Shown here piece after piece: positions 1 through 64,000 of a stretch of DNA of 64,000 nt. The notes below the pieces were generated by a model. The model was not told the origin of the DNA and searched no databases. It was given only the letters and a program-made list of their open reading frames with translations. Source of the stretch: Ruditapes philippinarum (taxonomy: Eukaryota); the NCBI RefSeq assembly GCF_026571515.1, contig NW_026860107.1, positions 62,001-126,000 on the forward strand, in the 5' to 3' direction. The position numbers and the translations under genes are program-made. Numbering within the stretch: the stretch's first letter is position 1; each line of letters starts with the position of its first letter.

Positions 1-1699
1 ATACTATTAAAAAGCAACGGAATTGGCAAAGTAAGTCTGCTATTGTGTGATATGTGTTTTATACGTGACAATAAAGCTGTTCATCAAGTGCGAATGGTTC
101 AGTTTTGAGTATCACTACACCAGACATATGTAAACTATTGTTTACACAATTTTTTATTGGCACAAATAACTAGTATATAGAAACAACATCTATTTATTGA
201 ATAAATATTTTTTTCTATTTTGACCGACCTGAAATGATCGAATCAGATGCATTTGTAAACAAATGGAATATTTCTGTGTTTGTAATAAAAACTACTTCAG
301 TATTTTTTTAACAGTAATTTAGTATTGTCTGTATTAACACTAAATTAAGACATTTAAAAAAAGATCTAAATTAAGTTTACATAGTAACACAATATGTTAT
401 AAATCAGGACTTCCATCATGTAACCTTTTTGCTTATTCTTTTTTATGGCAATACATTTGCAAGTATTTACAGATTAATATTTATATCAAGATAAAAATAC
501 ATTAAATACATTATAAACAAGAATATTATAGGTTGCCTTTAATGAACATCTTTAGATGTGTTTAAAATTTCGTCATTGTTATGTCTAAATGTTGGATTAT
601 GTTAAAACCATGTGGGCATGAACGGCAGCTTGCAAACGTATTCCGATGAACATTCAGTTTGAAAATAATTTAATTAAAAGTAGTTTTCAGTAGGACTCAA
701 TTTTCCTTGACACAATATTCAAAATGTTTCTCTTAAACATCATGGAATGAGATTAAACTTGCAGTTGTTGATATTTATTCACCAGAAGAATTATCAATCA
801 TTTTTGAGATTGTTAAATGTTCATAAATCTTTACACTGTGACATTTCTTCAAACCTAATGTCATTCAATTACATTCTATTTTTATTCCTTAATTTTGTTT
901 GTACGTTGTTGTCAAGTGAAAAAAAAATGTAGATAAAAACAAATTTTAATCATGTTGAGTTTGTGGTCGTCATACGCTTTACTTCAATGTTAAAAACTTA
1001 GTTATTCATATCTATGGTGTAACATATAAATTGTGTATCAAAGTTTATGTATTAATCAAAAATTTAAAAATTGCAATATGGCCATATGCATTTTTAATTA
1101 AGAAGTTCATGCTCTTGTCTAGTAAATGTAAAAGTTGATCGAAATCAAACTTTGAATGTTCTTATATTCAAATGACAAGAGCAAGGGCATCCGTTTGCAA
1201 GTAGAGACGATTCATTATTCTAAAACTTGATGTGTTGCAGTATACAAATTAAAACATCATGTGTAAGAAGCATTGCATCAACGCACTATATTGTGTCTCC
1301 TTTAAAGCAATCGTTGTATCGCTGGCAATATCAAAGCTACTAAATCACACTTTGATATATGAGGGAAATGAAAATCTTTCTGCAATGTTTTATATATGCA
1401 AATAGAATTTAATTATTGAACGTTCATTTATTAAAGACGTGAGAAGATATCCTGGTGTAGATGTAAGTTAATATGATAAAAATATTATTAACCTTGTTTA
1501 AAAATCAAAGCACAGAAGGCGCTAAATTTGTTTGGGTCTCAGAATGTCAGAAAGGTGAAGGTTGTGAGATTATAAACCAATTTGTTTTTGTAAAGTGCCA
1601 CCAATGCTTTCCAGCGTTTTATATTGTAGTAAATTGGCTATAAGAGTAATTGCAACACTGATATTCAATTCAATGTTTATTGACTTAAACAATTTGAAG

Positions 1700-1786
1700 A
1701 AAAAAAATGAGTTGCCTTAACTGGGATTTGAACTCCAGACCTCTCGCTTCCTAAGCGAGCGCGCAAACCCCTCGGCCACGGTGAAG
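1700..1786 (-). ncRNA. tRNA-like Pol III cassette (pseudo-tRNA), not a canonical tRNA
   Basis: The minus strand reads A box TGGCCGAGGGG, a perfect 5 bp stem CTCGC-TTAGGAA-GCGAG, B box GAGTTCAAATCC, then oligo-T about 15 nt later. The acceptor stem does not pair. The cassette and its flank are homologous to 34087-34210. Confidence 0.55.
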
Positions 1787-4781
1787 TTATATGTTAACGG
1801 CCTGAAGAAAACCATATTGTTCTAAATTATTGTTTGTAACGACGCTTACTGTTGTTTAACACAGATGTAAAAAATCATGGAGTTTACTATAAGCATGTAT
1901 ATCTATAAAGAATAAAACAATATTAGAAATCTTCGATCATTCGGGAACTATTTTGCTTAAAAATGAATGCGCCTGTCATTTGACCATCTTTACGCAGTGA
2001 TCTCCCCTGAATTTTTCGGCGTTATTGCACATATAAAGGGATATAACCGCTTCAAAAAAGCGGACTACTTTCGGCATTTGCAATTAACAGCATCAGGGTC
2101 TGAAATTTCGCTACCATTATTTGTTTGGTCTGACGACCCAAACAAATAAAAAACAATACATTTTTGGTTAATTTTTAGTATTAGAAAGAAACTGTCATAA
2201 GACAATTGGATAATTTGTTCATATCCAAATCTATCATTTCCGTTGATGGTAGGCTTTTGTCACAATTATACAAACACAAACTCCTGAATTATCAATTGCA
2301 TGCAAAAATTACAATGCACAAATTGAAACTGAAAATGCAACATTAGATGATAGTAAAATAGTTAAACACAATATTTACAGGTTGAACACAGCTGGTTGAT
2401 ACAACATTGTAAGATGCATGAACAAATGACGTTATTTTAAAGTGTACAATGAAAACATTGTCAAATTGTTATGAATACATACACCTGTCAGCACGGTGTC
2501 ATTCATAATTGTTAAAAGTACACGAAAAAAAAGAGAAACGAAATTGCGTGTCCAATTTTTTTTGCTTCCGTTGCCTTAAATGTATTGTCCCATAATTGTT
2601 AGAAGGCGATTTCCGCTCAATTGAGTTTAGTTTCCGTTATGTCCGATTACTAACGAAATATAAAGAGAAAGGACACACAACATAAATATATGTAGATTGG
2701 GCCTAATTACTTTTTAAAAGCACAAATGGAAATGGACAAAGCAAATTATTTTCATTGTTGCTTTAATAAATTATATTTAATGGATATTAAGGCACAATGA
2801 AACTTTGTGATTAAAGGCAAAATTCACATACAACTTTCTGATTTGTTAATTTAAAAGACCTTAAATTCAAAATTCACATATGCAGTTAAAAATATTGCGA
2901 TTTATTTCTGCGACACAAATATAAGATGACGATTCAAAATTGAAATATCTATATCATTGTACAGAAGTGTGCAGCAAAGTTCTGTTTTCAACGGAATTGT
3001 TTTAATAGCTTTTATTCTCATTTTTATCAACCTTTGACTTCTACAATTTTATCTCATTCCCTGACAAGTCTCGAATCAAGATTTGATATTTATTATTTTA
3101 TTTCGTTTGCAATTACGAACAAGTTAGATAGCGAATAGTAAAGCACCAACTTAAAGAAGTGACGTCATAATTTATTTCGCAAATTACATCATTGATGTCC
3201 ACGTCAGATTATAGGTGAATTAAAGTGAATGTTGGATATTTGTTTCGTCTACTCAGTGGTAATTTTAATGGCAAATCATAAAATGAAATTGTAATTCTTG
3301 CATCTTTTTCTTTTGGCAGATAAAACAAGTTAAAATTTTCTATTTAGTTATTTATCAATAGTTTCATGTTTTCAATTATTAAAGTGTTAAGTTCACCGAA
3401 CATATAATTTTTATAAACATCTTGAGCATGCTTTTATTTGTTAATTTCTACGTTTATGTATTCCTGTTTGTGCATTTTGTATGTTAGAATGGTGGATAAG
3501 ATATTTAATTCTTTATGCCCCTGATATATATTATCAATGTTACAGCTTTCCCTCTGCATTTACTGTCTTCAAAAAATAGAAGTAAGGCGAAATTTGATTT
3601 ATAGGCACTTAGTTGGCTTATATTGAAATGATAACTTAATGGCAGTTAAATACTCATGTTACATATCGAACATATTGAAAAAAATGATGTTAGCTATTTG
3701 TAAATTTGAACAAATATGTGTTTTTAGTATGTTTTAGATGTTATAAGCATTATTTCTATTTCCCCTTTGTCTTGTCTCACTATGCATTAAATGTTTTGGT
3801 GAAAGATTACATGCCCAATTTTGAAAGGGTAAACTGTATAACAAAACTCTTGATCGAAAGAATACTGCGTTATTTATTTCAAGCAATATTTTACTTTTAA
3901 ATGCTAAGGCGGTTATGCGCTTTACAGTACATGAAATGAGGATATTTTAACGTTAAATTAAGTAGAACAAGTTTATTTCTAAGATCGCTGTGGTCTTTTT
4001 ATCAATTGCCGGCTGTTGATTTGTGTAATATTTGTAAAAATAAAAAATATCATATAACAAAACAATTATTTGAAACAGAACGACAAGTGTTCAATCATAA
4101 AGCTCTTTATGGTGTTGTATTACATAACCTTCGTTTGACATAAGACCCGTTATTCGTTATACAAGTATTCCTATTTTATAAAGCAATGGTAGTTAGTTTT
4201 TTAGCTTTGACAATAGAAGACATCTATTTATCAAAACAATGTTATACCCGTTTTCTCACATTTACAATTTGGGGAACGTTTTTAATAAAATGCTACTAGT
4301 AGTTAACAAAATAGGGAAATTCTCACAATCAGTCATTGATTTCAAACTTTGTAAATTCTGTAGGTTCTAGTGTGATCAATGCGAATGTTACATTTTGTAT
4401 GATATCAAGTTCAAATGTTGTGTTGTCAACGTTTATTTTTTTAATGTTTTTTTCATACTTTTTTCATCGACAACAAAAATATTGTAAATGAATTTAGAAC
4501 ATAATATTGATGTCTGATATGTTTCTTGTTACATACTGTATATAGCACACCAACCTTTATATTACATACTAAATATAATATTTTTTTCTGTCATCTTTAG
4601 TAAGTCCTATTCATACATACATGCCATGTTGCATGTTGTTGTTCTTACATATACATAAAGGTGGTACAAGTCAGAGCTCTTGTTGCTTTCCTGATTGTCG
4701 TATGTGAGTAATGTGTGAACAATTTTGCCATGTCGTTTCTCAGAAATCTTAAGTGTCTGCTTGCTATTGAAAAAAGGCAGT

Positions 4782-4825
4782 GATAGTTCCTTCTGTTGAT
4801 ACATGTATTAACAGAAGGAACTATC
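4782..4825. repeat. 44 bp near-perfect palindrome
   Basis: GATAGTTCCTTCTGTT-GATACATGTATT-AACAGAAGGAACTATC; one mismatched pair. Confidence 0.9.
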
Positions 4826-6674
4826 CAGACATACTTACAACTGTACTTCATACTGTAAGTTCTTTATCAGTGTCCAAAAATGTTAAAAGTACTTTAATGA
4901 TATTGAAAGCATTTCCCTTGTCGATTTGATAAATGACTTGTTAGTTGTAGGTGATGTGTCACAATATAGGAAATTCTCATGTGTAAGAAATGTCACAATA
5001 AATCAGTATAACTAGAAATGTAAACAATACGATCTATGAATAAATCATGACATAAAACTCAATTAAGCAAGTAGGATAGTTTTTATTCCAACAGAACGTG
5101 ACAGGACAAGGCTATTTCTCTTTTCGTCAAATTGTACTATATAAAGTACATCGTATATTCAAGAACATAAGTAAGGGTTCAACAAAATAGAGAAAATAAG
5201 AATCCCTAAAGAACATTTATGTTTCAAAGGACAAAATGCGATTAGCTTTGGCAAATAGTAAAAACATCAATATATTTCATCTTAATTGAAAATAGAGATT
5301 TAATGCAAATGGTTTTATAATGAAAATCCTGTCATTTAGTTATTCAGAAAGTTAGGTATAGATGTGCTGTTAATGATTGCTTAATCATGGCCGCTTTAAA
5401 GTAATTCGTTTTGTTTCAATGTAAACAAATTTTATGTATTTTTGACGTATACAACAAACATGCAGTCAAATACAAAGATTTTAATAAGAAAAATAACTTC
5501 ATTTCTGAATGTGTTGTGGCTTTTGTATCTTTTTTTATATTAATATGTAGATCTGCTGCATAAATTTTAAATTTAAATTTATGCTGCATTAAATAGAATT
5601 TTATAAACAAGCACTTAAATAAGATTCATACTCACTGAATGTCTGAAAAGTAATATAAACATAATGACGGTTGTTTTGGGTAAGGTATCTTTTAGGGAAT
5701 GGGGGTCTTTTATGTATTTGTTGGGGTGTTAATGTTGTTTATGTTTTTGAGTATGCGCTTTATATATTTCTTATCTCTACTGTTTTCCAGACTTTATTGT
5801 TTGTTTATATATTGTTATACATGTATTTGAACTACATGCTATATGACCTAAATTACATTTCATTTTCAGGGACTGACCTTTACTTAGACATGCCATTAAT
5901 GCATTTAAGTTAGATCAAATTATGGACAATACACTAAGCTGTTTCATCGTATGCCTATTTTATTTCAAAACTTTCAAATGACAGTAATTTTATTGTTTCT
6001 TTATCTTAAGCTTTGTATGTATGGATACATCGTGTTTAGTATTTCCTATATATATTAAGCTTAACATTATTTTAATGGCCTATAAGTTGAAAGCTCATTT
6101 AAAACAACAGATAGAGACAAACCAATGAAGAGAGAATACAACCCGTTCTTGTGTCTCGTGTTTGTCTCTGATACAATATTTATGACTGATTTACATGTAA
6201 CAGTTCCAACGTGGTGTGTTATGTAATACTTCATTATTTGAATAAAATAAACAAGAAGAAGAATTTTAAGAATGTTAAAAACAAAATATAAAACAATGCC
6301 AATATAATCATGTGTTTGCAACATGTTAATGTGCAATAATAAATACCAGGATGTAAATTCAAACACTAACTGGTTATTTAGAAATTATGCCGAGTGTATG
6401 TATGTTGTTGTTTTTATTATTTTGCCGGCGGTAAAATGTAGTAATGCAAACGTCGCATTAAATAAACCTTGCAAAGGAAATAAGGGATCTCCAAGGGTTT
6501 TAAAATTATGGATGTAATCAATTTCATTAAGCAAGTATTAGATTTGATCAATATCAAAGAACACTTTAGAATTACAAAAGACAAAAGCAATGAAAAAACA
6601 AATATGATTATAACAAAAGTAACAATCAGGAGGGTTAAAAGCTTGGTTAATATATCGGTCTAAAAGATCTTTCC

Positions 6675-8694
6675 CAAGGGACAGGACGTGAAGTGGTTGC
6701 ACACTTGGTTCAAGCGAGCGAATCGGTTGCAAACTTGACAAAATGTCGAACACGGCGTGATTATTTGAAACGGGCGAACGAATTTTTGCCAGGCAAGTGG
6801 TTTCTTTGTTATTTTGAAGTTCATTAGTATGTCTATTCCATAATGAAATATATATGCCACACTCGGTTTAAGGTTTCAGCATCCTAGATTCTGTTTTGAC
6901 GAAGTTATTGAAGATATAAACTGATCATGTAGATATTTTGAAATTTGACATGTGACTGTTCTGGTCGGTTTTCTCCTAATTTATTCGAATTTGTAAGTTT
7001 TGAACTGCATTTAACAATAACAAAATATGTTTCTGTCAATGCTGTACAAATGGTTTAGTTCGCAAGTCTGAAGATAACGTTCAATACACAAAAATATCTT
7101 GTTCAAGCACATTTTGGTTGCAGACTTATACTTCAAACATTTTTGGTTGCAAACTTTTGTGTCAATAATGTGGCATGCATATTTTAAGCGAGGAATTACT
7201 AATATTTTTTTTAAACAATTAGCAATATTAAGGCAATTATACCCGTTCATCTAATAAGAAATATATTAACAAATTGTGCATGCGTGCAGATATATCCTAA
7301 CACAGGGTCTTTCAAATAGATATATAACACAATATGCCAAATTGAAGTTCAGTTGTGTTTATCTTCATCATTTTTTTTCTCCTCGATATACTTCTTTTCT
7401 TTTTACAAAGTCTTAGGACTTTTTTTATATCTTGGCTTGACTAACTGTAAAGGAAAAGAAGAAGAAAATAGCAACAAACAGCTTTCATTATTGTTCTTTT
7501 TTGAGATTTGAAATAAATTTGATTATATATTAGATAAACACTATATTAACATTGACACAAGGGCATTATTCACATGTTTCTTTAAATTGTTCCTTATTAT
7601 TGACCAATCGAAACATCTTCCAAATTCCCTAACTCGAATAATGACTTTAAGTAGTTTTGTCACGTATCAGTCAATGTAAATAACCAATCGTATATCATTT
7701 ATATTATGATATAATAATCAAAATCATCTTTAGAATACCAATTGACATATGATGTACATCAAATCTGAAAAATTGTAAACAAACATGTCATTTTAACTTT
7801 TGGTTTGTAAAAATATTAAAGTACATTTACATAATTTATGTATAAAGCAACTGCTGATCATACGGAACAAACAAATTAACATTTCTTGTGGTTTTGATAA
7901 ACTTTAGATATTTTGCCGAGTAACATGGTATGTGTGCACATGTCCTTATGTTTATGATGAAAATAATTCACTTACATACAATAGTACTTTCACATTCTAT
8001 ATGCTATTATTCTGTATGCAGGCTTTTACTGGTGATTATAGTATTGAACCGAGAACCATGTAATTTGAAAACTGTTGTAAAAGAAGAAAGTATAAATAAC
8101 ATTTATAACAAAAACAAGTAACAAAACATAAATGTCAATAATTGCCATTGAAAATAGGTTTCTACACTCTTTTTGCAAAATTTTACTATGGATTTCAATA
8201 GAATAAGAATAAGTTTGCAACCAAAAATGCTTGAAGTATACGTTTGCAACCAAAATGTGCTTGAACAAGATATTTTTGTGTATTGAACGTTATCTTCGGA
8301 CTTGCGAACTAAACCATTTGTACAGCATTGACAGAAACACATTTTGTTATTGTTAAAAGCAGTTCAAGACTTACAAATTCGAATAAATTAGGTGAAAAAC
8401 CGACCAGAACAGTCATATGTCAAATTTCAAAATATCTTCATTATCAGTTTATATCTTCAATAACTTCGTCAAAACAGAATCTAGGATGCTGAAACCTTAA
8501 ACCGAGTGTGGCATATATATTTCATTATGGAATAGACATACTAATGAATTTCAAAATAACAAAGAAACCCACTTGCCTGGCAAAAATTCGTTCGCCCGTT
8601 TCAAAAAATCACGCCGTGTTCGACATTTTGTCAAGTTTGCAACCGATTCGCTCGCTTGAACCAAGTGTGCAACCACTTCACGTCCTGCCCCTTG
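6675..8694. mobile_element. Non-autonomous fold-back DNA transposon, ~480 bp TIRs, 5 bp TSD TTTCC
   Basis: 6675-7156 is the reverse complement of 8211-8694 with few mismatches; termini are CAAGGG...CCCTTG. TTTCC lies at 6670-6674 and 8695-8699. The ~1.05 kb AT-rich middle is non-coding. The mirrored ORFs 6660-6860(-) and 8508-8702(+) are a by-product of the TIRs. Confidence 0.9.
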
Positions 8695-11600
8695 TTTCCT
8701 GAAGCCCAATATTCGCATAGCAATTTGTCTGACTATAATTTGATTGTTTCAGATGAGGTTGTTTGTCTGACAAAAAGCCATGTAAAACATATGATTCTTC
8801 ATTTTTTAATGCGGGATTGACAAGCCAATCATCATGTAAAGTTTAAGGTTGGCTCGCTTTTATATGTTTTATTTTATTGCAAGATCAGCCCTTGTATTTA
8901 ATTTATTTATTGTTTTTTATGTTTAGTTTAATACACTTGAAAAAAGTTCTTTTTTTTTTAAATATTCATATTGCGTTGAAGATGTAACCGCCATCCTGAC
9001 ACTTTGCTCACTTCCATAACAAGCGCATTATTGTCCCTAATAAAGGGGATGGGTGTGTTAAGAATAACATTTATCTATACTTATATTTTAATGTACTTTA
9101 TCGTCTTAATATAATGAAAAGTCACACTTTACATTCATAATTACGTTATTCTAGTGTCAGAATGTTACTTTATGGAAAAACAGATGCTATTTTATATTGG
9201 TTTTTGCTTACAAAATGCAAAGTTCAAAACTACATAAATATAATGCTATACATGTTTTGAAAATAGTCAGCACATATGGACGATGAAAAATTTCTGCATA
9301 AAAAAAAAAACAAAATAATTTATATATTAATTATTTAAGTTACGACAATCGAAATAATATTACATTGACCACAATTTTCGACGAAACGGAAAAAATCATA
9401 TAATTAAGCAAATTATACCACACTTTGTTGAAATTGAAATACTGACATGTTGCTTAAAAATAGGATATAATAATTTGTTATCTATATTATTTCATTACTA
9501 TCATGAAATGATAATCCAATGATGGAACTGCAGTTATGATTCAGTATAAATTTTACCATTTGCAATCTACCACAACTTTAAAAAAGGCATTTGACCAAGG
9601 CATGTTTATGCAAATGTTTCCTTCAGTGTAACTTAACATATTGCAATTAATCATACCGAAGAACAAAATATGCGGCAATAATAAAAATAATTAATTAATT
9701 AACTTTTCAATGACTTTTCGTAGCACTTAACACTAACTGTTAAAATGAGCAATAGAGTAAAACCAACATACAAGAAATTTGCAGTGATATATAAACAATT
9801 TACTATTTCCAGCTAGAAAGTTACTGAATATGAACAATTACTACTTGAATTGTTCTTGATTTCGTATATCAGTTAAAATATCATGATGACATTTAATGCT
9901 TATTAAATAAGCACTTTCTCAAATATTTATTGCAAAACTTTTTTCGTAAGCAGTTTATTCTAATGTTCATCCTTTGCGTTCCATAATGTTCTTATCTTTT
10001 TGAGATAGCAAAATATGAATCGGTGACTGGTCTTTGTGTCATTCTTCACTGTCTTTGCCCTTAACAAAAATATGTTCTGAATACTAGTAATTCATGAAAC
10101 ACAAAAATTGTGTATTTATTTAATGTTCATCCCTTGTTTTAAATTCTACAACTTATTGTTTTGGAAATACAGCAACCAGTTTTTCTAACGATTATTACAT
10201 TTCCGTGTGTTATGTTCTTATGGAAAATAGAGGAAATATCACATATTGTGCCCTTTTATCAAGTTTTATTGAAGAACATGATCTTGTTCAGATTGGCTAG
10301 ATTATATGACAGAGGAACTAAGTGACCTTTCAAACTAATGGCATCAGAGACAATCCTGATGTCTTATCAATAATTCCGCGCATTGTTTTATCTTTTATTC
10401 CATTATCCAAGTGATCAGGAAGTACTCAAAACTAAATGACAAATGCACAAACCTACGAACACTCAACTGTTTAGCATCTAAATTAAAAACAAGGCATTAA
10501 GGATTGGCCGGCGTTAAAGACAAGAATCTAAGACATTTATGACATCTCATACTAACTTAACAAAACCAACAACAACGTTACAAAAATACAAATGATTGTA
10601 ACACGTCGATTGGTGATAATGAATGTAACATTTTTTTCTCACATTTATGTGTAAATGCCTAAAACCTTTGCATTTGGTTGATATTGAATAGGTGGTAGCA
10701 GGTAAATTATTATGTAGCTTTTTTTATCTGTCTGGTTTCTAATGTGTTATCATGTCTAGACACTGTTGAGATTTATGTTTATAAGTAAATGATGATTTAT
10801 TTTATACCATCACCTGAAAATCCTGAACAATGAATATTTTAGAGAATACAGCAAAATTATTTGTATGTCTAATATAAGAAAATAAGTCGATTAATAAATT
10901 TAAAAGTAATTCAAATTGCAAAACCTAAAACCTTACGAGCGTACATCCTAAGACACGATGAAAATATAGCAAATAAAAACAACATGCTTAAGCTAGACAT
11001 CTATATTCTCATTTTACATTTAAGTTTAAAGAAAACAGAATGACTTTCTTAAACGTTGTAAATCATCTTGCTTGCAACAGATTTGTTAATGCAGCGTTTC
11101 ATCATTACAATCGGAGGCTTGTAACCTTCACATCTGCGGATGATTCTAAATTCAAAATTTCCCAATTTCATGTTTAAATACTGCTTAAGCCGGTGCTAGG
11201 GGGCGTGGACAGCAGCATGCATTTTCCAGTGCTGTCCATGAACAGGATTAATCAAACCGAGCCTGCAACATTTTCAATTTTGCCGTTTTGGACTTCCTTA
11301 AGGGGTACTATTTCTCTGGTTAATTTCTTCTTCAGTTAACAATGATTCATATTTGAATAAGAGTCTTGATATTTATGTTATAATGATTCATTTTTCCTTG
11401 ATAAAGTGGATTGAAATTATTTGCTATATTAATCTTTTTATGCATTGAATAAATCCTGCTGGTACTTGACATTAAATTTGTAAATTCACATTGTTTTCAA
11501 GTAATTTAAATTTGAGTTTATGGACTGATATTTACATTCTCCGTACTCATGCAAAGCAAAGTTGTTATTGAAACTCACTATGTGTCAGGACATATTGCAG

Positions 11601-14600
11601 TAAATAGTTGGCCAGAATTCGTCCGAAAACAGGACAAATGCACATTTTTCAAATATACTTCTGTACAATTGAAAAGGTATGATGAACGACTTTGTTCAAT
11701 TTCTTTTTCAAACAGAAACTGAGTTAACTTTTTCAATTTTTCCTAAAATGACTGACAAAATTAAAAAAAAAACTCGCTTTAAATCTCATGCATCAAATCA
11801 CTTGTATAACCTTGTGATTCGGTGAATTGTTTTACTCAACCCGTTTTATACGAAGGCAATATGTAGAATTTGAGATATATGTATGAAGTTTTATAGTATC
11901 TCAATTGCGGTTTTGGCATGCAAAATATTTATTCATAACATTGGATTAAATATAAAGATAGCTTGCTTTAGCACTCCTATAAACATTAATTGTGATGAGC
12001 GGACCATGTTAACACTACTATCGTAAATGCGAAAAACCTAGTATTTGACAAAATATTTCTTGTTCAAAAATGAAAAATGTCTGTGTCATGGCAATAGATA
12101 ATCTAGTTTATATTTATTGTTTTAAAAAAGAAATGAGAAAACATAGTATAGCAAATCGGAATCAAGTTGGCCCTTGTATCCTTTCTCGAATATATATAAT
12201 GTTTCACTTAGGCACTAATAATTTCATGCATATAGTCAGTAACGATCAATTTCTTCATACGAACATCAAAATTATTTCTGTAACTGTTTGATTTTAATGT
12301 CCTTTCTGTCATGAATTATGATCCTATTTGCAAGATTTATATTTTGTAGAGCAACACGAGCATTTGAAAGCCTTTTATAACATTTGCCAATTGCAACGAG
12401 TCCGAAGTTTGCTAAGTTTGTAATATCATTTTTTAAAGCTATAAATCTAATTTAAAATGTTATAGGAAATCATGAAAAACTCACAAATTCCGAGGAACTT
12501 CTGTGAAAGATTTAATGTTGTTTCCTACACACTTTTAATCCTGTAAATCAAACGCAGGGTTTTGAGGCAGGGGTTTAAATTAATTGTATTCACATTTTAG
12601 ACAGATGGATGGGTGGATATTGATGGACGAACAACACAGCAAACAATAATAACTTAATGTACCCTTCTAAAGGTATATCTGATTCATATTTTATTCTTGC
12701 AACTTGATATTATAAACTAAAACAGAAGAGTGTGTAGATGTGTAGCTATCCTACCTAGTACGTAAAAACGTATCACTGTGAGTAGTCATTCAAGACGAGA
12801 ATAAAGATCAACAGGTTCGCAGGACGCAGCCCCCGACACACCAAAGCCATCACAGCAGGGCACCCAGATGGCAAATTGTAAGAATATATTATCGTGAACA
12901 TCTTTTTCTTTTCTGCTTTGTTAAATTTAGGCTCATGATTGATCTTATATGTTCAAAATTTGCAGATACTCATTTTCTTATGACAGAGTACAAACTAAAA
13001 CATACATTTTAAGAGAGATATTGTACATTTATATAAAACATCACCTGACCCCCAATGCAGTATATCTATGATTTATGAAAATTAATTAAAAAGCTATAAA
13101 TCACTGCATTGTATACCATCGTGTGTGTACTAAAAAGAAACAAAATTCTTTTTGTACATCAGGCATTATACGCATATCAGTTTATATTCTGATAGATATG
13201 TAAAAGCAATGTATGTAGGTCAGTTGCACTTTCACAAAACTCAAATATTAAAGTGTTAAGCATAATGTTTGGATAGGAGGGGAGGACTGACTGTATAGAA
13301 CAAAAATCTATCTAGATAGCAGTCTCTGGCAATGAATCCTGAAAAATAACAATCTTGGTACACTTCATATACAATTTGCTTTACAGATATACTACATGAG
13401 TTTGTGTCATTCAGGTAGGTATATGATATGTTGGAATATAATGTTACACGAGTAATTTCTAATCTAACTTCAGAGTAAAGTCCAGATAAAGTAAAATGAG
13501 ACATTAATAGCAATCTTTTCATAATTTCAAAATGCATCCAAATAAAACAGTGCATTATGAATAAAAGAATTATAATGAAAATGTATGTGTTAAGAGTAGA
13601 ATACATAAAAGATAGAAATTACATGCTGAAAGTTATTTAGAATGCACAGATATGTTAGCTTTAATTCGTTAATGCAGCTTGTTTGTTGTATTATTAAACA
13701 AAAACCAGTCAGCGTGTTTCCTTTGAAATAATGTCAAATACAATGTACTGTTGTGTGCAAAGCATGTTCTTTGATTAATTTTATGCTGTTTGACTCGTTC
13801 ATATCATCTTTTAAAATCAGATGATTGAAATTACTTATATGAACTGTTTGTATCAAGACCTCTCGATGTAGAAGATCCGTACGTTTGATATCATATCGAT
13901 TTGCCATATGCACATCTATAATGCCATGGCAAATGCAAATTCATATGATTTTTCTACAAACAAATATTAAGAAAGAACACTTGAGAACCTTCTTTTCAAT
14001 AAGATCTTTTCGTAACCGCGTAACGGTTATTGGTATAAAAAAACAGAACCGAAATCATTTGATGAAATCTTATGGAATTGTTATGTGCGTTCATTCCCTA
14101 ACATAATGTTCCCACAGTTTTAAAGATTTATTTCCGCTCAATTTTGTCTTGTTTCCGAGGTTTGCGATTGCTAACGAAAAAGTAAATAAAGAGCATACGT
14201 CACAATTAAATTGCGACAAATTATCATTTTACTACACGAATGAAAAGGAAATGGCAAATTGTCCAAATGAAAAGGAAATAGCAATTTGTTCCTTTAAAAG
14301 AAACGTGTTTTATTTAGACAAAATAAAAGTGTGCAAGGCAAAGACTATTTTCATTTCTATCTATTGATTGTTTCATTGATCTGATATTTTCTTACATCTT
14401 AAGTTTTTTTTTGTTTTTTGTTTGTTTTTTTTTATAATTTTCAGCTGGTTCTTTCTTACATTGAATAAAATGAGTAAAGAAATTAAGTTTATTGAAATTT
14501 AAATAATAAATAATAAATAAATAATAATAAATATAAATTCTTTATCAAAATTATTATATATAAATTGCATAAATTATATATTGTAGCACGATAATTTTTC

Positions 14601-17075
14601 ATTTTATTACGGAAACTTTCAGAACTATTTACCCACACACTTCTTACTTCTAAGGAAATGTATGGTAAATGTTCCAAGAATATTAAACAAAGTATTATAA
14701 TATGTTGTGTTATTGCCTTTGAATGAGACAAAACTATAAAGGCACTATATATATTTGCATACAAAGCTAGAACTGGTCTGTATTTTGGCATTCTATTAGA
14801 TACCTTATAAAAATGTTTTGTGCGAGTTACATCCTTACTAGAAAGTTTGTTTAAGTTTTCCATTTACTTTTGTCCAGAGGCAATGAATAAGAGAATCATT
14901 CACGTTTGAATATTGAATTCTGCTGAAGCCGATGCTAGGGGCGTGGTCGGAAATCTGCTCTTTCTTCTACCGTTCATGAAAAGGCTCAATCAAACGAGTC
15001 TGCAACATTTCAGTTTTTACGTTTGTTAGTTCTTTAGGGATTCCGTATATCTCTATTTTGATATATGAGCACTTACTGGCTTAACCGAAAACACAACTGC
15101 ATGACAGTTTAATGAACGAAATATGTATTTAGAGAGATTGATGCTATTTTGTTGTAAATGTGCACAAAGTATAATTCCTAAGTGTGTTACTTTATGGGCA
15201 GAGAAATATCGTTTTAATTTCTTGTCTCACATTTAGGTTCAGGCAGAAATAAATGCCTTACTGCTTCAAAAAAAGATTGGTTCTATTGCACTTTACTTAT
15301 TCTATTCTATTTTAAATGTTTGTTAAACGAACCCGGATTTGTCAAAATAATCTTTAAGTGATTGATGTGATTGAGAGTATTTTAACTTTTAACAATAGTG
15401 AACTACGAATACAACATATAAGCAGATGCAATTTTAATACGAGAACATAACACTGATTTAGTAAATAAGAATATCAAAACAGCTAAAAAAACATATGCAT
15501 ATGAAGGTTCCTTTAAATCAGACTGTTGTTGTATCTTTTAAGTGTTTATATACAAAACTACAAACATATCTTTAGAGAATATTTATCAGGTAGAGTTTGT
15601 GAACATATAACTTCAAAAATAATAATATAGGTTTTGACCCGCCTACCAAAATTTTTGATTGAAAGAGCAATGCGCTTGATTTTAAAATTTAAGGATAACA
15701 AATTTTATTTTAACATCTCAAATTTGTGAATGGTTTAGAATTTTATAGCCTTCAAACGGCACAAACAACGCCTTCTTCATCTTTTATGTGTATAATTCCT
15801 TTCAGGACTATTGATTCTTGTACAAATGAGTACTGTGGGTGTTAGGGAGCAAGGAAGTTGCACTCTCATGAACAGACTCAATCTGACTAGTTTACAGTTT
15901 TCACCTTTATTCTTTTGTTATTGCTGTCTCGTGAGATCTCCCCTTTTTTGTCTCTATTCCCCCATTGTGTCATTTGTTTGTTTTTACTGAACGATTTATC
16001 AGACAATGTACAGTTCGTTTTCACTTAACATATTGTATTATTGATTTATTAATTAAGAGGTTGATAAAATGATTATGTGCGTTGACTTCATTTTGTTTAT
16101 GTACAATGCTATACTTAAGTTGTAGTTCGTTAAAGTGAATTTGCCTTTTTTGGAAGTCATGCTATACAATAAGTAATTATGTTCAGAATATTTAGCATCT
16201 TACGTAACAAAAAAAAGGAAAACACACACAGTAGAATTAATGTATGTGTCAGATACATGATCCAATATTTCATAATTATATATAGCAGATAACAAAGTGT
16301 CCTACGGCAAAATATTATTTCAATCATCTGAATGTTGATACTAAATCACTTAGAATGGAACTAGGCCAAAGTATTTTTATTAAAATCTTAATGATACATT
16401 TCTATTGTTTCATCAATATCTGATTCAGAAATATTTATTGAATATGTGCTCATTGTAGACCAATCATCTTTAAACGATACCATATATCCTATGGGATAAT
16501 TTCTTTGCTTGTATTGAAAGTTTTTACAGATAGTTTTACAATAATCGAAAATATTGACAAAAGTCTTATCAGTGACAATATTGAAACGCGTTCCGTTGTT
16601 AATCTGATAAATTACTTGTTAGTTGTATGTGATGTGTCACAATACAAGAAATTCTCATGTGTAAGAAATGTCACAATAAATCAGTATAGCTAGAAATATA
16701 AACAATATAATACATGAATTAATCATGACATAAAACGCAATAAACAAATGTCAAAGCGATACTTTATATTGAGATAGAAGCTGTCAGGACAAAGCTATGC
16801 CTATTTATATAAATATATAGAAGCATACCTGGCATATGAATTACCTTGGTCGGAATCTCAACAGTCATGCTCAAATGGAAATTTTGAAAAAGATTTGGTA
16901 TAACATATTGCATGTGCAACAAATCAAGTGAAATAGCAAACATATTATAGATCACGAAGCAAGAAAAATGTGTGTCTCGCATTTGAAATTCAGAAAAAAA
17001 TTCTATGAAGACAAAGAGTTTTGTAATGCTATGATTGACCAGGTAATCATGACCTTTCATGAAGTGTAAATTCTT

Positions 17076-18080
17076 TATTATTAAACCCCCGAAACGAAGT
17101 TTAGGGGGGGGGTATATAGGAGTCACCCAGTGGTCCGACAGTCGGTCGGTCGGTCCAGCGGTCCTTGTCCGGAGTATAACTTGAAGATGGTTGGAATTCA
17201 ATACAACTTCATACAATGGTCAAACACATTGAGAGAAAGTGCAGTGCTTAAGAACCATAACTCCATCTTATACTAATTACAGAGTTATTGCCCTTTGTTA
17301 CTTTTCCTTGTCCGGAGCATAACTTGAAAATTACTTGTTTGAATTCAAAACAACTTTATACAATGGTCAAGCATAATAAGGGGAAGTGCAGTGCATAAGA
17401 GCCATAACTCTATCTAAAGTAATTACATAATAATTGTCCTTTGTTACTTTTCCATTGCTTTCTTTTGTCCGGACCATAACTTGAAGACTAATGGTTGGAA
17501 TTCAATATAACTTTACAATGGTCAAGCACATTGAGAGGAAGTGCAGTGCACAAGAACTATAGCTCCATCTTGACTAATTATAGAGTAATTGCCTTTTGTT
17601 ACTTTTCCTCGTCCTGAGCATAACTTGAAAAGTACTAGTTGGAATTCAAAACCACTTCATACAATGGTTAAGCACAATAAGAGAAAGTGCAGTGCACAAG
17701 AACCATAACTCTATCTAAAGTAATTACAGAGTTATAGTCCTTTGTTACTTTTCTATTGTTTTTTTTTTGTCCGGAGTATAACTTGAAGACTAATGGTTGG
17801 AATTAAATACAACTTCATACAATGGTCAAGCACAGTGAGAGGAAGTGCAGTGCTCAAGAAGCGTAACACTTTCTGGACTTATTACGGAGTAGTTCAATAT
17901 AACTTCATCAAAGGTCAACCACATTGAAAGGAAATGCAACATACAAGAACCACAACTATCTTTCATTCCCACAACCATAATTCTATTTCATTTTTTACAA
18001 GGTATTCTGTTACTAGTAACTTCCTCATTTCCGAAGCAGTTTTGCGGGGGTATTAATCACATTTAGTGATAGTTCTAGTT
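17076..18080 (+). mobile_element. Non-autonomous Helentron-type (HINE/pearl/DINE-1-like) element with internal satellite array
   Basis: 5' T-rich start with subterminal repeat AAACCCCCG and its nearby inverse, then a (GTCG)n microsatellite at ~17141-17155 and ~5.5 tandem 143-158 bp units at 17164-17950. The 3' end has CGGGGGTAT, the hairpin ATCAC-ATTTA-GTGAT and CTAGTT. Confidence 0.8.
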
Positions 18081-18877
18081 TAAAACATTATGCCGGTACA
18101 CGTCCTTCTTATGATTTAAATAAAGGTTGATACCATATTTTAGCGTTTCCCTTTTAAGCATAGAATGAATGACCAATAGTTACAACTACCGTTATTCATA
18201 AATACTAAAGGTCTATGTTAAAGTATTTTTTTCACATTTGTCATTTGTCACACAGTGTACAAGTTGTATTCTTGAAACTTACCTTTTAGTCAAATAAAAA
18301 GCAATTTCCTTGATGAAAGACTCTCATCGTATAAGTTCATCTCTCTTGTCTTATAGAATAATTAATTTTTACTATGACCTGCTTAATGAATTAATTATTT
18401 GATCAAATAACAACATTGCTGTCGGGTGCATTAACCGAACAAGATGTACAAAGTGATAAACACACATTTCCTTATAGATTAACAGGGACTTTTTAAGCTT
18501 TTTTGTAATAACAATTACATTTTGAACTCACTGGTTTGCTGTTAATGACAAAAATAATGTGGAAAAGCATTCATAACTAATACTTTTAAATATGGAAGAC
18601 AAGGCGTTGTGTTTAATCTAAATTTGCATTATGCGCATACGATTGGCAAAACAACCGTACATTTCATGCATTTGTAAAACTAAATTTCCTGTGTGTGCAA
18701 AGTTGTTGTTTCATTATTCTCTTCTATTCCTGTTAAATGATAATTAAAATTACATTTTAGTCAATGATTTAATGTAAAATTGTCCACAAAGAATATTGCC
18801 TTTCTGAGGATAAAAGTATTATCTCTAAAACAAAAGCCTATCTACCTCTTTTGAATTAATTTGACTTAAAACTGTAT

Positions 18878-19205
18878 AAGGAGGATACTTTTTCGTTTTG
18901 AGAAGATATGCTATATATCACACTGAGAAGTGAGAAAGTTGCAATATTTTGTAGATAAATGTTGATATTTTCTCACTTTGCTGTGTAATATATAGCATTT
19001 TCAGAGAACAAGCAAGTTTTCTTCTTGTTCCTGTTTTATGCCTTATAAGGAACATAAGGGCAATTTGCGACTATTTTCATTAAAGCGCAGGGTAAAACAC
19101 GTCCAAAAGTATGACGTCAGATGTTCAACGGTTACGCAGATGATTCGCAAACAATGATAATTAAAGTTTGAAGTCATTATTGTGGAGTAACTTTCAACAA
19201 TTGTA
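18878..19205. mobile_element. Degenerate palindromic (Crypton-like) non-autonomous element; paralogous copy at ~28398-28710
   Basis: Starts GAGGATA followed by an imperfect ~100 bp hairpin (ATGCTATATATCACAC...GTGTAATATATAGCAT). The family call rests only on structural resemblance. Confidence 0.35.
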
Positions 19206-20834
19206 GAGAAAATAATATTTGAATCAAGAAATATGCCATTTAGAACAAACGCAACATTTGTCTTTTATGTAAACTTACAAAGTTGCGGATCATAAAAATC
19301 AAACCGTACCCCAAAGATAACATGTATTTTATAAAATTAATTATGTTTCTGAATTATATACTGATTTACGACGTGTATAATTGTGTTATCACACTATGTC
19401 ACCATATCAATCGTTTTGAAACTTTGTATTACATTAAATCTTTTATACGCAACACTTATAATAACTTCTTCCCCAGATTAATTTTCTCAAGTAGTTCATT
19501 TCATATAATAACTGTTGTTGCATCTTTACAAATCTAAATTGGTTTACGTGATGGGTTCCACTGATATATGCCTTTCTAGGGGAATTTTCTTATTGAAACG
19601 GTACAAAAATGTCTTGCAGCCCATGACATGGACACCAGTTTTGATCAAATGTTAAATCAAGAAGGAAACGTTTATGAATGAGTGATTGTGATCATAATGA
19701 TTTTTAAAGTTATATGTCTGACTATGGTTGACACCGCCAATTAAATGTGTAGAAAAATAATTCTTTACTTTTCAATAAGAAATTGTGCAGTGACGCTTGT
19801 TCAGAATCTTTTTATTCATAATCAAAAACGAGATTTTTGTCCATTTCGAGAGATTTAATTCATATAGAAACTGGATAATGATGAGCGGTTGATACTGTTT
19901 TACTTTTATCAATTGATTTTTAAATGGAAATTTAAATATATTTACAACTGAAAGGCAAAGTTAGCGGTAGACTAAAGGTAATAGCATAGCTCCTAAAAGA
20001 ATGCGATTTAAGTCAGTTCTTTCAAATGTAAAAGAAATGTAAATACAAGTCATAATGAAGAAAGTTAGTGATACTCGAGGACGAACACCAAACCTGTAAT
20101 TTAGGGGTCAATTTTGTAATACGAACATTTTTCTTCATTATTTTATGTAAGCGATTAAGTCTGAAAGGCAGATAATTATAACTAGTCTAATTGTTTCAAA
20201 AGGATTATTAAAAGCATCAACAGAAGTTATACTATACATTTAATCATGGTTATCCATCAGAATGCGATTGTATTATGAAATTGATATTTATTGAGATATT
20301 TTTGAGCTATTTATGAGATTCTTTTTTTAATTTTTAAAGAAAAGAACTGTTCTATTTAGAAGGACCGAACAGACCGGAAAAGTGTTAAAGCTTATGGTGT
20401 GAATTATTGAAATAAAATATAATTATAGTCATTTTGGGATCAAGGTCCAGTACATGACTGATTTATTTTAGTAGCAGTGTTCTTACTTTATGAATAAAGG
20501 TAAAAAGATGTCATGACCTCTTAAGTTGTCAACAGTCAGTCATGAACAAAAGACAAGATTCGCCATTTAGTCAGATGCAGATATCTATATTGTAAATCAT
20601 ACTGTTTGCAATTTCAAATTGACATGGTATTACTTTTATTCAATAAAACTCCTGTTTTTGAACCATTTAATAATTTTGATACTATGACACAGTTTAATTA
20701 CACCTACACGATATAGGAGGATACCTCTTATCGCTGGCATTACAAATGTATCTAAATATAGATACAAAGACTGTGTATAATCGGCAATTAAGTATGCACA
20801 AGGCCACTGTTAAATAATATTTCACAGTTTGAAG

Positions 20835-22252
20835 ATGCCGCCGATTAACTTCGTTGTTTCCATATTTCTATTTGTCTTCCTCACGGATATATCATGTTCA
20901 GTAATTACAGGAGATACTGAAATTCTGTCGATGATTAAAGAGCTGAAAGACACAGGTATGCAAATTGAATAAGACTTTACAGTAAAGTGGTTCATCAATA
21001 ATATTTAACATTTTTCTTTCCAAATCTTGCACATATCGGTATGCTTTAATCTAAAATAAAGATTCAAAAATGTTATAAGTTTAAGATATAATAACTTTTA
21101 ATTATGAGATATACGTGATCTGAGACCAATTTGTTTTGCCATCTGCAAGAAAAAGAATGCAATCGAAATAAATTATGAAAAAGAAGATTTAAAGATTAAT
21201 TATATAATATCATTTACATCATATATTTCTAGTGACGTCGCATGAGCATGCAATCCGATCATTGAAAGAGCGTGTAGCAGAACAAGAAAATGTTATCATA
21301 ACACTCAAAGACAAAGACAAGCAACAGCAGGATGCTATAAACTATCTCATGAACGAATTGATATTGAAATCAAAACAAAATGAGCTTGCAAACCCTCCAA
21401 AGGAACAAACACTGCGACTAACCAAAGAGCGTAAAGAAACTTCTGACATATCAGACTCATTACGCGATGAAAGGCAATTGAACATTCGGAAGGATGGTGT
21501 AAGATCATCCAAATCCATGTCTGAAATACTATCAAACATTTCAAACAACGCAGGTGAGAACAATGCTTAGCTAACTTTGATACAGAAAGCTGTCAATTTA
21601 AAGTTAAGAGTCATGAAGATTTACAACATCTTCAATATTATCATATTTCTTTAACTATTATATATTTTTGTTGTTACAGCAAAATAATAAAGTTGGTTTT
21701 AAAAAAGTAAAGTAAAAAAAGCTTTAAACAACGTCACAAAAAAAGAATTACAATTGCTAACTTCTGTCAAAAAATTATAGAAGGTATCACATCATTTACA
21801 CTTCAGCATCAAACGATTTGAGGTCCAGCAGACAATCTATACATCCAAACGTCGCTTTCCAGGCAGTACTTAGTACAGCCACACTCAAAAATGTTGGGCT
21901 GCATCAGAAGATTGTGTATGACTCTGTTAACCTAAATCTTGGCGGCAGCTATCATCAACTTTCAGGCATCTTCATTGCCCCTGTTTCCGGCATATATCTG
22001 TTTTGTACGTCTGTATTATCAGAATATCATGCCTATATTGAAGTTGGAATAATAAAAAATGGTAATCAGCTAGCCGGTGCTTATGCAGAATCTGGTGCGC
22101 AATCGTCCTATGACCAAGGCTCTGCTTCTGTTGCCGTGCAATTAAATGTCGGTGACGAAGTGTGGGTTGAAAATCGTTACCCAGCAGACGCAAAAATACA
22201 TGGTCAAGGTTTGCATACAAGTTTTACTGGTGTTCTTGTTGTGCCAATGTGA
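20835..22252 (+). CDS. Secreted coiled-coil C1q domain-containing protein, copy 1 (295 aa)
   Basis: Exons 20835-20955, 21233-21553 and 21807-22252; GT-AG introns, both phase 1; 888 nt total. Hydrophobic signal peptide MPPINFVVSIFLFVFLTDISC, heptad-rich exon 2, and gC1q motifs VAFQA, YDSVNLNLGG.Y...SGIFIAPVSGIYLF, QLNVGDEVWV, TSFTGVLV. AATAAA at 22253. Confidence 0.88.
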
Positions 22253-23897
22253 AATAAAACAATTTGATGATTAAACTTTGTAACTGGTTCTGCATTACGT
22301 TATATCTTACTAAATTGTACATGATATTAAAATATAACGATCAGTTTACATTTATGGTTTATATTGTGTACACATATTAATATCGTTTACAAATTTAATG
22401 TTCCTAAGGGGGATCATATAAATATCACACTACGCTGAGCGAGATGTGGCAAAAGAAACATATGGCATGTTATTTCAACTGAGACGTGAGGGTCATCTGG
22501 TTGTGTAATCATGTGATATAATGAATGATTAATATAGCAAATGAACCACGTGATGTATAACAAAATGTAGTTTCTTATAACTTAAATAAAACTCAATGAT
22601 AGAAAAAAATCTAAGAATTGTTGAAATGGAAAAAACAAACGCAAATTCATCATATGTTTTAAAAAAGTTTATGAATAATAATGTTTAACTTATCAAAATT
22701 AGGCTTTAAACCAGCTCGAGCTTTACTAGTATAATTATAAAAAAATAGTATGAATTGCATTTTAACCCATATTGACGTATCTAAAATATTATTAAACAAA
22801 TTATGAAAATTGAAAATATCAATTACTTTTTCACATAAATAACTGAGTGTACATGAAAAATTCGTTATGTCCATGCGCATGAGTTTACGAAAGAAGAAAA
22901 TTATTGTTGTACACCTTTAGATTAAAATTTAGACACGTATACCATTCTAAACTACTTTTTATCTTAATTAAGAGAGGTCATCGTAATTTTAATATGACCA
23001 ATACAATTTTTATTTATATTCAGTTCTTCCCTGTAAATTTTACAGGAAGTCCAACTGAATTTCGATTGCCTTCTGCCAAATTAAATGTCAAACTTTGACA
23101 AATAAATAGACCATAATGTTATTTTTTTATGTAAGCAAAACAGCCAATAAAAAAGTAACAAAGAAATTTTTCCAAAACAAATTTGCAAAGTTTACTCGGA
23201 TCCACAGAAAGGCTTTTGTATGCACAATGATAAAAGTATTTCGAAATACTAAAACACAAAAGCCCAAAACAAAAAATCTAGATATAAATCACATTTTTAA
23301 AGGGTGGCAAAACGCCTCCTTTATAGTTAAATAATGAAAGACAATAATCATAATTAACCTTCAGGCGACGTTTTCTTAGTATTGTCGTACAGGCCTGTAC
23401 TAATTATGGCGGTATATTCATATTCTAGTTGTTAATTTGTTAACAGGGAATATTTGTTGAGTTAAACATATCTTATAATCTATAGTATCATAGTTTTGGG
23501 GGCCTTTCTGTTGAAAACGTGTAAAGATATACTTAGCTGGAGTGCAGGTATTTAATATCCGCATACCAAAGCATACTCATTTATTGGCTCATTTTTCCTT
23601 GAGGACACTTATTGTGAAGACAGAGATAGAAATATCATAGTCAGCAGCCACTCATTGGTAACTGTTTTTTGGGGTTTCATATTGAGACAACAGGGAACGT
23701 GATTCTATTGTTGTCTATAATACAAAATAATCAAAACTTTCGGGAATCTGATTTATACTCAAGAGGCTACGTCACCTCGTACAAATCACATAGTCTCGTG
23801 TTTCGATGCTATTTCTAATACTTATTTGCTTTTTTTCTTGCTCTATATTAGTGTGTATGTAATAATTGTCAACAAATTAAGGGAGTAAATATACTAG

Positions 23898-25030
23898 TTT
23901 ATTTTATGCTTTTCAGTGGATTACTGATTTATCCGTGAAAATTATATTTGATAATTTCACAGTGAAAATTATCAAAATATAATTTCACACTTTTCGATGA
24001 CGAAACTACTTTTTTAAGATTTTCCCCATGTGATACCTCAATTTTATTTTTGCTGACAATTCTGACAATGTCAGGCTGTGTAAAGAAAAACAAAGCTGAA
24101 ATTGATAAATAACTTAAATGTCAAAAGTAATAAAAAGAAGAAAACTTACTTCTATTCATTCAAATTCCAATCACCAAATTTCGTCTCTAATTTTTTTTGT
24201 TTGATTTTTACAGTCTGAAAAATACATTCCTTCCCCATGCAAAACTGCTCTTGATGACATTTGGGCATAATAAAGTATCCTACGAGCAATAACTGCCGTA
24301 TGCTTTATGAAAAGTTGAAAAGCAATGACAGCCATCACTCGAAAAATAAGTAAAACAACCCAGCGTTCCTGTCCTGAGCAAGCTTCCAAGTTTTCCATAT
24401 TCCTAGCTCCTTTTTTGAATGTTTTCACATCTTTCAACACTTATTTTTTGTCTGTTACAATCCTCAAATAAGTTTTCTTTCTTTCAAAAAGATGTATGAC
24501 TAACAAATCCAAATTATATCCCTCTGAATCTTACACAATTATTTTCCTCCCATGAAATACACAACTTTAAAAAATGGCTGCCGTTTACATTTTACAAAGC
24601 CAGGTCTATTGTAATTCGCAGTAAGTAACAGAAATATGTATGGATGGTTGGACTTTTTCTCCTACAAGAATTGGTTGTTTTTATTATTAAAACAAGCGAT
24701 CATTCATATTTCTTTAATAAAATGAATAAATATCAACGTAATTTAACATTGATTGGCGGACTTATTTTTCAGCTCAAGACTTCTTGTTTTTAATGAGAAA
24801 TTCCGACTAAATGGGGCTCTCAATGGGGAAAACAGATTTTAATATTAACGTTAAAATTATGGAAATTTCGTTTTTACTTGTTTTTAAGCATAAAATAAAA
24901 AGAAAATTTGTTTGTTTGCTGTGTAAGATGTAATTTTATTTCATCTCGTGAACTTTATAAAACAGTATTTTTAAAGCCCACTCGATGAAATAAAATTTCA
25001 TCTTACACACAAACAAACAAATATCCTCTA
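23898..25030 (-). mobile_element. Copy-1-specific insertion, Crypton-like non-autonomous element with subterminal hairpins
   Basis: Absent from the paralogous sites (~37780, ~55825). Hairpins at 23935-23988 and 24905-25023; minus-strand start TAGAGGATATTTG; no TIR. A decayed coding relic lies at 24171-24440(-). Confidence 0.55.
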
Positions 25031-25888
25031 TATATTTTGTTGGGAATTAATGACCATAATTATATCAGACATATCTGAAGTTTGCCTTTCATATATAATT
25101 AATAAAGAACTGTATTGTAATGGTTGATATTTAAAATTACTCGTGCTATAGAATTAAACATATAATGGAATTTGGGGGAAATGAAAAGTATGACCGCAAT
25201 TTACTGAAATACAGATTTACATTGCAGAGGCTTTATTCAAAATTAATTATGTATTATTAGTAACGTTGTAAACTTATGACATCCGAGACAATCGCAATAT
25301 CAAATCAAATAATATACCACGCATTTCTTATCTTTCATTCCATGATCTGGGTTATAAGGGAAGTCTCACGACTGAATGACAAAAACACAATCCTACGATT
25401 ACTCCCTGTTTAGCATCTAAATTGAAAGACAAGACATCAGGGATTGGTCGGTATTTAATCATCGATATCGTGACAAGAATCTGAACAATATATTTTCACA
25501 AATTAACAATATTATGGTGTTATTTTTATATAATTTTGCTATGCATAGAATAGAGATTTTGACAATAGAGTGTTTAAGATGATAATTAACTATCGCCATA
25601 CGTTTCACCATCAATGCAAGTACGTATATATACTTTACAAACTGTAGATAACAAAAAGTATTCTTAATGCATTACGCACTTATACTGTATGGCATTATAA
25701 TGTCGTCGGTTGCTTTCTATCTTGTATTTATTTTTTCTAAAAAAAGTCTAGTATTATTATATATATGGTCCTTCTCTCATTTTGTGTGGGCGATGATAAG
25801 GACCTTGTACTTAAAGTTTGAAATTAAACACTCAACAACAGAAAAGCTAGTAAATACAAAATAACATTTCAAAGTAAGAAATATCGGT

Positions 25889-26093
25889 ACTAGAGATACG
25901 AATCTTCTGACATACGATGTAGGTGAGAAAAAGTACACATTTAATGTTTAAAGTCAATTTCTGATGCAAAAAAGAGGTTAAAGTCAAATAACATTTCACT
26001 GCCCCAAACAACTTCAAAAGTTTTCTGAATTGGGACGCCGACGCCGTGGTAAGTAGAAAATATCTCCATATACTTAGTATAGTTGAGTAAAAA
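25889..26093 (-). mobile_element. Short degenerate Helentron-type element; paralogous copy at ~56706-56908
   Basis: The minus strand starts TTTTTACTCAACTATACTAAGTATATGGAG..., contains GGCGTCGGCGTC and ends CTCTAGT. Confidence 0.4.
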
Positions 26094-29000
26094 AGTAACT
26101 AAACAACATTATTTAAAACTTTGCTTTCCAACATTTATTGTCTCATGGCTGAAAGATAATACATACGACGTGCACAATTCAACTTAAAAAAAAAACAATG
26201 TTCAGCTTTTACTTTTGTTTCATAAAAATGCAAATTCAGAAAATATGATTGTATTTAAATGGCATCACAATTTCGATCTTTACATTGGTTTTCGAGGATT
26301 TATTTTGACTATCCCGGAGCAGCATTCCAATAAGTTGCACTTTTGAAATTCTGACAAATTTTCCCATTAAGGACTATCAACCTTACAGACAAGATTAAGT
26401 AGAATAGAAAGCAGAAAAGGCAATTTTGTATTCCTATGGCGTACCACTAGACAAACATTTATGTCTCAATAGACGCTTTTGACATTCAAAACCTTTCCCT
26501 CGATTATTATTGTAAAGGAATTTAAGGGTGTGGTGAAACAATAAGGTATCGATAATTTGAACATTCCCTAGCAAAATTATAACATCTCATGATTATACCG
26601 GAAACACTACAAGTATAGTAAGGTTTTCTTTCCTATTTTTGTTTTTCTATTTCTTACTTTGGTTTCATTTTTTTACTGCGAGACACGTGATTAAATTTAT
26701 TATTGTATAATTTATATTATTCCGTCTTTGACCAAATAAATAGGACAGGCGTACATTTCATATTTAAACGCTCAATAGAACAAGTTTTGTATATTAAGAT
26801 ATAATACAGCCTTTTAAATTTTATCAAATATTTTCTGTTTTGTTCTAGATTAAAATATTATTTACAAGCAAATATAACTATAAAATATCAAGGGTCAACT
26901 TCTCCTGCAAAAAAAAGAACAAAAAGCAAGGGTAAAATTAAAAAAGGAAAAGAAAAAAAGTTTGATGAAAGAAGTAGAATTGAAGCATGAATTAAGGCAG
27001 TTCCTGGTTTGCTGTTAAAGAAATGTGCCTTTTTGCTTCATGTCAATCAGCATTGCAATATTGCTAACTGGTCACCATCATTGACAAAGGTATGTCCCAC
27101 GTGGTTACAACATGACCCTATTAGGGTTCAAATGGCCATGTAAAAAGGTCAATTTCAAGCTGCTTAATTTTATTTCGGTATAGAATACGTATACAATGAC
27201 ATTTAAAATATTATATATGGTACATGCAATATTGCCATGCTGCTTGGTCATATCTCAGACAAAACTTTTATCTTTACTCTTGGTATTCAGACTGAAGACA
27301 AAAGTCATCGCCTCGGAGAAACGCCATTAAAAAGGTTTTAAACAAATGTTTCTCAACATTTAGTAAGATTTTTTCAACTTAAAGTTTCTTAATTAAATGT
27401 CAAAATTAAAATGATATAAAATGACCCAATACAATTATATCAAACACCTCTGTTACATTTTTTAACATTGTCACCATTTTTATCTTGTTAAAACATCAAT
27501 TATTCTAGTGAAAATTTAATTAAAAAGATTGAGGACTTAAAAGATCGATAAATCTCCATATAAACTTGTTCGCGGCCATATCGGCCCGTATAATTCATCT
27601 TATATTGCACCCCTATAGCTTTGCTTTTTGTGTGTTCTTGAAAAACTGTTTCTAAGAAATTAAATAATTTATTACTTTTTTACCTTGTTTTCTTTGAATT
27701 CGTGTCCCAGTTTGTTGACGATGAAATACAAAAAACAGGCATTTTTTACAATTATGGTAAATACTTGTTAATTATAATTTGCAAATACTTGTAATGGAGT
27801 GAATTACGGGATAAAACCGGAACTTGAAATAATACGGTTAACACTGATAAAGATATTTTGAGTCTTATTTTATTTAAATCGCAAAAGGGACAAGACGTAT
27901 AATTGCTAAAGAAATGAAACGTTGTAGCACTTTTCTTTCTGAAATGAGTTTTCAATTTCTCAAGTGAGCATGAAATGAATTTCTCTGTGTTTTGAACATG
28001 CATGATTAAATAATGACAATAGCTAACTTTTAATTAATAAAAAGCTGACCTTTGATCTACCATTATTATTTTATTTAAAAATCACCGATTCACGTAATGA
28101 AATAATGATAACACATACATAATATTATACAATTGTTTATGTTTATTCAATTCCAATTGTTTTTTTATATGATCAAATATGTAATGTTAAATAATAATGT
28201 ACATGTATTCATAAACAAATAAGTCCAGCTAAATTTAATAGGATTTAATCAGTTTTTGCACTAAAGTAACGTTGTGGTTGAGTCTAAGATTTTATTTTAA
28301 ATTATCTGCAAAAGGTATTCCCTTCTTATGGTTTAAAGTATGATCTCCAAGACTAAAATGTCTGTCTACCGCTTTCTAATTTGACGTTAAACTGTATATG
28401 GAGGATATGTGATCGTCTTGAGAAAATATGCTATATATAGAAGTGAAAATGTGCAATATTTTCTGAAAATAATTGATATAAATTGGATATTTTCTCATTT
28501 GGATATGTGATATATAGCATTTTCAAAGGAACACACGAATATTCTGTATATTTCATGACATATAAGCAATATAAGAGTAATTTGTGACCGTTTTCTTTGA
28601 AGCGCGAAAAAAAAACACGTTAAGAAATATGACGTTATATGTTCATCGTTGACGAGAACAAAGGTACTTAAAGTTTGAAGTCATTATTGTGGAGTAACTT
28701 TCAACAATGTTACACTGGTTAGAATATAATAAAATGTATTATGCATCCACGTAGAATCATTATTTGAATTAATGGTATCTTTATCAAACATTTTATCCAT
28801 GGGAACGCTATGTGTCGTCTTTAATTGTAAACATCATAAAAATAGGTAAAAGTTATTTTATAACTTAATCTGCATTTAAAAAGCATTCCAAAAAGTTGTC
28901 AACAAGATAAAAAACATTATGTACATCTGATCTTCATTTAAAAATGTCCATATGAATTAAAAACAAAGTTGCACATATGTATTGAATGCAATAGCGAACA

Positions 29001-30844
29001 ACTATTAATATCAATGTTAGCAGTAAACTATATATTGTTTCAATCTTATTTTAAATGTAAGCTGATACCATGATACTAATATATTTCAATAGCTTCGCAA
29101 TTACAGAAAACAGCAGCGATTTCTTTTTGTTTCAAGCTCATCTTTATATCAAGTGTAGAAATTATCCTATGACCGCTGCATGATTCTATTTTCAAAACTC
29201 TTTTATGTTGAATTGATCTTTTACAAACAGTGTATATAACATATACATTTGCAATGTTCACCTGAACACAAAAACATTCGGTAATTCCTCGATTTATTAT
29301 GCCAAAACACACGCTTTATATTTTATCACAGCTTATAATTCATAAAAGTATCTAAGTACTGATTTACGACGTATAATTGTGTTACCATATCAATCGTTTT
29401 GGAACCTTGTATCACATTGTATCTTTATACGCACTTTTATTATAACTCTTTCCCCCGATTGAATTTCTCAAGTAGTTCATTTCATATAATAACTTGTGTT
29501 GCTCCTTTACAAATCTAAATTGGTCTATACACTTTGTACCGCTGATGTATGCCTTTCTATGGGAGTTATTCCTATAAAATTGAACAAACACAACAGTCAG
29601 TGCTGAGATGGACAACAGTTTTGATTAAATGTGATATCAAGAAGGGAACCTTTGCGAATGAGTGATTGTGCTAAGCTGATAATGCTTTTTTAAAGTTAAA
29701 TGTCTAAATTAAATATGCAGAAAAATTAATCCTTACTTTTCAATAACTTTACTTTATATTATTTCAAATAATTCGGCAACACTTCTTTTGGATCTTTTTC
29801 TTAATTAAAATGAGAATTTTTGTTTATTTCGAGAGATTAAATTCATATACAAACTGGTTTGCGATAGTGGTTGATTCTATATTACTTTTATCTATTTTTT
29901 AAATGGATATTTACCAATAGAAGGCAAAATTAGCGATAGTCGAAATAGCATGGCTCCCAAAATAAAGCGAGTTTAAAAACAGATTTTAAATTATTTCTTT
30001 CAAAAATGTGAAATAAAAATGTAAATATATAATGAAGAAAGTTACTGCACACAACATGCTGATATGCATACTCAAGTAGGAAAATGCATAGAGTAATTAA
30101 GGGGTCAATTTTTTTTTAATACGAAAAATGTTCTTCATTAATTTTAAGTTAGCGATTTAGTCTGAAAGATAATTATAACTAGTGTAATTGTTTAAAAAAA
30201 TATTATTAAAAACATCAACTGAAGATATACTATACAATTAAGCATGGTTATCCATCAGAATGCGATTGTATTATGAAATGTCGAAACGATTGTTGATATT
30301 TATCGAGACATTTTTTTTTTTTAGATATATTTTAAATATTATTAAAACTTGAAAAGAAAATAATCGTAATATTTAGAAAGACCAAAACAGACCGAAACAT
30401 TGTTGAAGCACAAATAATTATTATGGTTTAAATAAATTAATGAAAAAAGAATCATTTCCCAACGCAACACAATACCTTAAGAAGCACAAAAATATTAAAG
30501 CAAAATTCCGGCAGAGAATCGATATTTTGAAAAGTTTAGACTGAGAATTTAAGCCATATTGGGATCAAAGTCAATATGACAGTACGATATAAACTGTTTT
30601 ATCTTAGTAGGAGTGTTCTTGTTTATTGAATAAAAGGAAACATGGTATGATCTCTTATGTTGTCAACAGTCATATACGCCATTTAGTCGGATGCAGATAT
30701 TTATAATTTTTTTGCGGGTGTAAACCATGCTGTTTACACTTTCAAGTTGACATCATATTAATTTGATTCAATATGGTACCAACTAATGTTTAACACTACA
30801 TTTAATTTTATGACACAGTTTAATATCACGACACAAGTGCATGA

Positions 30845-30900
30845 CTCTTATCGCTGGCATAACACATATATCTTAATATGGATACAAGAACTTTATATAA
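30845..30900 (+). promoter_or_regulatory. Putative proximal promoter of the C1qDC genes (GATA-type CTTATC plus TATATAA ~55 nt upstream of the ATG)
   Basis: CTCTTATCGCTGGCAT is conserved upstream of all five copies; TATATAA is present in copies 2-5 (TGTATAA in copy 1). The TSS is unknown. Confidence 0.3.
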
Positions 30901-30954
30901 TCGGCAAGTTAGTCTGCACCAGGCCACTGTTAGATAATATTTGACAATTTGAAG

Positions 30955-33900
30955 ATGCCAGTTAACTTCGTTGTTTCTATATTTCTAATTGTGTTCATCG
31001 TGGATGTATCATGCACAGTAAAAACAGATGATACAGAGATTCTGTCGATGATTAAAGAATTGAAAGACACAGGTATGCTATGTGACTTTACAGTTAATTG
31101 ATTAAAAAAATTATTTAACTCAATATTCTTTTTTCCCAAATCTTGCACATATCGATATCCTTTAATCTAAAATAAAGATTCAAAAATGTTATAAGTTTAA
31201 GATATCAACAACATTTATGATATACGTGATCTGAGACCAATTTGTTTTGCCATCAGCAAGAAAGAGAATGCAATCGAAATAAATTATGGAAAAGAAGATT
31301 TTAAGATGTGTTATATAATATCATTTACATCATATATTTTAGTGACGTCGCATGAGCATGCAATCCGATCATTGAAAGAGCGTGTAGCAGAACATGAAAA
31401 TGTTATCATAACACTTAAAGACAAAGACAAGCAACAACAGGACGCTATTAACTATCTCATGAACGAATTGCTATTTAAATCAATACAAAATGAGCTTGCA
31501 AACCCTTCAAAGGAACAAACACTGCGACAAACCAAAGAGCATAAAGAAATTTCTGACATATCAGACACATTACGCGATGAAAGTCAACTGAACATTCGGA
31601 AAGATGGTATAAGATCATCCAAATCCAAGTCTGAAATACTCTCAAACATAGCACACAACGCAGGTGAGAACAATGCACAGTTAACTTTGATACAGAAAGA
31701 TGTCAATTTAAAGTTAAGAGGCATGAAGATTTACAACATCTTCAATATTATCATATTTCTTCAACTTTTATATATATTGTTGTTAAGGCAAAATAATAAA
31801 GTTGGTTATAAAAAATTTAAGTAAACAAATGCTTTAAACAACGTCACAAAAAATACAAATTATTTCCACTTTAAAGGGGCTACACTGAGGTCTGACAGGT
31901 AATTTGGTGTCCAAAAAAAATGTAAACAAATTTCCTCACAAATCACAATATTATGACTAAAATAACAATAACTTACACTTTAACCAACCCTCTAACAACA
32001 ATTATGCTAGAAAATGCATTTTCACATTAGCTTTTGATGCAAAAATGAAAGTTGGTTTTTCCCAGACATGTACAGAAGTTACCCACAATTCATCGGGTAT
32101 AACTAAAATACGCAACGGACATTTTTTGGAACAACAGAGTAAACGGGGGTAAAAAAGTCTATTGATTTTTTCTCAACACTCTAACCTATCATGTTTATAT
32201 AACGAAGAAAAAACTGTATAAAGATAATCAGGTAGCAATTTCGATGTCTTTGAAAAAATCAAACGCCAGCGAAGCGGACATTTTTAGACAAAACGGAAAG
32301 ATATTATATACATGTACAATAATTTTCATTGACTTTTCAGTTTTCAATTTGAATATTCTAAGGCAAACATAATGCATCGGTGATATTTATACTATAACGA
32401 GCACAGTGTAATCACACTAATAAAAAGTATTTAACGCTATCTATAACGTATTTAAATCAAATACAGTTAATGACATGTCTCATTTGATTTGATTTGATTG
32501 TTTGTTTTTGGGATGGAGTGGGGGTTTCGTCACACAAAACTGTGTAGGTCATTTTGGCGACTCTTCAGTTTTACTGGTGGAGTAAGAACTCAGATGCCCC
32601 CTTTGCAAAATTGTTTCTGGCACAAACGGGCATCTGTGTATGTAATGAGTGACGTTTCGTAGGCTATCTTGATAGGATCGTACATACATGTTCCACACAC
32701 AATTACATCATGTTCATAACATAGGCAAAATTAAATGCACGTTCCCTGTTGTAACAATATGAAAACCCATAAAAAACCTATGAACCAGCTTCTGAATATG
32801 GCATTTCTATCGTTATTCCACAAAAAGCACCCCCCCCCCCCCAAAAAAAAAAAAAAGAATGAGAACATCAATGACCATGCTCTGGAGTGTTGGGAACTAT
32901 TACCTGCACTCCAGTTACGCAATGTGCATGTATATGAATGACACGTTTTCAACAGAAAAGTCTTCAAACTATGATACAATAAATGTTGACGATTCTATTA
33001 GAAACTTGTTTAGAATTTAATGATTTTTCGGTGAAAACGATATCGTTTACTTGTACTACAGATAAGATCAAAGTGCTGAAGGCACTGAAGAAAAAACCGG
33101 ATAAACTAACACATTTTCACTCCAGTTTCACAGGTAATTAATTTTATATGTCGCGGTTTACATCTTAATATCAGGTAACCTTTTGCTTTTTGTGACTTTT
33201 GTTTTTGAATATAATCTATACGAGTAAAAATAAAACCCTCTTTTTATTGGCAAATAATTTAATAAGTAGCATCCCCGATTTCTCTTTCATAAATTGGCTT
33301 TAGCAAATTCTTTTCTATTCAAATATTAAGAACATTCTGTCAGTGACGTGTCTTCTACTTGAAATCTTCCTGGTGTGTATTTTTCAGGTAACAGGAAGAA
33401 AAATGACAATCTGTTTCGTATCTTTTCGGTAACAGGAAGAAAATGACAGTCTGTTTTCATTTGATCATGACTTGTGAAAAATTATGTTTTCTGAACCAAT
33501 TTATCCTGCCGATAAAGATTTTGCAAGCAATCTGGTGGTTTATGTTCTAGTGCTTACCCTTAGTATTTAATTCCAAAGAACATTTCCTAGAAGACCTTTA
33601 ACGTTTGATTACGGTATAATCACTATAACCGAAATACTTAGGCCTGTTACTGTGAAAATTTTTCGTTCATGTGTTTTAAAATACTTCAGTAGCTCTATAA
33701 ATTTTTCAAAAACGATATCCAGTATTTCCGAAACAATTTACAAAGGCTTTTAATACACAATCTTATAAATCTTAAAGTATTACGAGAACCACCCACCTAA
33801 TCTCCAGAACATACATACGAAAAACAAGATAAATCAAAAAGGCTGCAAGCTCTGTGGTATTTTTCTGATCTTTGCAATCTAAATCGCACTGTATAAACTG

Positions 33901-36900
33901 TATTATTTTCCTGTATAAGTTTATTTTTATGTACTTATAATTCTTCTTGCTTGGTACCAGAGTTTGATACATATGGAATTTTGCATGACTAGAGTTGCAT
34001 CAAAAATCATTTATGTTCATTTTCATGACAGCCCACACTTTATCCTTGCATATCGTGGCTGTTTCCATAAAACAAAGAAACTTTATAAAAAATAATTGCA
34101 TTGAATTGGATTTGAACCCCAGACACACTAAACGAGCGCGTTACCCTTTGCACCACGGAGAAGATATACGAACAATGCCTGAATAAAATCAAGTGATACT
34201 AAATTTAGATTTTCCATTGCATTTCGGGCTAATTTCGAGGTTTTTTGTTTCAAGATAAACCTGTTGTTTAACATTTGATGTTAATAATTTAACAAAAACT
34301 CTTCTCGCCAAAACAGTCCGACATGTATATATTCCACTACTCGCCAGTCAGATTTATTTATGAAATACGCTCTCGACATCGCTTAAAATAGCATTTTCAT
34401 CCACATGACCAAGCAACACAGGACCACGGCTAAAGTATCAATGAAAAATTTAATTTTTCAGGCTTTCAAGTGGTAAATATAAAAGACTAAAAAAAAAAGG
34501 AAAAAAAGGAAGAAAGAAGAGACAAAAGTAGAGAAAAGTAAAGGTTTTAGTGCTATAAAGCAAGAAAAGCAGGGTTCTCTTCCTAACTTTTTATGCAATG
34601 AAATGCATCCGATCAATATTTAGCCGTTGCAGTTTTTGAAACAAGTCACTCGTGTTTTTCAAAATCGTCGGGAAATGAACCTGACCTTTTTTATCAAAAT
34701 ATTTACAAAACTATTAACAATGGGAGTATGCCATGATAAACAGGCTATAAGGAGTAAAAACAATGGTTAAGATATGCATTGCCCTTTCCCAAGTTTGTAT
34801 ACCGTCTAGGAGTTGGAAGTAATTATAGAATATAGTTTCAGCAATGGTTGTTGTATGAGGTGAGGTTAATAATTAATATTCTTACTGAATTCTTAAAGTT
34901 ACTTTTACTTACCTGCCCTTCACAATTGTCTTGCAAGTATCATGATTTTGTTTGTTTCGTTAAATTTGAAAGAAAGTTAGGGTTTAAAAAAGAACAACTA
35001 TATAATCAGTTTTTAAGTTTATTTCACTAGTCCCGACAATAACCTGCTGTGGAAGCTTGACTGTGTCGGGGGGCTGCCGTCCTGTGAACGTTGGCGTCGC
35101 CTTGATTGTCTTTATTCCAGTTTTCCTTTTTTACTCTTATAACGCTCTCAATTTCTTTTTCCACCGAGAAGCTTCAAATATATTGTTAACATTAAAGCAC
35201 AGCTCAATTGACCCATCACTGGTACGGATGCCTTCCAATAAGAAAGAAATTTATCAGGATATCTGCTAAATCAAATAATGATAATAATAATATTAATAGA
35301 GCCAGATTGTAACTCTTTTCCGACCTTCTTGATAATGTTTACCATGTGCATGAAACAGTTTCAATTACCTATAGTTTTGAATGTCTAGATCAAAAACGTA
35401 GTAATCATCTCATCAACAAAGTTTACATCCAATGCGGATAAATATGCAAATATGTATGTAAAATGATAAAATATTTAAATTTCAGATCTATCTAGCAAAG
35501 AAGATCGATTTTTTTTTTCTTATAGAATTTTTTATTTTATGCACTAGACATACATAAGAATTATTAACTAATAAAGTTGAAGCCTAAATGTCCTATAATG
35601 AGACTGGATTCATTCTCTATTTAGCCTGTGCTTTCAGTGCTTTGATCAGAGTTAAAGAGAAATATCTGGAATAACATTCTGTGTGTGCGTGTGATTTTTT
35701 ATGCTTACAATACTCAAGTTCATGTTCGTTGTATAAAAGGTATTATTTTTTTTTAAGTTTTTTTTTTCCTGAACGGGTGTCAGATAAACCAAAGTGACCT
35801 TTGAAATAGGACCCATTACACTGATTGACAAAATTTTCTAAGCCTAGATATCATGATATTTTAACCATTACAAAGTTAATACATACTATTTAACAATTAC
35901 ACGAAAGCTCTCAAATAAACATAGAATATTGGTAAAATTTGTGTTATACTATGTCAGTTTTCAACTCCGTACGTTTAGCTAAATTCATCATTGTAATGGA
36001 GAAAAAAACATGATTACAACAATGTAATGCTTTAAATATATTGAAATTGCTTTTGAAAGATTTTTCTCACAAGAACATATGTGAACAACAAGAAATTTAA
36101 CAAACAAACCCATAATTTGCTTTAAAATTTATGGATTGTTGGTATATTCCACTTTCGCACTTTCGTTGCTGCCGATACACAAAAAATTCTCCGTTTCGCT
36201 TTTTAGTCATCCCGATAATCATCACGTGACCGTTGTTTTTATTCAGATTTGCAAGCTGAAAGGTGTTTAAACGCTTTTCCCACAAAATTGGAGAAAATAT
36301 GTATTTCAAACGACTTGCCAATCCAAAGAACACATATCAATGTATCACTGATTCTGTTTGAATGTCCCTAACACGCAGGTAACAAAAAATTATCGGTTCG
36401 TGAAATTTTACTTTTTTTTGTGACATTCGGCCGTACCTCAGTGGAGTACCTTTAACTTCAGACGATTTGAGGCCCAGCAGACAATCTATACATCCAAACA
36501 TCGCTTTTCAGGCAGTACTTAGTGTAACCACACTCACAAATGTTGGGCTGCATCAGAAGATTGTGTATGACTCTGTTAACCTAAATCTTGGCGGCGGCTA
36601 TCATCACCTTTCAGGCATCTTCATTGCCCCTGTTTCTGGCATATATATGTTTTGTACATCTGTATTATCAGAATATCATGCCTATATTGAAGTTGGAATA
36701 ATAAAAAATGGTAATCAGCTAGCCGGTGCTTATGCAAAATCTGGTGGGCAATCTACCTATGACCAGGGGGCTGCTTCTGTTGCCATGCAATTAAATATCG
36801 GTGACGAAGTTTGGGTTGAAAATCGTTGGCCAGCAGACGCACAAATACGTGGTCAAGGTTTGCATACAAGTTTTACTGGTGTTCTTGTTGTGCCAATGTG

Positions 36901-36901
36901 A
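30955..36901 (+). CDS. Secreted coiled-coil C1q domain-containing protein, copy 2 (292 aa); intron 2 carries a 4.6 kb transposon
   Basis: Exons 30955-31072, 31343-31663 and 36462-36901 (879 nt, GT-AG, phase 1/1, no stops). Confidence 0.85.
32480..32670 (-). mobile_element. Degenerate 3' half of the tRNA-SINE family seen at 58862
   Basis: Aligns to the reverse complement of 58975-59136 (e.g. TTTACTGGTGGAG, TAGGTCAT, GGCAC..ACGGGCA). Confidence 0.7.
34087..34163 (-). ncRNA. tRNA-like Pol III cassette inside the Kolobok-type element
   Basis: Minus strand: A-box-like TGGTGCAAAGGGT, B box GGTTCAAATCC, then a T6 run. Homologous to 1700-1786 but with a deletion in the anticodon arm. Confidence 0.5.
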
Positions 36902-38146
36902 AATGAAACAATTAGATGATTAAACTTTGTTACTGGTTCTGAATTTTGTTATATCTTACTAAATTGTACATGATTTTAATATATAACGATAAACGAGCTC
37001 CTCCCTTTACATTAATGGTTTATATTTGTGTACACAGAATAATATGGTTTACAAATTGAATGTTCCTTAGGGGGGGTCATATAAATATCACACCACGCTT
37101 AGCGAGATATGGCAAAAGGAACATATGACATGTTATTTCAACTGAGATCTGAGGGTCATTTGGTTGTGTAATCATGTGATATTATGATTATTATAGCAAA
37201 TGAACCACGTGATGTATAACAAAATTTAGTTTCTTATAATTTAAATAAAACTCAATGATAGAAAAAAAATCTAAGAATTGTTAAAAATGGAAAACAAACA
37301 AACGCAAATTCATCATATGTTTAAAAAAAGTTTATGAATAAAACGTTTAACTTATCAAAATTAGGCTTTGAACCAGATCGAGCTTTACTAGTATAATTTC
37401 TGTTGAAAACGTGTATAGATATACATAACTGGAGTGCAGGTATTAGTTATCCGCATACCAAAGCATACCCATTTATTGGCTCATTTTTCCTTGAGGTCAC
37501 TTATTGTGAAGGCAGAGATAGAACTATCATATTTAGATGCTCATTCATTGGTTACCCTTTTCTGGGGTTTTATATTGAGAAAACAGGGAACGTTTTTATA
37601 TTGTTGCCTGATACAAAACATTAAAAAAACACGGCAATCTGATTAATACTCAGAGGCTACGCCCCTCGTACAAATCAGATACCCTTGTGTTTCGATGCTC
37701 TTTCTATTACTTTTATATCTTTTCTTGCTCTTTACTAATGTGTATGTAATTGTCAACATATTTAGGAAGTAAATATACTAGTATATGATGTTGGAAAAGA
37801 ATGACCATAATTATATCAGACATATCTGAAGTCTGCCTTTCATATATAATCAAAAAAGAACTGTATTGTAATAGGTGATATATAAAATTACTCGTGCTGT
37901 AGAATTGAACATACATGTATAATGGAATTTGAGGAAAAGGAATTATATGACAGCAATTTACTGAAATACAGATTAACATTGCAAAGGCTTTATTCAAAGC
38001 TGACTCTGTCTTATTAGTAACGTTTTAAACTTATGACATCTGAGACAATCCTGATATTAAGTCAATAATACCACACATTTCTTATCTTTCATTCCATGAT
38101 CTGTTGTAAACATTAACATTAATAAAATAAACATTAATACCCTTAC

Positions 38147-41100
38147 CTTCTCTTTCTGCTTCCTGTCACGTTCCTCTATACGTTTTTGTTTCCTCTCATT
38201 CTTCAGTTCTTCTTCTTTCTTCTTCTTAGCTTCCCTTTCTTCCTTCTCTTTCAGTCTTTTATTTTTCCTCTCAATTCATCATCGACTTATTTCTGCTTTC
38301 TTTTTCTTTCTAATTCATTTTTTCTCTTCTCTGATACTTCCTTCTTCTTAGCGGCTAGGTCCTCTTTTTCCTACATAAATAGGAATTGAAAATTAGTATA
38401 ACTTGTATATTGGGATATTTTGTTACAAAACATGTTTGCTATCGTTCTTTACTGTTAAGATACGAATATTCACAAAAAAAATGCATACTTAAGCATAGAA
38501 ATGATTACAAAAATCTAGATAATTCAACTTTTCTGGAAAATATATCGCAATAAGATAAAATTTCGTGATATGTACCTTCAATTACTCATAAATTAAAAAT
38601 GGGTTACGATATATGTTTTGAAATGTTTTTAAATTATCGCAATGACAGTTATGTATACGACATGCAGTCGTATTACTACCATAGCGTTTATAGTTAATCG
38701 AGAAACAACGCAGGCAAACCTTTAATTGATTCAACATTTCTTGGCCACTTATGAGCCTTCCCTCTGCTACCACTCTAGACTTTTTTGCTTGTGTGTTCTG
38801 TGGTTTAGTTGGCGGAGGTAGAAGAACATTTTCCAGAGACTCTGATATCATGCCTCTCCTTACCAATGGATTGGTAAGGAACGACCCACAGGTGCTACAT
38901 GTCCTTACCTCATCTACTTCTAAAAACAATGCAAATATTGTTAAAGTATTAAAAAATTATATATCAAATATTTACTGCTTTCTTGAAGTGTGTTTAGATA
39001 TTACGAAATATAAAAAGAATTACTTTATCCGATAGTTTCTTTTTTTTTGTTTATTTGTTTTTGTTGTTTTATTTTTTGTTTGTTTGGGGTTTTTTTTTTT
39101 GGCAGAAAAACTGCCTTACCGGTACTAATTAAATTTACAAACAAATGCATCGTACTCGGCAAGTTTTACCTTCAATAAATGTTGGCTTCACTATTTGCGT
39201 TTGATCAATGATAGAGGGGTTAAATGGACAAATCCCTGTTTTCGTGAAGCCGTCAGCTATAGTTGCAGGAGCGATTTTGTCCATTGCGTGCTTTAATAAA
39301 ACCGGGAATTTTGCCCTTCCTACGCTTACTGCAGTTTTTAGATATCCAAGACTTGACAGTGTTTTGGTGTAAGCGTCCTTCAAAGGTGATATACTCTGAA
39401 AGCATTTAACACATTCATCTAAAATGTTTGAAATTTAAAAGTTTCACATGTGTGCAGTTACAATAAACTTATCAATACTAAATGTATTATAAACGATAAT
39501 TTAGTTTGATGATTAGATTGTTTAGAACGCCCGGCACTCTTTTCTTAGCGAGATGTACATATTTTTGTTCGTACTGAATAGCAATTTAAGTAAAATATGT
39601 TACTAAAACATCAAATCATATTTCCCAAAGCAAATAGTGGTTACATAAACTTGTATATTACATGATTTTGTAAGCTGACTAATTATTACAAACTTACGTT
39701 CACGTCTAAAGGCTGAAGAATATGCGTGGAATGACCAGGGAGACCAAGAAGAACAATATTTTCAGCTATCGCCTTTTCAACTACTGGAATGCTAATATGA
39801 GAGTCGTGGTTATCCATGATAAGTAGGACGGGTCTTGTTCTGCCACAGTTTGGAACAAACACGCTGAAAAACCATTTTGTGAAAAGTTCACGGTCCATGT
39901 AGCCGTTTTCGCTGTGGCCAAAATACCATGACGACGGTACACTATCTGTGTAATTCTGGTGAGGTAATGAACCCTGTAATAGAAAGTACACGATAGAAAA
40001 CGTATCACTGTATATCAGTATAGAGTATAGTATACATGATAATTTTATACAGTTATATTGTACATGTAAATAGAATTATACTTTCTTCAAAGCGTTATCG
40101 CTAGCAAATGCATACTTAATAAAATACCTTGTAAATTATAAGAGGTGGTAGAAAGTGTCCATCTGCTGAGACACAATGATGTGCTGTCACGTGATCTGCT
40201 GAAGACGTCTTTCTTCTAAACAAATGCCCTCCACGAGGCCCGATTACTTTCGACCTAGGTGCCTCTTTTCCTGTTAATCCAGTTTCGTCACAATTGAAGA
40301 TCTAATAATAAAACATAACAGTTACTTAAATTATGTTTACACGGTATGCTTATTATAACGATCCGTTGTTGAATATTCTGTGTTACCTGTTTTTTCATAT
40401 TTCATATGAACATATTTTATGTATCAAATGCCATAATATATAAAAAGAGTAATATATGTAAAAGAGATAATTAGTTCGTTATAGAACGATTATTCTATAT
40501 AAGTGCCAACATAAACAATGCTTACTCTTTCTGGTTTGTTTTTCAAGTTGTATTTATCAAGAACAGACTTGAGAAGAGGAAAAAATTTGTCAAGCATCCT
40601 TTTAGATGACATGGATACTCGGGCATTGTCCATGTTTTCTGCCTTTCTTTGAGCCAAGTCTTGATGCCGCCCGAAAAACTTTGTGAACCAATCATCAGAG
40701 GGTCCTTTTTGTAGATTAAACAGTGACGTACGGCCTGAAAAATTGCAACAAATAACAGTACTTTAAACAGAACTATATTTTCATTGTACTTGAATATTGA
40801 TGTAAGAATTCTTTAAAATTCGTTCAAAATATGATTATGATAGACACATTATAATTGGTCGAGTAGATTCTAAAATTAAACCCGCAAATTAATCATGGAA
40901 CATTTTATATTACAAAACACACCTGATTGTATAACTATCTCTTGTATGTAACACCTGATCATAGCCCTGAAAAGTGGAAAGCCTTGATTCGCCATGTATA
41001 AGAGATACTGGACAAGGGAGTCCTCTTCGTGTTGTAGTTGCTGTCTTTCTGGTCCAGGTCTGTTTCCCGAGTACTTGTGTCTCACTTTGTCAGAGAGAGT

Positions 41101-41208
41101 TGATTTTGGTACTCCGAATATTCTAGCAGCCGCTGTAATTTTCATTTTTCTTTGACGCACAGCTGACAGAGCTGACGCTAGTTGATCTTCGGTGTATGTC
41201 TTTGGCAT
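38147..41208 (-). pseudogene. Multi-exon pogo/Fot-like transposase (psq-type HTH + CENP-B/Tc5-type HTH + DDE_1, DD35D); open for 484 codons, last exon damaged
   Basis: Exons 41208-40923, 40734-40526, 40301-40128, 39973-39698, 39395-39170, 38919-38720 and 38370-38147, all GT-AG and phase-consistent. Motifs AAARIFGVPKSTL, GPSDDWFTKFFGRH, IFNCDETG, LLIMDNHDSH, HSTHILQPLD, GFTKTGICPFNP. The K/E/R-rich exon 7 has TAA at 38289-38287 plus a frameshift. Confidence 0.88.
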
Positions 41209-42039
41209 TATAATACCTAAAACGTTTAACCAGTAATGTACAAGTAAAATGGTTTCCTGCGGGGAACATTTTTAATGATATAAAGATATTTCATTTAACT
41301 ATGTTCAACATTGTTTTGGGGGAGGGGAGTAATAAACGTTTGTGTCAGGAATATAGTTGACAATAATCGATCAATATAGAAGAAGGTCTTTGGAAATTGG
41401 TGACCGTTGATGACAGGAGAAGTTAGAATATAAAACTATTATTTCTTTTTAAGAAAATGATTTAATATGCCTACCATTTTATAAATAATTCCAAGCAAAA
41501 AAAAAATTAAATAAATAAAGTAAACACACAAGTTTACGCAGAAAATATCTCCATTTATGGCAGATGCCAGTACGAATATTTTAATTTTGTAGAGTTTCAG
41601 TTTAAACAATTTATTGTTTGTAAAATTTGAGATACATATATTAAAGAAACATTGATAATTTTCAAACACATCATTCAAGTTTTTCCACCTTAAACGGTAA
41701 AATAATTATATAACGTAATAGTTTTTTGTTCTTAATTAGGTGTAATTGTGGCAAATTCCCTAGAGGTAATTCCGTAACGTACCGACAAACGGTATTTAGC
41801 CAGTTTAGTTTTCGAAAAGGTCAATAAACCAATCGTGTAGGGTTTACAGATCACATGCTCCTCTATGTACCTAAAACAGGTCACGTGCTCCTCCATGCCT
41901 CAAAAGTGAAACGCGTACCAATACCCTGCGGTCTCCAGACCGCAGGGAGTAATAACAATTTTTATTTTGGAAATAAGATAAATTTTAAAGTTTGTAAAAC
42001 AAATTTTATCGCGAACAACTTGTATAAAAATAAAAAAGG

Positions 42040-42123
42040 AAAAAAAAAAGAAGGTTGAGCGTTGGTATCGAATCCGGGTCGCATGTGTACAACGCCAGTC
42101 ATCATACCTCTCGGCTACAGAAG
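42040..42123 (-). ncRNA. tRNA-like Pol III cassette in the 5' region of the pogo element
   Basis: Minus strand: A box TAGCCGAGAGGT, B-box-like GGATTCGATACC, long oligo-T about 14 nt downstream. Stems are degenerate. Confidence 0.45.
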
Positions 42124-42783
42124 ATTGTTGATTGTGAGCGGTTGTAAACTATATATAACCATAAAAGTAAAACTAGCATCGATCAATATTTTATGCGATA
42201 TTATTTATTCTTGCTGTAAAAAAACTACATACGACTTTCTGTGCATCTTTCTCTGTGATAGTAATAATTTATCGTGTATATTTAAAGCTGGAATAATTTT
42301 TAAAAATCGTCTGCAAGTAAAATGTTCGTAAATATTAATTTACCTCGAATGGGGCCTCATTTATTGCGCATGCGCATTTAAGCTGGAAATCCCCAGGTGT
42401 TGTTAATAGGTGATGCGACAAGTTCCGTAAAGTAGCTACAAACAACCGGCAATTCCTCAAAATAAATAGACCGCTGTTCTTATTTATTTGCTGCGTGGTC
42501 TAGAAAACAAACGTCTGTATGATTTGAGGAGGTTTCCAGATGCTTTATAATTAAAAATAAACCGAAATGAACGAAAATGATAAACGGCCGGAAAACTGCT
42601 AGTGTCCGGAAACTGCTAGAAAATCAGTATTTAAAAAAGTTGCTTTTCGTTTAACAGCATTTATTGTTTTATGGCTGAAAGATAATACATACGACGTGCA
42701 CAATTCAACTTTAAAACAATGTTCAGCTTTTACTTATGTTTCAAAAAAATGCAAATTCAGACAATACAATTGTATTTTAATGG

Positions 42784-42912
42784 CATCACTATTTCTTACT
42801 TTACTTTGACTTTCGTGGACCAACATTCCCATTAGTTGCACTTTTAAAATCACTATTTCTAACTTTATTTTGGCTTTCGTGGACCAACATTCCCATAAGT
42901 TGCACTTTTAAA
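42784..42912. repeat. ~65 bp tandem duplication shared with 57061-57190
   Basis: Two copies of ATCACTATTTCT...CGTGGACCAACATTCCCAT..GTTGCACTTTTAAAA; only one copy in the spacer after gene 1 (~26263-26350). Confidence 0.85.
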
Positions 42913-45900
42913 ATCTGGCATATTTTCCCACTGAGGGCTATCAATCTGGCAGACAGGATGAAGTAGAATAGGAAGTAGAGAGGACAATTGTATTCCTATG
43001 GCGTGGCACTAGACAGACAATTATGTCTCAATGGACGCTTCTGACATTCAAAAACTTTCCCTTGATTATTATTGTACTGGAATAACAATTATATAAGGGT
43101 ATGCTGAAACAATAAGTCATCATTCCCTAGCAAATTAAAAGCATCTCATGATTATACCGGAAACACTAAGAGTATAGTCACGTTCTTTTTTTCTTCTTCT
43201 TTTATTGCTAAATAATTATAAATTATTGGAATATAATATTGTAAATATTGTGCCGTCTTTAACCTGATAAACAAGGCTTGTGTACAGTTTATATTTAAAA
43301 CGCTCTATAGAGCACTAATAGCACAATTTCTAAGTTAATATTTAATACCCTTTTACATTCAATCAAATATTTTCTGATTTAGATAAAGATATACTTTACA
43401 AGCAAATAAACTATAAGGAACAAAGGGTCAGTTTTTTCTACCGTTCAAGCAAAAAACAAGGGAAAAATTTTAAAAAAAGAAAAGAAAAAAAACTTGATGA
43501 AAAGAATTAGAATGAGAGCACGATTTAAAGCAGTTCTTGTTTTGCTGTTAAAGAATTGTGCTCTTTTTTTTTTGGTTCATCTCAATCAGCATTGCGATAT
43601 TGCTAACTGGCCACCATCTTTGACAGACATGCCCCACGTGGTTACAACATGACCCTGTTAGGGTTCAAATGACCATGTACATTTCAGTTAAAATGTCAGT
43701 TTCAAGCTGCTTTGTCATATCTTAGACAAAACTTTACTCTTGGATTTCAGACTGAAAATAGAAGTTATCGCTTGTAAGATACAACATTAAAAAGGATAAA
43801 ACAAATATTTCTCAACACTTCATTAGATTTTCTTTTCAACTTAAAGTTTCTTAATTAAACGTCACAATTAATATAATAATAAAATGAACAAATACAATTT
43901 TATCAACCACTTCTCTAATACACTTTTTAACATTGTCACCATTTTTATCTTGTTACAACAGCAATTCATCCACGTGAAAATCTAATTAAAAAGATTGAAG
44001 ACTTAAAAGATTGATAATTCTCCATATTAACTGGTTACCGGCCATATTAGCCGGTATAATTCATCTAATATTGCATCCCTATAGCTTTGCTGTTTGTGTG
44101 TTCTTGAAAAAATATTTCTACGGAAATTTATAACTTTTTTACCTTGTTTTCTTTAAACTCATGTCCCAGTTAGTTGACAATAGAAAACAAAATAAGGATT
44201 GGTCGAGACATAGATTTTTACAATTAAAACAAGTACTTGCAATCGAGGGAATTTCGGGGGGGGTAGAAGCTGTCAGGACAAAGCTATTACTGTTTATATA
44301 AATATATAGAATCATACCTGACATATGAATTACCTTGGCCGGAATCTTAACTGCCCAATGTTCAAAGGGAAAATATCGAGGACTTAGTGCAAAAGGGTTG
44401 TACCTCATATGACATAAAGGTGGAGTAACAATCAAGTCGATATGCAAATAGATTCTTGTATTACATATTGTATTGCATGATGAAATGTGGAAATCAATAT
44501 AATTTTATTATTGAGATACTGACAGGTAAAAAGGCATTGTACAAATTAGAAGAGAAAAAACTCTTAAATACAAGTCTCTTTTTCAAGAAAAGATGGATGT
44601 CTTACTAATCATATTAAAACAAATTGAAATATCATTCTCAAATTGCTTTAACAAACGTGTCAGATTGAAATTGTAATAGCTGTATTTGACCAAATATATT
44701 ATAGAAACAAATGATAACATCATTTCGTAAAGACAGTTACAACAACAGCAAACATGTTTGTCAAATTTTGCATGCTGTGTTATTTTAATGTTCTGTTAAC
44801 CATACCTTTTGTTTTTTATATAAAAAAACTATCTATAGAGTTCTTCTTTGTTTTGTGCAAAGTTTGAGACGTTAACATAGCAAAGATATGACCATTATGA
44901 TGGTTGAGTTTTAGAAATTTCCTTGTTATGTCTCATTTACATTATAGACACAACTAAACAGTTTTTGTTTTAATAAATGCAACATGAAATAATTATATTA
45001 TGCAAAGACATTTTACAAACATTCAACAATGAGTGACAGACAATACAAATAGGTTTCATGCTATGATAGCATATTTGATAATATGCGAATGCTTAAATGT
45101 TCTGAGAATTCAACTTACTAACGTAAATTTGTTTTGCTTTGAACGAATATGTTAGTTGTACACTAAAAGAATGTCTGTGAATTGTACCGAAAAGACCAAA
45201 ATAAGCTTTCTTTGCCTGCATACATTGGTTTGGTTTTACGTTATACGTATGTTTACTGCAGGAAAATTAGAATAACGAATATTATGATATTTATGAAGGG
45301 GGACTTTCTTTCAGTCTTAAAAGATATCGTAAATTCAACTTTATATCAAGTGTAGAAATTGTCCTACATTATCATATGATTAGTGGAGAATTCAATTTTC
45401 AAAACTCTTATATGTTGAATTATTTGTAACGCCCGATCTTTAACAATCTGTACGCATATAGCTTTTTATATCAATTTGCAACTGTTTTAAGACATAAGGT
45501 CATCCTCGATTTTTATGCCTAAACACAAGCTTTAAATTCTATCACAACATGTAATTTATAGCAATAATTATTCTTCTGAATTACATACTTAATTACGATG
45601 TATATATTATATTATCATACAACATCAACCGTTTTGGTATCTTGTATCACATTATAACTTTAATACGTAATATTTATTATAACTTATTCCTCTGATTGAT
45701 TTTTGCTAGCAATCACTTCAGAAAATAACTGTTGTTGCATTTTTACAAATCTAAATTTTTGGTTTACACAATGTGTTCCACTGATATATGCCTCTATTGG
45801 AATTATCCTTATTAAAATGTCTTGCAGTCAATGAGATGGACAACAATTCTGAAAAAATGTGATATCTAAAAGGAAACCTTTATGAATGAGTGATTGTGCT

Positions 45901-47414
45901 CATAATGCTTTTAAAAGCTAAATGTCTGACTCTGCTAGACACCGCCAATTAAATGTGTAGAAAAAAAATACCTACTTTCAATAACTTTTCTTTCTTTTAT
46001 TTGAAATTGTGCAGCATCACGTGTTTAGAATTTTTTATTTTTGCACTCTGATGATGATTTGCTTAATTTTGAGGGATTTAATTCATTTAGGAACGGAATT
46101 GAAATGTTGGCTGATTCTTTTTCACTTAAAACGAGATAGATGTTTAAATGGAAATATTAATAAAGGTAAACGTATAGGCTTATGAAAATAACATGAGCTG
46201 CCAATGTCTGAGCTCGAGTATTATTAAGATTCTTTTCACCATTATAACTGTTATAAATTTGTATTATTCAAGTTAAATCCAAGACAAAGTATCAGTATCC
46301 AAAAGATTTGAAGACCATATGTTATTGTTTTTATGTTGTTGTTTTTTTATCTGAAATCCCTTTTGCATAGTCAAGAGAATATTGGCATTGATAACACACT
46401 GTTGCAATAAAATAAGGCGGGTTTGAAAAAAAGATTTTTTAAAGATGTGCAAACTATAAATACATTAACTAAATGAAGAAAGTTACTGCTTACAATATGC
46501 TGATATGCCGCACGCGTACTTAAGTATAGAAATCAAAGACGTACACCGAACTTGTAATTTAGTGGTAAAATCGTTTAATATTTTTAATACTAAAAATTTC
46601 TTGATTATTTTAAGTAAGCGATTAACTCTGAAAAACAGATAATTATAACTATTCTGATTGTTTCAAAAAGATGATTTAAAACATCAACGAAGTTATACTG
46701 TACAATAAAGCATGGTTATCCATCAGAATGCGATTATATCGTTGAAATGTCGAAACGATTTCAGATATTTATCGAGATATATGTGAGATATATTTTAGAT
46801 ATTATTAAAACTTGAATAGAAAATAACCGTAATATTTAGAAAGACCAAACAGACCGAACATTGTTGAAGCATGATTAATTATTATGGTTTAAATAAATTA
46901 TTAAAAAAGAATCGTTTCCCAACGCAACACAATACCTTAAGAAGCACAAAAAAATTAAAGCAAAATTCCGGCAGAGAATCGATATTTTGAAAAGTTTAGA
47001 CTGAGAATTTAAGCCATATTGGGATCAAAGTCAATATGACAGTACGATGTAAACTGTTTTATCTTAGTAGGAGTGTTCTTGTTTATTGAATAAAAGGAAA
47101 CATGGTATGATCTCTTATGTTGTCAACAGTCATATACGCCATTTAGTCGGATGCAGATATTTATAATTTTTTTGCGGGTGTAAACCATGCTGTTTACACT
47201 TTCAAGTTGACATCATATTAATTTGATTCAATATGGTACCAACTAATGTTTAACACTACATTTAATTTTATGACACAGTTTAATATCACGACACAAGTGC
47301 ATGACTCTTATCGCTGGCATAACACATATATCTTAATATGGATACAAGAACTTTATATAATCGGCAGTTTAGTCTGCACAAGGCCACTGTTAGATAATAT
47401 TTGACAATTTGAAG

Positions 47415-48992
47415 ATGCCAGTTAACTTCGTTGTTTCTATATTTCTAATTGTGTTCCTCGTGGGTATATCATGTACAGAAATAACAGGAGATACGGAGAT
47501 TCTGTCGATGATTAAAGAATTGAAAGACACAGGTATGCTATGTGACTTTACAGTTAATTGATAAAAAAAAATATTTAAGTTAATACTCTTTCTTCCCAAA
47601 TCTTGCACTTATCTGTATGCTTTAAATTAACTCTAAAATAAAGATTCAAAAATGTTATACGTTCAAGATATTAACAACTTTTATGAGATACGTGATCTGA
47701 GACCAATTTGTTTTGCCATCAGCAAGAAAGAGAATGCAATCGAAATAAATTATGAAAAAGAAGATTTAAAGATGTGTTATATGATATCATTTACATCATA
47801 TATTTCTAGTGACGTCGCATGAGCATGCAATTCAATCATTGAAAGAGCGTGTAGCAGAACAAGAAAATGTTATCATAACACTCAAAGACAAAGACAAGCA
47901 ACAGCAGGATGCTATAAACTATCTCATGAACGAATTGATATTTAAATCAAAACAGAATGAGATTGCAAATTCCAAGGAGCAATCACTGCGACAAACCAAA
48001 AAACGAAGCGATAATTCTGAAAAGGTAGACTCGTTGAGAGATGAGAGTCAACTGAACATTCGGAAGGACGGTGAAAGAATATACAAATCCAAGTCTGATA
48101 TACTCTCAAACATTTCAGACAACGCAGGTAAGAACAATGCACAGTAAAGAATGTTGTAAATTAAAATTATGAGTCATAAAGAGTTGCCATATTATCGTTT
48201 ACAACATTTCTAATATAATCATATTTTGTCAAACATACAGCATATATGATTGTTTTATCTTGTATGCAAAAATATTCAAGTTCATGTAATTTTCTTTAAA
48301 TATTTAAGTTGACAAGGTACTTTAAAAAACATCAAATGTTAAATTGTTTACTGACACCAAAACAATACGTCGAACACTAAGATATCTTATACTGCGATTG
48401 AACGTGTTTACAGTATTTGTAGAATAAATTTATCAAACTTGTTCTGAAATTCTATCCTTTATAATTTGCCTACATTGTAAAATAATCACAGATAAAAACA
48501 GGTATTATTATTTGGCTCTTTCAATTTTTCATTCATTTAATGTTAATTTCAGATGTATTGAGGTCCAGCAGACAATCTATACATCCAAACGTCGCTTTCC
48601 AGGCAATACTTAGTGCAACTACAATCCCAAACATTGGACTGCATCAGAAAATTGTGTATGACTCTGTTCACCTAAATCTTGGCGGCGGCTATCATCACCT
48701 TTCGGGCATCTTTATTGCCCCCGTATCCGGCATATATCTTTTTTGTACGTCTATATTAGCAGAACATTATGCCGATATCGATGTAGGAATAGTGAAAAAT
48801 GGTATTCAGCTAGCCGGTGCTTATGCAGTATCTGCTGGGCAATCGTCCTATGACCAAGGCTCTGCTTCTGTTGCCGTGCAATTAAATGTCGGTGACGAAG
48901 TGTGGGTTGGAAATCTTTGGCCTGCAAACACACAAATTCACGGTCGTGGTATGCATACAAGTTTTAGTGGAGCTCTTATAGTGCCAATGTAA
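47415..48992 (+). CDS. Secreted coiled-coil C1q domain-containing protein, copy 3 (291 aa)
   Basis: Exons 47415-47532, 47810-48127 and 48553-48992 (876 nt, GT-AG, phase 1/1, no stops). Confidence 0.9.
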
Positions 48993-51633
48993 AATGAATT
49001 AGATTATTAAACTTTGTCAATAGTTCTGAATTACGTTATCCCTTCCTAAATTGTGTCTAACGATTGGCGAGGCCCATCCTTTACATAAATGATTCAATTT
49101 CTGTACACAGATTAGCATGGAATACAAATTTAAATGTTCCTTAGGCGGATCATATAAATATCACAGCAAGCTGAGAGAGATAGAGCAAAATGATCAAAAG
49201 GCATGTATTTCAACCGAGACGTGAGGGCCCTTTGGTTGTGAAACCATGTGATATCATGAATGGGTAATATATGATGTTTAATAACTCGCAGTTTCTTAAA
49301 CTTAAATAAAGCTAAGAAAGATTAAAATGGGGAAAAACAAACGCAAATTAACCATATGTTTAAAAAAATGAATAATAATGTTTAACTTATCATACTTACG
49401 CTTTAAACTCGCTCGAGCTTTAAATATAGTTCTCTGCGTTACTAGCATAATTATCAAAAATAGTATGAATTGCATTTTAACCCATATTGATGTATATAAA
49501 TATTTTAAAACAAATCATGAAAATTGAAAATATCAATTACTTTTTGACATTGACTGAGTGTGCAGGAGAAATTCGTTATGTTTTTTTTTTCCATGTACAT
49601 GAGTTCACGAAAGAAAAAAGTTTTTGACCTGTACTCCTTTAGATTTAAATATAAAAATTTAAAATACTACTTTTGTGGTCATCATAATTTTAATATGATC
49701 AATACAATTTTTATTTATATTCAGTTCTTCCCTGTAAATTTTACAGGAAGTCCAACTGAATTTCGACGGCCTTCTGCCGAAACAAATGTCAAACTCTGAC
49801 AAATAAATAGACCACAATGTAATTGTTTAATATAAGCAAAACAGCCAATAAAAGAGCAATCAACAAATTTCCGTAAAAACAAATTTGCAAATTTTATTCA
49901 GATCCACAAAAAGGCTTTGGTATGTACAAAGATAAAAGTATTTGAAAATTGATAAATCATACCAATTAATCAATTCTTCTTTTAATGCATGAAACACTTT
50001 AATAATGAAAGACAATAAAAATCATAATTAGCTACAAGATTTCCTACTGTATGCGACGTTTTCTTAGTATTATTATAAATACTAATTATGGTGGTATATT
50101 CATATTGTAGTTGTCAACTTGGTAACAGGGAATATTTGGTGCGTTTAACTTATCTAATAATTTATTGTATCAGAGTTTGGGGACCATTCTGTTGAATATG
50201 TGCCAGAGTTAAATCGTATACATATATATAACTGGAGTGCAGGTATTAGTTATCCGCACTCCAAAGAATACCCATAGATTGGCTCACTTTTCCTGGGGTT
50301 TCGCTTATTGAGACGGCAGAGCGATAGCGATAGAAATATCATATTCAGATGCTCATTCATTGGTTACATTTTTTCTGGGGTTTCATATTGAGACAACAGG
50401 AAAGGTGTTTATATTGTTGTCTATGATACAAAACAATCAAAACACTCGGCAATCTGATTTATACTCAGGGGCTACGCCCCTCTCGTAAAAATCATGTTTC
50501 GATGCTCTTTCTATTTACTTATTTCTTTTTTCTTGCTCTTTCTTAGTGTGTGTATGTAATTTTCAACAAATTAAGGAAGTAAATATACTGTCTAGTATAT
50601 TATGTTTAAAAAGAATGACCATAATTATATCAGACATATCTGAAGTTTGCTTTCCTTTATATTAATCAATAAAGAACTGTATTATAATGGGTGATATTTA
50701 AAATTACACGAGCAGTAGAATTAAACATATAAGGGAATTTGGGGAAAAAGGAAATACACATGACAGCAATTTACTGAAATACAGATTAACATTGCAGAGG
50801 CTTTATTCAAAGTTAATTATGTATTATTAGTAACGTTTTAAATTTATGACATCTGACACAATCCTGATATCAAATCAGTTAATTTAGAACGCATTTCTTA
50901 TTTTTCATTACATGATCTGGGTTATAAGGGAAGACTCACGCCTGAATGACAAAAGCACAAACCTACAATTACACCCTGTTTAGCATCTAAATTGAAATAC
51001 AAGACATCAGGGATTGGTCGGTATTTAATCATCGCAATCAAGTATCTGCGCGACGGAACAACATATTGGTCATATTTATTGTCAATTATTCATTCAAATT
51101 TATAATGTTATATTGTTATTTTTTATATAATTTTGCTATGCGTAGAATAGTGATTGGTTTGTGCATTGTTTTCAACAAATATATGCCTTTCTATGTTTTT
51201 ACAAAACAGACAAAACTTCGTTTCGCAACCAATGAGATGGACAACAGTTTTGATTAAATGTGATATCAAGAAGGAAATCTTTACGAATGAGTAATTGTGC
51301 TGATTATGTTATTTAAAGTTGAATGTCTGACTGGTTGACACCACCAATTAAATATGTAGAGAAATAATTCCTTACTTTTCAATAACTTTACTTTATGTTA
51401 TTTGAAATTGTGCGGAAGAAATTGTTTAGGATCTTTTTCTTCTTTATTAAAATGAGTTTTTTTTTTAATTCGAAAGATTTTATTCATGTACAAGCTGGTT
51501 TGCGATAGTGGTTTATTTTATTTTACTTTTATCTATTGTTTTTTAAATGGAAATTTACCACTAAAAGGCAAAATTAGCGAAAGACGAATTAGCATGGCTC
51601 CCAAAATAAGGCGAGTTTAAAAACAGATTTTAA

Positions 51634-52597
51634 CCTTTTATCCCATTAGCATATTGTGAAAAATGGCCATTTTCATTGAAAAGCCTCCTGTTACCAACGC
51701 CCCCCTTCAAACCCCCGAAACAGAAGGAAGCACATCCTCCTTCTGACAACCCCTGATGTACCATTTTGATGGGGGCCGCGTCGAAAAAGTGGTCACTTTT
51801 TTAAACAACATTTCTCAAATGAAAAACAGTGGTTGGGGTCTAAATAGGGCATCTTTTCACTGTTTGAGGCCTCAAAAAGGGGGGCAAAAAGCCAACAAAA
51901 CACGTCTATATAAGGAAAAAAAGGTTAACAAAAAATTATGAAACACCTTGGAATTACCCAAAAACTAGTTTTTCCCTGTTAACACGTGCCCTTACACTTA
52001 ATTTTGGTGAAAAATTGTTGTTTTTTGACATATTTTAATTTTTTAATGAACAAAAAATTATGAAAAACCTCTGAATTACCCAAAAACTAGTTTTTCCATG
52101 TTAACACGTGCCTTTACACTTAATTTTTGTGACAAATTGTTGTTTTGTGACATTTTTTTTTTCAATTTACCTTTTATCCCATGTGTATATTGTGAAAAAT
52201 TACCGTTTTCATTGAAAAGCCTCCTGTTACAAATTCAAACTGCTATGAAACTATATAAAATGTTTCAATACTGATGAATTTTGGCACAAATGTTGACTGG
52301 ACCATAGCCTCTGTGCCAGCATGCTCAATTGTACATTTTCCGTAACCATGGCAACGGCGGGACGTCTCTAAAATTGCGAAAAATCACTATTTTTCATTGT
52401 TTTTTTCCATCAAAACTGATTTCAAAGTGCTGCAACTTCTCAATGAATTAAGATAGAGTAAAAGGCTTTTCAGCGTCGGATACTAGTTACCCTACGACTG
52501 ACCTACATTTTTAGCTTGTCACATTTCCAAAATTTTCTGTTTGAGGCCTCAAAGAAGGGGCAAAAGCCGTCAAAACACGTCTAAATAAGGGAAAAGG
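51634..52597. mobile_element. Composite piggyBac-like non-autonomous element (TTAA TSD, CC...GG ends)
   Basis: TTAA at 51630-51633 and 52598-52601; the empty site AGATT-TTAA-ATTA is at ~29981-29993. Left and right end sequences each occur twice, separated by a 2 x ~121 bp tandem repeat. Confidence 0.75.
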
Positions 52598-53176
52598 TTA
52601 AGTTAGTTGTTTCAAAAATTGTGAAAGAAAATGAAAGTACAAAATGAAAGATACTGCATACAATAAATTATGCTGATATGCATACTCGAGTAGGGAAATG
52701 CATAGACGTACACCAAACTTGGAATTTAAGAGTAACATTCTATTTTTCTTAATTTTTAATACAAAACATTTTTTTTTTGATAACTTTAAGTGTGCGATTA
52801 AGCCTGAAGACCAGATAGTTATAACTAGTCTAATTGTTTCGAAAAAGATTATTAAAAACATTAACTGAAGATATACTATACAATTAAGCATGGTTATCCA
52901 TCAGAATGTGATTTTATAAATTTTTGCAAGTGTAAACCATACTGTTTGCAGTTTCAAGTTGACATCATATTAATTTGATTCAATATTGTTGTAACTGCTG
53001 TTTTTACACTACATTTAATTTTATGACACAGTTTAATTATACCTTGATCACGAAATAAGTGCATAACTCTTATCGCTGGCATAACACGCGTATCTTAATA
53101 TAGATACAAGACCCTTATATAAACGGCAACTTAGTCTGCACAAGGCCACTGTAAAATAATATTTGACAATTTGAAG

Positions 53177-54750
53177 ATGCCGGTTAACTTCTTTGTTTCT
53201 ATATTTTTATTTGTGTTCCTCGTGGATATATCATGTACAGTTATAACAGGAGATACTGAGATTCTGTCGATAATAAAAGAGCTTAAAGACACAGGTATGG
53301 TTTGTGACTTTACAGATAAGTGATTCAAAAAATGATTTAAATCAATATTGTTTCCTTCCAAATCTTGCACATATCGGTATGCTTTAATCAAAAATTAAGA
53401 TTCAAAAATGTTATAAGAAGATATATCAACTTTTAATTATGAGATACGTGATTTGAGAACAAATTGTTTTGCCATCAGCAAGAAAGAGAATGCAATCTAA
53501 AAAAATATGAAAAAGAAGATTTAAAGATATGTTGTATGATATCATTAACATCATATATTTCCAGTGAAGTCGCATGAGCATGCAATCCGATCATTGAAAG
53601 AGCGTGAAGCAGAACAAGAAAATGTTATCACAATACTCAAAGACAAAGACAAGCAACAACAGGATGCTATAAACTATCTCATGAACAAGTTGATATTTAA
53701 ATCAAAACAAAATGAGCTTGCAAACCCTACAAAGAAACAAACACTGCGACAAACCACAGAGAGTAACGATAATTCTGATAAATCAGACTCATTAAGCGAT
53801 GAAAGGCAACTGAACATTCGGAAGGATGGTATAAGATCATCCAAATCCAAGTCTGAAATACTCTCAAACATTTCAAACAAGTCAGGTGAGAACAGTGCAC
53901 AGTTAACTTCGAAGCAGAAAGATGTCAATTTCAAACAGCATATATTATATCGTATCGGCAAACATATTTAAGATCATCTAAGTTGCTTTAAAAGAATTAA
54001 GTTGGCAAAATGCTTCAAACAACATCAAAGTATGTTAAACTGTTTACTGGCACCAAAACAATACGTCAACACTTAAATAACTTATATTGCGATTGAACAT
54101 GTTATCAGTATTTGTAGAATAAATTTATCAGACTTGTTCTTAAATTCTATCTTTTAAAATTTGCCTACATTTAAAAAATCACAGATAAAAACATGTGTTG
54201 TTATTTGTCCTTTTTCAATTTTCATGCATTTCACACATAAAATGATTAAAATTGCTAATTTCTGTCAAAATAATTATATAAGGTATCACATTTTTTACAT
54301 TTTATTTCCGACGATTTTAGGTCCAGCAGACAATCTATACATTCATACGTCGCTTTCCAGGCAATACTTACTGCAGCTACAATCCCAAATATTGGACTGC
54401 ATCAGAAAATTGTGTATGACTCTGTTAACCTAAATCTTGGTGGCGGCTATCATCACTTTTCAGGCATCTTCATTGCCCCTGTATCTGGCATATATCTTTT
54501 TTGTACGTCTATATTAGCAGAAGCTCATAAGAATATCGATGTAGGGATAATAAAAAATGGTAATCAGCTTGCTGGTGCTTATGGAGAATCAGGTGATGAT
54601 ACGAACTATGACCAAGGGGCTGCTTCTGTTGCCGTGCAATTAAATGTCGGTGACGAAGTGTGGGTTGAAAATCGTTGGCCAGCAGACGCAAAAATACATG
54701 GTCAAGGTTTGCATACAAGTTTTACTGGGGTTCTTGTTGTGCCAATGTGA
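53177..54750 (+). pseudogene. C1q domain-containing gene copy 4; exons open but exon-3 splice acceptor mutated (AG>CG)
   Basis: Exons 53177-53294, 53565-53885 and homologous exon 3 54311-54750. TTCCG|AC replaces TTCAG|AC at 54309-54310, and the nearest AGs are out of phase. Confidence 0.7.
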
Positions 54751-55503
54751 AATGAAACAATTAGATGATTAAATTTTGTTACTATTTCTGAATTACGTTA
54801 TATCTTACTAAATTGTACATGATTTTAATATCTAACGATTGAATGAGCTCCTCCCTTTACATTAATGGTTTATATTGTGTACACAGATTAATATGGTTTA
54901 CAAATTTAATGTTCCATTGGCAGATCATATAAATATCTCACCACGCTGAGCGAGATATGGCAAAAGGAACATAAGCATGTTATTTCAACTGAGACGTGAG
55001 GGTCATTTGGTTGTGTAATCATGTGATATTAAGAAAGATTAATATAGCAAATTAACCACGTGATGTATAACAGAATGTAGTTTCTTATAACTTAATTAAA
55101 ACTCAATGATAGAAAAAAATCTAAGAATTGTTGAAATGAAAAAAAACGCAAATATAACATGTTTTAAAAAAGTTTGTTTTAAAAAAGTTTATGAATAATA
55201 ATGTTTAACTTATCAAAATTAGGCTTAATCGATTTGTTAACAGAGAATATTTGTTGCATTAAACATATCTTATAATCTATTGCATCATAGTTGTTGACCT
55301 TTCTGTTGAAAAAGTGTCAGAGTTAAATCGTATACATATACATAACTGGAGTGCAGGTATTAGTTATCCTCACTCCAAAGCATACCCATTGATTGGCTCA
55401 TTTTTCGTTGAGGTCAATTATTGTGAAGGCAGAGATAGAAATATCATATTCATGTTACTTTTTCTGGGGTTCCATATTAAGACAACAGGGAACGTGTTTA
55501 TAT

Positions 55504-55637
55504 AATACTGTTAGTTTTGTATTTAATCATGTCTGTATCACTCACTGTTTATGTATGTATATTATATATATGTTGTAAATGTTTATGGGCCGGAGGCCTA
55601 AAGACTTATCAATAAAATATCTTGAAATCTTGAAATC
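55504..55637 (+). mobile_element. 5'-truncated non-LTR retrotransposon 3' tail (CR1/L2-like)
   Basis: Absent at the paralogous sites (~50405, ~37592). Ends in AATAAA followed by a (CTTGAAAT)2 tail; flanked by a TATAT direct repeat. Confidence 0.6.
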
Positions 55638-58600
55638 TATATTGTTGTCTATGATACAAAATAATCAAAACACTCGGCAATCTGATTTATACTCAGGGGA
55701 TACGCCCACCCGTACAAATCATATAGCCTCGTGTTTCGATGCTCTTTCTATTACTAATATTTGTTTTCTTGCTCTATATTAATGTGTATGTAATTGTCAA
55801 CAAATTAAGGGAGTAAATATACTAGTATATTATGTTGGAAAAGAATGACCATAATTATATCAGACATATCTGAAGTTTGCCTTTCATATATAATAATAAA
55901 GAACTGTATTATAATAGGTGATATTTAAAATTACACGAGCTGTAGAATTAAACATATAATGGAATTTGAGGAAACAGGAAATATATGACAGCAATTTACT
56001 GAAACACAGATTAACATTGCAAAGGCTTTATTCAAAGTTAATTATGCCTTATAAGTAACGTTTTAAACTTATGACATCTAAGACAATCTTGATATCAAAT
56101 CAGTTAATATACCACGCATTTCTTTCTTTCAATACATGATGTGCATTATAAAGGAAGACCCACGACTGAATGACAAAAAACACAAACCTACGATTACTGC
56201 ATATTTAGCATCTATATAAATTGAATGACAAAACATCAGGGATTGTTCGGTATTTAATCACCACAATCATGACAAGTATCTGCGCGACAGAACTTTATAT
56301 TGTCATATTTATTGTCAATCTTTCTTTCAAATCAATAATGTTATGTTGTTTTTTCTATGCGTAGAAAACAGAGTTTAAAATGAGAATTAGCCACCGCCAG
56401 TCGACTCATCATCAATGCAAGTACATATATATACTTAAGATGATGTAGATAACAAACATGATACTGAGTGCATGACGCACTGTACTGTATTATAATAATA
56501 TATTATGATGTCGTCGGTTGCTATCTATCTTTTACTTTTTTTTCTAAAAGTCATCCATTATTATTACATACATGATCCTTCTCGCATCTTTTGTGGGCGA
56601 TGATAAGGACCTTGTATTTAAATTTTGAAGTTAAACACTCAACAACAAAAAGTATAGTAAATAAAAAAATAACATTTCAAAGACATTATAAGTAAGAAAT
56701 ATTGGTACTAGAGATACGAATTTTTCTGACATAAGATGTGGGTGACGAAAATGAACATACATTTAAAGTTTGAAGTAAATCTTTGAAGAAATAAAGAATT
56801 TAAATTTTAACAATATTTTACTGCCCCAAAAAACTTTACAACATGGGGATGCCGGCGCCGGGGTAAGTAGAAAAGCTCTCCACATACTTAGTATATATGA
56901 GTTAAAAGAACATTATTTAAAAAAGTTGCTTTTCTTTTAACAGCATTTATTGTTTTATGGCTGAAAGATAATACATACGACGTGCATAATTCAACTTTAA
57001 AACAATGTTCAGCTTTTACACAAATATGCAAATTCAGACAATACAATTGTATTTTAATGGCATCACTATTTCTAACTTTACTTTGACTTTCGTGGACCAA
57101 CATTCCCATTAGTTGCACTTTAAAAATCACTATTTCTAACTTTACTTTGGCTTTCGTGGACCAACATTCCCATAAGTTGCACTTTTAAAATCTGACATAT
57201 TTTCCCAGTGAGGACTATCAATCTGACGAACAGGATGAAGTAGAATAGAAAGTAGAAAGGACAACTGTATTCCTATGGCGTGGCACTGGACAGACAATTA
57301 TGTTTCAATGCACGCTTCTGACATTCAAAAACTTCCCCTTGATTATTATTGTACTGGAATAACAATTATATAAGGGTATGCTGAAACAATAAGTCATTGA
57401 TAATTTGAACATTCCCTCGCAAATTTAAAGCATCTCATGATTATACCGGAGACACTACGAGTATAGAAACGTTGTCTTTTTTTCTTTTTTTTTATTGTCA
57501 AATAATTATATATTATTGTAATATATTGTAAATATTGTTCCGTCTTTGACCTGAGAAACAAGGCTTGTGTACAGTTTATATTTAAAACGCTATATTGATC
57601 ACAATTTCTAAGTTAATATTTAATATACCCTTTTACATGCAATCAAATATTTTCTGATCAAGATAAAGATATACTTTACAAGCAAATAAACTATAAAGAA
57701 CAAAGGGTCAACTTTTTCTCCCGTTAAAGCAAATAAAAGGGTAAAAAAATTTAAAAAAGAAAAGAAAAAAACCTTGATGAAAGAATTAGAATGAGAGCAT
57801 GATTTAAAGAAGTTCTTGTTTTGCTGTTAAAGAATTGTGCTCTTTTTTTGGTTCATCTCAATCAGCATTTTGATATTACTAACTGGTCACCATCTATGAC
57901 AAAGACATGTCCCACGTTGTGACGACATGGTCCTGTTAGGGTTCAAATGACCATGTACATTTAAGTTAAAATGTCAGATTCAAGCTGCTTTGTCATATCT
58001 TAGACAAAACTTAACTCATGGTTTTCAGACTGAAAATAAACGTCATCGCTTGTGAGAAACGACGTTAAAAAGGAAAAAAACAAATGTTTCTCAACACTTG
58101 ATTAGATTTTTTTTTCAACTTAAAAGTTTCTTAATTCAACGTCAAAATTAAAAAGGTAATAAAATGAACCAATACAATTTTATCAAACACTTCTCTAATA
58201 CATTTTTTTAAAATTGTCACCAATTTTATCTTGTTACAACAGCAATTCATCCACGTGAAAATTTAATTAAAAAGATTGAGGACTTAAAAGATTGATACAT
58301 GTAATTCTCCATATTAACTGGTTACCGGTCATATTAGCCCGTATAATTCATCTAATATTGCACCCCCATAGCTTTGTTTTTTGTGTGTTCTTGGAAAACT
58401 ATTTCTACGAAAATTTGTTATTTTTTTACCTTGTTTTCTTTTAATTCATATCCCAGTTTGTTGACAATAGAAGACAAAATAAGGATTGGTCGAAACATAC
58501 ATATTTATAATTAAAACAAGTACTAGCAATCGAGGGAATTTCGGTGGGGTGGGGCGGTAGGGCCGACGGAACCTTACGAAATAATGTTGAATAAATCATG

Positions 58601-58861
58601 ACATAAAACGAAAAAAAAACAAATGCCAAAGCGATCCTTTATATTGAGATAGAAGCTTTCATGACCAACATATTACTGTTGATATAAATATATAGAAACA
58701 TACCTGACATATGAATTACCTTGGTCGGAATCTTAACTGCCCCATGTTCAAAAGGAAAATATCGAGGACTTAGTGCAAAAAGGGTTGTACCTCATATGAC
58801 ATATAGGTGGAGTAACAACCAAGTCGATATGCAAATAGATTCTTGTATTACATATTGTATT

Positions 58862-59136
58862 GGGGCATCCGTGGCCGAGTGGTTAAGGTCGTTGACTTCA
58901 AACCACTTGCCCCTCACCGCTGTGGGTTCGAATCCCGACAGGGACTTTGGATTCTTTCATGTGAGGAAGCTATCCAGCTAGCTTACGGAACGTCGTTGGT
59001 TCTACTCAGGTGCCCGTTCGTGCCTGAAATAATGCACGGAAGGGCACCTGAGGTCTTCCTCCACCAGTAAAGCTGGAACGTCGCGATATGACCTATACTG
59101 TGTCGATGTGACGTAAAACCCAAAACAAACAAACAA
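58862..59136 (+). mobile_element. Full-length tRNA-derived SINE
   Basis: A box TGGCCGAGTGG, B box GGTTCGAATCC, GC-rich body and (CAAA)n tail. TSD ACATATTGTAT at 58850-58860 and 59137-59147; empty site at ~44463-44475. Confidence 0.93.
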
Positions 59137-61893
59137 ACATATTGTATGGCATGATGAAATGTGGAAAAAATATAATTTTATAATAGAGATCCTGAAAAAA
59201 GGCATTGTACAAATTAGAAGAAAAAAAACTCTTCAATACAAGTATCTTTTTCAAGAAAACATGGATCTCTTACTAATCATATCAAGACAAATTAAAATAT
59301 CATTCTTAGATTGCTTTAACAAACGTATCAGATTGAAATTGTAATAATTGTATTTGACCAAATATATAATAGAAACAAATGATAACATCATTTCGTAAAG
59401 ACAGTTACGACAACAGCAAACATGTCTGTCAAATTTTGCTTGCTGTGTTATTTTTATGTTCTGTTAACCATATATATTGTTTTTTTTATATAAAGAGTTC
59501 TTCTTTGTTTTGTGCAATGTTTGAGACGTTAAAATAGCAAAGATATGACCATTATAATGGTTGAGTTTTAGAAATTTCCTTGTTATGTCTCATTTATAGA
59601 CACAACTAAACAGTATTTGTTTTAATAAATAAAACATGAAATGATTATATTATGTTATGACATTTTACAAACATTCAACATTGAGTGACAGACAATACAA
59701 AAAAGTCTCATGCTATTATAGCATATTTGATAATATGCAAAAGCTAAAATGTTCTGAGAATTCAACTTTAACGTAAATTTGTTTTGCTTTGAAAGAATAT
59801 GTTAGTTGTTTATACACTAAAAGAATGTCTGTGAATTGTACCGAAAAGACCAAAATAAGGTTTCTCAAGACGAAGCCTGAAAGTTTACGAGAACTCAATT
59901 TCAAAATGAAATTAAGGAAAAACTTATTATAAGAAATATTTGACTTCAAATATAAGATCATTTACAAGTTTTACCTTCCTGAGCAAGTTGAATGCAATAT
60001 CGAGCAACTAATAATATCAGTGTTAGCAGTAAACTTAACTTTGTTTAAATCTTATTTCAAATGTAAAGCTGACACCCTAATACTAAATTATTGTGATAGC
60101 TTCGCAACAGATAAAGCCAGCTGCGACTTTCTTTCAGTCTCAAAAGATATCGTAAATTCAGCTTTATATCAAGTGTAGAAATTGTCCTACATTATTATAT
60201 GATTAGAGGAGAATTAAATTTTCAAAACCCTTGTATGTTGAATTATTTGTAACGCCCGATCTTTAACAATCTGTACGCATATAGCTTTTTATAACCATTT
60301 GCAACTGTTATAAGACATAAGGTCATCCTCGATTATGATGCCTAAACACAAGCTTTAAATTTTATCACTATTTAAATCTAAATGTCTGACTCTGCTAGAC
60401 ACCGCAAATTAAATGTGCAGAAAAATAATTACTTACTTTCAATAACTTTTCTTTCTTTTATTTGAAATTGTGCAGCATCGCGTGTTTAGGATTTTTTATT
60501 TTTGCACTCTGATTGATGATGATTTGCTTCATTTTGAGGGATTCCATTCATTTAGGAACGGAAGTGAAATGTTGGCTGATTCTTTTTCACTTAAAACGAG
60601 ATAGATGTTTAAATGGAAATATTAATAAAGATAAACGTATAGCCTTATGAAAATAACATGAGCTGCAAATGTCTGAGTTTATTATTAAGTATCTGAGTAT
60701 TATTAAGATTCTTTTTACCATAAAGTTATAACTGTTTATAATTTGTATTATTTCAAGTTAAATCCAAGACAAAGTATCCAAAAGATTTGAAGTACATATG
60801 TTATTGTTTTTGTGTTGTTGTTTTTTTTTATCTGAAATGCCTTTTGCATAATCAAGAGAATATTGGCATTGAAAACACACTGTTGCAATAAAATAAGGCG
60901 GGTTTGAAAAAACGAATTTTTAAAGGTGTGCAAACTATAAATACATTAACTAAATGAAGAAAGTTACTGCTTACAATATGCTGATATGCCGCATGCGTAC
61001 TTAAGTATATAAATACAAAGACGTACACCAAACTTGTAATTTAGAGGTAAAATCGTTTATTTTTAATACTAAAAATTTCTTGATTATTTTAAGTAAGCGA
61101 ATAAGTCTGAAAGGCAGATAATTATAACTAGTCTGATTGTTTCAAAAATATGATTTAAAACATCAACTGAAGTTATATTGTACAATAAAGCATGATTATC
61201 CATCAGAATGCAATTATATCGTGGAATGTCGAAACGATTTCAGATATTATCGAGATATATTTGAGATATATTTTAGATATTATAAAAACTTGAATAGAAA
61301 ATAACCGTAATATTTAGAAAGACCAAAACAGACCGAAACATTGTTGAAGCACAAATAATTATTATGGTTTAAATAAATTATTGAAAAAAGAATCTTTTCC
61401 CAACGCAACACAATATCTTGAGCAGCACAGACAAAATTAAACCACAATTCCGGCAGAGAATCGATATTTTTAAGTTTGGACTGAGAATTTAAGCCATATT
61501 GGAATCAAAGTCCATATAACAGTACGATATAAACTGTTTTATCTTAGTAGGAGTATTCTTGCTTATTGAATAAAGGGGAAAATGGTATGATCTCCTATGT
61601 TGTCAACAGTCATATACGCCATTTATTCGGATGCAGATATTTATAAATTTTTGCGAGTGTAAACCATACTGTTTGCACTTTCAAGTTGACATCATATTAA
61701 TTTGATTCAATATGGTACCAACTAATGTTTAACACTACATTTAATTTTATGACACAGTTTAATATCACGACACAAGTGCATGACTCTTATCGCTGGCATA
61801 ACACATATATCTTAATATGGATACAATAACTTTATATAATCGGCAGTTTAGTCTGCACAAGGCCACTGTTAGATAATATTTAACAATTTGAAG

Positions 61894-63304
61894 ATGCCAG
61901 TTAGCTTCGTTGTTTCTATATTTCTAATTGCGTTCATCGTGGATATATCATGCACAGTAATAACAGACGATACGGAGATTCTGTCGATGATTAAAGAATT
62001 GAAAGACACAGGTATGCTATGTGACTTTACAGTTGATTGATTAAAAAAATATTTAAGTCAATATTCTTTCTTCCCAAATCTTGCACTGATCGGTATGCTT
62101 TAAATTAAATCTAAAATAAAGATTCAAAAATGTTATACGTTAAAGATATTAACAACTTTTATGATATACAGGATCTGAGACCAATTTAATTTGCCATCAG
62201 CAAGAAAGAGGATGCAATCGAAATAAATTATGAAAAATAAAGATTTAAAGATGTGTTATATAATATCATTTACATCATTTATTTCTAGTGAAGTCACATG
62301 AGCATGCTATCCGGTCACTAAAAAAGCGTGAAGCAGAACAAGATAATATTATCATAAGACTCAAAGACAAAGACAAGCAACAACAGGATGCTATTAACTA
62401 TCTCATGAACGAATTGATATTTAAATCAAAACAAAATGAGCTTGTAAACCCTCCAAAGGAACAAACACTGCGACAAACCAAAGAGCGTGAAGAAACTTCT
62501 GACATATCAGACTCATTACGCGATGAGAGTCAACTGAACATTCGGATTGACGGAGTAAGATCATACAAATCCAAGTCTGAAATAAACATTTCAAACAACG
62601 CAGGTGAGAACAATACACAGTAAACTTTGATACAGAAAGCTGTCAATTTAAAGTTAAGAGGCATGAAGATTTACAACATCTTCAATATTATCATATTTCT
62701 TCAACTTTTATATATTATGTTGTTCAGGCAAAATAATAAAGTTGGGTATAAAAAAGTTAAGTAAACAAATGCTTTAAACAACGTCACAAAAAATACAATT
62801 GCTCACTTCTGTCAAAATAATTAAGGAAGGCATCAAATTATTTCCACTTTAACTTCAGACGATTTGAGGCCCAGCAGACAATCTATACACCCAAACATCG
62901 CTTTTCAGGCAGTACTTAGTGTAACCACACTCACAAATGTTGGGCTGCATCAGAAGATTGTGTATGACTCTGTTAACCTAAATCTTGGCGGCGGCTATCA
63001 TCACCTTTCAGGCATCTTCATTGCCCCTGTATCTGGCATATATCTGTTTTGTACGTCTGTATTAGCAGAATCTCATGCCGATATCGATGTAGGAATAATA
63101 AAAAATGGTAATCAGCTAGCCGGTGCTTATGCAGGTGCAGATTCTGGTGGGAAATCGTACTATGACCAAGGCTCTGCTTCTGTTGCCGTGCAATTAAATG
63201 CCGATGACGAAGTGTGGGTTGAAAATCGTTGGCCAGCAGGCGCAAAAGTACATGGTCGAGGTTTGCATACAAGTTTTACTGGAGTTCTTGTTGTGCCAAT
63301 GTAA
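61894..63304 (+). CDS. Secreted coiled-coil C1q domain-containing protein, copy 5 (292 aa)
   Basis: Exons 61894-62011, 62289-62603 and 62859-63304 (879 nt, GT-AG, phase 1/1, no stops). Confidence 0.9.
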
Positions 63305-64000
63305 AAGGAAATAATTAGATGATTAAACTTTGTTACTAGTTCTGAATTACGTTATATCTTACTAAATTGTACATGATTTTAATATCTAACGATTGAACGA
63401 GCTCCTCCCTTTACATTAATGGTTTATATTGTGTACACAGATTAATATCGTTTACAAATTTAATGATCCTTAGGCGGATCATATAAATATCACACCACGC
63501 TGAACGAGATATGGCAAAATGAACATATGACATGTTATTTCAACTGAGACGTGAGGGTCATTTGGTTGTGTAATCATGTGATATCATAAATGGGTAATAT
63601 AGCAAATGAACCACGTGATGTATAACAAAATGTAGATTCTTATAACTTAAATAAAACTCAATGATAGAAAATAATCTAAGAATTGTTAAAATGGAAAGAA
63701 AAACGCAAATTCATCATATGTTTTAAAAAAAGTTTATGAATAATAATGTTTAAATTATCAAAATTAGGCTTTAAACTATCTCGAGCTTTACTAGTATACT
63801 TATAAAAAATAAAAAATAGTATGAACTGCATTTTAACCCATATTTACGTATCTAAAATAATATATAAAACAAATTATGAACATTGAAAATATCAATTACA
63901 ATGTACTTTTTAACATAGATAACTGAGTATGCATGAGAAATTCGTTATGTCCATGCACATGAGTTTACGAAAGAAGAAAGTTCTTGTTCTGTACTCCGTA

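Follow-up and report, generated by a model that had tools for sequence, protein, structure and literature searches.

The window analyzed here is a 64,000-nucleotide stretch of Ruditapes philippinarum DNA that carries three short tRNA-like units on its minus strand. The units, the mobile elements in which they lie and the parts of those elements are as follows.

1503..2152, minus strand: HINE-1, 650 bp, non-coding, with Helentron/HINE anatomy and of non-autonomous type
about 2117-2152, minus strand: HINE-1 5' T-run and subTIR/IR hairpin
1525-1537, minus strand: HINE-1 3' subTIR, followed by a short hairpin and a T-rich end, in a T-rich target
1700..1785, minus strand: unit 1, a tRNA-Pro(AGG)-like Pol III cassette (A box 1778-1768, B box 1734-1724, T-run 1707-1700)
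1786..1895 (approximate limits), minus strand: upstream part of a module common to HINE-1 and HINE-2 (z 15.9)
31875..36451, no strand assigned: Kolobok-type non-coding composite element (consensus 4.83 kb) with imperfect TIRs, ends AG..CT and TTAA on both sides
33832..34400, minus strand: a HINE-2 copy nested within the Kolobok-type element (consensus length 815 bp)
34087..34162, minus strand: unit 2, a homologue of unit 1 (A box 34155-34145, B box 34118-34108, T-run starting at 34092)
38120..42627, minus strand: pogo-type DNA transposon with HTH_psq and DDE_1, intron-split, its 3' end absent in the window copy
41243..41955, minus strand: unrelated HINE-like repeat of about 715 bp with no cassette, separating unit 3 from the ATG in the window copy alone
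42040..42124, minus strand: unit 3, a tRNA-like Pol III cassette in the pogo leader, with the transposase on the same strand (A box 42117-42107, B box 42074-42064, T-run 42049-42040)
42150-42157, minus strand: TATA-like run in the 5' flank of unit 3 (-26 to -33)

An earlier note on this DNA had described the units as stand-alone cassettes. We recovered all three with an A box, a B box and a T-run, the distance from B box to T4 being 14-16 nt, but as parts of larger elements. The boxes were judged against the standard A/B-box consensus, which was checked against genomic tRNA-Pro and tRNA-Arg genes. A strict pattern of A box, B box and T4, composed with knowledge of units 1-3, has three matches in the window, which are these units, compared with one match in 200 composition-matched simulated windows. 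As the note had also observed, the acceptor stems are unpaired, with 0-2 of 7 Watson-Crick pairs in units 1-3 and the pogo copies versus 7 of 7 in genomic tRNA-Pro. The anticodon stem of unit 1 pairs, and its acceptor and T stems are broken. Unit 2 has a 7-nt deletion in the anticodon arm that brings its A-to-B distance to 36-37 nt, versus 43-44 nt elsewhere. Every stem of unit 3 is broken and one consensus G of its B box is altered in the window copy; its A-to-B distance of 43 nt and B-to-T4 distance of 14 nt are those of tRNA-Pro. The cassettes thus lack the paired set of acceptor, anticodon and T stems of a functional tRNA gene and possess the A box, the B box at tRNA spacing and the oligo-T terminator of a type-2 Pol III unit. 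The B box is intact in 13 of the 15 subfamily consensuses and in 5 of 6 pogo copies despite the broken stems, T4 lies 11-22 nt past it in every consensus in which it is intact, and the anticodon stem retains 4-5 of 5 pairs in most HINE consensuses. ARAGORN at its default threshold calls unit 1 a tRNA-Pro(AGG); relaxed (-ps70), it made 193 calls, which amount to noise, and an Rfam cmscan gave no match to tRNA (RF00005) or to another relevant family at E<=1.

The hosts of units 1 and 2 had been taken for cut-and-paste elements, and we find them to be of the rolling-circle (HINE) type. Where HINEs have, a few nt from the end, a 5' subTIR of 11-15 bp with a complementary IR nearby, HINE-1 and HINE-2 have 12-13-bp hairpins at their 5' ends, with energies of -10.5 and -11.7 kcal/mol, respectively (DNA parameters). 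Both have a 3' subTIR; the hairpin after it has 5 bp in HINE-1 (-2.6 kcal/mol) and is weak in HINE-2. The 3' subTIR lies about 25-35 bp from the end, compared with 38-60 bp in the mite HINEs described in passages of PMC4067079. The flanks of 30 copies are T-rich or TT with no clear TSD, and an empty and a filled site for HINE-2 in HINE-1 show TT on both sides and nothing longer, a 2-bp TT duplication being indistinguishable here from element-borne Ts. No autonomous Rep/Hel partner was seen within 1.2-1.5 kb of 140 HINE 5' ends. The 5' hairpin of HINE-1 has 2,111 exact matches, which sets a minimum for the number of copies; HINE-2 also exists free (828 exact 5'-end matches), and at least 2,246 dispersed copies in the genome bear the B box. 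The cassette is a fixed part of both families, being present in 57 of 60 HINE-1 and 47 of 49 HINE-2 two-ended copies (104/109), which were chosen by the 5' end only. No SINE context was found, with 50 of 50 sampled B-box and 30 of 30 sampled A-box matches (overlapping sets) lying inside HINE-1 or HINE-2.

Units 1 and 2 are indeed homologous (68% over 127 bp, E 4e-5), although the shared stretch is about 200 bp and not the 45 bp or so first proposed. This module is the sole part significantly common to HINE-1 and HINE-2 (z 15.9 and 22.0); their 5' and 3' parts give z values of -0.7 and 2.2. Sharing extends to its upstream half no less than to the boxes, in keeping with a block transferred in the absence of selection. 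HINE-2 subfamily H has lost part of the module, and one HINE-2 subfamily carries an 11-nt duplication in the cassette body. The closest likeness of the HINE-1 and HINE-2 cassettes is to tRNA-Pro(AGG), with a body about 70% identical (50/70) and with the 3' acceptor side and trailer tracking tRNA-Pro up to the terminator. The D-arm side of the HINE cassette resembles tRNA-Arg(TCT) too (for unit 1, score 70 vs 77), and the scores of unit 3 against tRNA-Pro, -Arg, -Lys and -Thr, the only isotypes compared, lie near the shuffle maxima. By eye, the cassette 5' flanks show no likeness to 23 genomic tRNA-Pro 5' flanks, drawn from 14 of 75 pattern matches.

Unit 2 lies inside a TTAA-bounded Kolobok-type element, as reported, but its carrier proper is HINE-2, which is merely nested there and whose window copy has lost about 285 bp at the 5' end. 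The Kolobok superfamily is marked by a TTAA TSD and 5'-RR..YY-3' termini (PMC9587614), and the host element has both, with TTAA at both ends in 16 of the 17 two-ended copies among 20 taken. It is inserted in an intron of a C1q gene, at the acceptor end, the longest ORF in its consensus is at most 91 aa, and it bears further captured repeats. We discarded Kolobok as a selected carrier because the cassette belongs to a nested HINE that also exists free. The TTAA-bounded MITE of about 0.6 kb suggested at 33776-34381 does not exist, since all 29 other copies (28 and one likely allelic contig) run past both proposed ends.

The host of unit 3 is a pogo/Tigger element, with HTH_psq and DDE_1 above the Pfam cut-off, TIRs and TA flanks. 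Full copies are about 5.0 kb long; three of the six copies taken have TIRs, and TA lies at both ends in two of these and is one base off in the third. Unit 3 is found where it had been placed, with the pogo terminus (42627) on one side and the ATG (41208) on the other, upstream of the splice acceptor that precedes the transposase ATG; neither the 30 kb further upstream nor the other loci examined yielded the upstream exon of the spliced RNA. This cassette is likewise fixed, in that 7 of 7 matches carry it inside pogo, all in one 7-copy family, and it is found in pogo only. It is absent from a pogo MITE of about 650 bp (7 copies) and from other pogo families at 24 loci (a loose scan, with several loci without the 5' region), and a third HINE-like family has no cassette; a cassette is therefore dispensable for related mobile elements. 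Rather than three unrelated cut-and-paste elements each with a module, we count two independent captures, one shared by HINE-1 and HINE-2 and one in a single pogo family.

The prediction that the boxes would be better kept than their flanks fared unevenly: the box invariants appear suggestively constrained, but internal changes per site are more frequent over the whole cassette than in the interior of the element (0.63 vs 0.34 and 0.87 vs 0.35), with the non-box part of the body changing fastest. Both HINE family consensuses retain all 11 canonical box invariants. The invariants show 2 subfamily-level changes at 22 sites compared with 53 at 130 other cassette sites, with p=0.19 against terminal changes and p=0.44 when all internal branches are used. 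The HINE-1 B box has 0 internal-branch and 19 terminal changes (nominal p=0.033), and no constraint was seen at the HINE-2 A and B boxes. Deletions that hit boxes make up 0 of 10 shared and 8 of 73 private deletions, which is not significant. These patterns are suggestive of selection on the boxes and do not establish it.

In the 20 bp upstream of the cassettes, mutation is 2-7 times faster than in the rest of the element, with a pooled peak at -13. Two such flanks lie in the window.

1786..1805, minus strand: inner 5' flank of unit 1, hypermutable across the family copies (2.9-3.0x)
42125..42157, minus strand: 5' flank of unit 3, with a hypermutable -20..-1 zone (7.2-7.5x)

We counted copy-specific substitutions at -20..-1 on trees made without the cassette zone and observed 20 versus 2.8 expected for pogo, 28 versus 4.6 for nested HINE-2A, 66 versus 21.7 for HINE-1, and 22 versus 10.4 for free HINE-2. 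In contrast, the outer HINE-1c cassette in the same 21 chimeric copies, an internal control, has 3 versus 4.5 expected, and the Kolobok-nested cassette shows no excess (3 versus 6.0). The excess survives gap masking and the use of trees without the zone, and the flank alleles are many, different and scattered over the tree. When only singletons are counted, the excess shows in two of the five HINE sets that lie outside the Kolobok element (3.75x, 1.88x), the other three giving 1.40, 1.26 and 0.97. The mutation spectrum has no transition excess (0.41 vs 0.48), and tandem tRNA-Arg genes, used as a positive control (19 distinct units), are too variable over the whole spacer to be clean. According to passages of PMC6130373, active tRNA genes have a divergence excess in the 20 bp upstream that peaks at 12-15 nt and is higher at active loci, and the signature of transcription-associated mutagenesis there is C>T/G>A; the cassettes differ in showing neither purifying selection on the body nor a transition excess. 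Given the flank excess at units 1 and 3 and its absence at two homologous cassettes, we regard units 1 and 3, as judged from sequence, as likely promoters engaged by Pol III, and unit 2 as a likely silent passenger. The Kolobok-nested lineage combines a HINE nested in the master copy, the 7-nt deletion and no activity footprint. Of the idea that unrelated elements carry Pol III modules, the predicted engagement thus gains indirect backing from 5'-flank hypermutation, and the tally of three hosts does not stand.

Four raw read runs examined on HINE-1 reveal no site where many molecules start or stop. Two of these, labelled as RNA, resemble proximity-ligation DNA, being unstranded and about 80% chimeric with GATC joints. 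The other two consist of long-RNA reads of 150 nt, which are incapable of showing an 85-nt RNA; on a pogo copy their depth is close to nil throughout and zero over the cassette. The read data bear neither for nor against cassette transcription.

We tentatively favor the view that these are fold-less tRNA-type genes that have kept their boxes, spacing and oligo-T terminator, are fixed in two HINE families and one pogo family, are in most lineages likely still loaded by TFIIIC, TFIIIB and Pol III, and are likely kept as a DNA-level aid that would hold the element open or unsilenced. A HINE ancestor would have taken up a tRNA-Pro(AGG)-like gene complete with 3' trailer and terminator. That two HINE families with different termini now share the module could stem from exchange while one element was nested in another, or from an old ancestor that already had it. 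The pogo family would have gained its tRNA-like cassette independently. tRNA genes in general are associated with open chromatin and with barriers to silencing, and by analogy the benefit may lie in locally opened chromatin or in a barrier to silencing, either of which would aid transposase access or expression, so that cassettes may help their host elements avoid silencing. SINEs and TRIMp3 elements depend on an RNA intermediate, which makes a Pol III promoter sensible for them; DNA transposons do not, and a kept active promoter would therefore point to a chromatin- or DNA-opening role. In the light of PMC6130373, Pol III machinery present on the cassettes in the germ line would account for the mutation excess, which falls at -17..-8. 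It is possible, and we put it forward with reserve, that tRNA genes have been captured more than once by DNA transposons of different classes (rolling-circle HINEs, cut-and-paste pogo) and retained in them as working Pol III promoter-terminator modules. These would be the DNA-transposon counterpart of TRIMp3, with host TFIIIC/TFIIIB loading as a portable anti-silencing or opening device, and would have seeded live Pol III sites and germ-line mutation hot spots by the thousand across this genome. As a counterpoint, the Kolobok-type element has spread with no footprint, and so has the chimera's outer cassette.

A serious, if doubtful, alternative is that the cassettes are active but neutral cargo, tRNA genes captured by chance whose boxes still fire as little time has elapsed and which bring no gain. 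The fast evolution of the cassette relative to the interior, the non-significant selection tests, the mobility of cassette-less relatives and the other captured repeats of the Kolobok-type element are all consistent with this. It sits less well with two independent acquisitions within one genome, with the exact tRNA spacing of a pogo cassette that has lost every stem, and with 11 of 11 invariants intact in a body of about 70% identity (0.66^11 ~0.01, for units that were chosen for their boxes). We consider it unlikely that the product is what matters, an RNA of about 85 nt serving the element as decoy, primer, R-loop former or small-RNA source; the retained terminator and the paired anticodon stem of most HINE consensuses would suit such a role, but the acceptor and T stems are broken, pogo keeps no stem, and the fastest-changing part is the body outside the boxes, where the 11-nt duplication also lies.

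That the flank hot spot arises from sequence context, subfamily gene conversion or alignment error, all cassettes being silent relics, seems to us improbable. The weakness of the singleton-only test in large sets, the lack of a C>T excess and the unclean tRNA-Arg control agree with such a cause; the equal distance from the A box in each of three different sequences, the absence of excess from two homologous cassettes, the many different alleles scattered over the tree, and the robustness of the excess to gap masking and zone-free trees argue against it. Least probable is that the units are randomly inserted truncated SINE heads or pieces of the Helenus LTR. Passages of PMC4758252 give tRNA-Arg(TCT), which the D-arm side resembles, as the usual mollusc SINE head, and Helenus is recorded from bivalves in parts of PMC10886601, but all sampled matches lie inside HINE-1/2, the pogo cassette occurs in pogo only, and the acceptor side and trailer follow tRNA-Pro to the terminator. 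Unlike a tRNA-derived SINE (SINE2), which has its head at the 5' terminus, then a body and a LINE-like or poly(A) tail, and a TSD, the cassette is internal, ends in its own T-run and is seen only inside HINE or pogo; an extinct SINE donor is conceivable. No LTR pair, PBS, PPT or 4-bp TSD of the Helenus/TRIMp3 kind was found in the consensuses or flanks, the distinction from Helenus being drawn on described features.

We found no clear prior description of such cassettes in the literature searched, which lay outside Repbase/Dfam entries and subscription papers; the closest known systems are the Helenus/Cassandra retro-elements. As described in passages of PMC10886601 (Kojima 2024), TRIMp3 comprises Helenus (tRNA) and Ajax and Cassandra (5S rRNA). 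These share with the present elements a non-autonomous nature, a small-RNA-gene segment with boxes A and B kept, an RNA that is unlikely to be functional, and occurrence in bivalves; they are, however, LTR retro-elements whose promoter makes the transposition intermediate, whereas our hosts are DNA transposons without an RNA intermediate and the cassette is internal, single and equipped with its own terminator. HINE-1 and HINE-2 resemble HINE/DINE-1/HLE2 elements, as portrayed in parts of PMC4067079, PMC7492417 (oyster Cg_HINE) and PMC11417382, in the 5' subTIR with an internal IR, the 3' subTIR with, less clearly, a palindrome, the T-rich target, the non-coding nature and the high copy number. 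They differ in that no microsatellite or central tandem repeat was seen and a tRNA-derived cassette is present instead; the word tRNA is absent from the main text of those three papers. An Arabidopsis tRNA-Cys cluster overlaps annotated Helitrons, and in the relevant passages of PMC10701932 the authors propose it as the first non-coding RNA Helitron cargo. It is likewise a proposed tRNA-gene capture by a rolling-circle element, but a single local tandem cluster of real tRNA genes in an element unconfirmed by three Helitron finders, whereas the present cassette does not fold and sits in elements that have defined ends and are dispersed in thousands of copies. MER6, a Tc1/mariner MITE with a V-SINE body, also places Pol III-retroposon-derived sequence in a TA-targeting DNA transposon, but as characterized in passages of PMC6887750 it has no tRNA-related head and thus no A/B promoter. 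Dada elements are DNA transposons linked to tRNA genes and the A box as well; from the account in parts of PMC8869645 they insert into tRNA genes, whereas here the tRNA-like unit is cargo within the element.

If true, a kept active promoter would be a route by which transposons borrow the host tRNA-gene machinery. The 5'-flank excess offers a sequence-only read-out of live cassette lineages, with the two-cassette chimera as a built-in control, and the question is therefore directly testable. The B-box-bearing copies could also add many TFIIIC sites and false tRNA-Pro annotations to the genome; ARAGORN called the cassette a tRNA at 7 of the 12 HINE loci tested.

All three minus-strand units of the earlier note were recovered, each with an A box and a B box followed, 14-16 nt on, by a T-run. 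A strict A-box/B-box/T-run pattern matched these units only, and simulated windows gave 1 match in 200. The acceptor stems are unpaired in all three; ARAGORN calls unit 1 a tRNA-Pro(AGG), and an Rfam scan of the window did not find the tRNA family. The units proposed in that note are real, and their hosts, taken there to be cut-and-paste elements, have in part been reassigned:

1700-1785, minus strand: unit 1, a tRNA-like Pol III cassette in HINE-1, an element built like a non-autonomous Helentron (HINE)
1503-2152: HINE-1, 650 bp, with sharp boundaries
34087-34162, minus strand: unit 2, a cassette in a second HINE (HINE-2) nested in a Kolobok-type element
42040-42124, minus strand: unit 3, a cassette in a pogo element

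With 1300-2300 as the query, scoring 40 of 3,812 candidates gave 39 further copies of the 650-bp repeat at 92-95% identity. HINE-1 begins with a T-run and a 13-bp subterminal repeat that folds back onto an internal inverted repeat, and ends with the subterminal motif again, a short hairpin and Ts; its insertion flanks are T-rich and a longer duplication is absent. The portions of PMC4067079 and PMC7492417 available to us describe the same anatomy for HINE/DINE-1 elements. The Helentron label is based on structure, since an autonomous partner was not identified. The 5' hairpin has 2,111 exact matches in the 1.41-Gb assembly.

The 0.6-kb TTAA MITE suggested as a carrier of unit 2 is not an element of its own; it falls in the interior of a non-coding element (31875-36451; 4.83 kb). 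This element ends in AG..CT and is flanked by TTAA on both sides in 16/17 two-ended copies, a combination given as the Kolobok signature in the accessible part of PMC9587614. Positions 2050-2865 of its consensus are HINE-2, which has a separate hairpin at the 5' end and a separate subterminal repeat at the 3' end. HINE-2 also exists free of the Kolobok-type element (828 exact 5' ends in the genome). A deletion of ~285 bp removed the HINE-2 5' end from the window copy, and unit 2 lacks 7 nt relative to free HINE-2. The Kolobok-type element is a mosaic lying in an intron of a C1q gene, at the acceptor end, and its segment 32557-32984 matches, inverted, window repeats at 23665, 37426, 50160-50428, 55343 and 59042.

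Among the tRNA-Pro, Arg, Lys and Thr genes fetched from the same genome as the comparison set, tRNA-Pro(AGG) is the best match of both unit 1 and free HINE-2. Unit 1 is identical to it at 50/70 positions (score 77; Arg(TCT) scores 70, and the shuffle maximum is 44), and the likeness extends across the 3' acceptor side and trailer up to the terminator. Unit 3 has no clear match among these four isotypes.

Fixity was assessed in 70 HINE-1 and 70 HINE-2 copies chosen by 5' end alone (the first 30 listed and 40 of the next 70), the added HINE-2 rows being hand-picked in favor of rarer variants. The cassette is present in 57/60 HINE-1 and 47/49 HINE-2 copies with the 3' end in range, and internal deletions account for the five two-ended copies that lack it. 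In a single copy of each family (loci L363 and L401) the loss covers almost exactly the A box-to-T-run stretch, with intact flanks. Genome-wide, the B box has 2,246 matches and the A box 1,178; all sampled matches (50/50 and 30/30, overlapping sets) lie in HINE-1 or HINE-2, so that nothing points to a free SINE bearing this head. The two HINEs share a ~200-bp module comprising the cassette and 105-134 bp upstream (z 15.9 and 22.0), and their 5' and 3' parts have no significant similarity (z -0.7 and 2.2). A 1.47-kb chimera, in which HINE-2 is inserted just upstream of the module in HINE-1, accounts for 21/70 HINE-1 copies; a route for module exchange is therefore seen. This two-cassette chimera (L244-L248, L259, L261, L266, L270 and others) is a young, successful subfamily; the 5' hairpin of its nested HINE-2 is damaged.

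The host of unit 3 encodes HTH_psq and DDE_1 domains, and its complete copies measure ~5.0 kb, end in TIRs and are flanked by TA. Its cassette occurs seven times in the genome (76-100% identical), each time in the leader of this family, on the transposase strand, 3' of a GC-rich motif that other pogo families also have, and some 120 bp upstream of the ATG, not counting a window-specific 715-bp insert. The cassette is absent from seven copies of a ~650-bp MITE sharing the TIRs and from 24 loci of other pogo families, some lacking the 5' region. In a contig assembled from a presumed RNA run, the transposase frame is entered at an acceptor directly before the ATG; the cassette would therefore be intronic in that transcript. 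A contig from a presumed RNA run (L112:1492-2183) shows the pogo transposase transcript spliced to an upstream exon, possibly a host-gene fusion, and that exon was not found within 30 kb upstream. Runs X21 and X22 are labeled RNA-Seq yet resemble proximity-ligation DNA (GATC joints, unstranded, ~80% chimeric reads). Reads of two further runs (150 nt, long RNA, a format blind to an 85-nt RNA) barely cover a pogo copy and leave its cassette bare; on HINE-1, reads of all four runs favor no start or end position. Upstream of their ATGs, distant pogo families (L116-L140) have short leader motifs in common, one GC-rich and palindrome-like and two words downstream of it, which are probably Pol II promoter elements. 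The 715-bp insert, found in the leader of the window copy only, is a third HINE-like repeat (41243-41955; many copies, ~85%) with a 5' hairpin and T-rich target, no clear 3' hairpin and no tRNA cassette.

According to PMC6130373, active tRNA loci show excess divergence in their first 20 upstream bp, strongest at 12-15 nt from the gene. We noticed raised upstream counts in our copies first and tested the published -20..-1 window afterwards, counting copy-specific substitutions on trees that exclude the cassette zone, with gap-adjacent sites masked. Observed against expected counts were 20 and 2.8 for pogo (6 copies), 28 and 4.6 for HINE-2A nested in HINE-1 (21 copies), 66 and 21.7 for main HINE-1 (38 copies), and 22 and 10.4 for free HINE-2 (44 copies). 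Background windows as high numbered none for the first three and 10 of 537 overlapping windows for free HINE-2. The pooled peak lies at -13. On the opposing side, the substitutions show no surplus of transitions, and the excess appears in 2/5 HINE sets when singletons alone are counted, a measure that saturates at hot sites. Two homologous cassettes are without the excess. One is the outer HINE-1 cassette in the 21 chimeric copies (3, expected 4.5), which has two changes in its A box; the hot spot in the chimera lies at the nested cassette only. The other is the Kolobok-nested cassette of unit 2's lineage (3, expected 6.0; 29 copies), with copies chosen by regional similarity and an intact B box, which lowered the counts. 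These substitution patterns are indirect evidence and refer to families rather than to the window's own copies; their simplest reading is that Pol III/TFIIIB would be engaged in the germ line in the unit 1 and unit 3 lineages, with unit 2 silent. The B box of unit 3 itself departs from the consensus at one G.

The B box is intact in 13/15 subfamily consensuses (some single-copy) and 5/6 pogo copies, and the acceptor and T stems are broken across cassette consensuses. The A and B boxes are spaced at 41-44 nt (43 in genomic tRNA-Pro), or at 36-37 nt in the cassette nested in the Kolobok-type element, and T4 lies 11-22 nt past the B box (14 in tRNA-Pro). What is conserved is a promoter pattern, not an RNA-structure pattern. 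It is probable that most cassette lineages are, or formerly were, engaged by Pol III. Tentatively, we propose that captured tRNA-type genes may be kept by their transposons as DNA-level Pol III modules. tDNAs can have barrier and open-chromatin functions, and by analogy the cassettes might benefit their hosts in this way.

The main rival, that the cassettes are active but neutral cargo, we regard as somewhat less probable. Selection on the boxes is suggestive only, because the branch, invariant and deletion tests are mixed. Taken whole, the cassette evolves more quickly than the interior of the element. In the HINE-1 B box, internal branches carry 0 changes and terminal ones 19 (nominal p=0.033), and the HINE-2 boxes show no such internal-branch deficit. 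With box invariants pooled, 22 sites have 2 changes and 130 other cassette sites have 53 (p=0.19 relative to terminal changes), and deletions inside boxes (shared 0/10, private 8/73) do not differ significantly. Retention as a DNA-level module would resemble the TRIMp3 elements Helenus, Ajax and Cassandra, which, in the sections of PMC10886601 consulted, likewise keep the boxes without a functional RNA; the cassette hosts differ from those described there in having no LTRs, PBS, PPT or RNA intermediate and are not TRIMp3 members. Neighboring cases, each as far as the source was available, are a Helitron/tRNA-Cys cluster (PMC10701932, unconfirmed), MER6 (PMC6887750), but without a tRNA head, and Dada (PMC8869645), for which tRNA genes are the target. 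No such element is described in the available parts of PMC3845634, PMC10294476, PMC9679248, PMC8010984, PMC4758252 and PMC2817418. The literature searched (Repbase outside the search) yielded no description of Pol III cassettes in HINE or pogo elements.

The window is AT-rich (30.8% GC) and looks bivalve-like in its genes and repeats. Its C1q-domain gene cluster comprises at least five tandem copies at 20130-63703, 84-95% alike, each with a coiled-coil exon and a C1q exon. A foldback has ~480-bp arms (6675-7156 and 8211-8694), 96-98% complementary and about 1 kb apart. From ~58869 on the plus strand runs a SINE-like tRNA-headed repeat, also seen in locus L118, which differs from units 1-3 in that its body continues with no terminator nearby.

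Follow-up and report, generated by a model that had tools for sequence, protein, structure and literature searches.

The C1qDC family comprises hundreds of genes per bivalve genome. In the tandem clusters of sC1q-like type 2 genes of Crassostrea virginica, positive selection was found to be limited to few sites (Gerdol et al. 2019, PMC6835236). Between 4 and 11 hypervariable sites were reported per oyster cluster, without three-dimensional placement, which was described as beyond reach, and unequal crossing-over is named, where that paper treats the matter, only as the origin of the duplicates (PMC6835236). The term "gene conversion" is absent from its main text, and our literature searches found no report of gene conversion in the C1qDC family. 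Germline exchange among clustered paralogs is described as recombining the variable recognition segments of MHC, plant R and self-incompatibility genes (PMC3924837).

We analyzed a window of 64,000 nucleotides from Ruditapes philippinarum. The first-pass annotation of this DNA had proposed an array of five C1qDC genes (20835..63304), and this was borne out, with the four variable patches that it listed at the expected places. The array consists of sC1q-like type 2 genes and resembles the oyster clusters (PMC6835236) in its architecture, tandem arrangement, conserved exon layout and a head mostly under purifying selection. The number of candidate hypervariable sites is 6–12, versus 4–11 per oyster cluster, but the clam sites can be placed in four loop zones, and the clam copies are intragenic mosaics. 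The array is otherwise an ordinary member of the family and adds one more case to a pattern already known in bivalves.

Gene models and protein architecture

The five three-exon genes (g1–g5, all on the + strand) have fully open frames and an exon layout that is consistent across the tandem paralogs, and they already carry R. philippinarum locus annotations. In g1 (20835..22252; exons 20835–20955, 21233–21553 and 21807–22252; 295 aa; P0001, LOC132758928), splicing to an acceptor that lies 6 nt before the common one adds two residues, and this junction was seen in RNA contigs from three of the four runs compared. Intron 2 of g2 (30955..36901; exons 30955–31072, 31343–31663 and 36462–36901; 292 aa; P0002, LOC132758934) is 4798 nt long and holds a DNA transposon-like insertion of 4577 nt (31875..36451, strand not assigned) that has terminal inverted repeats, is flanked by TTAA at each end and stops 10 nt short of exon 3; all 40 scored matches to it, here and elsewhere, have 98–100% identity. 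The head of g3 (47415..48992; exons 47415–47532, 47810–48127 and 48553–48992; 291 aa; P0006, LOC132758931) is the most diverged of the array. The exon-3 acceptor (54308..54310) of g4 (53177..54750; exons 53177–53294, 53565–53885 and 54311–54750; 292 aa; P0004, LOC132758929) reads CCG in place of CAG in the assembly, owing to mutation or assembly error; a single g4-like RNA contig from another sample, with 4 differences over exon 2 (186 nt compared), has its junction at the place of this acceptor. The last gene, g5, lies at 61894..63304 (exons 61894–62011, 62289–62603 and 62859–63304; 292 aa; P0005, LOC132758932). Introns were absent from the family RNA contigs in all four runs compared, which shows that family transcripts are spliced. 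The assembly holds two unmerged, overlapping versions of the locus, and the overlapping contig end carries a sixth copy (g6), the sole further version obtained, which also has an open frame. This copy occupies the place of g5, with the C–D loop of g4, a new A–A' loop and flanks diverged by about 10%. Searches before g1 and past g5 found no more array copies.

The array proteins consist of a putative signal peptide, a coiled coil, a linker and a gC1q head encoded by a single exon. By eye, the N-terminus has about 22 hydrophobic residues, and the proteins are predicted from their sequences to be secreted. The coiled coil comprises about eight heptads with the a/d pattern ILVHILVQILDQILL; 16 of 17 a/d positions are identical across all six proteins (pN/pS 0.23–0.26), which are predicted to form coiled-coil trimers. 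No Gly-X-Y (collagen) run was found in their sequences. The assignment to the gC1q family, its fold and the identity of the loops all hold: the five exon-3 ORFs passed the Pfam C1q model PF00386 (65.6–75 bits, versus a cut-off of 23.7), the structure model (pLDDT 92.5) has its strands ordered as in gC1q, and Foldseek gave TM scores of 0.75–0.87 against solved gC1q domains at 21–31% identity. Homologue searches returned just the six clam proteins, one from Mercenaria and one from Littorina, and thus no close orthologues suited to comparison between species. The Mercenaria mercenaria "cerebellin-1-like" protein XP_045174208 (P0010) follows the same four-part layout, its head being 56% identical and its YDQ motif kept.

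The clam heads share the fold and the Asp residue before strand F with the vertebrate gC1q trimers (adiponectin, collagen X, otolin-1, C1ql, caprin-2 and cerebellin), but a coiled coil takes the place of collagen, and the partner acid varies or is missing. The YDQ motif is invariant, and its Asp (D250), present in all six proteins, aligns with the DQ of adiponectin and collagen X. In the axial Ca2+ site of otolin-1, the first acid lies eight residues upstream of the second (E417/D425; PMC8211825). The candidate partner by this spacing, residue 242, is E/K/V/E/D/E across g1–g6 and thus acidic in four of the six proteins (K in g2, V in g3), and the partner position in the HMMER register is Ala. 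The adiponectin-type Ca2+ site initially proposed is therefore half conserved, and a fully conserved site is ruled out by the variable or absent partner. In C1ql1, the top Ca2+ ions are bound by the loop that joins strands 5 and 6, and the one joining strands 7 and 8 forms a major part of the cleft for the ligand (PMC12749725); in our own mapping, these loops correspond to E–F and G–H of the clam heads.

Variation and selection in the loop zones

Strand order and topology in the model, together with the known fold, suggest that the four loop zones are apical and likely form the ligand-binding tip. In g1, these zones correspond to A–A' (21869..21907, residues 169–181), C–D (22016..22039, residues 218–225), E–F (22085..22114, residues 241–250, including the invariant D250 and the variable residue 242) and G–H (22172..22219, residues 270–285). 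With these borders, which were drawn after the alignment had been seen, 27 of 47 codons are variable in the zones, versus 19 of 86 in the rest of the head. The patches of the first-pass annotation gave 27 of 35 codons inside and 19 of 98 outside, and the clustering exceeded chance in a permutation test in which four windows were free to choose their best places (p = 0.0012). However, the contrast was weaker for loops taken strictly from predicted secondary structure (21/42 versus 25/91, p = 0.018), and these strict apical loops showed no significant excess over the non-apical loops (5/19 variable, p = 0.10). The claimed clustering of substitutions thus stands, with a strength that depends on how the loops are drawn, and the description of the framework as almost invariant was overstated, given its 19 variable codons and an omega of about 0.3. 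The linker (34/67) and the signal peptide (10/21) are nearly as variable as the loops. Much of the variation in the fourth patch comes from g3, which differs from the other copies at 14–17 of 72 nt, versus 1–6 among the others. The 6-nt tandem duplication reported in g5 is present as an insertion in the E–F loop (near 63131–63136), but it is imperfect, with five of six bases matching.

Omega was 1.16–1.40 in the loop zone and 0.27–0.30 in the rest of the head (p ≤ 1e-8), and the value for the zone as a whole was not significantly greater than 1 (p = 0.15–0.52). On one tree, M1a/M2a comparisons were significant (p = 0.001–0.03), and all 12 sites with a posterior above 0.9 lay inside the loop zone. 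The test is weakened by recombination between copies: on mosaic trees, p was 0.03, 0.06, 0.11, 0.22, 0.28 or 0.61, depending on the gene set, codon frequencies and breakpoints. Simulated neutral mosaics matched the observed statistic in 1/85, 3/66 and 3/48 runs (p about 0.02–0.08). Sites 221, 223, 242, 245, 246 and 248 recurred with omega >1 in most fits, and support for omega >1 at about 6–12 loop sites in all is borderline. Residues 1–162, with a linker as variable as the loops, gave no selection signal (LRT 0.3–0.4). Diversifying selection on the heads, as originally proposed, is therefore plausible but borderline.

The loop bias is family-wide, being present in 9 of 13 other clam C1qDC clusters, and in two other clam clusters the selection signal holds on mosaic trees (p = 0.0007–0.025). 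The "CDR-like" label given to the pattern is apt only as an analogy: as in immunoglobulins, the loops that vary share one side of a beta-sandwich that is itself conserved. Unlike immunoglobulin CDRs, however, the clam head is one germline exon, and omega in its loops stays close to 1 rather than well above it; the copies are germline paralogs in which we found nothing to indicate somatic change, and the pattern is widespread among clam C1qDC clusters. We saw no segments, recombination signals or donor cassettes in the array and no broken donor copy among the close matches.

Mosaic ancestry of the copies

The PHI test detected recombination in exon 3 (p = 0.0002) and in non-coding DNA alone (p = 0.0003), whereas on synonymous-only codons it was not significant (p = 0.17 and 0.59). 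Ten of 60 triplets passed Bonferroni correction as recombinant, as did 7 of 30 when only window genes were considered. Mosaic ancestry extends over the entire repeat unit. The head of g2 is mosaic at 36500..36780 (+ strand), with corrected p values of 0.034 for the triplet g2/g1/g5 and 0.0012 for g2/g4/g5; its loop 1 is identical to that of g5 (0/72 nt differ), its loop 2 is identical to that of g1 (0/36 nt), and from residue 248 onward it is nearer to g4 than to g5. The longest-identical-run test yielded a single exon-3 tract (g1/g3, corrected p = 0.035). Conversion targeted to the loops was rejected, since the longest identical tracts between copies are non-coding, upstream and in introns. 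Silent divergence is equal inside and outside the loop zone (pS 0.141 versus 0.145), which led us to reject a peak at the loops over a homogenized background; flanks and introns diverge by 0.13–0.24. The array resembles the MHC, R-gene and self-incompatibility loci in the exchange among clustered paralogs, but differs from the MHC/R-gene type (PMC3924837) in that it has neither donor pseudogenes nor this peak. The mosaics are likely to have arisen by past exchange of DNA between copies. Such recombination, which the first-pass annotation had missed, is the best-supported process in the array; the copies being recombinant mosaics, loop variants therefore occur in new combinations.

Competing explanations and significance

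We consider it reasonably probable that this is a tandem mosaic sC1q-like type 2 array whose copies differ in four loops, and in which mutation and exchange vary the recognition surface of each copy. Point mutation under loosened, probably episodically positive selection would alter the loops, germline gene conversion or unequal crossing-over would reshuffle them between copies, and each copy would likely end with a different putative recognition surface. A lectin or pattern-recognition role and differing ligand specificities of the copies are putative. We think it improbable that bivalve C1qDC arrays go further and behave as MHC- or R-gene-like loci, with loops driven apart by positive selection and reassorted as blocks by conversion, old, divergent haplotypes carrying different loop sets, one residue switching the axial Ca2+ site and heterotrimers multiplying the repertoire.

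The loops may instead have drifted almost neutrally under relaxed constraint, with ordinary exchange producing the mosaics, the site-model signal a by-product of recombination and the copies kept for dosage or near-redundant. The zone pN/pS of 0.94–1.26, with intervals that include 1, the almost equal variability of the linker and the neutral mosaic simulations passing the nominal 5% cut-off (7/66, 7/48 and 5/85 runs) are all consistent with this, and among seven clusters tested for both, the three with a selection signal are the same three with a PHI signal. However, the linker control lacks a class with omega >1, with mosaic trees the five window genes retain a signal under one of the two codon-frequency settings (p = 0.03; reached by 1 of 85 simulations), the signal in two other clam clusters withstands segmentation, and the published oyster clusters agree (PMC6835236). 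Drift without selection therefore appears rather doubtful to us. An origin of the mosaic pattern in mixed paralog or haplotype reads is highly improbable: the unmerged overlap of two locus versions and the non-canonical acceptor would fit an assembly artefact, but the copies differ by about 13–24% in non-coding DNA, all six frames are open, and, among the matches listed (40 of 178), the g1 junction and the letters of g1-type loops 1 and 2 recur in RNA contigs of two other studies.

The strong form of the original proposal, in which co-expressed paralogs assemble into heterotrimers through their common coiled coil and so yield a combinatorial repertoire, seems unlikely. The near-identical coiled-coil core (16/17 a/d positions, pN/pS 0.23–0.26) is compatible with it, and single RNA runs contain several paralog junction types, but homotrimers of young paralogs predict a conserved coiled coil equally well and contigs from bulk runs cannot reveal expression in one cell; the word "heterotrimer" is absent from the main text of PMC6835236. 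The array proteins have no functional name in any source, titles of cited references mention C1qDC proteins in shell formation and extrapallial fluid, and immune function is stated not to be known for every bivalve C1qDC protein (PMC6835236). They might be shell, mucus or extrapallial-fluid proteins, with loop variation tuning another interaction or none. A structural function would not, however, predict a class with omega >1 in exposed loops, and lectin-like properties are described for most of the bivalve C1qDC proteins tested (PMC6835236), so that such a role is distinctly improbable.

Recombination between copies has a consequence for the family, in that published single-tree site tests may be inflated and therefore need repeating. 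Whether the positively selected sites of bivalve C1qDC proteins lie on a binding surface was left open by Gerdol et al. (2019, PMC6835236), and our array, together with nine other clam clusters, points to the tip loops. The six natural proteins, with a common scaffold and reshuffled loops, offer existing material with which ligand specificity could be mapped one loop at a time.

Structure of the array and of its locus

The patch sequences listed in the first-pass annotation were all recovered in place on the + strand by six-frame translation, and the Pfam C1q cut-off was exceeded by all five C-terminal ORFs. Self-comparison showed that the repeat unit of the array takes in the flanks too, with 10.1, 16.5, 5.8 and 8.7 kb between successive gene starts. 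Three-exon models of the five genes (g1–g5; 20835..63304), rebuilt from the window, gave translations exactly equal to the database proteins, which are entries for uncharacterised Ruditapes philippinarum loci. All splice sites are GT-AG, with the sole exception of the g4 exon-3 acceptor (54308–54310), which reads CCG in the assembly, through either a mutation or an assembly error; the database protein is spliced at the same place. In g1, the shared acceptor is lost (21801–21815, AG to AA) and an in-frame AG 6 nt upstream is used instead, a junction seen in RNA contigs of three runs. Both introns were skipped in RNA contigs of 4/4 runs from four studies (the RNA nature of three runs being guessed), and such contigs can neither rank expression nor prove transcription gene by gene for the five. 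The array is real, well-formed and of a known kind.

Genome searches with two queries, the head (the C-terminal gC1q domain in exon 3) and exon 2, identified six close copies: the five of the window and a sixth, g6, which lies where contig C2937 ends. Colinearity of this contig with the array covers the last repeat unit and extends through about 25 kb of the flank downstream, and the overlapping ends (G000:C2937:227001-252942 and G000:C8594:119000-150773) represent two versions of one locus. A test piece from the downstream flank was found at full length exactly twice in the genome, and a piece from upstream of the array once. In our reading, g6 occupies the position of g5 on another haplotype; it may instead be a segmental duplicate. 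Between the two versions, substitutions amount to 9.7% across 11.9 kb of non-repeated flank, a level that is high for alleles and points either to an old haplotype or to segmental duplication.

Residues ~33–90 show a heptad pattern, in which 16/17 core positions are shared without change by the six proteins. An RxxR motif (RSSR or RPSR; ~21818–21829 and equivalents) directly precedes the head in 6/6 proteins; it is a possible proprotein-convertase site that could free the presumably trimeric head.

Intron 2 of g2 contains a 4.6-kb DNA transposon-like element (31875–36451) with 17-nt inverted ends, starting with AG and ending with CT, and TTAA on both sides, features that we take to recall Kolobok elements. 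The element is young (40/40 scored matches at 98–100%, among 387 candidates) and ends 10 nt short of exon 3, leaving the acceptor intact. Pieces of a pogo/Tigger-like transposase gene lie between g2 and g3 on the minus strand (38582–41271), with HTH_psq (PF05225) and DDE_1 (PF03184) in separate ORFs that are probably exons. A tandem repeat of 4–5 copies of a 146–158-nt unit (17162–17890) and an inverted pair of ~480 nt, 97% identical (6675–7156 and 8211–8694), both have the typical look of mobile elements.

Variation in the loops of the head

For the g1 head, AlphaFold2 gave a model (pLDDT 92.5, from a 27-sequence alignment) with the gC1q jelly roll strand order, and comparison with solved gC1q domains gave TM values of 0.75–0.87. 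The four variable patches proposed in the first-pass annotation do lie between strands A-A', C-D, E-F and G-H of this model. By the known topology of gC1q domains, these loops meet at the tip. The array heads would be expected to follow this arrangement, by analogy also with passages on C1ql1 in PMC12749725, in which the top Ca2+ ions sit in the strand 5–6 loop and the strand 7–8 loop is a main part of the ligand cleft.

In the strict loops, 21/42 codons are variable, versus 25/91 outside them (p=0.018); the non-apical loops have 5/19 variable codons, a difference that is not significant (p=0.10). When the loops were extended into the adjoining strand ends to form a wider zone, with boundaries set after the alignment had been viewed, the counts were 27/47 versus 19/86 (p=6e-5), and a scan test corrected for the choice of four windows gave p=0.0012. 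Omega was 1.16–1.40 in the zone versus 0.27–0.30 in the framework (difference p<=1e-8), and the zone value did not differ significantly from 1 (p=0.15–0.52). The framework, annotated as almost invariant, is thus constrained but not invariant. Variation was also found in 34/67 linker codons. Silent divergence was equal within and outside the zone; the array thus lacks the "peak of divergence" signature that PMC3924837 describes.

The proposed adiponectin-type Ca2+ site is half conserved: in the alignment, D250 falls on the DQ shared by adiponectin and collagen X, whereas its partner, placed by spacing at position 242, one of the fast sites, is E, K, V, E, D and E in g1–g6. The HMMER register instead assigns Ala as the partner. 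The family site consists of two acids eight residues apart, according to a passage of PMC8211825. Judging from these residues, the site may differ between copies.

Recombination and selection

PHI detected recombination in exon 3 (p=0.0002), in exons 1–2 (p=0.002–0.003) and at non-coding sites alone (p=0.0003), for which selection on the protein cannot account; synonymous-only codons (18–22 sites) gave no significant PHI value. For the head, 10/60 triplet tests passed Bonferroni correction (7/30 with window genes only). Which copies are most alike depends on the loop: g2 equals g5 and g3 is near g4 in loop 1, g1 equals g2 and g4 equals g6 in loop 2, and g1 is near g3 in loop 3. The positions of identical tracts gave no sign of exchange aimed at the loops, because exchange spans the whole repeat unit and the longest tracts lie upstream (g2/g3, ~300 nt) and in introns. 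The copies are clearly mosaic within genes, which brings loops together in new combinations and makes naive selection tests unreliable.

Site models were self-implemented: branch lengths were obtained by scaling those of M0, posteriors came from naive empirical Bayes, and the beta distribution had five classes. With a single tree, the LRT for M1a/M2a was 7.0 for the five genes and 8.1 for all six when codon frequencies were taken from the whole gene; frequencies from the head only raised these values to 10.6 and 13.1, respectively. Omega2 was ~3 on 17–20% of sites. Residues 1–162 yielded no signal. On block-wise trees, p was 0.11, 0.22, 0.61 and 0.03, 0.06, 0.28 for M1a/M2a, and 0.018, 0.041, 0.16 for M8a/M8. 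In neutral simulations based on the block fits, mosaics reached the observed value in 1/85 runs for five genes, and in 3/66 and 3/48 for six. The signal for the diversifying selection put forward in the first-pass annotation is significant on one tree but weakens on block-wise trees, and zone omega does not separate from 1; for the array heads, these codon models make positive selection suggestive, not established.

Other clam clusters and significance

Ninety of the 150 genome matches listed (the top 30 and 60 hand-picked, mostly for common contigs) formed 14 clusters of at least three members at 70% identity, and, among the matches listed, the loop zone was enriched for change (p<0.05) in 9/13 other clusters. 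Site models on six other clusters with 4–7 members were significant in two: L058, L059, L061, L062 and L073–L075 (contigs C4848 and C470), and L020, L022, L025, L029 and L056 (C5587 and C10044). A PHI signal was present in only 3/8 clusters, the window array and these two. Recombination may inflate the selection test, selection may inflate PHI, or both processes may act in the same young clusters. In both other clusters, loop-focused positive selection is stronger than in the window array and survives mosaic trees (p=0.0007–0.025).

The type 2 definition and clam family sizes come from passages of PMC8905726. In oyster tandem C1qDC clusters, 4–11 sites are reported as positively selected against a background of purifying selection, and relating such sites to 3D position was called beyond reach (PMC6835236, in its sections 2.4 and 3); the portions consulted of PMC8678459 and PMC8878817 hold nothing further on positively selected tandem C1qDC clusters. 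In the main texts of a mainly open-access literature, we found no report of gene conversion or recombination in C1q/C1qDC genes, though one may exist in print elsewhere. The array contributes two things: variation is mapped to four loops in many clam clusters, and the copies are clear intragenic mosaics. The C4848/C470 and C5587/C10044 clusters are better targets than the window array for the question of loop selection.
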